From: Sphyrna mokarran
Taxonomy: Eukaryota
Direction of reading: 5' to 3'
Length of the DNA stretch: 64,000 nucleotides
Assembly (NCBI GenBank): GCA_024679065.1
Contig: JAGIQG010000009.1
Span: 95,604,001 to 95,668,000, forward strand
In this document: in pieces, positions 1 to 64,000 of the stretch
How positions within the stretch are numbered: position 1 is the stretch's first letter
How the letters are laid out: each line of letters begins with the position of its first letter
Notes under the pieces: model-generated
What the model was told of the DNA's origin: nothing
The model's database searches: none
The model's input: the letters and a program-made list of their open reading frames with translations, nothing else
Translations under genes and position numbers: made by a program

Positions 1-276
1 GGTAACTATTGATCAGAAACCCAACTGGATTCATGATATGAACAAAGTTGTTGCCAGGTAGGTCAGAGGCTAGGAATACTGTGGCAATAACTCACCTCCT
101 AATTCCTCAAAGGCTATTCACCACCTACAAGGCACAAGTCAGGAGTGTGATAGAATACTCCACACTTGCCTGGATGGGTGCACCTCCAATAACACTCAAG
201 AAGCTTGACATCATCCAGGATAAAGCAGCCCACTTGATTGGCATCACATCTACAAGCATTTAATCTGTCCACCACA
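1..276 (+). mobile_element. CR1/L2-like LINE fragment, duplicate of 1805-2075
   Basis: Near-identical 71-aa ORFs at 48-263 and 1851-2066. Confidence 0.8.
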
Positions 277-769
277 TCATTGGAGAGAGAATGTGAGAGA
301 GTGGGAGAGAATGAGAGAGAGAGGGGGCTCGCATCTAAAAATGAACAAGGGAGTGAATGAAAGAAAGTACAGAGGGACAGAATGTGAGAGTAAGAATAAG
401 AGAAGAAGAAAGCAAAATGTGAGAGTGAATCAGAGAGAGAGAGAGTCAGGAAATACAGGATATATGACATAGGAAATGGCCTTTCAGCCCAACCAGTTGA
501 TGCTGGTATTTATGTTCCACCTGAGGCTCCTCCCATCTTTCCTTGTCTAATTCAATGATTTTAACTCTATTCCCCTCTCACTCATTTGCTTGTCTATCTT
601 CCCCTTAAACTATACTGTTCAGTTCAGTCACTCCCTCTGGCAGTGAGCTCCACATTCTCATCAAATAATTCCCCCAATGTGGCGTTATCCGTAATTAAGA
701 AATGGTGTTTTTGATATCCAAGTTATGGAGTGTAAGTTGTGAATAACAGTGATCCCAACACTGATCCTT

Positions 770-2390
770 GTGGAATGATGCAGGAGCCCAGCACATCAGC
801 GCAGAAGATAAAACCAAAGTATTCACAGCAATCTTCAGCCTGAAGTGCCGAGTGGATGATCCATCTTAGCCTCCTCCAGTGGTCCCCAGCATCTCAGATA
901 TCAGTCTCCAGATAATTCGATTCATTTCACGTGATATCAAGAAATGGTTGGAGATACTGGATACTGCAAAGGCAATGGGCCCTGATAACATTCCACCAAT
1001 AGTACTGAAGACTTGTGCTCCAGAACTTGCTGTTCCCCAAGCCAAGCTCTTCTGTACAGGTAAAACACTGGCATCTACCCAACAATGTGGAAAATTGCCC
1101 AGGTATGGCCTGGGCACAAAAAGTAGGATAAACGCAACCCCAGCCAATTCCCACCCAATCAATCTACTATCGATCACCAGTAAAGTGATGGAAGGGGTCA
1201 TCGACAGTGTTATCATGCAGCACCTGCTCAGCAATGCCCAGTTTCGGTGTCGTCACAGTCATTCAGCTCCTGACCTCATTACAGCCTCGGTTCAAACATG
1301 AGCAAAAGAGCTGAATTCCAGAGGTGAGGTGGTGGTTCCAGCCCCTGAAATCGAGATCATATTTGACCGAGTGTGGATCAAGGAGCCTTAGCAAAACTGG
1401 AATCAATGAGTATCAGAGGGCAAACTCTCAGACCTGGTACATAGGAAGATGGTTGTGGTCGTGGAGGGTCAGTCACCTCAGCTCCACGACATCTCTGCAG
1501 GAGTCCCTCAGGGTAGTGTCGGAGGCTTAACCATCTTCAGCTGCTTCATCATAAGGGCGGAAGTGGGTATGTTCATCAATAATCACTCAACATTCAGCAC
1601 TATTTGCGACTCCTCAGATACTGAAGCAGTCCATGTTCAAATGCAACAACATATGGGCAATATCCAGGCTTGGGCTGACAAGTGGCAGGTAACATTCGTG
1701 CCACACAAATGCCAGGCAATGACCATCACCAATAAGAGACACTCTAACCATTGCCCCTTAACATTCAATGATGGAAACATCACTGAACTCCCCCCATCTG
1801 AGGGGTAACTATTGATCAGAACCTGAACTGGACTCATGATATGAACAAAGTTGTTGCCAGGTAGGTCAGAGGCTAGGAATACTGTGGCAATAACTCACCT
1901 CCTAATTCCTCAAAGGCTATTCACCATCTACAAGGCGCAAGTCAGGAGTGTGATAGAATACTCCACACTTGCCTGGATGGGTGCAGCTCCAATAACACTC
2001 AAGAAGCTTGACATCATCCAGGATAAAGCAGCCCACTTGATTGGCATCACATCTACAAACATTTAATCTGTCCACCACTGACACTCAGCAACAGCAGTGT
2101 GTACTATCTACAAAACGCACTCCTGCAATTCACTGAAGCTCCTTCAAAAGCACCTTAAAAATACATCTTCACTTCCATCCAGAAGGACAAGGAGAGCAGA
2201 CAAATGGGAAAACCACCACCTGCAAGTTCCCCTCCAAGCCACTCACCATCCTGACTTGGAAATATATCACTGTTCCTGTGTGGTCACTCGGTCAAAACCC
2301 TATAATTCCCTCCCTTCTCAAGGGCAACTAGGCATGGGCAATAAATGCTGGTCAGCCAGCGACATCCATGTCCCACCAATGAATGAAAAA
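770..2390 (+). mobile_element. Degenerate CR1-clade LINE (3' half) in class I intron 4
   Basis: Frameshifted RT motifs KAMGPDNIP, GVPQGS, WADKWQVTF; paralogous copies at 22535-24200 and 46455-49200. Confidence 0.85.
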
Positions 2391-2779
2391 ATCATTTTCC
2401 ACTTTCTGTCACTCCAAATAACTCCCTTTACTCACACTCTCTGCTTTGTGTCTCAAAGTCAGTGAGTGATCTATTCTGTCACTCATCCCCTAACTCCACT
2501 TGCTTTGACCTTGTCAATCAGTCCATCATGAACATCCTTTTCTATTGCATTTGAAAAATTACATTATACTATATCTATTACGTTAGCATTGTCTCATGCC
2601 TCTGTTAAATCCTCAAAAAATCCACTAAGTGGAGTAAAACAATATTTTCCATTTCAAAATCCATGCTGACTGTTCATTGTCATAGTATGCAATTCTAGAT
2701 TTTCATGAATTGTCTCCAATAGAAGGAATTCCATTATTTTTCTGAATACTGATCTTAATCTGACTGAAGTAAATTTCCA

Positions 2780-3720
2780 GGATGCACTGGGTCCTGTCCT
2801 ACTGTAATATTTATTATTGTCACATGTATTGGTACACATGAAAACTATTGTTTCTGGGATATACTGGGGCCTGTTTATCCTCTAATATCCCAGGCACACT
2901 GGGCCCTACCTCCTCTAATATTCCAGGACATTCCAGACCCTGTCTACCCTCTAATATCCCAGGCACACCATGCCCTACCTCATGTAATACCCCAGGATAC
3001 ACTAGGCCCTGTCTACTCTCTAATATTCCAGGACATAGCAGACCTTTCGTCTACCCTCTAATATCCCAGGCACACCAAGCTCTATCTCCTGTAATATCCT
3101 ATGATACACCAGGCCCTGTCCACCCTCTGATATACCAGGCACAAAGTGCCCTCCCTCCTGTAATATTCTAGGATATACCAGGCCCTATAAGGCTGCAATA
3201 TCTCAGAATACAGTGGGATTTATTCTACTACAAATTCCAAGGTACACTAGGTCCTGTCAGGCAGCAATATGATGTAGAGATGCCGGCGTTGGATTGGGAT
3301 AAACACAGTAAGAAGTCTGACAACACCAGGTTTTAAGTCCGACTGATTATTTGATAGTAAACTCACAAGCTTTCAAGGCTGTCACCTGACGAAGAAGACA
3401 GCCCCAAAAGCTTGTGAGTTTACTACCAAATAAATCGTTTGGACTTAAATCTGGTGTTGTCAGACTTATACTGAGGCTGCAATATCCCAGATACACTGGG
3501 CCCCACATACTGTAATATCCCAGGACACCCCAATCCAGACTTACACTAATGTCCAATGGTACACGAGGCCCTGTGCTACTGTAATACCCCATGATACACA
3601 ACATCATGTTGGACTGTAATATCCCAGGATACACCAGGCCGTGTTATCCTGTAATATTCCTGGAAACACCGACTCCAGTTATACTTTAATATCTCACGAT
3701 ACACCAAGCTCTGTTATACT
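2780..3720. repeat. Degenerate ~32-bp satellite (CTGTAATATCCCAGGATACAC core) in intron 4
   Basis: Also at 5020-5460, 24525-24770, 26560-26780, 27785-28420, 49690-50430 and 51325-51800. Confidence 0.8.
3270..3470. mobile_element. Short palindromic Penelope pLTR derivative
   Basis: Inverted arms of ~65 bp (about 3310-3373 and 3406-3469) around a CTGACGAAG core. Confidence 0.7.
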
Positions 3721-3727
3721 ATAACAT

Positions 3728-5018
3728 AATGTGGAGATGCCAATGTTATACTGGGGTAAACACAGTAATAAGTCTCACAACATCAGGTTAAAGTCCAATA
3801 AGTTTATTTAATAGTAAACCCAATAACTTTCAGGGTTTGTCCTTTCGGCAGGTGAACAGAGAGTGCAGGTCACAAACAGAGCATATAAAGGCACAAATAC
3901 AGTTTACAGAACATTGATCAGAATGCGACTCTTTACAGCTAATCAATTCTTAAAAGTACAAGCAATGTGCGTGGAGACAGCATCAAGCACAGGTTAAAGA
4001 GATGTGGATTGTCTCCAAACAGGACAGTAAGTGTGATGTTGCAAGCCCAGGCAAGCCGTGCGGGTTGCAAATGGTGTGACATGAACCCAAGATTCCGGTT
4101 GAGGCCATCCTTATATGGGCGGATCTTGGCTATCAGTCTCTGCTCAGTGACTCTGCACTGTCCTGTGCCACGAAGGCTGCCTTGGAGAGCGTTTACCCGA
4201 AGATCAGAGGCCGAATGCCATGACAGCTGAAGCGCTTGTCAACAGGAAGGGAGCAGTCTTGCCTGGTGATTGTTGAACGGTTCATTCGTCTGTTGTCGTA
4301 GTGTCTGCATGGTCTCCCCAACGTACCATGCTTCGGGACATCTTTTCTTGCAGCGTATCAGGTTTACAACATTGGCTGAGTTGCAAGAGTTTGTGCCGGG
4401 TAGCTGGTGGATGGTGCTCTCATGTGAGATGATGGCATCCGTGTCGATGATCTGGCATGTCTTGCAGAGGTTGCTGTGGCAGGGTTGTGTGGTGTCAACC
4501 ACTGAATGAACACTGCTCTACGATCACCGGGCAAGACTGTTCCCTTCCTGCTGGCGAGCACTTCAGCGGTCACAGGCATTCGGCCTTTGATCTTCGAGTA
4601 AATGTTCTCCAAAGTGGCCTTCACGACACATGACAGCGCAGAATCACTGAGCAGAAACCAATAGCCAGATTGCGCACACATGGGGACGGCCTCAACCGGG
4701 ATCTTGGGTTCATGTCACACTACCTGTAACCCCCCATGATTTGTCTGTAAGTTCTCACTTACTGTCCTGTCTGGTGACAATACACATCTCTTTAACTTGT
4801 GCTTAATGCTATCTCCACTCACATTGTCTGTATCTTTAAGAATTAATTAGATGTAAAGAAACTCATTCTGAGCAGTATTCTATAAACTGTGTACATACCT
4901 TTATATGCTCCCTTTCTGACCAGAATTCTCCACTCATCTGAAGGGACAGATTCCGAATGCTAATGTGTTTACTGTCAAATAAACTTGTTGGACTTTAACC
5001 TGGTGTTGTGAGACTTCG
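3728..5018. mobile_element. Penelope-like fragments in inverted (minus then plus) arrangement
   Basis: GIY-YIG remnant at 4239-4502; orientation switch at ~4500; same structure at 26785-27780 and 50435-51320. Confidence 0.8.
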
Positions 5019-5664
5019 ATATGTAATATCCCAGGATACACAAACACCAGTCAAACTTTAACATCCCAGGATTCTCTGGGCTTGTCATACTGAAATCCCA
5101 GGATACACTACTATCTGAGCCACAATAATATCCCTGGGCACACTGGGCTCTGTCATACTCTAACATCCTGAGTAAACCAGACCCTTGCGTACAGTCACAT
5201 CCGAGGATACACTTGATCTTGTCCCTACTGTAATATCCCAGGATACACTGGGCCCTGACCAACTAAAGGATCTCATGATACACGATGTCCTGTCCCACTG
5301 TGATGTCCAATAACACAATGGGTACTGTAATCCAGTTATTTCTCAAAATGCACCGGGCTCTGTCGTGCTGTAATATCCTAAAGTACACTGGGCCTTATCC
5401 ATCCTGTAATATTCCACAACACACTGGATCCTGTTGCACTGGAATACAGCAGGATAGAGTGGGGTATGTTTCAGATCAAATGCACAGACACACAATTATT
5501 TCCCTCTAATGGTGGTGCCATGATACAATGAAGGTTAATATTTATTTCCCTCTCTCCGTAAGCCGGGCCTCAGGCTGTCCTGGGCTGACAGATCAGCACT
5601 GACCCTCCCTCCTGTGATCCTGGTCTGAGGCTGGGTCCTCTCTAACAGTGAGAAACAGTCTTAC

Positions 5665-5928
5665 CGTAAATCACCACCAGTGTCTCCTCCATCCCGCTGT
5701 GTTCCACCCGACAGGAATACTCGGCTTGGTCCTCTGGATCAAACTCAATCCATTTCCGGATCTGGTAGGTGCTGTCGTGATTGGGTAAGATCCCAGTGGA
5801 CAGAGTCTCACCAATCACCACTCCATCTCTGCACAGATTCACCTCGATGGCTTGAGGGTAAAACCCGGTGACGGCACAGGACAGCCGGTTAGAATCACCC
5901 AGACGGGTAAAGGACACGACGGGGGCAA
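5665..5928 (-). CDS. Gene A exon 4, class I alpha3 (Ig C1-set) domain
   Basis: VAPVVSF...LSCAVTGFYPQAIEV...ILPNHDSTYQ...YSCRVEHSGM; 264 nt with AG/GT ends. Confidence 0.95.
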
Positions 5929-7444
5929 CTGAGAGAGAAAGAAAGAGGAGTCAGTACAGAAACCTCGAGATAGAGAGTCCCGGCATCACCCCCTTCACCG
6001 ACTCTCGCTCCCCCCCCTCACTCACCGACTCTCACTCCCCCCCCTCACTCACTGACTCTCATTCCCCCCTCACTCATCGACTCTCACTCCCCCCTCGCTC
6101 ACCGCTCTCGCTCCCCCCCTCGCTCACCGACTCTCGCTCCCCCTCACCTCACCGACTCTCACTCACCCCCCTCACTCACTGACTCTCACTCCCCCCCTCA
6201 CTCATCGACTCTCACTCCCCCCTCATCCACCGACTCTCACTCCCCCCTCACTCACACGACTCTCACTTCCCCCCTCACTCACCCACTCTCACTCCCCCCC
6301 CACTCACCGACTCTCACTTCCCCCCTCACTCACCGACTCTCACTTCCCCCCCACTCACCGACTCTCAATCCCCTCCTCACTCACCGATTCTCAATTCTCC
6401 CTGTCCATACTCCACGTATTTTCTCAGCCACTCGATACACTCCACCTTCAGGTAATCTTTCAATCGCTGGTTGTCATCAGTCAGCCGGTCGCACATGTTT
6501 TTGGTGCTCTCCCCCCAGGGCACCTGGGTCTCCCACATCACGTGATTATGGTCGAAGCTGAGAAAATCATGTCCGTCCCACCCAAACTGGATGAATCCAC
6601 TTGAAGTCCCATCATCCCTCAGGTCACAGCCAATAATCAGCTGGTAGACATGGATCCCTGTAGATTAGAAAAACAAACAGCCAATCAGAGACAGTCCCAA
6701 TGGGTGATTCCCACCTGCACAGCCAATCAGAACCAGTCTCACTAGGCAATCTCATTCTAACAGCCAACCAACACCAACTACTCTGCCCCCTCTCCCACAC
6801 ACTCACACAGCCAATCAGAGCCAGCCTCAATCCCTCCACACATTCACAGCCAATCACATTTCCTGTCACATCTCCAATCGCAGCCAATCAGCCTCTGGCT
6901 CCCGGTTCCTGATCCACTCTGGGTTTCTCCTCATTCCCGCCTGGATCCCCGGGTGCTGGGAGAGTGAGCGCTCACCTCCTGTCTGGTTGGTGCGGGACAT
7001 GAAGAGCGGAATCTTCTTTTTAAAATCCACTTCCATCTCCTCTGCGAGGATCTTCTTCCTCTCCCAGGCTGCCGGACCCTCGCTCTCCACCATCCACTGC
7101 TCCCGGGGGATCAGCTCCTTCCGATCACTGTCGTACATAACAAACTGGACACCGTCCACATAACCGACACCCACAAACTCCGGGAGACCCGGGATCGGAG
7201 TCATTCCCGTGAAGAATTGCCGGAGAGAGTGAGAGGCTGAAATAGAGAGAGAGAGAGAATTGAGGATATACATCCTAAAAACACCAACACCCTCACACAC
7301 ACAGATCAGGGCATGAACCCCAAAACACTGATTCCAAACCGAGAGCAAAACCTCCACCCAGCCTGACATTGCCCCTCTCAAACCCCATCACTCACCTGCA
7401 GACACCTCTCCACACAGAAGGACCAGCACTATCAGTCCAATCAT
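5665..7444 (-). CDS. MHC class I heavy chain, gene A (non-classical-like); exons 1-4 present, TM/cytoplasmic exons not in window
   Basis: Manual splice join(7396-7444,6976-7236,6385-6657,5665-5928). All introns are GT-AG and phase 1, and the frame is open: leader + alpha1 + alpha2 (C101-C164) + alpha3 Ig-C1. Confidence 0.93.
5985..6395. repeat. ~24-26 bp minisatellite filling intron 3 (also 28945-29197 and 52335-52460)
   Basis: Unit ~CCCCCTCACTCACCGACTCTCACT. Confidence 0.9.
6385..6657 (-). CDS. Gene A exon 3, class I alpha2 domain (not in the ORF track)
   Basis: Hand translation GIHVYQLIIGCDLRDDGTSSGFIQFGWDGHDFLSFDHNHVMWETQVPWGESTKNMCDRLTDDNQRLKDYLKVECIEWLRKYVEYGQGELRI; 273 nt with AG/GT ends. 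Confidence 0.95.
6976..7236 (-). CDS. Gene A exon 2, class I alpha1 domain
   Basis: ASHSLRQFFTGMTPIPGLPEFVGVGYVDGVQFVMYDSD...MSRTNQTG; N86 sequon; 261 nt with AG/GT ends. Confidence 0.95.
7396..7444 (-). CDS. Gene A exon 1, signal peptide
   Basis: ATG at 7444; MIGLIVLVLLCGEVSA; donor G|GTGAGT; 49 nt. Confidence 0.9.
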
Positions 7445-7584
7445 TGCTACTTCCCTCATGGTGCGGAAACATTTAGAGGAAACTCTTTTTTGTAGAAAGG
7501 CCATTTTCTCAACTCACTCCTTCTCTCTTTTTTTCGATTTAGTTTCCCCGGCGTCTCCGTCTTTCCCCGTTTACACTGAGCCTC

Positions 7585-7715
7585 AATCTGATTGGTTCAG
7601 TCCGATTTTATGTCCAATCAGGATAAAGAGATTCAGTGAGTCATCGGTCTCCGGCAGAACAGAAACAAACAGGTTGAGAAACAGGCTCAGTGTTGAGAAC
7701 TGTCCAATCAGGCAA
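7585..7715 (-). promoter_or_regulatory. Gene A promoter, X/X2/Y-like module
   Basis: Minus strand GCCGGAGACCGA-TGACTCA, 15-nt spacer, CTGATTGG (7614-7655). Second, inverted CCAAT box at 7588-7595. Conserved upstream of all three leader exons. Confidence 0.75.
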
Positions 7716-7724
7716 ACTCAGTAA

Positions 7725-10695
7725 GAGTCTGGCAACACCTATTTTAAGTCCAACCGATTTATTTGATAGTAAATCTGCTAGCTTTCGGAGTTTGTGCCTT
7801 CGTCAGGCAAATGAGGTGTTCTGGTCTCCAAAAGCACCCATATCAGCACAGTTTACAGATTGCTGATTAGAATGCGACTCATCCACTGTATCCTGGACCA
7901 TAATGTCTTCTCCTCCAACAACCAGATCTTCATCCAGACACACAGAACAGCCATGGAGACCAAATTCATATCTCTATATGCTCACATTTTCATGCACAGT
8001 TTCAGACAAGACATCTTCATAGCACAGCACCTTCAACCAATGCTATACACTAAATACATGGATGACATTTCTTCCTTTGGACTCATGGTGAACAATCACT
8101 GAAACAACTATATGATGACATCAACAAGTTCCATCCCACAATTAGACTCACCATGGATTATTCTCTGGAATCGGTTGCATTCTTGGACACACACATCTCC
8201 ATTAAGGAAGGTCACCTCGGCACTTCACTGTACTGCAAGCCCATGGATAACCTCACGATGTTCCATTGCTCCAGCTTCCACCCTAAACATGTTAAAGAAG
8301 CCATCCCCGACAAACAAGCCCTGCGTATACACAGGATCTCTTCAGATGAGGAGGATCGCAACAAACACCTTCAGATGCTGAAAAGATGCCCTCATAAAAA
8401 CAGAGTATGGCACTCGACTCATTGATGTAAAGATGCCGGCGTTGGATTGGAGTGGTAAGAACTCAGTAAGAATTTAGCAACACCAATTATTAATCCAACC
8501 GATTTATTTGATAGTAAAAAAGCGAGCTTTCAACACTCCCGTGTCTTCATCAGGCAAGTGCAGTGTTCTGGTCTGCAATAGCACACATCAGCACAGACAG
8601 TCAGAGATTGCTGATTAGAATGCGAATCCTTACATCTAACCTGCTATTCAAGTGTTAAAGTGGCTAACAATGTGTGTGAAGGGAATCCTGAGCATTGGTT
8701 AGAGAATTGTGTATTTTCTCCAGACAGCACAGTAAGTGAGGTTTTTTGCTAACCCAGGCAAGTTACGGGGGTTACAGATAGTGTGTCATGAAGCCAAGAT
8801 CCCTGTTAAGACCGTCCTCATGTGTGCGGAGCTTGGCTATCAGTCTCTGTTCAGCGACTCTGCGCTGTCGTGTATCACGAAAGCCCCCTTGAAGAACATT
8901 TACCCGCAGGTCGGAGGCCGAATGCCCATGACTGCTGAAGTGTTCGCCCACAGGAAGGGAACTGTTTTGCCTGGTGATTGTTGAGCGATGCTCATTCATC
9001 CGCTGTCGTAGTGTTTGCATGGTCTCCCCAATATACCATGCTTCGGGACATCCTTTCTTGCAACGTATTAGGTAGACAACGTTGGCCGAGTTGCAAGAGT
9101 ATGTACCGTGCACCTGGTGAATGGTATCCTCACGTTTGATGATGTCGTCCATGTCTATGATCTGGCATGTCTTGCAGAGGTTGCTGTGGCAGGGTTGTGT
9201 GGTATTGTGGTCACTGTTCTCCTGAAGGTTGGGTAGTTTGCTGCGAACAATGATCTGTTTGAGGTTGTGCGGTTGTCTGAAAGCAAGAAGTGGGGGGGTG
9301 GGGATGGCCCTAGCGAGATGTTCATCGTCATCAATGATATGTTGAAGACTCCGGAGAAGATGTCGTAGCTTCTCCGCTCCGGGGAAGTACTGGACAACAA
9401 AGGGTACTCTGTCCACCGTGTCCCGTGTTCGTCTTCTGAGGAGATCAGTGCGGTTTATCGTTGTGGCACGTTGGAACTGTCGATCGATGAGTCGAGCGCC
9501 ATATCCTGTTCTCACGAGTGCATCCTTCAGTGTCTGGAGGTGTCTGTCACGATCCTCCTCATCTGAGCAAATTCTGTGTATACGGAGGGCTTGTCCATAG
9601 GGAATGGCTTCTTTAATGTGTCTAGGGTGGAAGCTGGAGAAGTGGAGCATTGTGAGGTTGTCTGTCGGTTTGCGGCTCATTGATCGACTCATTGATCAAC
9701 AATTCCGATGTGCCAACTTCCTCAGAAGACAACCATAGGACACGGTGGACAGAGTACCCTTTGTTGTCCAGTACTTTCGCAGAGTGGAGAAGCTATGATA
9801 TCTTCTCCAGAGTCTTCAATTCTCATTAATGAAAACAAATATCTCACCAAGGCCAACCCAACACCCCCATTTCTTTCCTTCAAACAATCTTACAACCTCA
9901 AACAGACCATTGTCAGCAGCAAACTACCCAGCCTTCAGGAGAACAGTGACCACGACACCACACAACCCTGCCACAGCAACCTCTGCAAGACGTGCCGGAT
10001 CATTGACACGAATGCCATCATCTCATGTGAGAACACCAGGTACACGGTAGATACTCTTGCAACTCGGCCAACATCGTTATCTGATTTGCTGCAGAAAAGG
10101 ACATCCCGAGGCATGGTGCAGTGGGGAGACCGTGCAGGCACTATGACAATGAATGAATGAACACTGCTTGATAATACCAGGCAGGAGTGTTCTCTTCTTG
10201 TTGGGAAATACTTCAGTGGTCATAGGCATTCAGCCTCTGACCCTCAGATAAGCATTCTCCAAGGCAGCCTTCACGACACATAATAGTGCAGAGTCATTGA
10301 GCAGAGATTGATAGCCAAATTTGCACATATGAGGATGGCCTTAACCAGCCTCTTGGGTTCATGTTACACTATCTGTAATCCCCACGATTTGCCTGGACTT
10401 GCAAAATCTCACTAACTGTCCTGGCTGGAGACAATACATATCTCTTTAACCTGTGCTTAATCTTCTCTCCACTCACATTGTCTGTACCTTTAAGACTTGA
10501 TTCACTTTTCAATCAATATTTTGTAAATTGAGTTTGTGTCTTTATATGCCCTATTTGTGAATAGAACTCCCACTCACCTGATGAAGGGGCAGCAAGCACT
10601 CCGAGAGTGGCTTGTGCTACCAAATAAACCTGTTGGACTTCAACCTGGGTTGCGAGACTTCTTACTGTGTTTACCCCAATCCCACGCCAACATCT
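7725..10695 (+). mobile_element. Older degenerate Penelope-like element hosting the 8427-9675 insertion
   Basis: RT fragments (YMDD, FLDTHISIKEG) at 7880-8426 continue at 9685-10695 through the EN region and pLTR. Confidence 0.8.
8427..9675 (-). mobile_element. Penelope-like element, 3' part with intact GIY-YIG endonuclease frame and pLTR end
   Basis: ORF 8772-9692: RT thumb, CxxxxCxxC linker, NVVYLIRC...WYIGET...R..EH...GLN. Flanked by repeated CTCATTGAT. Confidence 0.92.
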
Positions 10696-11585
10696 GCACA
10701 GTTTATTTGTATGTACCAGATGTATTGAAGAGATTTTGTCACTCTGCAACAGAGCTACTTAATCCTTTGGTGGTCTTCAGGCAGCTGCTTGGTTATCTTT
10801 TAAATAAACGAAATATCTTTATATAAAGATATCTGTCTCGTGAGTTTTGTATTGTCTATAATTGAAGATTGCATTGGTTATCTTGAAATACCCTACAACA
10901 TCTTGTCCATGATAGTTTAGAATAAAACGACAGTTGATAGGCTGGTCATTACGAAAGGCAACGGGACCGTGCAGTGGGGTGTAAGCAAAGACCCCACAAC
11001 AGGACATCTAATTCCCCACTATCTTCACACCCCGTCCATGCCAAGAAATAATGTTGGGATCTGGATACTAGTGTGATTGGATGAGTGTCATTCTGTTACA
11101 TGTGAAGTAGGAACTGTACGATCACAAGGAGGAGCTTCAGCCTGAGTGAGACAGAGACCAAAGGAGTAAATTTGGAAATGTGGTTCCAAGTGGAAATTTA
11201 ACTTGCTAATCTTTTGCACATTTAGTTTTAGAATAAAGGCCAAATTCTGACCTAAAACCAGCAGCCTTCAAGTAAGTTAAATAGTCTAGCTGCCCTGGGC
11301 TGTCTGTTGATCTGTATCTTCTGTGAAAAACATTGTTGGAAGGTGAAAACAGAAGTAAAAGTCAGCAAGCACACCCATAGTACTCCTGCATTGGCCATTT
11401 TACAGATATCGCTCAAATTTCTCTCTCTCTGTGGCTGTGGAATTCAGGCAAGTCAACAGGGACTGAACCTGAAAATTGGGAAGCTTCATCACAAAATTAC
11501 AGAAGACTGAATTCACAAAACTGACTCTTCACTTGATCAAACCAAATCCACAGGGAGCTTGAATCACAACAGCGGCAACTGTTGT

Positions 11586-13234
11586 TAAAGACAATGTTGT
11601 CGGGGAGAATACTGCGATACCAGGTTGTAGACTGGGCAGGATTGAGGTTCATAAGGAGGAGGTGTTAGCGTATCTTGAGGGTATGAAAATTGATAAGTCC
11701 CCTGGGCCAGATGGGATTTTCCCTAGGATTCTCTGGGAGGCTAGAGAGGAGATTGCAGAGCCTTTGGCTTGGATCTTCATGTCGTCGTTGGCTACAGGTA
11801 TAGTGCCGGAAGACTGGAGGATGGCAAATGTTGTCCCTTTGTTTAAAAAGGGGAGTAGGGACCATCCTGGAAATTATAGACCGGTGAGCCTGACTTCTGT
11901 TGTGGGTAAAGTCTTGGAAAGAATTATAAGGGATAGGATTTATAAGCATCTAGAGAGAAATAAATTGATTAGGGATAGTCAGCACGGTTTTGTGAAAGGT
12001 AGGTCGTGCCTCACAAACCTTATTGAGTTTTTTGAGGAGGTGACCAAAGAGGTAGATAAGGGTAAGACAGTTGATGTAGTGTATATGGATTTTAGCAAAG
12101 CGTTTGATAAGGTTCCCCATGGTAGGCTACTGCAGAAAGTGCAGATGCATGGGATTGGAGGTGATTTAGCAGTTTGGATTAGGAATTGGCTAGCTGATAG
12201 AAGACAGAGGGTGGTGGTGGATGGGAAATATTCAACCTGGAGTGCAGTTACAAGTGGTGTACCTCAAGGATCTGTTTTAGGGCCACTGCTGTTTGTCATT
12301 TTTATAAATGACCTAGATGAGGGTGTAGAGGGTTGGATTAGTAAATTTGCTGACGATACCAAAGTGGGGGGAGTTGTAGACAGCGAGGATGGATGTTACA
12401 GTTTGCAAAGGGACGTAGATAGGTTGCAGAGCTGGGCCGTGAGGTGGCAAATGGAATTCAATACGGATAAGTGTGAGGTGATTCACTTTGGTAGGAATAA
12501 CAGGCATATGAAATATAGGGTTAATGGAAGAACCCTTAATAGTGTTGTCGAGCAGAGGGATCTTGGGGTACAAGTACATAGCTCTTTGAAAGTTGGCACT
12601 CGGGTTGATAAAGTTGTTAAGAAGGCGTACGGTGTGTTAGCTTTTATTGGTAGAGGGATTGAATTTAGGAGCCGTGAGGTTATGTTACAACTGTACAAAC
12701 TCTGGTGCGGCCGCACTTGGAGTATTGCGTACAGTTCTGGTCGCCGCATTATAAGAAAGATGTGGAAGCACTGGAAAGGGTGCAGAGGAGGTTTACCAGG
12801 ATGTTGCCTGGTATGGTGGGAAGGCCTTATGAGGAAAGGCTGAGGGACATGAGGTTATTTTCATTAGAGAGAAGAAGGTTACGCGGTGACCTAATTGAGG
12901 CGTATAAGGTGATCAAGGGATTGGATAGGGTGGATAGTGAGAGCCTTTTTCCTCGGATGGTGATGACCAACACGAGGGGACATAACTTTAAATCAAGAGG
13001 TGGTAGTTATAGGACGGATGTCAGAGGCAGGTTCTTTACACAGAGGGTGGTGAGGGCGTGGAATGCCTTGCCTGCAGCAGTTGTGGACTCGCCTACTTTG
13101 GGGACATTCAAATGTTTGGTGGATAGGCATGTGGATGATATTGGAGTAGTTTAGGTTAGAGGGTCCACTGGCCGGCGCAACATCGAGGGCCGAAGGGCCT
13201 GTACTGCGCTGTAATTTTCTATGTTCTATGTTCT
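11586..13234 (+). mobile_element. Young 5'-truncated CR1 LINE, ORF2 reverse transcriptase
   Basis: 393-aa ORF with KSPGPDG, NYRPVSLTS, DFSKAFD, GVPQGS and FADD; one frameshift at ~12700; (TTCTATG)n tail. Confidence 0.95.
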
Positions 13235-15489
13235 AACACTCAATCAGACTCAACTCACAGCTTTTGCCTTACAGACTACATCGTTACTCTGAACAGACAG
13301 CACAGGGTCACGTTCACAGGCTGCACTGCACATGGCATCTTATTTGGCCAAATCTAGAGAGATCTACCCAGCAGACACCCCATCTCCTGGGTCTGGGCAG
13401 CACAGTGGCACAATGGTTAGCACAACAGCCTCACAGCACCAGAGACCCACGCTCGATTCCCAGCTTGGGCAACTAACAAAGAACAAAACAGCACGGGAAA
13501 CAGGCCCTTCGGCCCAACGAGCCCATGCCGCCACCCCATGTTCCTACCTCCACCCGCAATCCTTGTCCATGTTTATAGATCTATGGATTAAAAACCAAAT
13601 TTGAGACAATTTAGGGAGAATTTGTTCTGCCAATTAGCCTAAGAGCACATCTTTGGGATGTGGGAGGAAACTGGAGCTCCCGGAGAAAACCCACGCAAGC
13701 ACAGGGAGAATGCGCAAACTCCCACAGACACAGGCCCAAATCCATGTATCTGCACAGCACAGCGATAGTCACTGAACTGTCGTGTTGCCCATGAAATGGT
13801 CCAGGTCAAGCGTACCCTAACGATGTGAAGCACTGGGATACTTTCAAAAAATCCAAGAGCAGCCCTCTCATGACCTATCGCGTGTATGCCCCTTGTTAGA
13901 CAACAAACTGGACCAAAGCACCTGTAGCATAAAAACAAGTACATCAACATCATTGTCTATTTACACACCTTCCCAGAGACTCCCAAGGCTCATGATCCCT
14001 ATTTTAAATCAGTTTTCTATACCCCTCCATTCCCATTCTGTTCATGTGCCCATCTAAGTATTTCTTAAATAACTCCAGAGTGCCTGCCTCCACTGACTGT
14101 ACCACATCTGCACGTTCTCCCTGTGTCAGCGTGGGTTTCCTCTGGGTGCTCATGTTTCCTCTCACATTCTGAAAGTTGCACTGTTGAGGTGCACTGGAAA
14201 TGCTAAATTCTCCCTCAGTGTACCCAAACTGCCACTGCAGAATTTTCACAGTAAGCTTCATTGCAATGTTAACATAAGTCTACTTGTAACACTAATAAAT
14301 AAATGGGGAACTTTAACATTTGCTCAGCATCCTCCCCCACCATTCCCACCCCACCCCAAAGCGCAAGGCAGCTCTGTCGAAGAGGATGCAGCATGGAACA
14401 AGGTTGCAGCGATGCAGATGAAATGTGTACACGAACATTGCACCGTCTTCACCTCGATCCTGAGAGTCATTTCTGAAGACACCTAGAGGACAGTCACTCA
14501 GCCCCTGCTGTTCTCAGCCAGCCTCTCTGGCCGAAGCACATCACCTCGTCCCCAGCTACTGTGGGGATCAGTGGCCTACACTCACCCTCTTGCCTACCCT
14601 CGCAACTCGCCCCACCTCCCATCTACTCAGATTGGCTTCAAAACTCTCCCTCCCACTACAATAGCCAGCCCAAATCATGCCCCCACCCCTCCCCTGCCAT
14701 GACCAGCCTGAATCATGCCCCTCCCTCCCACACTGATCACTGTCGCACAGTGCAGAGTGGATCCCTCCCGCCCCGTCCACCAGCACCAATCAGCCGCCCT
14801 GGTCTGGCCCCTCCCCAATAGGCCTGCCTCCTCAGGCCTCACCTTCGTTGCAAGACCTCTATTTCTACCAGTGAGGCCATTACATCTAGCTCCCCATTTG
14901 GGGGGTGGGTGAGGGGAGAGGGTGGGAGGGGGAGGGGCAGCTGTGATCCTCACTGGGCAGAACCTTTCCTGGCGAGGCTACGGAGGCAAGTGAACTCAGA
15001 ATATAGCGTCCCAGGCTCGTGAATTCAATGCAAAAGATATGTAAATTTTATTTAAATGATTTATTCAGCCTTGCACCGGAAATGGACGTGAGGCTGACCT
15101 TGCCGGATGTCTGGTGTGGGTAAGATCGTGAAAGGGGAGAAATCGGGTGTGAATTTCTCGACTTGCTCACCATATTACCGGCTCACTCTGCCAATCAGCC
15201 AGTGGGCACAAAGATAAGATCACCTCCTTGGACAGGATAAACAGAGTGAAAGTGTTAATAATCATACGTAAGCTTCTATTAGAGAAACCACAGTCTCTGT
15301 TGAAGCTTACCCAGGTAAGCATCAAGGCCTAGGCACAAGGGAGGTAAGCCAAGAATAGAGGTTCATTTATTAACCAAAACTACAAAACTGAAAGAGTTCA
15401 TGAAATTACACATCTGAATATGGGAAAAGTATTTGATATCTACAAACACAGACTCAAACTAGAATGTTACAGATAACTCGAAACAACAT

Positions 15490-15810
15490 GAATTCATAGA
15501 ATTCCTACAGTGCAGAAGGAGGTCATTTGGCACATCAGGTCTTCACCGACCACAACCCAACAGCTCCATTCCTGTAACCCACATATTTATCCTGCTAATC
15601 AGGTTGCCACTAGGGTCAATTTATCATGGCCAATCAACCTAACCTGCACATCTTTGGACTGTAGGCGGAAACCAGAGCACACGGAGGAAACCCACATAGG
15701 CACAGGGAAAATGTGCAAACTCCACACAAAGTGACCTGAGACAGGAATTGAACCCTGGTTTCTGGTGCTGTGAGGCATCAATGCTAACCACTGTGCTGCC
15801 CCACTGTGCC
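15490..15810 (-). mobile_element. tRNA-derived SINE (HE1-like)
   Basis: Minus GCACAGTGGTTAGCA...GGTTCAATTCC A/B boxes and CR1-type tail; related copies at 31465-31775, 57040-57180 and 13480-13790. Confidence 0.7.
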
Positions 15811-16118
15811 ATGTGCCATCTCTATGAGGTCAGCTAACATGATTAAATCTTCATGCTAATTGGGTATTATAATTGTTATAACCCAGGTCAGAAACTCCAA
15901 GATATTTTACAAAGTCAGCCTGAATCACAAGTTTTACACTTTGAATTTGGCTAGAGTAAGCATGAAATGTTTCACTTCAACGATGATTTAAATGATGCAT
16001 TAGGGAGCTTTTATTAAACAAAGTTTATTTAAGAATACTGTTGAGAAATAGAATGAAAATTAGCCATAACCTTTACTATTGCAAACAACAGACGTGCAAT
16101 CATGATACTGTAAAAACC

Positions 16119-16431
16119 TTTACAACAGACGCGCGTCTTTCAAACAACAGACGCGCGTCTTTCAAACAACAGACGCGCGTCTTTCAAACAACAGACGCGC
16201 GTCTTTCAAACAACAGACGCGCGTCTTTCAAACAACAGACGCGCGTCTTTCAAACAACAGACGCGCGTCTTTCAAACACCAGACGCGCGTCTTTCAAACA
16301 ACAGACGCGCGTCTTTCAAACAACAGACGCGCGTCTTTCAAACAACAGACGCGCGTCTTTCAAACAACAGACGCGCGTCTTTCAAACAACAGACGCGCGT
16401 CTTTCAAACAACAGACGCGCGTCTTTCAAAC
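16119..16431. repeat. 22-bp near-perfect minisatellite, 14 copies
   Basis: Unit CAAACAACAGACGCGCGTCTTT. Confidence 0.97.
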
Positions 16432-17849
16432 AAACATCTACCTCTGGTTTAGCACTGAAAACAAGAATACTCGCATGGTTTTGCAGCTCAGCGATGCCTG
16501 CTGTGAATGAGTCCTTTGGACAAAATTGAAACTCTGGCGTCTCAGCTTTGTAACTTCCAGCAGAGTTTGAGGGAGAGATAAAACCACTGCTGTCATTTAT
16601 TTATAAACCAGGAAACTACTGACAGCAAAGTTTTCACCCCAGGAAGGCAAGAAAAACTGCTTCCAACATAGCAGAATTTCTAATAACAGGGAGAGAGGCC
16701 TGGAAATACTGCCTTTCAGTTTGAAGTCCAAACATCATCTAACTAAAAAGAGCTAACAGCCCAAACCAAAAGTGAAAAACTCTTGATCTACCAATTATTC
16801 TTCTCTTTAACATTAGAAAAGGGTTGTAAACTTGTAAAACTCCAGGACATTACAGTTGGCCCAGATTAAAAATAAACAAATTCCAATTTAAACAGCAATA
16901 AAAGGACACCTAAGCACACAAGTTGGCAACAGTGAAAAAAACCTACCTACAGAGATCATGATTTGAATAATACATTTCTTAATGAGACAGTAATGTCACA
17001 TGATTAAACAGGCATGCAACAGTGGTAATTATCATACGCATCACATGCATGTTGTAACCTTAATCAACAGTTGTGAGTGGATAAAGATAGCTTCTGTACC
17101 TTGATGGCAATGTTTGTTACTTCTAATTGTATCTGAAAGAAAAGTGCTTCTGCAATTCTGAATTTGGTACTTGGTACTCTGATTGGCTTTCTAGGATGCT
17201 TGCTTTATGGCTCGCATATCAAATGTAATGTAATTTGTTTTGGCTACATGAAGGAAAAAAAGTTGTAACAACTTGAAAAGGCTGATCATCATAAAGCGCC
17301 ATGACACACGACAGATCAGAATAGCTTAAACAGTGTAGCTCCAGATAGAGCAATGCCCAACAAACCATAACTTTTAAAATCAGTGCAGGGTAATGAATCG
17401 CCTGATGAAGGAACAGCTATAAAAGCTCATGATTCCAAATAAACCTCTTGTAACTTGATGTTGTGAGACTTCTTACTGCAGATTCTGTGCAGAATAAACA
17501 GGTCAGATCAGAAGTGCTTCAAAAGTGCAGCTCCAGATGGAGCAATTCCCGATAAATTATTGCCACAGTTCCGTTCACAGACAGTCACATATGTAGTGTT
17601 TAAATCAGTCCATTGCTATCATTTCAATGAAATCTTCCCAGATTCTCGGATCCATTCTGCCACTGATCTTGGGACTAGTATCCCTGGATTTTCAAACCGC
17701 GTGCTGAGGATGAGAAAGAAATACATCACTATAGAGTGAGGCAAACACAGGAGAGCTGGAACATCCCCAGTAAAACCCATCAGATCCATCCAACACCCAG
17801 CAGCAAAATCTATCACAGCCCTGACATCTAATACTGCAGAAACCTGGAA

Positions 17850-19220
17850 ATAGTACAGTCAGTGTAGGAATGAAATTAAAAGGGAAACCAGGAAAGTTAA
17901 GTGAGGGTGTGAAAATATCAAGAAACCTCCAAGGATGTTCTCTAAGTACATGAAGAGAAAAGCACAAGGAAAGGGTAGGGTCTGTTGCAGACCAATAAGA
18001 TAGTCCGTGTGAGAGGGTGGAGAATGTGGTGAGATTGTGAATAAATACGTTGCTCTCTGTTTCCCAAACACAGAGGCAATCCTGATATTGTAGTTAAGGA
18101 AGAAGAGTGTGAATTACTGCATCAGATAAGCACTGTAACAGAGGATTATTAATAGATTTTAGAGTTTTGAAATTAGATAAATCTCCAGATTAAAAGAAGC
18201 AAGGGAGGACATTCAAGAGGAAATGATCATCAGAATCATCTGTCCCGGGCTACAGGAGTGCGGAAGGAGATTAAAGGACTACCAACGTTAGACCATGGAT
18301 TGAAAAGGGAAGAAAAGTAATCTGAGTAATTATACACCAGTTAGCGTAACTTCGGTGTTGGAAAAGTTATTGGAATCAATTTTGAGGAACGGTACAAACC
18401 TTCATTTAGGCTCAGCTGTATTAAACTCTGGAAGAGCTGATGAGGGCAGTGGGGTGGATGTGATCAAGCGAGATTTTAATAATGCTTTAGGCAAGGTTCC
18501 ACATGGCGGGCTGGTCAGAAATATAAAATTACATTGAGATCCAACATACATTGACAAATCAGAACCCAAATTAGCTCAGTGGCAGGAAGCAAAAGGTTAA
18601 GGGGTTTTAGAAACTACAAGGCTATTACCGATGGGGATTTCGAAGGACCACGCTCTCATGCCTTTGCTTTTTATAGGTTATATCATTGAATTAGATACAA
18701 ATGTAGCGGAATGATAAAGAAGTTTCGAGACATACAAATATTTTCTGCATGGGTGGCAGTGAGGAGGAAAGCTTCAGAATGCAGGGTGATAGAGATGGTC
18801 TGGGCAGTTGGGAAGAACAGTGGAAAATGGAATTCAATCCAGAGGAATGAGACATGATGGATTTTGGAAGGATTAACAAGGCAAAGGGAATCCCCAAAAA
18901 ATGGGAGGATAATGAGTAATGTGGAGGAACAGAGGGACCCAGGAGTGTGTGTCCACAGACTGGGAAAGGTGTCAGGTCAGGTTAATAACATGATTAAGAA
19001 GTTACACAACATGTTTTCCTTTATTAGCCAAGGAGCAGAACTTGGTTTTGCTAAAACAGCAAACAATATCAGATAGACTACAGCAGAAGCATTCTGATCA
19101 CAAAAACAGTCTGGTCACAAAAGATGTGATTGAGCTGGAGAGAATGCAGAGGAGATTGTTTAATGTGGAGAGCTCTTCATTATTAGGCAGGGATTCAATG
19201 GCTGAATGGTCCATTCTGAA
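17850..19220 (+). mobile_element. Ancient CR1 remnant, paralogous to 40710-42200
   Basis: Degraded RT motifs (KVPHG, VEEQRDPGVCVH, LERMQRR). Confidence 0.6.
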
Positions 19221-19705
19221 ACATAGGTGTTTTAACATTCAATGTTCCACCTATGAAACACCAGATAAAACATCAGAGCCCCAAAAACACCAGCTAAACT
19301 TAAGTTCTACTCCACACCTCAAACATTCAGCAAATGATCAGACTCATCATAATACACAACTAATATTGAATCCTGTGGGAGTGACAGTCTCCAGTGGCCA
19401 GCTTCAGCGAAACCTCTGGGAATTCTGACTTCCTTAAGGAAATTGAGCAGTTTCGCAATGGCTGTCCAGGGTGAGGTTTTCTGGATGTTTCAACACCTCA
19501 ATGCCCACAATTTCTCCACCCTCAGACTGTACAGGAGCAGCCATCTCCAGAAGGCCAGTCTGAAAGCTCACTGTTGGATTGGTGACTATACAATGAGAGA
19601 CAGGCATCCAGCTCACATCCCACTCACCAGATTGCACAATTAAATCCAGCGGGAATATCCCAGTTAGAAGGATTAGCTCTCAATATTTATCAACATAGCT
19701 CATAC

Positions 19706-20638
19706 CTCAGGAATGCGACATTGATTCGAGATGTAGTGGACATGAGGAAGGTTTTCAAAGGGATTTCTTATTTGCAGAGGGATTTGGACCAACTAGAAAA
19801 ATGGGCTGAAAAATGTCAAATGGAATTTAATGCAGACAAATGTGAGGTTTTGTACTTTGGAAGACAAACCAAAGTAGAATGTACAGAGTAAATGGTAGGA
19901 CTCTGAAGAGTGCAGTTGAACAGAGGGATCTGGAAATGCAGGTACAGAATTCCTTAAAAGTAGCATCACAGGTGGATAGGGTTGTAAAGAGTGCTTTTGG
20001 TACATTGGCCTTTATAAATTGGAGTATTGAGTATAAATTTGGAGTGTTATACTAAGGTTGTATAAGGCATTGGTGAGGCCGAATTTAGAGTATTGTGTAC
20101 AGTTTTGGTCACCTAGTTACAGGAAGGATGAAAGAGTGTAGACAAGGTTCACAAGAGTATTGCTAGGACTTGAGAAGCTGAGCTACAGAGAGAGATTGAA
20201 TAGGTTAGCACTTTATTCCCTGGAGCGTAGAAGAATTAAGTGAGATTTGATAGAGATGTACATGATTTGATGGGTACAGGGAGAGTGAATGCAAGTAGGC
20301 CTTTTCCACTGAGGCTAGAGGGAAAAAAAAACAGAGGGCATGGGCTAAGGGTAAAAGGAGAGACGTTTAAAGGGAATATTAGAGAGGATTCTTCACGCAG
20401 AGTGTGGAATGAGCTGCCAGATAAAATTGTAAACGCGGGGTCACTTTTAACATTTAAGCAAAACTTGTACGGGTTCATGGATGAGAGAGCTGTGGAGGGA
20501 TATGATTCAAGCGCAGATCAGTGGGACTAGGCAAGAAATGTGTCGGCATAGACAAGAAGGGCCAAAAGGCCTGTTTCTGAGGTGTAATTTTCTATGGTTC
20601 TATGAAGGAACTGGATGAAGCATCCCCTTAATCAGAAG
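19706..20638 (-). pseudogene. Gene B cytoplasmic exon 7, interrupted
   Basis: Halves at 20602-20638 and 19706-19716 match 43002-43049. In-frame TAA after SD; CR1 between the halves. Confidence 0.8.
19717..20601 (+). mobile_element. CR1 3' fragment inserted in gene B exon 7
   Basis: CR1 C-terminal remnants and TTCTATGG tail; absent at the homologous site in gene C. Confidence 0.85.
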
Positions 20639-20845
20639 CTGTTAAAGGAAGAGGAGGCATTAAAAACTGTTCATTATCAGAGACAGAGACTGTGAATGTG
20701 ATAAAGGGAGAATGAGAGAGACAAAGAGAGACAGAGAGAGACACTGAAAAAGAAAGAGGTTCTCACACATATACTGACGGTGATACACACAAATAAACTC
20801 TCTCTCTTTCACACACACACACACAGTGTTTGATGATCAGCTTAT

Positions 20846-20878
20846 TCTCTGCAAAATTGTAGCCACTCTTCCCTCTCC
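20846..20878 (-). pseudogene. Gene B cytoplasmic exon 6 (splice-dead)
   Basis: GRGKSGYNFAE, homologous to 43245-43277. Acceptor AG>TG and donor GT>AT. Confidence 0.8.
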
Positions 20879-21283
20879 CAGTAAAACAAGAAATATTCAG
20901 TGAGTGATGAGACAGAGAGAAAATCAGAGACAGAGGCTGGAACTCTCACTTATACTGAGCCTCTACAACACAATTCTGAACCTTCACTCCCACCACGACC
21001 CGAGACCCTCACTCCAACTCTTACCTTGGAGCCTTACTCTGACCTGAGACCCTTACAGATACCCTGAAATCCACCCACAATCTGAGATCCTTCCCACAAT
21101 TCACAGACACTGTCCTAATATCATGAGCCCCTATCCTCCCGATCCTAACTTTGGGGCTCTTCCACCCACTATATGAGCCCCACATCAATCTGAGACCCAC
21201 ATCCTGAGCCACCCCCACTCTGAAATACTCTCCCAGAATCCCTCTCCTCAATGAGGAGCTGCTCTTTTCCCTCCAATTCCTAC

Positions 21284-21376
21284 CTTTCTTGTTGTTGATG
21301 ACAACAGCCACAATGATGAGAGCGATGAGCACGAGGACCCCGACAGGAACAGCAACGTGGGAGTGACACTTTGGTT
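21284..21376 (-). pseudogene. Gene B transmembrane exon
   Basis: EPKCHSHVAVPVGVLVLIALIIVAVVINNKK; 93 nt, 12 nt shorter than in gene C. Confidence 0.88.
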
Positions 21377-22534
21377 CTGTTGGAGAGAGAAAATCAGAGA
21401 GACTGAGTGAATCAGGAAGACAGAAAAGTGAGAATCAGAGAAAGAGGGAGAGCGAGCGAGCTAGCATCTAAGAATGAGTGAGGAGGCGAATGAGAGATAG
21501 ACAAAGCTCAGAGAAAATGAGAGTGAATCAGAGAAAAAGAAAGAAAAAATGAGAGTGAAAATGAGAGAGGAAGAAAGAGAAATGAGAGAGTGAATCAAAG
21601 AATGAGAGAGAATCACAGGACATACGAGACAGAAACTGGCCATTCGGCCCAGCCAGTTGATACTGGTGTTAATGTTCTAATGGAGCCTCCTCCCATCTCT
21701 TTTTCTCATCTAATTTGACCATTTTAACTCTATTCCCTTCTCCTTCATTTGCTTGTCTATCTTCCCCTTAAACTATACTGTTCGGCTCAGCCTCTCCCTG
21801 TGGCAGCGAGCTCCACATTCTCATCACTCTTTGGGTGAAGAGATTTCTCATGAATTCCCCATTGGGTTTCTTGTATTGATGGCCACTGGATATGCTCTTC
21901 TCACAGGAGGGAAGATGTGTCCACTCTATAAAAAAAGACCTTTCCTAATTTTAAAGTCCTCGATTAGATCAACCCTCATCCTTCCATTTTCTCGAGAACA
22001 GAGACCCAGCCGGTCAATCCTTTCCTGAGATGTCCACCCACTCATTTCTGGAATCATCTCTGTAAATCTTCTATACACTCTCTTCCTGACTCTATATCCT
22101 TTGTATGAAATGGTGACTGGAACTGCACACGATGTTTAAATGAGGTCTAATGAAGGTTTGGCAATAACATCCCTGCTTTACAATTCTATTCCTCGAGAAG
22201 TGAAACATGGATTTCGTTTGTATTTTGTTTATTGCCTAATCCGTAACTGTATGTTTACTGATTGGTGTATTTGTACACCAAGATCCTTTGTTTCTCAACA
22301 CTGCCTATTCATTGTTAACTGAAAAATATCTCATGTTTATCTGTGCTGAACTTTATTCACCAACTATTTGCTGGAGTTTATTCCTGTCCTATTAATTTAT
22401 TCCAGTTCTCCTCAAACTCAAATAATTCCCCCAATTTGGTGTTATCTGAAAATTAAGAAATGGTGCTTTTCATTCCAATGTCCAACTTATGGAACGTAAG
22501 TTGTGAATAACAGTGATCCCAACACTGATCCTTG

Positions 22535-24200
22535 TGGAATGATGGAGGAACCCAGCACATCAGTGCAGAAGATAAAACCAAAGTATTCACAGCAATCTTC
22601 AGCCTGAAGTGCCGAGCGGATGATCCATCTCAGCCTCCTCCAGTGCTCCCCAGCATCTCAGATATCAGATATCAATCTCCAGATAATTCAATTCACTTCA
22701 CGTGATATCAAGAAACAGATGGAAGCATGGATACTGCAAAGGCAATAGGCCCTGATAACATTCCACCAATAGTACTGAAGACTTGTGCTCCAGAACTTGC
22801 CACTCCCCAAGCCAAGCTCTTCCAGGACAGTTACAACACTGGCATCTACCCAACAATGTGGAAAATTGCCCAGGTATGGCCTGGACACAAACAGCAGGAT
22901 AAACCCAACCCAGCCAATTCCCGCCCGATCACCAATAAAGTGATGGAAGGAGTCATTGACAGTGTTATCATGCAGCCCCTGCTCAGCAATGCCCAGTTTG
23001 GGTTTCCCAGGGTCACTCAGCTCCTGATCTCATTACAGCCTTGGTTCAAACATGGGCAAAAGAGCTGCATTCCAGAGGTGAGGCGAGAGTGACAGCCCCT
23101 GAAATCAAGGCCACATTTGACTGAGTGTGAATCAAGGAGCTTTAGCAAAACTGGAATCAGGAGGGGCAAACTCTCCATTGATTGGAGTCAGACCTGGTAC
23201 ATAGGAAGATGGCTGTGATTGTGGAGGGTCAGTCACCTCAGCTCGATGACATCTCTACAGGAGTTCCTCAGGGTAGTGTCCAAGGCCCAAAAATCTTCAG
23301 CTCTTCACCAATGACCTTCCCTCCATCATAAGATCAGAACTGGGAATGTTCGCCGATGATCGCACAATGTTCAGCACCATTCGCGACTCCTCAGATACTG
23401 AAGCAGTCCGTGTTCAGATGCAACAAGATCTGGACAATATCCAGGCTTGGACTGACAAGTGACAAATACCATTCATGCCACACAAATGCCAGGCAATGAC
23501 TAATCACCAACATGAAACACTCTAACCACTGCACATTAATATTCAATGATGTAACCGTCACTGAATTCCCCTCTGTCAACATCCTTGGGGTTACCATTGT
23601 TCAGAAACTCAACTGGACTCACCATATGAATAAAGCGGCTGCCAGGTAGGTCACAGCCTAGGAATACTGTGGCAAGTAACTCACTTCCTGACTCCCCAAA
23701 GCCTATTCACCATCTACAAGGCACAAGTCAGGAGTGAGATGGAATACTCCCCACTTGCCTGGATGGGTGCACCTCCGACAACACTCAAGAAGCTTGACAT
23801 CATCCAAGATAAAGCAGCCCACCTGATTGGCATCACATTTCCAAACATTTAATCTATCCACCACCGATGCTCAGCAGCAGCAGTGTGTACTATCTACAAG
23901 ATGCACTCCTGCAATTCACTGAAGATCCTTTGAAAGCACTTTAAAAATACATGATCATTTCCATCTAGAAGAACAAGGACAGCAGTCAAATGGAAAACCA
24001 CCACCTGCAAGTTCCCTTCCAAGCCATTCAGCATCCTGACTTGGAAATATATCACTGCTCCTGTGTGGTCACTGGGTCAAAATCCTAGAATTCCCTCCCT
24101 AGCAGCATTGTCACCATCATCTTCTCAAGGGCAACTAGGGACGGGCAATAAATGCTGGTCAGCCAGCGACACCCATGTCCCACGAATGAGTGAAAAAAGC
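22535..24200 (+). mobile_element. Degenerate CR1-clade LINE, paralogue of 770-2390
   Basis: Same RT fragments (KAIGPDNIP, GVPQGS, MFADD). Confidence 0.85.
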
Positions 24201-25021
24201 ATTTTCCACTTTGTCACTCCGAATAACTCCGTTTACTCACACTCTCTGCTTTCTGTCTCAAAGTCAGTGAGTGATCCATTCTGTCACTCATCCCCTAGCT
24301 CCACATGCTTTGACTTTGTCAATCAGTCTATCGTGAATTTCTATTACATTAGCATTGTCTAATGCCTCTGTTACATACTCAAACATTCCATAAGTGGAGT
24401 AAAACAACAAAATCCATTTCAAATTCCATGCTGACTGTTCATTGCTATAGTATTTGATTCTAGATTTTCATGAATTGTCTCCAATAGAAGTAATTCATTA
24501 TTTTCCTCAATACTGATCTTAATCTAATATCCCAGGCACATGGTGCCCTACCTCCTGTAATATCCCAGGATACTCTGGGTCATCGCATACAGTAATATCC
24601 CAGGATACATCAGGCTCTGTCACCCTCTCATATCCCAGGCACATGGTGCCCTACCTCCTGTATTATGCCAGGATACACCACATCCCGGATACGTTAAGGG
24701 CATCCTGTGAGCCTGCAATATCTCAGGATACAGTGGGATTTATTCTGCTGTAATATCCCAGGATACGGTGCATTCTGTATTATGGCAAGTAACTCACCTC
24801 CTGACTCCCCAAAGCCTATTCACCATCTACAAGGCACAAGTCAGGAGTCAGATGGAATACTCCCCATTGCCTGAATGGGTGCACTTCCAACAACACTCAA
24901 AAAGCTTGACACAATCCAGGAATGTCAAACTGAATGTCAATCTGGATTGACATTCAGCTTGACATTCCTGGATGGTGTCAAGCTTCTTGAGTGTTGTTGG
25001 AGGTGCATCCATCCAGGCAAG

Positions 25022-26560
25022 TGTCTCACAACACCAGGTTTAAGTCCAAGCAGTTTACTTGATAGTAACCCCACAAGCTTTTGGAAACAGTATTCCTTCG
25101 TTAAGTGTGTGGAAGTTTCGGATCAGAGAAGGTCATATGAAGACATACAGAATACTGATTAGAATGCAAGTCTTCGCAGCTAATGTGTTTTTCAAGGCTT
25201 AAAGATGCAGACAATTTGAGTGGGGGTAGCATTAGCATAGGTTAAAAAAGATGTGTATTGTCTCCAGACAGGACAGTAAGTGAGTTTTTACAAGTCCAGT
25301 AATGGGGTATCTGCGGTATCTCCGGTATCTGGGGTTTATGTCACACTACAGATAGTGTGACATAAACCCCAGATACCGGTTGAGGCCGTCCTCATGTGTG
25401 CAGAATTTGGCTAACAGTCTTTGCAGCGTCGAATGTCGTGAAGGCCGCCTTGGAGAACGCTTACCTGAAGATCAGAGGCCGAATGCCCTTAACCGTGAAG
25501 AGGAAAGATCCAATTGGACTCCTCCAGAAGGTCGCTGCCCTCAACCGGACATGTATGCCCAAGCCATCAGGAGGTGCATCAACACCAGATTCACCAACCG
25601 CACTCTCAAGACAGCCCAGAACATCACCCAAGCACAACGCAATGCCATCCACGCTCTCAAGACCAACAGCAACATTATCATCAAACCAGCACACAAAGGA
25701 GGGGCCTTCGTCATCCTGAACAGAATGGATTACTGCAAAGAAGTGTACTGACAACTGAACAATGGGGAACACTACAGACAGTTATTCATAGATCTGACCA
25801 AAGAACACACCCATCAACTCAACAGTCTGATCAAGACTTTTGATCCGGACCTTCAGAGTACCCTCCGTGTTCTCATCCCGCATATTCCCCACATGGGAGA
25901 TCTCAACTGTTTCCCAAAGGTAGACAAGGCAAACACACCCGGCTGTCCCGTTGTATCAAGCAATGGGATCCTGTGCAAGAACCTCTCTGGCTATGTCCAG
26001 GGCATCCTGAAACCCATTGTATAAAGAACCCCGGCTTTTGTCGCAACACTACAGATTTCCTACAGAAACTCAGCACACATGGAGCCGTTGAACCAGGGAC
26101 ACTCCTCGTCACAATGGATGTCTCGGCACTCTACACCAACATCCCCCACGACGATGCCTTTGCTGCAACTGCTTCAGTACTCAACACCGACAACTGCCAG
26201 TTTCCAGATGCAATTTTACAACTTATCGGCTTTATCCTAGACCATAATATCTTCACCTTCAACAACCAATTTTTCATCCACACATACGGAACAGCCATGG
26301 GGAACAAATTCACATTGTCTGCATATTTAAGACTTGAATAGCAGGTTAGCTGCAAAGACACACATTCTAATCAGTATTCTGTAAACTGTGTGCCTTTATT
26401 TATGCCCTTCTCTGATCAGAACCCTGCACATACCTGACGAAGGAACACCATTTCCAAAAGCTTGTGAGTTTACTATCAAATAAACTGGTTGGACTTAAAC
26501 CTGATGTTGTCAGATTTCTTACTGTATTTACATCAGTACAACGCTGGCATCTCTACATCA
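25022..26560. mobile_element. Penelope-like element (RT fragment, inverted ends), specific to gene B
   Basis: IIIKPAHKGG, LVTMDVSALYTNIP and GTAMG motifs; pLTR-type ends. Confidence 0.82.
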
Positions 26561-26784
26561 TTACTGCAGTATCCCAGGATACACTGGGTCCTTTCAGGCT
26601 GTAATATCCCAGATACACTGGGCCCCACCATACTGTAATATCCCAGAACAGCCCAGGTCCAGACTTACTCTAATGTCCAATGGTACACCAGGCTCTGTGC
26701 TACTGTGAAACTCCATGATACACCATATCATGTTGTACTAGAATATCCCCAGGATACACCAGGCTCTGTTATACTATAATGTGA

Positions 26785-27780
26785 TGTAGCGATGCTGGCG
26801 TTGGACCGGGGTAAACATAGTAAGAAGTCTCACAACACCAGGTTAAAGTCCAACAAGTTTATTTGATAATAAACCCACTAGCTTTCGGAGTTTACAGGTG
26901 AATGGATAGTTCAGGTCACAATCAGAGCATATAAAGGCACACGCACAGTTTACAAAATACTGATTAGAATGCGAATCTTTACAGCTAATCAATACTTAAA
27001 CATACAGGTAATGTGAGTGGAAATAGCATTAAGCACAGGTGAAAGAGATGTGTATTGTCTCCAGATAGGAAAGTAAGTGAGATGTTGCAAGCCCAGGCAA
27101 GTCATGGGGGTAACAAATAGTGTGACATGAACCCAAGATCCTGGTTGAGGCCATCTTCATGTGTGTGGAAGTTAGCTCTCAGTCTCTGCTCAGCATCGAG
27201 TTACAAGGTATGTGCCATGTACCTGGTGGACGGTGTTAGCTTGTGAGATGATGGCATCCGTGTCGATGATCCGGCATGTCTTGCAGAGGTTGCTATGCCA
27301 GGGTTGTGTGGTATCAACGGATGAATGAACACCGCTCGACAACGAGCACTTCAGCGGTCACCACATTTGGTCTCTGATCTTTGGGTAAACATTGTCCAAG
27401 GTGGCCATCACAACATATCACAGCGTAGAATCGCTGAGCAGAGACGGATAGCCAAATTCAGACAGTCTCAACCGAGATCTTGGGTTCGTCACACTATTTG
27501 TAACCCTCGTGACTTGCCTGAGTTTGCAACATCTCACTAATTATTCTGTCTGGAGACAATACACATCTCTTTAACCTTAATGCTTTCTCCATTCACATTG
27601 CCTGTACGTTTAAGAATCGATTAACTGTAAAGACTCACATTCTAATCAGTATTCTGTGTGCCTTTATATGCTCTGTCTGTGACCAGAACTCTCCACTCAC
27701 CTGATGAAGGGGCCAAACCCGAATGCTAGTGGGTTATGATCAAATAAACTTGTTGGACTTTAACCTGGTATTGTGAGACC
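26785..27780. mobile_element. Penelope-like inverted fragments
   Basis: Paralogous to 3728-5018. Confidence 0.75.
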
Positions 27781-28630
27781 TCTATACTGTAATATCCCAG
27801 GATACACAAAGACCTGGTTTTATTGTAATGTCCCAGGATGCACAAAGACAATTCATACTGTTAATGTCCCAGGAGATACCAGGCCCTGTTATACTATTAA
27901 CATCCCAGGATACACCAAGCCCTGTTATACAATAATATCCCAGGATAACCTGTCGTACTGTAATATCTCAGAACACACAAACACCAGTCATACTTCAATA
28001 TCCCAGGATTCTCTGGGCTCGTCATATCGTAATCCCAGGAAACACTGCTACCCGTTTCACAATAATATCCCAAAATACAGAGTCTTGTCATACTCTAACA
28101 TCCTGAGTAAACGAGGCCCTTGTGTGCAGTCACATCCAAGGATACACTTGGTCTTATCCCTACTGTACTATCCCAGGATACACTGGGTTCTGACCAACTA
28201 AAGGATCTCATGACAGCGCCCTGTCCCACTGTAATGTCCCATAACATTACAGTGGGACATTAAATGTGGGACATTAAATGGGTCCTGTATTGCAGTTATT
28301 TCCCAGCATGTACTGGGCCCTGTTATGCTGTAATATCCCAAGGTAAAGAGGCCTTATCCATCCTGTAATATCGCACAACACACTGGATCCTGTTGCACTG
28401 TAATACAGCAGGATACAGTGGGGTATGTTTCAGATCAAATCCAAGGACACACATTTTCTTCCCTCTAATGGTGGTGCCATGTTAGATAACACATTGAAGA
28501 ATAATATTTATTTCCCTCTCTCTATATCCTGGGCCTCAGGCTGTCCTGGGCTGACAGTTCAGCACTGACCCTCCCTCCTGTGATCCTGCTCTGAGGCTGG
28601 GTGCTCTCTAACAGTGAGAAACAGTCTTAC

Positions 28631-28894
28631 CGTAAATCACCACCACTGTCTCCTTCATCCCGCTGTGTTCCACCCGACAGGAATACTCGGCCTGGTCCTC
28701 TGGATCAAACTCGATCCACTTCCGGATCTGGTAGGTGCTGTCGTGATTGGGTAAGATCCCAGTGGACAGAGTCTCACCAATCACCACTCCATCTCTGCAC
28801 AGATTCACCTCGATGGCTTGAGGGTAAAAGCCGGTGACGGCACAGGACAGTCGGTTAGAAACACCCAGACGGGTAAAGGACACCACGGGAGCAA
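28631..28894 (-). pseudogene. Gene B alpha3 exon
   Basis: Near-identical to gene A and C alpha3; 264 nt with AG/GT ends. Confidence 0.92.
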
Positions 28895-29188
28895 CTGAGA
28901 GAGAAAGAAAGAGGAGTCAGTACAGGAACCTCGAGATACAGCATCACCTCCTTCACCGACTCTCACTCCCCCCCTCACTCACCGACTCTCACTCCCCTCA
29001 CTCACCGACTCTCGCTCCCCCCCCTCACTCACCAACTCTCCTCCCCCCCTCACTCACCGACTCTCACTCCCCCCCTCACTCCCGACTCTCACTCCCCCCC
29101 TCACTCACCGACTCTCACTCCCCCTACTCACTCCACCGACTCTCACTACCCCCCTCACTCACCGACTCTCACTCCCCCCCTCACTCAC

Positions 29189-29461
29189 CGACTCTCAATT
29201 CTCTCAATCCGTACTCCAGGTATTTTCTCAGCCACTCGATACACTCCACCTCCAGGTAATGTTTCCATTGTTGATTATTGCCCGTCTGCCAGTCCCGTCT
29301 GTTTTTGATGATCTCCCCCCAGGGCACTGGAGTCACCCATACCATGTGATCCTTGTTGAAGCTGATCAAATCACGTCCGTCCCACCCGTACTGGTTGAAT
29401 CCCCTCGAAGTCCCATCATCCCACAGGTCACAGCCAGTCATCATCTGGTAGACATGGATCC
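29189..29461 (-). pseudogene. Gene B alpha2 exon
   Basis: GIHVYQMMTGCDLWDDG...HYLEVECIEWLRKYLEYGLRELRV; 273 nt, open. Confidence 0.92.
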
Positions 29462-29484
29462 CTGTGGAAGAGAAACACAAACAG

Positions 29485-30920
29485 GTATAGTGCCAGAAGA
29501 CTGGAGGATGGCAAATGTTGTCCCTTTGTTCAAAAAGGGGAGTAGGGACCATCCTGGAAATTATAGACCGGTGAGCCTGACTTCTGTTGTGGGCAAGTCT
29601 TGGAAAGAATTATAAGGGATAGGATTTATAAGCATCTAGAGAGAAATAAATTGATTAGGGATAGTCAGCACTGTTTTGTGAAGGGTAGGTCGTGCCTCAC
29701 AAACCTTATTGAGTTTTTTGAGGAGGTGACCAAAGAGGTAGATAAGGGTAAGGCAGTTGATGTTGTGTATATGGATTTTAGCAAAGCGTTTGATAAGGTT
29801 CCCCATGGTAGGCTACTACAGAAAGTGCAGATGCATGGGATTGAAGGTGATTTAGCAGTTTGGATTAGGAATTGGTTAGCTGATAGAAGACAGAGGGTGG
29901 TGGTTGATGGGAAATATTCAACCTGGAGTGCAGTTACAAGTGGTGTACCTCAAGGATCTGTTTTGGGGCCACTGCTGTTTGTCATTTTTATAAATGACCT
30001 AGATGAGGGTGTAGAGGGTTGGATTAGTAAATTTGCTGACGATACCAAAGTGGGGGGAGTTGTAGACAGCGAGGATGGATGTTACAGTTTGCAGAGGGAC
30101 ATAGATAGGTTGCAGAGCTGGGCCGTGAGGTGGCAAATGGAATTCAATACGGATAAGTGTGAGGTGATTCACTTTGGTAGGAATAACAGGCATATGAAAT
30201 ATAGGGCTAATGGAAGGACCCTTAATAGTGTTGTCGAGCAGAGGGATCTTGGGGTACAAGTACATAGCTCTTTGAAAGTTGGCACCCAGGTTGATAAAGT
30301 TGTTAAGAAGGCGTACGGTGTGTTAGCTTTTATTGGTAGAGGGATTGAATTTAGGAGCCGTGAGGTTATGTTACAACTGTACAAAACTCTGGTGCGGCCG
30401 CACTTGGAGTATTGCGTACAGTTCTGGTCGCCGCATTATAAGAAAGATGTGGACGCATTGGAAAGGGTGCAGAGGAGGTTTACCAGGATGTTGCCTGGTA
30501 TGGTGGGAAGGCCTTATGAGGAAAGGCTGAGGGACCTGAGGTTATTTTCATTAGAGAGAAGAAGGTTACGCGGTGACCTAATTGAGGCGTTTAAGATGAT
30601 CAAGGGATTGGATAGGGGGGATAGTGAGAGCCTTTTTCCTCGGATGGTGATGACCAACACGAGGGGACATAACTTTAAATTAAGAGGTGGTAGTTATAGG
30701 ACGGATGTCAGAGGCAGGTTCTTTACACAGAGGGTGATGAGAGCGTGGAATGCCCTGCCTGCAGCAGTTGTGGACTCGCCTACTTTGGGGACATTCAAAT
30801 GTTCGGTGGATAGGCATATGGATGATATTGGAATAGTTTAGGTTAGAGGGTCCACTGGCCGGCGCAACATCGAGGGCCGAAGGGCCTGTACTGCGCTGTA
30901 ATGTTCTATGTTCTATGTTC
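29485..30920 (+). mobile_element. Young 5'-truncated CR1 LINE in gene B intron 2
   Basis: 413-aa RT ORF at 29600-30841; (TTCTATG)n tail; target-site duplication CAAACAG (29478-29484 and 30920-30926). Confidence 0.95.
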
Positions 30921-31218
30921 AAACAGCCAATCAGAGACAGTCCCAATGCATGATCCCACTTGCAAAACCAATCAGAAATAGTCTCACTGTGTGATGTCAT
31001 CCTACAACAATCAACATCAACTCTGCCCCCGCAACCAAAAACCACTCACACAGCCAATCAGAGCCAGCCTCAATCCCTCCACACATTCACAGCCAATCAC
31101 ATTTCCTGTCACATCTCCAATCGCAGCCAATCAGCCTCTGGTTCCAGGTTCCTGATCCACTCTGGGTTTCTCCTCATTCCCGCCTGGATCCCCGGGTGCT
31201 GCGAGAGTGAGCGCTCAC

Positions 31219-31386
31219 CTCCTGTCTGGTTGCTGCGGGACATGAAGAGCGGAATATCAGCTTTAAAATGTATCTCCTGCTCCTGTGCGAGGAACTTCTT
31301 CCTCGCCCAGGCTGCCGGACCCTCGCTCTCCACCATCCACTGCTCCCGGGGGATGAGCTCCACCCGATCACTGTCGTACACAACAA
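31219..31386 (-). pseudogene. Gene B truncated alpha1 exon (3' portion only)
   Basis: VYDSDRVELIPREQWMVESEGPAAWARKKFLAQEQEIHFKADIPLFMSRSNQTG|gt; homology stops at ~31386 against an inverted CR1 fragment. Confidence 0.9.
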
Positions 31387-31989
31387 TCTCCCTACCAATA
31401 AAAGCTAAGACTCTGTATGCCTTCTTAACAACCTTATCGACTTGATTGCCAAATTCTTTCAGGTAGAATCATAGAATCTCTGCATTGCAGAAAGAGATCG
31501 TTCAGCCCATCGATTCTCCAACAGAGCATCTTATCCAATCCCTGTACCAATAACCCCAATATTTACATTGCTAATTCCCCAAACTAATACATCTTGGGAG
31601 GGACATTAAAGGGCAATTTAGCATGGCCAATCCTAACCTGTGGGAGGAATCTGGTTCTCCCAGCCAAAATCCACATGGACATGGGGAGAATTTGCAAAGT
31701 CCACAAGACACCCTTGGCTAGAGTTGAACCTTGTCCCTAGCACTGTGGGAGCAGCAATGTTAACCACTGTGCCAAAGTGCCCACCATTCAATATGCAATC
31801 AGAAAAGCTAATGATATCTCGATGTTGCAAAGGGATTGGAGAGCAGAATAAAGAATTCTTATCACAAGTGTAAAGATCATTACTAACACCACACCTGCAA
31901 TTCTGTGTAGATGTTTTCCAGGCAGATGCACAGAGGATGTTTCCTTCTCTGAATCTCAGAAGGATCAGGACTTTTTTAATGAGGAAAAA

Positions 31990-34410
31990 TTGAGCAGGTT
32001 GGGATTTATTTATTGGAGTTTAGACAACTGAGAGGTTATCTCACAGAAACATTAGATTCTGATAGGGCTTGATAAGGTCGACACTGAAAGATTCTATCTG
32101 TTTGTGAGCAATAAAACATGGGAGCAAAGCCTCAGGGTAAGAGGTGAATCAGTTAACATGAGGAGAAATTTCTTCACTGAAAGGATTGTGGATCTTTGCC
32201 ATTCTCTATCCCAGAGTATTGTCGATGCATTATTATTGAAGATACTGAAGATATGATGTCGAGATTCCAGTGTTGGACTGGGGTAAAATAGAAAGAAATC
32301 CCACAACACCAGTTTAAAGTCCAAACAGGTTTATTTGTAGCAAAAGCCTCAAGTTTTTGGGACAGCCTGTCCCTTCGTCACGTGGCTGGGAGTTCTACAG
32401 AAACCTGTTTGGACTTTAAACTGGGATTTCTTTCTATATTGAAGATAGACTGATTTGTGATATTCAGTGAATGGAGGTTAACAGAGAGTAGGAGTGAAAA
32501 TGAAGATGAGGTAGAAAATCAGCTATGATTGTATTGAATGATGGGACAGGTTCAAGAAGATGAAGGGATTATTCCTTCTGTTATCTCTTATGTTCTTTAC
32601 TGACTGAGAATTAATATCTAACCCTGGAACTTCCAACTCACAACTCACCATCCACAGAAATCACTGCACACAGAGGGACCAGCACTATCAGTACCTGTGT
32701 GATATTATCCCTCTCAGTGTCTGAGCTGTGTCCTGTACTGATACTGTCCCTGTCAGTGTGTGTGAGCTGTGTCCTGTACTGATACTGTCCCTCTCAGTGT
32801 GTGAGCTGTGTCCTGTACTGATACTGTCCCTCTCAGTGTGTGAGCTGTGTCCTGTATCGATACTGTCCCTCTCAGTGTGTGAGCTGTGTCCTGTACTGAT
32901 ACTGTCCCTGTCAGTGTGTATGAGCTGTGTCCTGTACTGATACTGTCCCTGTCAGTGTCTGTGAGCTGTGTCCTGTACTGATACTGTCCCTGTCAGTGTG
33001 TGAGCTGTGTCCTGTACTGATACTGTCCCTCTCAGTGTGTGAACTGTGTACTGTATTGATACTGTCCCTCTCAGTGTGTGAGCTGTGTCCTGTATTGATA
33101 CTGTCCCTCTCAGTGTGTGAACTGTGTCCTGTATTGATACTGTCTCTCCCAGTATATGAGCTCTGTGCTGTACTTGATTTGAAAAAGTGAATGGCTGATC
33201 AGAGTTAAGTTGAAAGATAAAATGGTGCATAAAGAAACAGTATGTGGAGGTTGGATGCTTGGATCAGAGTAGGGAAATTGGAATGATTGGGAGAAAGTCA
33301 ACAGGAAGAAACAAATAGTGAGAGATCATGGAGATGTGAGACCAGAGATTAGATTATTGAATCACGATGAAGAAATGGATCTCGCTGTTTTTCAGGAATG
33401 GGCTGTTGATGTCTGGTTGGTGGAATATCAGAAGCAGGTTCGAAAAAAGAAATTAAACACTGTCGCTGCAAGAGTGGATCAGAGGCTGGGAATTTGGTGG
33501 AGAGAAACTCAGCTCCTGGACAAAATGCTATTTTGGAAATCGGTGCAGACTCGAGGGGCCGAATGTCCTCCTTCCGCACTGCAAGGATTCTATGGTTGAG
33601 TTTATTCAGACAACAACTGAAAAGAGAGGGAGAGGGGAGGGGGAAGTTGTTGATGTTCTGTGAATTCCGTGTTGAAGTTGGAAAATTCTGGGTGAACTGA
33701 GGCGGTTTGATGCTGTTGTCCGGATTGTAACCGCGGGGAGACAGACCTGGGGCAATGCCATTGAGATGATGGAAAATGAGCTGCCGGATTGACTGTTGTC
33801 GGAAAGAGAGAAAGTTAAAATAAATTTCAAATCGAAACCGGGACTGAAGCCGATCCTCGGCTTCCGGGTGGGAGAAAATAAACAGGAAAATTGCAGTGAA
33901 ATAGAAATTAGAGTGAGTGCAAGGAATTTCAGATTGTGTCCCCAGAATTGAGAAAATAAAACAAGTTTTACTTTTTAAGTTGAAGAAGTTTGTAGAAGTT
34001 TTGGAATTGAAACACACTGTTAGAAACTCCGCCCTCTGTTGTTTCAATGGAACAATCTTCAATGTTTCCTTTTCTGTTATTTGTGAAACGCGGTTTTCCC
34101 TTCATTTCAATAACAGACATTAGTGAAGAAAGAAAATGTGATGGAATTTATTTTATCCCCTTTTAAAAGGCACATTTTTAATGTTGAAAAGATCCAAGAG
34201 TGAAACTTGAAGTGATGTGAGAAAGAATTGTGTGTCCAGATGTGTGTGTGTAAATGTCCTGTTAGTGAATGAGGAAAGGCTGTGTGAATGCTCTGCATTG
34301 CTGTTCCTTCAGACCGGCTCCAATTCTGATGTGTTTTCCTGAAAATGGTGAGGTCTAAAGGAGGAGAACAGTTTAAAAATTTTGAAACTGAAAACTTGTT
34401 ACCGCTACAA
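31990..34410. repeat. Segmental duplication paralogous to ~59540-62065
   Basis: Near-identical unique sequence, 33170-34410 versus 60820-62065. Confidence 0.9.
32705..33165. repeat. 39-bp satellite
   Basis: Unit GTGTGTGAGCTGTGTCCTGTACTGATACTGTCCCTCTCA. Confidence 0.95.
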
Positions 34411-34994
34411 TGAAACTCTATTGAAACGGGTGAAACATGTGGATTTCTAATTCAGATACAAATCCACATCTGTCAGAGTGGAGTCGTTTCTTCAATTTTG
34501 ACGGTGTAATTTCGAACTGAGGAACTGAATTTAAGATGATTGTTGGTGGATTATTCTTGTGTTTAAAATCTTCATTAAAAATCACCCTGGGGAATAATTG
34601 GGATTTTGTCTTCTCATCTATTTTGCTCCAGGGTTTTTATTTAGAAATAGCCAGTTTGAATTGGTGAATCCACAAGACTTGAAGAAATATCTTTGTTCTG
34701 CAGAGACCGCCATTATTCTGAGAACATTGTAACCCAGTCTCTATTTGAAATTGCAGTGACAGTGAATTCCTTCACCAAACATGTTTTGATTTGGAATTAA
34801 ACCCTTCAGCTCCGAGTAGAATAAGCCTTGTGCGTTGGTTTTATGAAAACACACCCCTGCACAGGAGACAATTGTGTCCAATACTGCAAAGTGTAACAAT
34901 ATTTCCAACAACTATAAGTATTTGGAAACTTATCTGCAGATACCAGTTTGATACAAAGGATCCGATATTTTAAAAATGTTTATTATTTCCTGAG

Positions 34995-36160
34995 ACTGGA
35001 TCCATCACACTTTCCGTACTGCCCCAACAGGTCCACAGCAGACGCCATCAACCTGGCCCTGCATTCAATCCTGGAACACCTACGTAACAAATACACTTCC
35101 ATCAGACTCCTATTTATTGACAATAGCTCAGCCTTCAACACCATTATTCCTACGAAACTCATCTCCAAACTCCATGGGCCTCAGTTCCTCCCTCTGCAAC
35201 TTGATCTCGAACTTCCAAAGCCACAGACCACGATCAGTAAGGATAAGCAACAATATCTTCCACAATCAGCCTCAAAACCAGTGCCCCACAAGGCTGCGTT
35301 CTTAGCCCCCTTCCCCTCCAACTCGATTTTCAAGTTTGCTAACATCTTAGTGGGTCAGATCTCAAACAATAATGAGACAGAGTACAGGAATGAGATGGAG
35401 AATCTGGTGAACTGGTGCAGCAACAATAATCGCTCCCTCAATGTCAACAAAATGAAGGAGATTGTCATTGACTTCAGGAAGCTTAAAGGAGAACACGCCC
35501 CAGTCTGCATCAATGGGGACAAAGTAAAAAAAGGGTTGAGAGCTTCAGGTTTTTAGATATCCAGGTCACCAACAACCTGTCTTGATCCCTCCATGCCAAT
35601 ATTATCGTTAAGAAAGCTCAACATCATCTCTGCTTTCTCAGAGGTCTAAGGAATTTTGGCATGTTAGCTGTAAATCTCACCAACTTTTACAAATACACCA
35701 TAGAAAGCATTCTTTCTGCCTGTACCACAGCTTGGTATGGCTCCTGCCCTGTCCGAAACAGCAGAAGTGAATGCAGCCCAATCCATTACGCAAACCAACT
35801 TCCCATCCGTTGATTTTGTCTATACTTCCTGCTGTCTAAACAAAGCAGCCGGCATAATTAAGGATCTCATACACCTCGGACATTCTCTCTTCCACCTTCA
35901 TCCATTGGGAAAAAGATACAAAAGTCAGGGGTCATGCATCAACTAACAGAAGAACAGCTTCTTTCCTGCTGCCATCAGGCTTTTGAATGGACCTATCTTG
36001 CACTAAGTTGATCTTTCTCTATGCCCTAATTCTGACTGTAACAAGACATTCTGCATTCTTGTTTTCTTCACTACAAACTGTTTGCTTTGTATAGTGCACA
36101 ATAAACAATACCTTGCATTTTATGCAAATACAAGTGACAATAATAAATCAAATCAAATCA
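34995..36160 (+). mobile_element. Rex1/Babar-like LINE, degenerate 3' half
   Basis: [34 protein letters not shown] and [16 protein letters not shown]; (AAATC)n tail. Confidence 0.8.
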
Positions 36161-36409
36161 GAGTGTTTGGGAATGTGAGACCTGACATAAATACACTAAC
36201 CAATGATTAGCAGAAAGAGCAGAAGAAATATATATGAATTTAAACTTTAAATACTCAAGAAGAAATTCTCTGAGAATTAAAATACATTTTAGCTCCTTTC
36301 TCTAAATGTGAATAAACTACACACAGGGCTATCTGAATTTGAGATAGATTTGAAGAATATTTAGTCATCTGCTTACATAATAATGTAGGTAAAATAATAC
36401 ATCGAAGAT

Positions 36410-37080
36410 TGTCAGTGAGTCAAAATATAGTGGTTTTTATTCGCAAGCTGTGGGGAGAAACTGGTTCCGATTAAGGCTTACCAGACTTCTCATAGAACAT
36501 AAACACAAGTGGGTATTTATACATTATGAACTCCAGCAGGAATCACAATTCAAAGTTCCAATTCCTGCCACACCTCTGGGTCTTCCTTCCTGGGTCATGG
36601 TGCAGCCCCAGAGTTAATCAGGAATTACAGTCCTGTAGTCAGGACACAGGAACCCCTTCTGCAGCAGTACTGGCAGCCCTGTCTTTGAAGTTACTTGTGT
36701 GATCGTGGTTGTCCCAGCAGGACTCTTCCTGTTAAAAGCCAGTATCGTGATCTGTCACCAGCAGCTGTTAAAAGCCAGTATCGTAAACTACCATTTCTGT
36801 AACAATGTCCCACTAATACAAATAGGTAAGATTTGCAAAGTCTACAAAACAACAGTCACATTTAACTATCAGCTGTTATAAAAACAAGAATTAAAGTATG
36901 TGAAACATGAACAAATAACTTATTATGATTGCCAGGAACAGTATAAGCAGTATAAGCTTGAGAAGATCAGTCATGATAAAGTGTTATGTTTGTGACATAT
37001 TCTAGGTATAAAATCCATTAACCCTTTTCCCTTCAGGTACAAAAATACATTCAGCTTTTCCCTACTTCACTCCCCCTTTT
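36410..37080 (-). mobile_element. Putative 3' LTR with polypurine tract (LTR retroelement/ERV remnant)
   Basis: Minus strand AAAAGGGGGAG|TGAAG...AATAAA...TGACA; absent from the paralogous flank at 62060-62560. Confidence 0.55.
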
Positions 37081-39039
37081 GGTCAGGGCCAGGCACAAGC
37101 ATGGTCCCATGACCAACCCAAAGCCAAATGGTACCGGCATATGTGCCCACCTCAGTTAAAAGACAAAGGACAACTTGGGGTTCTTTGTGCCCACAAAATC
37201 AATAAGCACCCACTCAACCAACAAGAAGTTATCTTACAGGAAACTATCACAGCTCAAGTCCAATACAAGACCTTGACTTAACCATGCATGACCAACAAGT
37301 ACCCAAGCAAACACTCGCCTGTATCCACGCATCGGTCTCGGTCGTCCTCTGCATATTAAAGTTCTTTGGTCTGGCTTGGCACTCTGGCTTTGGTTTTCCT
37401 TCCTTCCTTCTTGGATGTTGTGGCTTTCCAACTGCTGGTCATCGCTGGCAATGATCATCATCACTGTAACTTGTTCCTGGTTAGGTCTCACGCCCCTTTT
37501 GCTCATTGCCAATCAATCCGGACTTGACCCCCACCCTCTCCACCACCACCCCGATCGATAAGAGTCCATCAGGTGCTGCCACACCAATCTCTAGGTATTG
37601 GCCATGTCTGTAGACACAGGAGGCACACAGGTCACATATCTTCCTTTCATCCTGAATGCAAAGCATGATGGATCACAAACACAGGACCAATGTCTGTCAG
37701 GAGTTCCCCAGTCACTCAACAGTTGAGCAACGACCAGACATGGCATGCACAGTAATAATACATCCCCACAACATATTGATCTTCCAGAAGTTACAGACAA
37801 GAACATACTACAAATACAAATAATCAAATATTCTAACATCATTTTAGGTTCAGAATTATGCACAGGACAATAATAAATCATTGATACAAATGCAAAAGGA
37901 ATAACATTCAAATTTGGATTTTGGAGGTTGTGCACCCAAAAGTGCTGAAGAGGTAGTTTTAACTCTCCAAAATATTTGTCATTTAAAAATGATCTAAATT
38001 TGCATAATAAACACTTCTTGTCAAAGATACCATTTCAGATTTAAACTTCCACAGTCACAGCTCAAAATCTATCACCTTCTCACATACACATGCTATGTTC
38101 ATTTATGGCCCAATTAATGCAATGTAACCAAAGTACAAACTAAAAGTAATTCAAATGTTTTCGATCAGTTTAACAAATTACAGATTCTGTCCACTTTACC
38201 AATTTATTTATGAATAACATAATTTGCACAAATGGTTTATTTGTTCTCCTTTAAGCATTTTAACTCTGTAATCCCAAATAACTAAGTACAAGGAAAAATC
38301 CCATCATTTGTTGGAAAGTCATTGACACTCTCCAGAGCCCTTGGCTTTTTAGGAAAGTTAACTTCCAACATATATTTACATACATTGAATCAACAACTTC
38401 AGATGTGAACATGAGGCTTACCACAGATAACATTTACTCAGTACAGGAAAGTCACAAAACTAACAGATATTACTTTGTAACATTATCACACATTCAAATG
38501 GTTACATCATAAACTGAGAACACATTTCAATGCATCCCTCATTGAAACACAAAACCCATACAGACTTTATTTCTAAAATCCTTTATTTGTCAAAATTAGA
38601 CTTATTTACCTCTTATAAATTCAGGCAATTTCCCATTGATAAGTTGGTTATTTTGTGCACTCACTTTATTCTATCTGTTAAATGTCAGAAACTGTAACAT
38701 TTAAGCACAACCAATCACTTTAATTCGAAAGTTAACAAGGAGAAAATCTGGATGAACCAAACTCTTCACGTTTCAATTATCACTAGGTCGTGATAAACAG
38801 TCTTGCTTGGCATTCACAAATCATCTACTTAAAACAAAACACAAAAATATTTTTGGTTAGAAGCCAAATGAATTAACTCAGTCTCAAATGACTTCTTCAA
38901 AATAAAGGAAAGAGCACATGGTTCCTTCCAAGGTTTAAATCATTTCTTAACAAAATTTGAACCCAGGATTACTCAAAATTCAAACTGGTTATCCCAAACT
39001 TCAATTTATATACCTTGATTTGAAAGTTCAGTTTACTCT

Positions 39040-39359
39040 CCAGCATAATTAAAGACTGCACGCATCCCAGACATTCTCTCTTACACCTTCCTCCATCGGG
39101 AGAAAGATACAAAAGCCTGAGGTCACTTGCCAACTGATTCAAGAGCAGCTTCTTCCCTGCTGCCATCAGACTATTGAATGGATCTACCTCACATTAAGTT
39201 GATCTTTCTCTACCCCCTAGCTATGACTGTAAGACTACATTCTGCACTCTGTTTTCTTCTCTCTGAAAGGTATGGTCTGTTTGTATAACGCACAAAAAAC
39301 AGTACTTTTCACTGTATGTTAATACATGTGACAATAATAAATCAAATCAAATCAAATCA
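39040..39359 (+). mobile_element. Rex1/Babar-like LINE 3' end
   Basis: Similar to 35850-36160; (AAATC)n tail. Confidence 0.7.
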
Positions 39360-40709
39360 CCGCGCACGTATCAGCAATTTAAGATAAATCGTTATGGGTG
39401 TAACCTGGTATTGACGTATATTTTAGAGAAAGGAAAATATAGATTAGATTAGTAATTTGCTAACTTACTCTCAGTGATATTTGTGCCCTTGTCTCTGATT
39501 TTTGAAAATAAAGTGATATTTGATAAGTTGGTCATTACCAAAGACTTTGGCACCAAGCAGTGGGGTGTGGGCAAAGAATCCACAAGAAGTACCCTACCTC
39601 CTCTATCACTATCTCCACCTCCCCCCTAGAAATGATGTCGGGATGCAAATGTAACTGTGATTGAATGTGTGGCATTATGTTACAACCTAAAATGTTCCCC
39701 ATCACAGTAGTGTTACCTGTGGCATTATTTTTGTACTCAAGACTTTCCAGAAGCAGGAAGTGAAAACCAAATCTCATTTAATGTAGAAATTAGACCAAAA
39801 TTAAAAACTGCAGAAACAATTTCAGAAAGATTCTGGTTTGAAGAACATCAATCAAACATACTCACACAATCAAAATATCTCTGAGGTGCCATTCCCCGAC
39901 CCCCAACAATTCATTTCTCCCAATTCCAGCCTGTGGCTTCAGCACAACAGACCCTCCCCAATTTCCCAGCAACAGCGTAAACCCCGGGAATGGTTCCAGA
40001 GAGTGAAACCCCTCGTTCCACATCCTACCCACTTCAGAGTGAAAGCAATGAGTGAATTGGCAGTGAGTGAAATGGATTCCTAAAACTGAGCTTCAATGCT
40101 GTCTTCACTCATAATGTCTGTACCTTTAAGACTTGATTACCTGTAAAGATCCCATTCCAATCATTAATTTGTAAATTGAGTTTGTGTCCTTATATGCCCT
40201 GTTTGTGAATGGAACTACTCACTTGACGAAGGGGCAGCACTCCAAGAGCTAGTGGTTTTTGCTACCAAATAAACCTGTTGGACTTTAACCTGGTCTTGTG
40301 AGACTTCTTACTGTTTCTAAACTCAACATAGGGTACACAGGGCAGATCAGAAGAGATTAAAATTTTCAGCTGCAAATAGAGCAATCCCTGATAAAACATC
40401 CCAGTTCCATTTGCAGAGTTCCATATGTAAAGCTTGAATCCATCAGTCACTGTCGCCTCAATGAAATCACACCCTTCCCAATTCTCTCATCCACTCTGCC
40501 ACTGAGCTCAGGGACTGGTGTTCCTGGATTACAAACCAGACACTGAAGAACACTGGGGATGAGAAAGAAATACATGTTTAAAGAGTAAGGCAAACCCAGC
40601 AAAGCTCTAATACCCCCAACAACACCCATCAGATCCACTTGACCCAAACAAATACCAGCAGCAAAGTCTATCCCACCCATCACAGCTCATACTGCAGAAA
40701 CCTACATGG

Positions 40710-42200
40710 AGTGTGGGATGAAATTAAAAGGATCATTAGATAGTTAAAGAGGGGACATAAAAACTGCTGGCAAAAAGAATCAAGGGACTTCGAAGGATGT
40801 TCCATGAGTACACGAAAAGAAAAGGATAAGGAATGAGCAGGGTCTTTTGGTTTGGTGAATTAGCCATAGGAAATGCATGGGATTACAGGGTAGGCAGCAG
40901 AGGGAGGTGGGATGGCGGGGATGGCAGTAGGCCAGGATACAACGCTCAATCAGAGAATCAGTGCAAAGCTGATGGACCAAATGGGAGTGTAGGGATTGCA
41001 CTGTACTGTAGGGATTCAATGTTTCTAAGGAGATTTGATAAGGGCAGTACAGGGCAAGTGGTCATCATGCAATTTAATAATGCTTTAGACAATATATAAG
41101 ATCCCATCCGTCAGGTTGGTCAAAAAAGTAAAATTTTCTTGGCATCCAAGTGACATTGACAAATCAGATCCCAAATTAACTCAGTGGCAGGAAGCAAAGG
41201 GTTAAGCGGTTCATTGTGATTAGAATCATGTTATTAGAATCAGTTATCATGTTACTGGGTCCATCAGGCCCAGAACTCACTCCCTTGCTTTTTCTATATC
41301 ATGTGAATGATCTGGATATAAATGTAGGGGGAATGATAAAGAAGTTAACAGATGTAAAAATATTGTCCGTGTGGGTGACAGCGAGGAGGAAAGTGTCAGA
41401 CTGGAGGAAGTTAGAGATGGTCTGGGCAGTTGGGATGAACAGTTGGACAATGGAATCAATCCACAGCAGTGAGAGGTGATGGATTTCAGGAGGAAAAACA
41501 AGACAAAGGAAGTCCTCAATAAATGGGAGGATAATGAGTACCATACAGGTACAGAGGGACCCAGGAGAATATGTCCACAGATTGGGAAAGATGCCAGGAT
41601 AGGTCATTAACATTTTCAGGAAGGTACATAACGCATTCTTGTTTATTAGCCAAGACACAGAGCAAAGTGGTTTTGCTAAAACTGTAAACAACACCAGACA
41701 CATAACAGCTGAAGCGTTGCACACAGTCTGGTCAGCACATTATACAAAAGATGTGATTATATTGGAGAGAATGCAAAGGAGATTGTTTAATGTGGACAGG
41801 ACTCGAGAATGTTCACTGTGAGGAAAGAGTGGATAGGCTGCAATCGACTCTATAGAATAGAGGCTGGGGGAGATTTAATTGAGTGGATATAATTATGAGG
41901 AGCCATGCTTAATAGAAATAACAGATTTACCTTAGCCGAGAGTCAAAAACCAGGGGCATAGATTTAAAATAATTGGTAGAAAGATCAAAGGCGGAAATGG
42001 GGAAAAAGGTATTCAGCCAGAGGGTGTAGGGACCTGGGACTCACTGTCTGAAAGGATGGTAGAGACCGAAACTGTCATCACATTGAATCAATTCTTGGAT
42101 GTTGAGTTGAAGAGCTGTGATCCACAGACCGAGTACAGGAAGGTAAGATTCAAATCGAAAGCTCTTCATTAACAGAAAGGGATATGATGGACTGAATGGC
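40710..42200 (+). mobile_element. Ancient CR1 remnant
   Basis: Degraded RT motifs; paralogue of 17850-19220. Confidence 0.6.
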
Positions 42201-42244
42201 CTCACTCTCAATCCAAAGTATTCTATCCTTCAACATTCCACCCA

Positions 42245-42578
42245 CACACCACCAGCTCAACCCATCAGAGCGCCCAAACACCAGCTCAACCCATCAGAGC
42301 CCCCCAAACACCAGCTCAACCCATCAGAGCCCCCAAACACCAGCTCAACCCATCAGAGCCCCCAAACACCAGCTCAACCCTCAGAGTCCCCAAACACCAG
42401 CTCAACCCATCAGAGCCCCAACACCAGCTCACCCATCAGAGCCCCCCAAACCTAGCTCACCCCATCGAGCCCCCCAAACACTAGCTCACCCATCAGAGCC
42501 CCCAAACACTAGCTCAACCCATCAGAGCCCCCCAAACACTAGCTCAACCCATCAGAGCCCCCCAAACACCAGCTAAAC
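42245..42578. repeat. ~29-bp minisatellite
   Basis: Unit ~CCCCAAACACCAGCTCAACCCATCAGAGC; about one copy at the paralogous site 19270-19297. Confidence 0.9.
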
Positions 42579-43002
42579 TTCTGAGTTTTACTCCATATCC
42601 CAAATATTCAACAAACCATCAGACCAATCACAAAACACGACTAGTGTTAAATTCTGTGGGAATGAGAGTACCCAGTGGCCAATTTCAGGGAAAAGTCTGG
42701 GACTTCTGAATTCCTTAAGAAAATTGACAGCTTCTTGAAGGCTGTCCAGGGTGAATATTTCTGGATGATTCGACGCCTCAATACCCACAATCTCTCCACT
42801 CTCAGACTGTACAGGAGCAGCTGTCTCCAGGAGGCCAGTTTCAAAGCTCAGTGTTGGATTGGATGAGCTGCTCTTTACTGACTATACAGCGAGAGACAGA
42901 CACTGAGTTCACATCCCACCCACCAGATTGTACAGTTAAATCCAGCGGGAATATCCCAGTCAAAAGGATCAGCTCCCAATATTTATCAACACAGTTCATA
43001 CC

Positions 43003-43049
43003 TCAGGAACGCATGGAGGAGCTGGATGAGGCATCCCCACCATCAGAAG
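43003..43049 (-). CDS. Gene C exon 7, cytoplasmic Ser-rich end and stop
   Basis: TSDGGDASSSSMRS*; a donor-like G|GTATGA follows the stop, implying a separate 3'UTR exon that I could not locate. Confidence 0.8.
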
Positions 43050-46000
43050 CTGTTAAAAGAAGGAGAGGCATTAAAACCTTTTCATTTTCACACAGACAGA
43101 GAGACTGTGAATGTGATAAAGAGAGAATGTGGGAGACAGAGAGAGACAGAGAGACAAGAGAAAGAGGTTCTCACACACATACTGACAATGACACACATAC
43201 ACACACACACACACAATAAACACAGTGTTTGATGATCAGCTTACTATTTGTGGGATTGTAGTCCCTCTTCCCTTTCCCTGTAAAACAAGAAATGTTCAGT
43301 CAGTGACGCGACTAAGAGAAAATCATAGGCAGAGGCTGGAACTCTTACTCGTACTGAGACCCTACAACAGAATTCTGAACCTGCACACCACAACCTAAAA
43401 CTCTCACTCCCACCCTCACCTTGGAGCCTTACTCTGATCTGAGACCCTCACAGATACCCTAAACTCCATCTGCAATCTGAGACCCTTACCACAATTCACA
43501 GACATTCCTCCTTTATCGTGAGCCCCTTATCCTCCCTATCCCAACACTGGGGATCTTCCACCCACTCTGTGCCCCCGCCACCCCAACCTGAGACCCACAT
43601 CCTGAGCCACCCCCACTCTGGAATACTCTCCCAGAATCCCTCCCTCCAGTGAGGAGCTGCTATTTTCCCTCCAATTCCTACCTTTCTTGTTGTAGATGAC
43701 AACAGCCACAATGATGAGAGTGATGAGCACGAGGACCCCGAGCACAATCCCGACAGTAACAGCAACGTGGGAGCGAGACTTTGGTTCTGTTAGAGAGAGA
43801 GAGTCGGAGAAACTGAATGAATTAGGGAGAGGGAAAAGTGAGAAAGAGAGAATGAGAGCGAGAGCGAGAGAGAACGAGAGCGAGAGAGAACGAGAATGAG
43901 AGTGAGAGCGAGAGAGAATGAGAGCGAGAGAGAATGAGAGCGAGAGCGAGAGAGAGAGAGAATGGGAGAGAGAGAGAATGGGAGAGAGAGAGGATGAGAN
44001 NNNNNNNNNNNNNNNNNNNNNNNNNNNNNNNNNNNNNNNNNNNNNNNNNNNNNNNNNNNNNNNNNNNNNNNNNNNNNNNNNNNNNNNNNNNNNNNNNNNN
44101 NNNNNNNNNNNNNNNNNNNNNNNNNNNNNNNNNNNNNNNNNNNNNNNNNNNNNNNNNNNNNNNNNNNNNNNNNNNNNNNNNNNNNNNNNNNNNNNNNNNN
44201 NNNNNNNNNNNNNNNNNNNNNNNNNNNNNNNNNGAAAGAGAGAGAATGAGAATGAGAGAGAGAGAATGAGAATGAGAGAGAGAGAATGAATGAGAGAGAG
44301 GGAGAGAGAGAATGAGAGAGGATGAGAAAATGGAGAGGAGATGAGAGAGAGAGAGAGAATGAGAGAGAGAGATGAGAGGAGAGGGAAATGAGAATGAGAA
44401 TGAGAGAGAGGGAGAATGAGAATGAGAGAGAGGGAGAATGAGAATGAGAATGAGAGAGAGGGAGAATGAGAATGAGAGAGAGAATGAGAGAGGGAGAATG
44501 AGAATGAGAGCGAGAATGAGAATGAGAGCGAGAGAGAATGAGAATGAGAGCGAGAGAGATAAATGAGAGCGAGAGAAGAGAGAAGAATGAGATAGAGAGA
44601 GAGAAGAGAGAGAGATAGAAAATGAGAGAAGAGAGAATGAGAATGAGAGTGAGAATGAGAATGGAGAGAAGGAGAATGAGAGAGAGAGAATGAGAATAGA
44701 GAGAGAGAGAGAATGAGGAGAGAGGAAGAAATGAGAGGAGAAGAATGGAATGAGAGAGAGAGAATGAGAATGAAGAGAGAGAAATGAGAATGAGAATGAG
44801 AGAGAATGAGAATGAGAGAGAGAGATGAGAGAGAGAGAATGAGAGAGAGAGAGAATGAGAGAGAGAGGGAGAATGAGAATGAGAATGAGAGAGAGGGAGA
44901 ATGAGAATGAGAGAGAGGGAGAATGAGAATGAGAATGAGAGAGAGGGAGAATGAGAATGAGAGAGAGAATGAGAGAGGGAGAATGAGAATGAGAGCGAGA
45001 ATGAGAATGAGAGCGAGAGAGAATGAGAATGAGAGAATGAGAGCGAGAGAGAATGAGAATGAGAGCGAGAGAATGAGAGAGAATGAGAATTAGAGAGAGA
45101 GAATGAGAGAGAGGATGAGAAAATGAGACAGAGAGAATGAGAATGAGAGTGAGAATGAGAATGAGAGAGAAGGAGAATGAGAGAGAGAGAATGAGAATGA
45201 GAGAGAGAGAGAGAAAGAGAAAGAGAGAGAATGAGAATGAGAGAGAGAGAGAATGAGAAAATGAGAGAGAGAGAATGAGAATGAGAGAGAATGAGAATCA
45301 GAGAGAGGGAGAATGAGAGAGAGAGAGAGAGAGAATGAGAAAATGAGACAGAGAGAGAGAGGGCTAGCAGCTTAGAGTGAATAAGTGAGTGAACGACAGA
45401 GAGAGAGAGAAAGTTCAGAGAGAGAGAATGAGAGAGTGAATCAGAGGGAAAGAAAGAAATGTTACAGTGAGAATGAGAGAGGAAGAAAGAGAAATGACAG
45501 AGTGAATCAGAGTAAGAGAGAATCAGGAAATATAGGATATACGTCACAGAAACTGGCCATTCAGCCCATCCAGTTGATGCTGGTTTTTATGTTCCACCTA
45601 AGACTCCTCCAATCTTTCCTCATCTAATTTGACCATTTTAACTCTATTCCCTTCTCCTTCATTTGCTTGTCTATCTTCCCCTTAAACTATACTGTTCAGT
45701 TCAGCCACTCCCTGTGGCAGCGAGCTCCACATTCTCATCACTCTTTGGGTGAAGAGGTTTCTCATGAATTCCCCATTGGGTTTCTTGTATTGATGGCCAC
45801 TGGATATGCTCTTCTCACAGGAGGAACACTCTCGATGTGTCCGCTCTATAAAAAAAGACCTTTCCTAATTTTAAAGTCCTCGATTAGATCAACCCTCATC
45901 CTTCCATTTTCTCGAGAGCAGAGACCCAGCCAGTCAATCCTTTCCTGAGATGCTCACCCACTCATTTCTGGAATCATCTCTGTAAATCTTCTTCACACTC

Positions 46001-49000
46001 TGTCCTCTGACTCTATATCCTTTGTATGAAATGATGACTAGAACAACACAGTCTTTAAATGTGGTCTAACCAAGGTTTGGCAATAACATCCCTGCTTTAC
46101 AATTCTATTCCTCAAGAAGTAAAACCTGGTTTTCGATTGTATTTTGTTTATTGCATAACCTGTAACTGTATGTTTACTGATTGGTGTATTTGTACACCAA
46201 GATCCTTTGTTTCTCAACCCTTCCTATTCATCATTAACTGAAAAATATCTCACATTTATCTGTGCTGAACTTTATTCACCAACTATTTGCTGGAGTTTAT
46301 TCATGTCATGTTAATTTATTCCAGTTCTCCTCAAAATCAAATAATTCCCCCAAATTTGATGTTATCTGCAAATTAAGAAATAGTGTTTTTGATTCCAATG
46401 TCCAAGTTATGGAGTGTAAGTTGTGAATAATAGTGATCCCAACACTGATCCTTGTGGAATGATGGAGGAGCCCAGCACATCAGTGCAGAAGATAAAGTCG
46501 AAATATTCAGAGCAATCTTCAGCCTGAAGTGCCGAGCGGATGATCCACCTCAGCCTCCTCCAGTGGTCCCTAGCGTCTCAGATATCAGTCTCCAGATAAT
46601 TCGATTCACTTCACGTGATATCAAGGACCAGATGGAAGCACTGGATACTGCAAAGGCAATGGGCCCTGATAACATTCCACCAATAGTATTGAAGATTTGT
46701 GCACCAGGACTTGCTGTTCCCCAAGCCAAACTCTTCCAGTACAGTTACAACACTGGCATCTACCCTACAATGTGGAAAATTGCCCAGGTATGGCCTGGAC
46801 ACAAAAAGCAGGATAAACCCAACCCAGCCAATTCCCGCCCAATCAGTCTACTATTGATCACGGGTAAAGTGATGGATGGGGTCATCGACAGTGTTATCAT
46901 GCAGCATCTGCTCAGCAACACTCAGACTGGGTTTCCCCGGGTCACGCAGCTCCTGATCTCATTACAACCTCGGTTCAAACGTGGGCAAAAGAGCTGCATT
47001 CCAGAGGTGAGGTGAGAGTGACAGCCCCTGAAATCAAGACCACATTTGACCGAGTGTGACATCAAGGAGCCTTAGCAAAACTGGAATCAGGAGGGGCAAA
47101 CTCTCCATTGGTTGGAGTCAGACCTGGTACATAGGAAGATGGTTGTGGTTGTGGAGGGTCAGTCACCTCAGCTCGATGACATCTCTACAGGAGTTCCTCA
47201 GGGTAGTGTCCGAGGCCCAAAAATCTTCAGCTCTTCACCAATAACCTTCCTTCCATCATAAGATCGGAAGTGGGAACGTTCACCGATGATCGCACAACAT
47301 TCAGCACCATTCGCGACTCCTCAGATACTGAAGCAGTCCATGTTCAAATGTAACAAGGTCTGGTCAATATCCAGGCTTGGGCTGACAAGGGACAAATAAT
47401 ATTCACGCCACACAAATGTCAGGCAATGACTAATCACCAACTTGAGACACTCTAACCACTGCACATTAACATTCAGTAATGTAACCATCACTGAATTCCC
47501 CTCTGCCAACATCCTTGGGAATTACCATTGTTCATTAACTCAACTGGACTCACTGTATTGGATTAGGAATTGGCTAGCTGATAGAAGACAGAGGGTGGTG
47601 GTTGATGGAAATTATTCATCATGGAGTTCGGTTACAAGTGGTGTACCTCAGGGATCTGTTTTGGGGCCCCTGCTGTTTGTAATTTTTATAAATGATCTGG
47701 ATGAGGGTATTGAAGGATGGATTAGTAAATTTGCAGATGACACCAAAGTCGGTGGAGTGGTAGATAGTGAAGAGGGGTGTTATAGTTTGCAGAGAGACTT
47801 GGACAAGTTGCAGAGCTGGGCCGAGAGGTGGCAAATGGAGTTTAATGCGGAAAAGTGTGAGGTAATTCACTTTGGCAGGAATAACAAATGTGTAGAGTAT
47901 AGGGCTAATGGTAGGATTCTTAATAGTGTTGATGAACAGAGGGATCTTGGTGTATATGTGCATAGATCCCTGAAAGTTGGCAATCAAGTCGATAAGGTTG
48001 TTAAGAAGGCATACGGAGTCTTAGCTTTTATTGGTAGGGGGATTGAATTTCGGAGCCGCAACGTCATGTTGCAACTGTACAAAACTCTAGTGCGGCCGCA
48101 CTTGGAGTATTGTGTACAGTTCTGGTCCCCACATTATAAGAAAGATGTGGAGGCATTGGAGAGGGTACAGAGGAGGTTTACCAGGATGTTGCCTGGTATG
48201 GAGGGCAGGTCTTATGAAGAGAGGCTGAGGGATTTGAGGTTGTTTTCGTTAGAAAGAAGGCAGCTAGAGGAGACCTTATTGAAACATATAAGAGGTTTAG
48301 ATAGGGTGGACAGTGATAACCTTTTTCCAAGGATGGAGAAAGCTAGCACGAGGGGACATAGCTTTAAATTAAGGAGTGGTAGTTATAGGACGGATGTCAG
48401 AGGTAGGTTCTTTACCCAGAGGGTGGTAAGGGTATGGAATGCCCTGCCTGCTGCAGTTGTAGATGCGCCAAGTTTGGGGGCGTTTAAGAGGTTAGTAGAT
48501 AAGTTTATGGATGAAAAGGGAATGGTTTAGGTTAGAGGGTCATTGCTTTTTCTTAATTGGTCAGCACAACATCGAGGGCTGAAGGGCCTGTTCTGCGCTG
48601 TAATGTTCTATGTTCTATGTATGAACAAAGTGACTGCAAATTAAGTCAGAGGCTAGGAATACTGTGGCAAGTAACTCACCTTCTGATTCCCCAAAGCTTA
48701 TTCACCATCTACAAGGCATAAGTCAGGAGTGTGATGGAATATTCTCCAGTTGCCTGGATGGGTGCTCCGCCAACAGCACACAAGACGCTTCACACCATCC
48801 ACGATAAAGCAGCCCACCTGACTGGCATCACATTTACAAATATTTAATCAGCCTACCATTGATGGTCAGCAGCAGCAGTGTGTACTATGTACAAGGTGCA
48901 CTCCTGCAATTCACTGAAGATCCTTGGAAAGCACTTTAAAACTACACGATCACTTCCATCTAAAAGGACAAGGGCAGCAGAAAAATGGGAAAACCACCAC

Positions 49001-52000
49001 CTGCAAGTTCCCCTCCAAGCCATTCACCTTGGGAATAATATGACTTGGAAAGATATCACCATTTCTCTGAGGTTACCAGGTCAAAATCCTAGAACTCCCT
49101 CCCAAACAGCACTGTCACCACCACCTTCTCAAGGGCAACTAGGGATGGGCAATAAATGCTGGTCAACCAGCGACACCCATGTCCCACAAATGAATAAGTA
49201 AGAACATTTTCCACTTTCCGTCACTCCGAATAACTACCTTTACTCACACTCTCTGCTTTGTGTCTCAAAGTCAGTGAGTGATCCATTCTGTCACTCATCC
49301 CCTAACTCCACTTGCTTTGACCTTGTCAATCAGTCCACCATGAACCCATTTTTCGATTACATTTGAAAAATTATATATACCTACTACATTACCATTGTCT
49401 ACTCCCTCTGTCACATCCTCAAAAAATCTACCAAGTGGAGTAAAACAACATTTTCCATTTCAAAATCCATGCTGACTATTCATTGACATAGTATTTGATT
49501 CTAGATTTTTATGAATTGTCTCCAATAAAAGGAATTCCATTATTTTTCTGAATACTGATCTTAATCTGACTGAAGTAAACTTCCAGGATGCACTGGGTCC
49601 TGTCCTACTGTAATTTTTCATATGATTTATTATTGTCACACATATTGGTAACAGTGAAAGGTATTGTTTTTTGGATAAACTGGGGCTTGTTTAGCCTCTA
49701 ATATCCCAGGCACACCATGCCCTACCTCCTGTAATATCCCAGGACACTCCAGGCCCTGTCTACCCTCTTAACATCACAGGTACAATGGCCCTACCTTCTC
49801 TAATATCCCAGGGCACACCAGGTCGTGTCTACCTTCTAATATCCCAGGATACAGAAGACCCTGTCTACCCTCTAATATCCCAGGCACACCATGCCCTAAC
49901 TCCTGTAATATCCTATGATACACCAGGCCCTGTCTACCCTCTAATATGCAAGGCACACTGGGCCCGACCTACTGTAATATCCTATGATACACTGGGTCAT
50001 CACATGCAGCAATAACCCAGGACGCACCAGGCCCTGTCTACCATCTGATATACCAGGCACACTGTGCCCTACCTCCTGTAACATTCCAGGATACACCAGG
50101 CCCTGTACGGCTACACTATCTCAGGATACAGTGGGATTTATTCCACTGTAATATTCCAGGATACACTGCATTCTGTATTACTGCAATATTCCAGGATACA
50201 CTGGGTCCTTTCAGGCTGCAATATCCCAGATACACTGGGCCCCACCATACTGTAATATCCCAGAACACTCCAGGTCCAGACTTACTCTAATGTCCAATGG
50301 TACACCAGGCTCTGCGTTACTGTAATATCAAATGATACACAACATCATGTAGTACTGTAATACCTCAGAAAACACCAACACCAGTCACACTTTAACATCC
50401 CAGGATACACTAGGTTCTGTTATAGTATAATGTGATGTGGAGATGCTGCTGTTGTACTGGGGTAAACATAATAAGAAGTCTCAGAGCACCAGGTTAAAGT
50501 CCAACAAGTTTATTTGATAGTAAACCTACTAGCTTTCAGGGTTTGCTCTTTCGGCAGGTGAGCAGAGAGTGCAGGTCACAAACAGAGCATATAAAGGCAC
50601 ACACACAGTTTACAGAATACTGATTAGAATGTGAGTCCTTATGGCTAATCAATTCTTAAAGGTACAGACAATGTGAGTGGGACAGCATCAAGCACAGGTT
50701 AAAGAGATGCGTACTGTCTCCAGACAGGACAATTAGTGAGATTTTACAAGCCCAGGCAAGTCCTGGGGGTTAAAGATAGTGTGACATGAACCCAAGATCC
50801 CGGTTGAGGCCATATGTGCAGAACTTGGCTATCAGTTTATGCTCAGCGATTCTGTGCTGTCGTATGTTGTGATGGCCACCTTGGAGAACGTTTACCCAAA
50901 GATCAGAGGCCGAGTGCCTGTGACCGCTGAAGTGCTCGCCAACAGGAAGGGTCTTGCCTGCTGATTGTCGAGTGATGTTCATTCAGTGATTGACACCACA
51001 CAACCCTGCCACAGCAACCTCTGCAAGATATGCCAGAACATCGACACGGATGCCATCATCTCATGTGAGAGCACCGTCCACCAGGTACACGGCACATACT
51101 CTTGCAACTCGGCGCTGAGCAGAGTCTGATAGCCAAGTTCCGCATCTGTTGAGGATATCAGTCTGTAAAGATTCACATTCTAATCAGTATTCTGTGTACC
51201 TTTATATGCTCTGTCTGTGACCAGAACTCTCCACTCACCTGACAAAAGGACAAACCCCGACTGCGAGTGGAATTACGATCAAATAAACTTGTTGGACTTT
51301 AACTTGGTGTTGTGAGACTTCTATGCTGTAATATCTCAAGGTACACAAAACCATTCATAGTTTAATATCCTACGATACACCAGGCCCTGTAATACTATAA
51401 TATCCCAGGATACACAAACACCAGTCACACTTTAATATCCCAGGATACACAGCTCCCCGTGCCACAATCATATCCCAAAATGCATTGAGTCTTGTCACAC
51501 TTTAATATCCTGAGTAAACCAGGCCCTGTGTACAGTCACATCCGAGGATACACTTGGTCTTGTCCCTACTGTAATATCCCAGGATACACTGGGCCCTGAC
51601 CAACTAAAGGATCTCATGATACACAGTGCCCTGTCCCACTGTGATATCCAATAACGCAATGGGTCCTGTAATCCAGTTATTTCTCAAAATGCACCGGGCC
51701 CTATCATGCTGTAATATCCCAAGATACACCAGGCCTTATCCATCCTGTAATATCCCATAATACACTGGATCATGTTGCACTGGAATACAGAAGGATACAG
51801 AGGGGAATGTTTTATATCAAATCCACAGATACACAATTATTTCTTTCCAATGGTGATGCCATGTTATATAATACACTGAAGATTAATATTTATTTCATTC
51901 TCTCTGTATCCCGGGCCTCAGGCTGTCCTGGGCTGACAGCTCAGCACTGACCCTCCCTCCTGTGATCCTGGTCTGAGGCTGGGTCCTCTCTAACAATGAG

Positions 52001-53571
52001 AAACAATCTTACCGTAAATCACCACCAGTGTCTCCTTCATCCCGCTGTGTTCCACCCGACAGGAATACTCGGCCTGGTCATGTGGATCAAACTCAATCCA
52101 TTTCCGGATCTGGTAGGTGCTGTCGTGATTGGGTAAGATCCCAGTGGACAGAGTCTCATCAATCACCACTCCATCTCTGCACAGATTCACCTCGATGGCT
52201 TGAGGGTAAAACCCGGTGACGGCACAGGACAGCCGGTTAGAATCACCCAGACGGGTGAAGGACACGACAGGGGCAACTGAGAGAGAAAGAAAGAGGAGTC
52301 AGTACAGAAACCTCGAAACAGAGTGTCCCGGCATCACCCCCTTCACCGACTCTCGCTCCCCCCCCCCCCACTCACCGACTCTCGCTCCCCTCCCCCCACT
52401 CACCGACTCTCGCTCCCCCTCCCCCCACTCACCGACTCTCGCTCCCCCTCCCCCATTCACCAATTCTTAATTTTCCCTGTCCATACTCCAGGTATTTTCT
52501 CAGCCACTCGATACACTCCACGTCCAGGTAATGTTTCCATCGCTGGTTGTCATGAGTCTGCTGGTCCCAGTTGTTTTTGATGCTCTCCCCCCAGGGCACC
52601 GGGGTCACCCACACCATGTGATTCTTGTCAAAGCTCAGAACATCATGACCGTTCCAACCATGTTGGCTGAATCCACTCGTGGTCCCATCATCCCCCAGCT
52701 CACATCCAATCATCAGTTGGCAGATAAGGATCCCTGTGGTTCAGAAACACAAACAGCCAATTAGGGATACTCCTAATGGTTGTTTCCACCTGCATAGCCA
52801 ATCAGAATCATTCTCACTGAGCAATCGCATCCAACCAGCCAATCAACATCAACTATAATTGCCAACCCACACACAGCCAATCAGAGCCAGCCTCAATCCC
52901 TCCACACATTCACAGCCAATCACATTTCGTGTCACATCTCCAATCGCAGCCAATCAGCCTCTGGCTCCCGGTTCCTGATCCACTCTGGGTTTCTCCTCAT
53001 TCCCGCCTGGATCCCCGGGTGTTGGGAGAGTGAGCGCTCACCTCCCGTCTGGTTGCTCCGGGACATGAAGAATGGAATCCGATGTTTGAAATGCATCTCC
53101 TGCTCCCGCGCGAGGATATTCTTCCTCGCCCAGGCTGCCGGACCCTCGCTCTCCACCATCCACTGCTCCCGGGGGATCAGCTCCCCCCGATCACTGTCGT
53201 ACATAACAAATTGGACACCGTCCACATAACCGACAACTATAAACTCCGGGAAACCCGGGATCGGAGTCATTCCCGTGAGGAAATACCGGAGAGAGTGAGA
53301 GCCTGAAATAGAGAGAGACAGAATTCAGGATATACACCCGAAAAACACCAACACCCTCACACACACAGATCAGGGCATGAACCCCAAAACACTGATTCCA
53401 AACTGAGAGTAAGACCTCCACCCAGCCTGGCATTGCCCCTCTCAAACCCCATCACTCACTGACCCAGGGTTAATTCCCCAGTACCCAGCCTGGCATTGTC
53501 CCTCTCACACATCATCACTCACCTGTAGATACCTCTCCACACAGAAGGACCAGCACTATCAGTCCAATCAT
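43003..53571 (-). CDS. MHC class I heavy chain, gene C (complete, non-classical-like, 343 aa)
   Basis: join(53523-53571,53042-53302,52461-52733,52013-52276,43682-43786,43245-43277,43003-43049) = 1032 nt. All introns GT-AG, frame open to TGA: leader/alpha1/alpha2/alpha3/TM/cytoplasmic tail. Confidence 0.93.
43245..43277 (-). CDS. Gene C exon 6, cytoplasmic (Tyr-containing)
   Basis: 33-nt exon GKGKRDYNPTN; ttttacAG acceptor and GTaag donor. Confidence 0.82.
43682..43786 (-). CDS. Gene C exon 5, connecting peptide and TM
   Basis: EPKSRSHVAVTVGIVLGVLVLITLIIVAVVIYNKK; hydrophobic stretch followed by basic residues; AG/GT ends. Confidence 0.9.
43792..45365. repeat. (GA/GAAT)n polypurine microsatellite containing an assembly gap (N 44000-44233)
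   Basis: Seen directly in sequence. Confidence 0.95.
46455..49200 (+). mobile_element. Degenerate CR1-clade LINE, paralogue of 770-2390, interrupted by a younger CR1
   Basis: Host sequence resumes at ~48620 after the nested insertion. Confidence 0.85.
47559..48617 (+). mobile_element. Young 5'-truncated CR1 LINE (nested)
   Basis: RT motifs GVPQGSVLGP and KFADD; (TTCTATG)n tail; TGTAT at both junctions. Confidence 0.92.
50435..51320. mobile_element. Penelope-like inverted fragments
   Basis: ORF 50770-50982 matches the GIY-YIG C-terminus (GEHF...GLNRDLGFMSHYL). Confidence 0.78.
52013..52276 (-). CDS. Gene C exon 4, alpha3
   Basis: Ig C1 motifs C...FYP and YxCxVxH; 264 nt. Confidence 0.95.
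52461..52733 (-). CDS. Gene C exon 3, alpha2
   Basis: GILICQLMIGCELGDDG...HYLDVECIEWLRKYLEYGQGKLRI; 273 nt; donor GTGAAT. Confidence 0.95.
53042..53302 (-). CDS. Gene C exon 2, alpha1
   Basis: GSHSLRYFLTGMTPIPGFPEFIVVGYVDG...WARKNILAREQEMHFKHRIPFFMSRSNQTG; 261 nt. Confidence 0.95.
53523..53571 (-). CDS. Gene C exon 1, signal peptide
   Basis: MIGLIVLVLLCGEVST; donor G|GTGAGT. Confidence 0.9.
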
Positions 53572-53677
53572 CGCTGATTCCCTCGTGTTGGGGAAGCATT
53601 TGGAGGAAACTCTTTTTCGAAGAAAGACCATTTTCTCAACTCACTTCTTTTGACTTTCCCGGTTCACACTGAACCTC

Positions 53678-53810
53678 AATCTGATTGGACACAAAATAGG
53701 AGTGAACCAATCAGAATAAAGAGATTCAGTGAGTCATCAGTCTCCGGCAGAATAGAAAAAAAGCAGGTTGAGAAACGGGCTCAATGTTGAGAACCGTCCA
53801 ATCCAGTAAA
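53678..53810 (-). promoter_or_regulatory. Gene C promoter, X/X2/Y-like module
   Basis: Minus GCCGGAGACTGA-TGACTCA, 15 nt, CTGATTGG; paired inverted CCAAT boxes at 53681-53714. Confidence 0.75.
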
Positions 53811-54434
53811 TAGACCTGATGACATCATCAGCTGGAAGGCGTTCGATGGACAGAAAAAGGACATTAAGAACATCTAATTAGATCACTGCTGATCTGGACC
53901 CCAGTTTCTGATTATAAACCAGATCTTTAGATATCATTACCCAATAAAAAATCTCGAATTGTCCAGATATTCATTTTTTTGTGCAAAGACTGGATGTGAA
54001 TTCCACACGACTGAATCACTTCCACATTATAAACAGATCAAACAGATCTCCACTCAACATTCTAAATCTAGGGAATAAAAACCAAGTTCATACAAATTCA
54101 TTTCTGGAGATCAACATTGCACCCTCTCCAAGACCAATCTCCCCATCCTGAAGTATGGTGTCCAGAACTGAAGACAGTGACTCCAGGCGGAGTCTGAAGA
54201 AAGTCTCTCTGTAAAACTGATACTTCACTTCCATCTCTTTGTACACCATCCAGAAACAATCAATGTTGCATTAGACAGACTGGTGAAATGGACAGATAAC
54301 AGTTGAACTACAATCCAATGATGTATTTTAAGTGCTGCAGTTTGAACAGAAGAATGTACAGAAGTAATGTAAACTGAATGATAGTTATAAAGGGATTGTC
54401 GGAACAGAGAAACCTGACTGAGTATGAGGCTTTT

Positions 54435-54910
54435 GACCTCTGATCTTCGGGTAAGTGTTCTCTAAGGCAGCCTTCACAACATACGACAGCTCAAAGTTGC
54501 TGAGAAGAGACTGATAGCCACATGAGGACAGCCTCAACCGGGATCTTGGTTCATGTCATACCATTTGTAACCCCCACGGCTTGCCTGGACCTGCAAAATC
54601 TCACTCACTGTCCTGTCGGGCGACAATACACATCTCTTTAACCTGTGCTTAACGCTCTCTCCAGTCACATTGTCTGTACCTTTTAAGACTTGATTAACTG
54701 TAAATACTTGCATTGCAATCAGTATTCTGTAAACTGAGTTTGTGTTTTTATATGCCCTGTTTGTGAACACAACTCCCACTTAACCTATGAAGGAGCAGCA
54801 CTCCAAAAGCTAGTGGCATTTGCTACCAAATAAGCCTGTTGGACTTAAACCTGGTGTTGTGATACTACTTACTGTGTTTACCCCAGTCCAACGACAGCAT
54901 CTTCACATCA
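54435..54910 (+). mobile_element. Penelope-like 3' fragment
   Basis: Matches the element end at 10230-10695. Confidence 0.75.
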
Positions 54911-57182
54911 GGAGAATGAGGCTGGCAGGAAGGTATGATGAGATTGTGAAAGAAGCATATTTACCCCATTGCTTTGTAAATAGAGGCACAGAGTACAAAA
55001 ACAAGGAGGTCTCACTGAACATTGATAAAATATTGATTAGATCTCAGCTGGAGAATTGACCTCACCTCTGGTCATAGTGTTTTAGGAAGAATATCAAGGT
55101 ATTCAAGAGAGTGCAGAGGAGATTTGCTGGGATGTTATTGCATTTAAATGCGAGGTGATGCATTTTGGGAGAAATAATGTAGGGGGGAGGTATATGATAA
55201 AGGGTAGACCTATTAAGAGTATAGAAATGCAGAGAGACCAGGAGGTGCAAATGCGCATGCCTTTGAAGGTGGCAATACAGGTGGAGAAGATTGTGAAGAA
55301 AGTTTATGATACACCATTAAAATGGTGGTGCGGGCTCGTTAGGTCGAAGGGGGGCCTGTTTCCCTTGCTGTGTCATCCTTTGTTCTTTGTATAAGAGACT
55401 TCTGAATGACACTGGGACAATTCAATGTGTTGGGCTACGCATATCTTTCATAAAACATGGAAAGACTGAGTTTGAGTCCCTAATAATGGATGCTGACCTG
55501 GAGTTTATTTCTATAAATATGACCATTAACATCACCTTGGACAGGGAGCCAGCCTACCTTCACCTGACGGGTATGGTACTTGGGGAAGAGATGTTTGCCA
55601 GTTTTGGATTCGAATCACTTTAATTGATGGGGAATAAAACTGAAAGGCAAAAGCTGGTGATGTTTTGGAAATTGAATTACAGGAACAAACTTTAATTTGA
55701 ACTCAGTCTCTTTGGGGAGTGAGATTAGAAATTGATATGATTCCATCTGATTCTCTCTCCATCTTGCCTCAAATTGTGTCTGGTTCAAAACCTGTTGCAA
55801 CAGAATCCTCATCTGACTGTCACTGTCTGCATTTTGAACCTGCAAAGTTCAACAGGAAGAAATGGTCCAGATCCATATTCTCCTCCACGCCAATGCCCTG
55901 TTGGTGTGAGACTCCAGACGCCCACTGGTCTTAACATGAGGGAACACCAGCTTGACAACATTGAACCCATTCAAACTTTATCCTTTATTTTTAAAAAAGC
56001 CTATTCTCTAAAGCACATCTCTGCATTGACACCCTGCTCAGGAGTTGGGGGTAATATTTTTTACATGAACAGAGGACTGGTTAACAGACAGGAGACAGAG
56101 ATTGGACATAAATTTTTGAATTGGCCAAATGTGACTAATGGAGTGTCAATAGGATCAGTGCTGGGACATCAATTTCCAATCTACATTCATGACTGACACC
56201 AAGAGGCTGAGTGTAATGTATCTAAATTTACAACAGCTACAATGCCAGGTGGAAGTGCAACCTGTGGAGGACAAAGAGAAGCTGCAAAGAGATGTGGACA
56301 ACTTAAGTGAAAGTACAAGGTGGCAGATACATGTAGCGTATGGGGTTACACTGCATCTCAACACAATATGGCCTTCAGCACATTCACACTGGTCCGTACA
56401 GATGTCACTCTGCTGAAGCCAGCTGACCAGTTTAAATTGGAAAATGTCCATCCTTCAGTAACAGCATCCTACTTCGTTATACTGTACAAGGGAGAAATAA
56501 AAAGAGTGCAGAGTAAGAGACAGAGTCAGAGTGAATTGTGGCTCTAAGACACAGATGGTCAAAACCAAGTACTGGTTCCAGGAAACCTTGTAAAATCTGT
56601 TTTTTTACCAAGAAAACTTCCATCAAAGAGACAGAATCTCAATGATATTATATCAAAGACAGGCGCAGTATTAATCTCACACTCAGCCTCAGTTACCTGT
56701 TATAATCTCTGCAGATTTCAGACAAAAATGCTTTGTGAAATAAATGATTGTGTGTAAGAATATTTCTGAGACCAGGCCACATTTATTTACTTATTAATTC
56801 AGGTGTAATGGAGTTTTGTCTGTGGGCTCAGTGAATGCACATTGCACAGTGATTGTGTCTTGGAGGTGAAATGTGGCTTCCTGTTTCACACAGTGGGAAA
56901 GCATCAGAACCATTCATATATCGCAGAGAGCAGAGCTGTGGGGCTGTTCAACTTTGCTGGCAAGGATAGAAAAGTAGAAAACTTTTTTTTTCAATGAGAG
57001 ACATGTGTGCACTCAACAAGAACCACAAAAAAATCCATGAGGTAGAAATCATAGAATCCCAACAGTGCAGAAGGAGGCCATTCAAACTGTCAAATCTGAA
57101 CACAATTCTCCACCAGAGCATTCTTACACAGGCCAATTCCTGTAACCCAGCTAACCCCACTAACCTACTCATCTTTCAACAT

Positions 57183-57389
57183 TCACATCTCATCACTCAC
57201 TGACCCAGGGTTAATACCCCAGTACTCAGCCTGGCATTGCCCTTCTCACACCTCATCACTCTCCGATCCAGGGTTAATACCCCAGTACCCAGCCCGGTAT
57301 TGCCCTTCTCACACCTCATCACTCACTGACCCAGGGTTAATACCCCAGTACTCAGCCTGGCATTGTCCCTCTCACACCCCATCACTCAC
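57183..57389. repeat. 63-bp intron 1 tandem repeat
   Basis: About three copies here, two at 53420-53522, and one partial copy in gene A. Confidence 0.8.
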
Positions 57390-57438
57390 CTGCAGACACC
57401 TCTCCACACAGAAGGACCAGCACTATCAGTTCAATCAT
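57390..57438 (-). pseudogene. Orphan duplicated class I leader exon (alternative exon 1 or remnant of a fourth gene)
   Basis: MIELIVLVLLCGEVSA G|GTGAGT with intact ATG and donor; intron 1 homology ends at ~57183 against a SINE. Confidence 0.8.
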
Positions 57439-57544
57439 TGCTGCTTCTCTCGTGTTGGGGAAACATTTGGAGGAAACTCTTTTTCAAAGAGACACCATTT
57501 TCTCAACTCATTCCTTTTGTCTTTCCCTGTTCACCCTGAACCTC

Positions 57545-57670
57545 AATCTGATTGGACACAAAATAGGACTGAGCTAATCAGAATAAAAGATTCAGTGAGT
57601 CATCAGTCTCCGGCAGAATAGACACAAACAGCGTGAGAAACTGCCTCAATGTTGAGAACTGTGCAATCAG
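57545..57670 (-). promoter_or_regulatory. Duplicated class I promoter upstream of the orphan leader
   Basis: Aligns to 53678-53810; X/X2 intact, X-proximal Y box mutated (plus strand CTAATCAG). Confidence 0.7.
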
Positions 57671-58139
57671 GTAAATATAGTTGGTTTCTCACAGTGGGAC
57701 AGTGGTTAGTTAGCACTGCTGCCTCACTGTAAGAAGTCTGACAACATCAGGTTTATGTTCAACTGATTTATTTGATAATAAACTCGCAAGCTTTCGGCGT
57801 TTGCCCCTTCGTTAGGGACAGAAGGAAGGACATTTGAGCTAAGCATTCAATTAGATCATCAGTTTCTGAACTCCAGTTTCTGATAATAATCCATACCCTT
57901 AGATATCATTACCCAATAAAAATCTATCACTCTTACATTTTAAAGTTCCAATTGTTCACAATCTTTGGTGGAGAAACTGGATGTGGATTCCAGAATACTG
58001 AATCATTTTAACATTATAAAAAGATCTCCCCTCCAAATTCTAAATTCTCTGGAGTAAAAATCAAGTTGATACAAATCTTCAAACTTTATCCTTTAGTTTA
58101 AATACCCTAAACTCTAAAGTGCATCCCAATATAGAGATT

Positions 58140-59940
58140 CTTTCATGTCCATTGTCAGTTTTGTGGAATTGGGGGTAATATTTTTGTATGAATAGAGGAT
58201 TGGTTAATAAGAACATAAGAACAAGGAGCAGGAAGAGGCCATTTAGTCCCTCGAGCCCGCTCTGCCATTCAATAAGATCATGGCTTCTGTTTTTTGTAGA
58301 CTCAGCTCCACTTGTCCACCTGCTCACCACAACTCTTTGATAAAGGGTCATCTGGACTTGAAACATCCACTCTCTTTTCTCTCCTTACAGATGCTGCCAG
58401 ACCCACTGAGACTTTCCAGTGTTTTCTCTTTTGGAAGCAGAACACTTAATTCCTTTACTGCTCAAAAATTTATCTATCCTTGTCTTAAAAGCATTCAGTG
58501 AGGTAGCCTCAACTGCTTCACTGGGCAGCGAATTCCACAGATTCACAACAACTTGGGTGAAGGAGTTTCTCCTCAACTCAGTCCTAAACCTGTTCCATTC
58601 TATTTTGAGGCCATTCACACCGACTCTTTGTTTTCTGTTAGTTAACAAATTCTCTATCCATGCTAACACCGTGCACCATTATCTTATGCAGCAGCCTTTC
58701 GTGCGGCACTTTGTCAAATGCCTTCTGAAAATCAAGATCCACCGCATCCACAGATTCCCCATTGTCCACTGCGTATGTAGTTTTCTCAAAGAATTTCACC
58801 AAATTAGTTAAACATGACCTGACTCTCATGAACTCGCTGCATCTTCCCAATGGAATAATTTACATCCAAATGTCAAATAGACAAGAAAGATGGGCCATTT
58901 TCAAGTTGGCCAGCTCTAGTTAGTGAAGTGTCACTCGGATCAGTGCTCGGACAATCAACCATTTACAATCTACATTCATGACTCAGGGCAAGAAGACGGG
59001 TGTAGTGTATTTAAACTTGCAGCAGTTACAAAGCTAGGTGAAAATGTGGAAGGATTAAACTGGTTAGGATTGTATTCATTGAGGTCTTGAAGAATGAGGA
59101 GGATTGCACAGAAACTTGTAAAATTCAAAGAGGCCTCTACAAGGTAGTTCTAGGAAGGATGTTCCCAATGATGGGGGAGTTGAGAACCAGGGATTGTCAT
59201 CTGAGGATACAAGTTAAACCATTGAAGTCTGAGATGAGGAGAAATTTCTTCATCTCGAGAGTGGTAAGCCTATGGAATTTACTATTGCAGACAGCAGTTG
59301 GGGACAAAACATTGCATATTTTCATGAAGCAGATAGTTATAGCAAGTGGGGCAAAGGGAATCAAAGGATATGTGGGAAGGCTGGATTGAGTTGGAAAATC
59401 AGCCATGATCATAATGAATGGAAGAGCAGGTTTGATGGGCTGAATGGCCTGTTCCTGTTCCTATTTTCTGAGTTTCTATGAAATGCAAACCGTGTGGAGG
59501 ATTAGAAAGCTGCAAAGAGATTTGGACAAGTTAAGTGAATGGTTGGGATTTATTCATTGGAGTTTAGAAAAATGGGAGTTAATCTCACTGAAATATTAGA
59601 TTCTGATAGGAATTGATAGGGTTGATACTGAACGATTCTTTCTGTTGTTGAGCAATTAAATATGAGGATAAAGCCTTAGGGTGAATCAGTTAACATGAGG
59701 AAAAATTTCTTCACTGAAAGAACTGTGAATCTTTGGAATTCTCTACCCAAGAGTATTGTGGATGCATCATTACTGAATATATTGAAGATAGACAGATTTG
59801 TGATATTCACCAAATGGAGGTTTACAGAGGGTAGGAATGAAAATGAAGATGAGGTAGAAAATCAGCTATGATTGTATTGAATGATGGGACAGGCGCATGA
59901 GGATGAAGGGATTATTCCTTCTGTTATCTCTCATGTTCTT
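58140..59940. mobile_element. Mosaic of old CR1 fragments in both orientations
   Basis: SCLTNLVKFFE/DFQKAFDKVPH on minus (58638-58850); CR1 3' ends on plus. Confidence 0.65.
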
Positions 59941-60054
59941 TATTGACTGAGGATTAATATCTAACCCTGGAACTTCCAACTCACACCTCATCACCCACAG
60001 AAATCACTGCACATAGAGGGATCAGCATTATCAATACCTCTGTGATATTTGTCC

Positions 60055-60815
60055 CTCATTGTGTGAGCTGTGTCCTGTACTGATACTGTCTCTCTCAGTG
60101 TGTGAGCTGTGTCCTGTATTGATACTGTCTCTCTCAGTGTGTGAGCTGTGTCCTGTACTGATCCTGTCTCTCTCAATGTGTGAGCTGTGTCCTGTACTGA
60201 TACTGTCCCTCTCAGTGTCTGAGCTGTGTCCTGTACTGGTACTGTCCCTCTCAGTGTGTGAACTGTGTCCTGTATTGATACTGTCCCTTTCAGTGTGTGA
60301 ACTGTGTCCTGTATTGATACTGTCCCTCTCAGTGTGTGAGCTGTCTCCTGTACTGATACTGTCTCTCTCAGTGTGTGAGCTGTGTCCTGTATTGATACTG
60401 TCTCTCTCAGTGTGTGAGCTGTGTCCTGTAGTGATACTGTCTCTCTCAGTGTGTGAGCTGTGTCCTGTACTGATCCTGTCTCTCTCAGTGTGTGAGCTGT
60501 GTCCTGTAATGATCCTGTCTCTCTCAGTGTGTGAGCTGTGTCCTGTACTGATACTGTCCCTCTCAGTGTGTGAGCTGTGTCCTGTACTGATCCTGTCTCT
60601 CTCAATGTGTGAGCTGTGTCCTGTACTGATACTGTCCCTCTCAGTGTCTGAGCTGTGTCCTGTACTGGTACTGTCCCTCTCAGTGTGTGAACTGTGTCCT
60701 GTATTGATACTGTCCCTTTCAGTGTGTGAACTGTGTCCTGTATTGATACTGTCCCTCTCAGTGTGTGAACTGTGTCCTGTATTGATACTGTCTCTCCCAC
60801 TATATGAGCTCTGTG
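60055..60815. repeat. 39-bp satellite (longer paralogue)
   Basis: Same unit, ~19 copies; the variant pattern recurs at 429-bp spacing. Confidence 0.95.
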
Positions 60816-62851
60816 CTGTACTTGATTTGAAAAAGTGAATGGCTGATCAGAGTTAAATTGAAAGATAAAATGGTGCATAAAGAAACAGTATGTGGAGATT
60901 GGATGCTTGGATCAGAGTAGGGAAATTGGAATGATTGGGAGAAATTCGACAGGAAGAAACAAATAGTGAGAGATCATGGAGATGTGAGACCAAAGATTAG
61001 ATTATTGAATCAGGATGAAGAAATGGATCTCGCTGTTTTTCAGGAATGGGCTGTTGATGTCTGGTTGGTGGAATATCAGAAGCAGGTTCGAAAAAAGAAA
61101 TGAAACACTGTCGCTGCAAGAGTGGATCAGAGGCTGGGAATTTGGTGGAGAGAAACTCAGCTCTTGGGCAAAATGCTATTCGGTGCAGACTCGAGGGGCC
61201 GAATGTCCTCCTTCTGCACTACAAGGATTCTATGGTTGATCGATGGTTGAGTTTATTCAGACAACAACTGAAAACAGGAAGAGGAGAGAGAGGGAGAGGT
61301 TGTTGATGTTCTGTGAATTCCGTGTTGAAGTTGGAAAATTCTGGGTGAACTGAGGCGGTTTGATGCTGTTGTCCGGATTGTAACCGCGGGGAGACAGACC
61401 TGGGGCAATGCCATTGAGATGATGGAAAATGAGCTGCCGGATTGACTGTTGTCGGAAAGAGAGAAAGTTAAAATAAATTTCAAATCGAAACCGGGACTGA
61501 AGCCGATCCTCGGCTTCCGGGTGGGAGAAAATAAACAGGAAAATTGCAGTGAAATAGAAATTAGTGAGTGCAAGGAATTTCAGATTGTGTCCCCAGAACT
61601 GAGAAAATAAAACAAGTTTTACTTTTTAAGTTGAAGAAGTTTGTAGAAGTTTTTGGAATTGAAACACACTCTGTTAGAAACTCCGCCCTCTGTTGTTTCA
61701 ATGGAACAATCTTCAATGTTTCCTTTTCTGTTATTTGTGAAACGCGGTTTTCCCTTCATTTCAATAACAGACATTAGTGAAGAAAGAAAATGTGATGGAT
61801 TTTATTTTATCTCCTTTAAAAGGCACGTTTTTAATGTTGAAAAGATCCAGAGTGAAACTTGAAGTGATGTGAGAAAGAATTGTGTGTCCAGATGTGTGTG
61901 TGTAAATGTCCTGTTAGTGAATGAGGAAAGGCTGTGTGAATGCTCTGCATTGCTGTTCCTTCAGACCGGCTCCAATTCTGATGTGTTTTCCTGAAAATGG
62001 TGAGGTCTAAAGGGGGAGAACAGTTTAAAAGTTTTGAAACTGAAAACTTGTAACCGCTACAATGAAAAAAAGACAGAAGAAATTGGAATTCACAAATTCG
62101 TTACATGTGAATTAATATTTTAAGAAGAAATTTGCTGGGATTTAAAATACACTTTAGCTTCTTTCTGTGAATGTTCTGAAGTAAACCATACATGTGACTG
62201 TCTCAATTTCAGATGATTTGAAAAATGTAAGTATCATTTAATTTTCTGCTTAAATAATTATGTGTCATCTAAGATAAAGAGCAAACGTGTTAGTGCCAGA
62301 AATCAAATTCAATGTCAAAAAATTATATTTGATTACCAATATTATCCAGAGCTCATAGTTGAGAGAGGATGGAAAATAATGGGATGTTTGTCCAAGGAGA
62401 GTGATTGAGAGATGTAGTGTTAGGAAACATACACACTGCACACATATCAGCATCATCATGGGTGTAATCTAGTATTGAGATATATTTTACAGAAAGAAAA
62501 ATAGTTTAGATGGGTAATTTGCTGACTTTCTCTTGGTGATGTTTGTGCCCTTGTACAGAGGAAGGTTCCTAACCAGCTAATAAGATTTTTAAACAGGATC
62601 TCTCAAAAGACAGAACATTAGTAAAGTGTTACATGATCCTTACAACAAGCTAACAAGAATCATTTACACAAATATGAAGGCAGAAACAGAATCAAACAAG
62701 TAGTTATGATTTAAAAACATATATGTTGATATTTTAAACATATGTTAAATTTATTATTCACATCAGCCAAAGCAAGCAGTACAGAGACTCATTCACAAGC
62801 TGCACTGGGCACAGCATCTTATTTGGCCAAACCTAAAGACATCTCCTGGTC

Positions 62852-63110
62852 TGGGCAGCACAGTGGTTAGCACTTCTTCATAGCGCCAGGGGCTTGGGTT
62901 CGATTCCTGGCTTGGGCAACTGTTTGTGCCGAGTCTGCACATTCTCCCCGTCTCTTTGTGGGGTTCTTCCCGCATTCTGAAAGTTGTGCTGTTGAGGTGC
63001 ATTGGAAATGCTAAATTTTCCCTCAGTGTAACTGAACAGATGCCAGAGGATTTTCACAGTAAGCTTCACTGCAATGTTAACATAAGTCTATTTGTGACAC
63101 TAATAAATAA
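62852..63110 (+). mobile_element. tRNA-derived SINE
   Basis: GCAGCACAGTGGTTAGCAC...GGTTCGATTCC; the paralogue at 13395-14300 is split by later insertions. Confidence 0.7.
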
Positions 63111-64000
63111 ACTTGGAACTTTAACTTATGCTCAGCACCCTCTTCCCCTGCCCACCACTCCCCCTCACCCCAACTATATACAAATGCCAAGGTAGCTCTA
63201 TCGAAGAGGATGCAGCAGTGGGACATGTTACAGTGATTCAGATGAAATGTGTACGGAAACATTGCACATTCTTCACCTCTCATCTCGGTTATTTCCGAAG
63301 ACATTTAAGAGACAATCGCATTGCTGTGGTTTTGGATTAAAATGTAGAGCAGACCAGGTAAGGACAGCAGATTTCCTTCCTTCAAGGACATTAGTGAATG
63401 AGATAGGTTTTTACAACAGTTGGCAATGGCTTCGTGGTCATCGTTAGACTTTTTTTTTATTGAGTTCAATTTCCATTCTCTCCCATAATGGGATTCAATC
63501 CAGGTTCCCAGAGCTTTATCCTGTGTCTCTGGATTCCTATTTAGTGACAATACCTCAACACTACCAGCATGGGAAGTACCGGGCATGTATCACACACCTT
63601 GATGTCTGATGGGTTATCAAAATCAGGAATTACTACTTGGGGAGGTGGAACTGGATAGGAACACAAAGGTCACCTTCCTGCATCTTAGAGATCTTAATCT
63701 GGAATGAGAGGCTGGAATGATAAAAGATTATTGTGATCCAGTTAAAGAGATGTGCAAAGATCTGATTTCATCTTCACTAATAATCCCATGTGGTAATTTG
63801 TTTTGAAAGTCCATATACATATATCCACCAAATATTCCCATCACGATTAGTTACCACCTCTTGATGTGCATTTCTGAACTTGTAATGGTCCCTCTGCTGT
63901 GGGAGCAGAGAGGATTGTCACTCTGCCTCTGCTGTTCTCAGCCAGACTCTCTGGTCTAAACACAACACCCTGCCCCCAGCTACTGTGGGGACCTGTGGCC

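Follow-up and report, generated by a model that had tools for sequence, protein, structure and literature searches.

The 64-kb stretch of Sphyrna mokarran DNA analysed here (the window) carries several class I gene copies, raising the questions of which elasmobranch lineage they belong to and what their altered groove might bind. The initial annotation was right to describe an expanded family of non-classical shark class I genes.

Gene copies in the window

The window contains one complete gene (gene C), one probable gene (gene A), one pseudogene (gene B), and one fragment, an orphan leader exon. Gene C comprises seven exons encoding 343 aa with no internal stops, and no alpha exons lie between it and the orphan leader:

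57390..57438, minus strand: orphan leader exon (its promoter reaches ~57677)
53523..53571, minus strand: gene C leader exon (exon boundaries)
53042..53302, minus strand: gene C alpha1 exon with Y7, A59, K63, and P79 (Pfam MHC_I; homolog search)
52461..52733, minus strand: gene C alpha2 exon with C95, I143, N146, and W147 (exon boundaries; Pfam)
52013..52276, minus strand: gene C alpha3 exon (Pfam C1-set)
43682..43786, minus strand: gene C connecting peptide and transmembrane (TM) exon (exon boundaries)
43245..43277, minus strand: gene C cytoplasmic exon 1, tyrosine-containing
43003..43049, minus strand: gene C cytoplasmic exon 2, serine-rich, with the stop codon

The leader through alpha3 exons of gene A are intact, and alignment of the upstream regions revealed a promoter block common to gene A, gene C, and the orphan leader. 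No TM or tail exons of gene A were found within the 64-kb window; given the local synteny with gene C, the TM exon is placed to the left of base 1.

7445..7716, minus strand: gene A proximal promoter block (three upstream regions aligned)
7396..7444, minus strand: gene A leader exon (ATG to GT donor; tblastn match to homolog signal peptides)
6976..7236, minus strand: gene A alpha1 exon with Q7, A59, K63, and P79 (AG/GT boundaries)
6385..6657, minus strand: gene A alpha2 exon with T143, M146, and C147 (exon boundaries; Pfam MHC_I)
5665..5928, minus strand: gene A alpha3 exon (exon boundaries; homolog identity)

Gene B has no leader exon, and ~33 codons are missing from the start of its alpha1 exon, where a CR1-type fragment abuts the truncation. 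A 1.45-kb CR1-type LINE, 97% identical to a second copy in the window (11794-13248), sits ~20 nt ahead of the alpha2 acceptor. The first cytoplasmic exon lacks both splice sites, and the last carries a premature stop. Because of the missing leader, truncated alpha1, CR1 insertion, lost splice sites, and premature stop, gene B was classed as a pseudogene. The three paralogues described initially are thus present as copies, but not as three functional genes, and only gene C is complete in the window.

31219..31389, minus strand: gene B alpha1 exon, 5'-truncated (CR1-type fragment immediately upstream)
29481..30935, plus strand: CR1-type LINE in gene B intron 2 (junctions; RVT_1, E 1.9e-29)
29189..29461, minus strand: gene B alpha2 exon with I143, R146, and R147 (exon boundaries)
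28631..28894, minus strand: gene B alpha3 exon (exon boundaries)
21284..21376, minus strand: gene B TM exon, 12 nt shorter than that of gene C
20600..20878, minus strand: gene B cytoplasmic exon remnants (outer limits approximate)

No other host genes were noticed in the 64-kb window, either among the long ORFs listed or by Pfam analysis of two ORFs.

Placement in the UBA lineage

The UBA family of shark immune genes, first recognised in 1997, is expected to show low polymorphism and a non-classical expression pattern. The phylogenetic evidence makes it almost certain that the window genes belong to this elasmobranch lineage. In a tree from which nine trait columns had been removed, the window copies and Gici-UBA formed part of a 21-row clade (support 100/99), within which the window copies grouped with Mustelus copies (support 98/92). 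Separate alpha1, alpha2, and alpha3 trees placed them within the UBA group each time, and placement outside UBA was rejected by the AU test (p=3.2e-8). The horn shark sequence O19480 fell in the UBA clade with Gici-UBA (AAC60347/O19479), and the window genes lay outside the group formed by Gici-UAA and the class I alleles of Triakis. The homolog P0023 was taken as Gici-UBA after matching it by eye to Gcirratum_UBA_AAC60347 in the supplement of PMC10751288. The alpha3 domains of the window genes are 80-83% identical to Gici-UBA, compared with 55-57% for Gici-UAA (71/86 vs 49/88 positions for gene A); that of gene C matches Gici-UBA at 70/86 positions and Mustelus P0003 at 82/88.

That the genes represent an undescribed class I lineage apart from UBA is extremely improbable: although UCA, UDA, UFA, and UGA were compared by eye only, the nesting in UBA, the AU rejection, and the closer alpha3 match to Gici-UBA oppose it, and a new lineage was ruled out on the nesting and the AU test. 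In that comparison with the supplement alignment of PMC10751288, made outside any tree, no affinity to UCA, UDA, UFA, or UGA was apparent, and the rows of these lineages there lacked the K63 motif and had longer alpha3 strands. Membership in UEA would be excluded indirectly, through nesting in UBA.

The nearest relatives in the tree are the Mustelus asterias copies P0003, P0004, P0008, and P0010/P0013, a tree position that points to a carcharhiniform shark near Mustelus. The exact EGPAAW-x-RK motif is found in four Mustelus rows, and alpha3 identity to P0003 is 91-93%, but alpha1/alpha2 identity is only 71-81%, and one-to-one orthology was not seen. With Gici-UBA the window genes share the absence of Y59 and K146 together with K63, L45, L66, P79, I143, W156, E163, and W167; they differ in being 54-72% identical in alpha1/alpha2, in having A59 instead of F59 and an extra Cys in alpha3, and, for gene A, in Q7 and T143/M146/C147. 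The resemblance to the classical Gici-UAA (6LUP) extends to the fold (as judged from a homolog model), exon layout, short alpha3, R84, N86, Y159, and Y171, but identity is 46-62%; this nurse-shark class I structure was the top PDB match of the gene A alpha1 domain (E 5e-25).

The available text of PMC12562908 describes UBA as UAA-derived and expanded, and that of PMC10751288 as a multicopy tandem cluster in the MHC, with c4 and rxrb as its flanking genes. The window packs three UBA-type copies plus an orphan leader into its 64 kb and fits a tandem cluster of UBA genes alone, as judged from the long ORFs listed and the two ORFs run through Pfam. Whereas the initial annotation had left the lineage unassigned for want of a tree, the copies lie inside UBA in each per-domain tree, and the remodelled groove is the UBA signature. 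Because the copies nest in UBA and share its groove substitutions, the claim of novelty fails on the annotation's own terms. They are new copies of a lineage already described, and what is new is the species-specific members, not the family.

The groove across UBA and between paralogues

HLA-A2 numbering was set on nurse-shark UAA through the supplement alignment of PMC10751288 and then transferred to the window genes. The residues first read by eye all held under this numbering: A59 and K63 in genes A, B, and C; P79, L/L/F at position 80, and F81; Q7 in gene A and Y7 in gene C; T/M/C (A), I/R/R (B), and I/N/W (C) at 143/146/147; and the retained R84, N86, Y159, and Y171. Scoring of eight classical anchors (Y7, Y59, R84, T143, K146, W147, Y159, and Y171) revealed that the loss of terminal anchors is real, with 4/8 kept in gene A, 5/8 in gene C, and 3/7 scorable in gene B; the mean in 50 UAA-type proteins was 7.44 of 8.

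These substitutions recur throughout the lineage. Among 39 other UBA proteins, Y59 was present in none, K63 in 37, P79 in 29, and I143 in 35, and T143 was absent from 38. The window genes combine K63 with loss of anchors 59, 143, and 146 as in Gici-UBA, except that gene A keeps T143. With the window copies included, L45 occurred in 40/42 rows, K63 in 40/42, L66 in 37/42, E163 in 37/42, W156 in 30/42, and W167 in 42/42. By comparison, UAA-type rows had Y59 in 48/53, T143 in 52/53, K146 in 48/53, and K63 in 1/53. An acidic residue at 163 was found in 39/40 rows with K63 and in 16/53 without it, counts that come from related sequences and are not independent. Horn, carpet, mackerel, and ground sharks all retain K63, L45, L66, and E163 in UBA, and the stingray UBA in the PMC10751288 supplement has, by eye, L45, K63, L66, I143, W156, and D163. 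In galeomorphs, mean entropy at the N-terminal end of the groove was 0.79 for UBA (41 rows) and 1.30 for UAA-type (24 rows), compared with 2.12 and 1.34, respectively, at the C-terminal end, a post hoc contrast in that the position sets were picked after the signature counts. At the level of sequence, UBA fixes the N-terminal end of the groove and its C-terminal anchors vary. Our literature search, which ran without the main UBA/UDA/UEA papers, returned no paper on UBA groove residues or ligands.

Genes A and C differ at 16/37 groove positions compared with 28/140 others (Fisher p=0.005), and within the groove at 10/12 C-end and 2/14 N-end positions of the same post hoc sets; their alpha3 domains are 97% identical. 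Groove-codon dN/dS was inconsistent across pairs (1.59, 1.18, and 0.57): the A vs C value of 1.59 is based on 4.5 synonymous changes, and B vs C gave the lowest value, 0.57. Given the few synonymous changes and the low B vs C value, positive selection is not established, and relaxed constraint could give the same divergence pattern. Q7 was found in 0/32 other UBA rows having a residue at that position, and gene A, which carries it, may be decaying.

Candidate ligands of UBA

Taken as a whole, the best explanation is that of a UBA cluster whose ligands are peptide-type and non-canonically anchored, and we give it roughly an even chance of holding. UBA is a UAA-derived, multicopy, non-classical lineage turning over through duplication and decay, with intact copies such as gene C predicted to encode class I molecules that sit at the cell surface with beta2m. 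The N-terminal end would be fixed lineage-wide by the lack of Y59, by K63 facing E163 over the mouth of the A pocket (a putative bridge, judging by residue positions), by hydrophobic L45/L66/W156, and by a small residue 99, so as to hold a shared hydrophobic N-proximal moiety in place of a free amino terminus. A precedent is Mamu-B*098, in which, according to the available text of PMC4735555, a bulky residue 63 and a bridge from a basic residue to E163 close the A pocket. Having lost T143/K146, the C-terminal end would vary between paralogues, and each paralogue may cover a different set of peptide-type ligands whose ends are blocked, modified, or overhanging. Peptide-type ligands held without the classical terminal anchors appear likeliest; CD1-like lipids fit less well with a partly polar groove that largely retains Y7, Y159, W167, and Y171. 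Modified or non-peptide ligands, as put forward in the initial annotation, are candidates. As Y7, Y159, and Y171 mostly persist, a free N-terminus may still be bound. All structure models are of homologs, not of the spliced window proteins; that of P0003, a close homolog, was predicted by AlphaFold and adopts the usual class I fold (TM 0.94 to 6LUP). Its alpha1 helix is continuous where that of the control is broken, an observation too weak to serve as evidence.

A possible but rather doubtful reading is that UBA presents N-acylated lipopeptides or small molecules in its hydrophobic N-terminal end, with K63 binding an anionic group or forming a Schiff base, as does MR1 K43. K63 is near-invariant and lies in an aromatic cradle of Y7, F22, W156, Y159, W167, and Y171. 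Mean hydropathy of the inner groove is 0.46 in UBA (n=31) and -0.01 in UAA-type proteins (n=50), but nurse-shark UAA itself reaches 0.60; a CD1-like hydrophobic groove was rejected, the shift being modest and overlapping UAA values. MR1 likewise lacks Y59 and K146, has I99, I143, E163, and W167 at aligned positions, and carries a conserved groove lysine, but at 45 rather than 63. K43, R9, S24, and R94, which we take to be the MR1 ligand cradle, align to L45, L/F9, V/G24, and L/M97 in the window genes. RMSD to MR1 chains was ~1.5-2.3 A for the UBA model and ~1.8-2.9 A for the control, but this gap may stem from alpha3 orientation without beta2m. A control with all eight anchors matched MR1 equally by sequence and Foldseek E-value, and MR1 chains filled the Foldseek lists of both models alike, so an MR1-like fold was discarded as support. 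UBA is also multigenic and diverse, unlike monomorphic MR1 or CD1. The N-myristoyl lipopeptide presenter Mamu-B*098, an unrelated primate classical allele, offers a second comparison: besides the bulky residue 63 and the basic residue facing E163, it shares with UBA a small residue 99 and a hydrophobic B-pocket wall (PMC4735555). Its requirements according to that text, however, include small residues at positions 9 and 70 (S9/A70) as well as an intact F pocket (T143, K146, Y84), and UBA lacks these; the window genes have I/T at 99 (small), F/L at 9, M/Q at 70, and L/M at 97, with no K146, and thus do not reproduce the Mamu-B*098-type small 9, 70, 97, and 99 with the F-pocket network.

That UBA presents ordinary 8-10mer peptides under a restricted motif, its groove reflecting relaxed constraint and a few founder changes, is quite unlikely. 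Y7, R84, Y159, W167, Y171, and usually W147 persist, the homolog model folds normally, and pseudogenes and fragments indicate rapid turnover, but the absence of Y59 and T143, together with retention of K63, L45, L66, and E163 across shark groups and a similar stingray UBA, argues for new constraint, not drift. It also seems quite unlikely that UBA molecules, their groove partly closed, work ligand-free to signal stress or self to NK-type receptors. Bulky residues at 63, 66, 74, 81, and 156 could fill the groove, and NK receptor pairing is common in multicopy, diversifying class Ib families; the concentration of paralogue differences in the groove, floor residues 95, 114, 116, and 123 among them, suggests ligand contact instead.

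For annotation the value of the locus is ordinary, as it adds copies to a known multicopy lineage. For UBA binding, the fixed N-terminal end (K63/E163/L45/L66/W156) and variable C-terminal end provide a precise hypothesis in a group, elasmobranch class Ib, whose functions the available text of PMC10751288 states to be unknown. A more specific proposal, which we regard as unlikely, is that UBA is a shark-and-ray system presenting N-acylated or blocked peptides or small reactive metabolites through K63-E163 and the hydrophobic N-terminal end, with paralogues diversified at the C-terminal end. If true, UBA would parallel Mamu-B*098 or MR1 as an independent, multigenic system predating the shark-ray split, and surveillance of modified peptides or metabolites would have arisen independently in the oldest jawed vertebrates.

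Assignment to the UBA lineage

The alpha1 domain of gene C retrieved 39 proteins at E <= 1e-15, the named ones all from sharks, with copies from Mustelus asterias, horn shark O19480 and nurse shark O19479 as top matches. O19479 (P0023) was matched by eye, in all three domains, to the entry Gcirratum_UBA_AAC60347 in the available part of the PMC10751288 supplement, and served as nurse shark UBA (Gici-UBA). UBA is described in the available parts of PMC10751288 and PMC12562908 as a multicopy class Ib family derived from the classical UAA, with its own MHC cluster between c4 and rxrb, and the former states the functions of elasmobranch class Ib as unknown. A further search, started from a UAA-type protein, returned 1091 proteins, the best 120 of which were considered. 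Both lists together supplied the comparison set of 92 chondrichthyan proteins, all named, with 3 outgroups. Multi-gene fusions (four) and fragments (three) were set aside, as were two unnamed matches and the remaining non-chondrichthyan rows.

FastTree analysis of 98 rows placed the window genes with Gici-UBA, and Gici-UAA outside, for alpha1, alpha2 and alpha3 singly and combined; the UBA clade held 42 rows (support 0.994). IQ-TREE analysis of 47 of these rows, with nine trait columns dropped, grouped the window genes with Mustelus copies (98/92) and recovered a 21-row clade holding the window genes and Gici-UBA (100/99). Placement of the window genes outside UBA was rejected, at a cost of 65 log-likelihood units (p-AU 3.2e-8). 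The alpha3 domains of the window copies were 80–83% identical to Gici-UBA, compared with 55–57% to Gici-UAA; UCA, UDA, UFA and UGA were compared with the window genes by eye. On this phylogenetic evidence, the window genes are new members of the already known UBA lineage. The initial annotation had presented them as an expanded non-classical family with a remodelled groove and left them unassigned among the described elasmobranch lineages; the feature is real and was correctly read, and any novelty falls away, as the genes nest in UBA and their substitutions are common to it.

Gene copies and surrounding sequence

Three class I copies were found in the window, all on the minus strand. Gene C is complete (seven exons, 343 residues, zero internal stops). 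In gene A, the leader through alpha3 exons are intact with canonical splice sites, and no transmembrane (TM) exon was found within the window; the resemblance of bases 381–663 to 45458–45740 suggests that this exon lies to the left of base 1. Gene B is a pseudogene, because it lacks the leader exon, its alpha1 is truncated 5' and adjoins a CR1-type fragment, a CR1 LINE lies about 20 nt upstream of the alpha2 acceptor, the TM exon is shortened, the first tail exon has no splice sites and the last carries a premature stop. Together with an orphan leader, these copies represent a tandem family in duplication and decay. Features annotated around them were as follows:

7445–7716, 53572–53812 and 57439–57677, minus strand: conserved promoter block (upstream alignment)
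57390–57677, minus strand: orphan leader with promoter (within-window comparison and upstream alignment)
8775–9695, minus strand: 307-amino-acid ORF with a GIY-YIG domain (domain match)

The promoter block contains TGACTCA followed about 18 nt on by ATTGG, which we take to resemble the X2-Y part of the MHC SXY module; an AGTTTC lies at -40. In the orphan leader copy the ATTGG carries a mutation. The GIY-YIG ORF is probably a Penelope-like retroelement, and related fragments recur through the window. The CR1-type LINE copies at 29481–30935 (in gene B, with an apparent short target-site duplication) and 11794–13248 appear recent, because they are 97% identical; a further related copy lies at 47558–48620. 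A 2-kb block, in which a 39-bp minisatellite adjoins degenerate leader-like sequence, is duplicated at 32435–34415 and 59778–62067 (91–95% identity), and these blocks are possibly remnants of more gene copies. An almost perfect 22-bp tandem repeat (14 copies) occupies 16122–16433. Intron 4 of gene C is interrupted, within a GA-rich repeat, by an assembly gap (44000–44233, 234 N).

Groove signature and divergence between copies

HLA-A2 numbering was transferred onto nurse shark UAA via the alignment in the available PMC10751288 supplement, and the window genes were aligned to UAA. All residues listed in the initial annotation proved correct on this numbering: A59, K63, P79 and L/F80-F81 in the window copies; Q7 in gene A and Y7 in gene C; T/M/C, I/R/R and I/N/W at 143/146/147 in A, B and C, respectively; and retention of R84, N86, Y159 and Y171.

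The alignment indicates that the remodelled groove is a signature of the UBA lineage. Each row compared stands for a cluster at 90% identity, some rows are probably isoforms, and the rows are not independent. Among 39 non-window UBA rows, position 59 was never Y (A 22, S 11, F 5, L 1), K63 occurred in 37, P79 in 29, I143 in 35, K146 in 6, W147 in 25, R84 in 30, Y159 in 28 and Y171 in 33. The 53 other chondrichthyan rows among the matches listed had Y59 in 48, T143 in 52, K146 in 48 and K63 in one. Outside the window, the exact motif EGPAAW-x-RK occurred in four Mustelus rows and EG-x-x-AW-x-RK in 19 rows. L45, K63, L66, W156 and E163 are near-fixed in UBA and variable in UAA-type molecules, whereas the normally invariant 143/146/147 vary in UBA; among the window copies and the matches listed, acidic 163 accompanied K63 in 39/40 cases compared with 16/53 without K63. 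Mean entropy in galeomorph sharks, UBA versus UAA-type, was 0.79 versus 1.30 at the N-terminal end of the groove and 2.12 versus 1.34 at the C-terminal end, for position sets picked post hoc and with similar overall divergence (0.66 versus 0.61 identity). Heptranchias P0028 carries K63 and a UBA-like alpha1, yet retains Y59, T143 and K146 and groups overall with UAA-type proteins; it is possibly recombinant or intermediate.

Between A and C, 16/37 groove positions of alpha1/alpha2 differed compared with 28/140 others (p=0.005), the 16 including 10/12 C-end and 2/14 N-end positions, in sets picked after the data were seen; alpha3 was 97% identical. Analysis of dN/dS in the window copies did not establish positive selection. 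Intron 3 of each copy (5995–6393, 28953–29197, 52343–52461), between the diverse alpha2 and homogenised alpha3, holds a 25–29-bp C-rich minisatellite of differing copy number. In the F-pocket area, C95 and C147 occur together in three Mustelus rows (P0008, P0010, P0013), and singly in the alpha2 of gene C (C95; 52461–52733) and gene A (C147; 6385–6657). This distribution might stem from a disulfide within the pocket of certain paralogues and from mosaic exchange among copies. All three alpha3 exons (5665–5928, 28631–28894, 52013–52276) encode an extra unpaired Cys, a possible dimerisation site; this position is Trp in P0003, P0004 and P0006, and Cys in Scyliorhinus P0007.

Candidate ligands

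The predicted model of P0003, a close Mustelus asterias homolog, had a normal class I fold (pLDDT 80.7; TM 0.94 to the nurse shark structure 6LUP), and MR1 chains came next in its structural match list. Likeness to MR1 was dropped as support, since the control P0046, with all eight anchors kept, matches MR1 likewise by structure and by sequence; the lower RMSD of the UBA model to MR1 may be an effect of domain orientation and was also excluded.

K63 and E163 would face each other across the mouth of the A pocket. According to the available part of PMC4735555, the A pocket of Mamu-B*098 is shut by a bulky residue 63 and a basic–E163 bridge, and N-myristoyl peptides are bound. The analogy is partial, as UBA has neither the small residues that this allele carries at positions 9 and 70 nor its intact F pocket. 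Y7, Y159, W167 and Y171 are kept in the UBA groove, as are many polar residues, and the hydrophobicity of the groove is only modestly above that in UAA-type proteins. Because of these features and the partial analogy, peptide-type ligands anchored non-canonically rank first, with about an even chance of being correct. Binding of acylated peptides or small molecules ranks second and is rather unlikely. Binding of ordinary peptides, to which the kept tyrosines would be suited and the replaced Y59 would not, ranks third and is doubtful; receptor binding by a ligand-free molecule is the least probable of the four readings. What this leaves for UBA is a sharper, testable ligand hypothesis.
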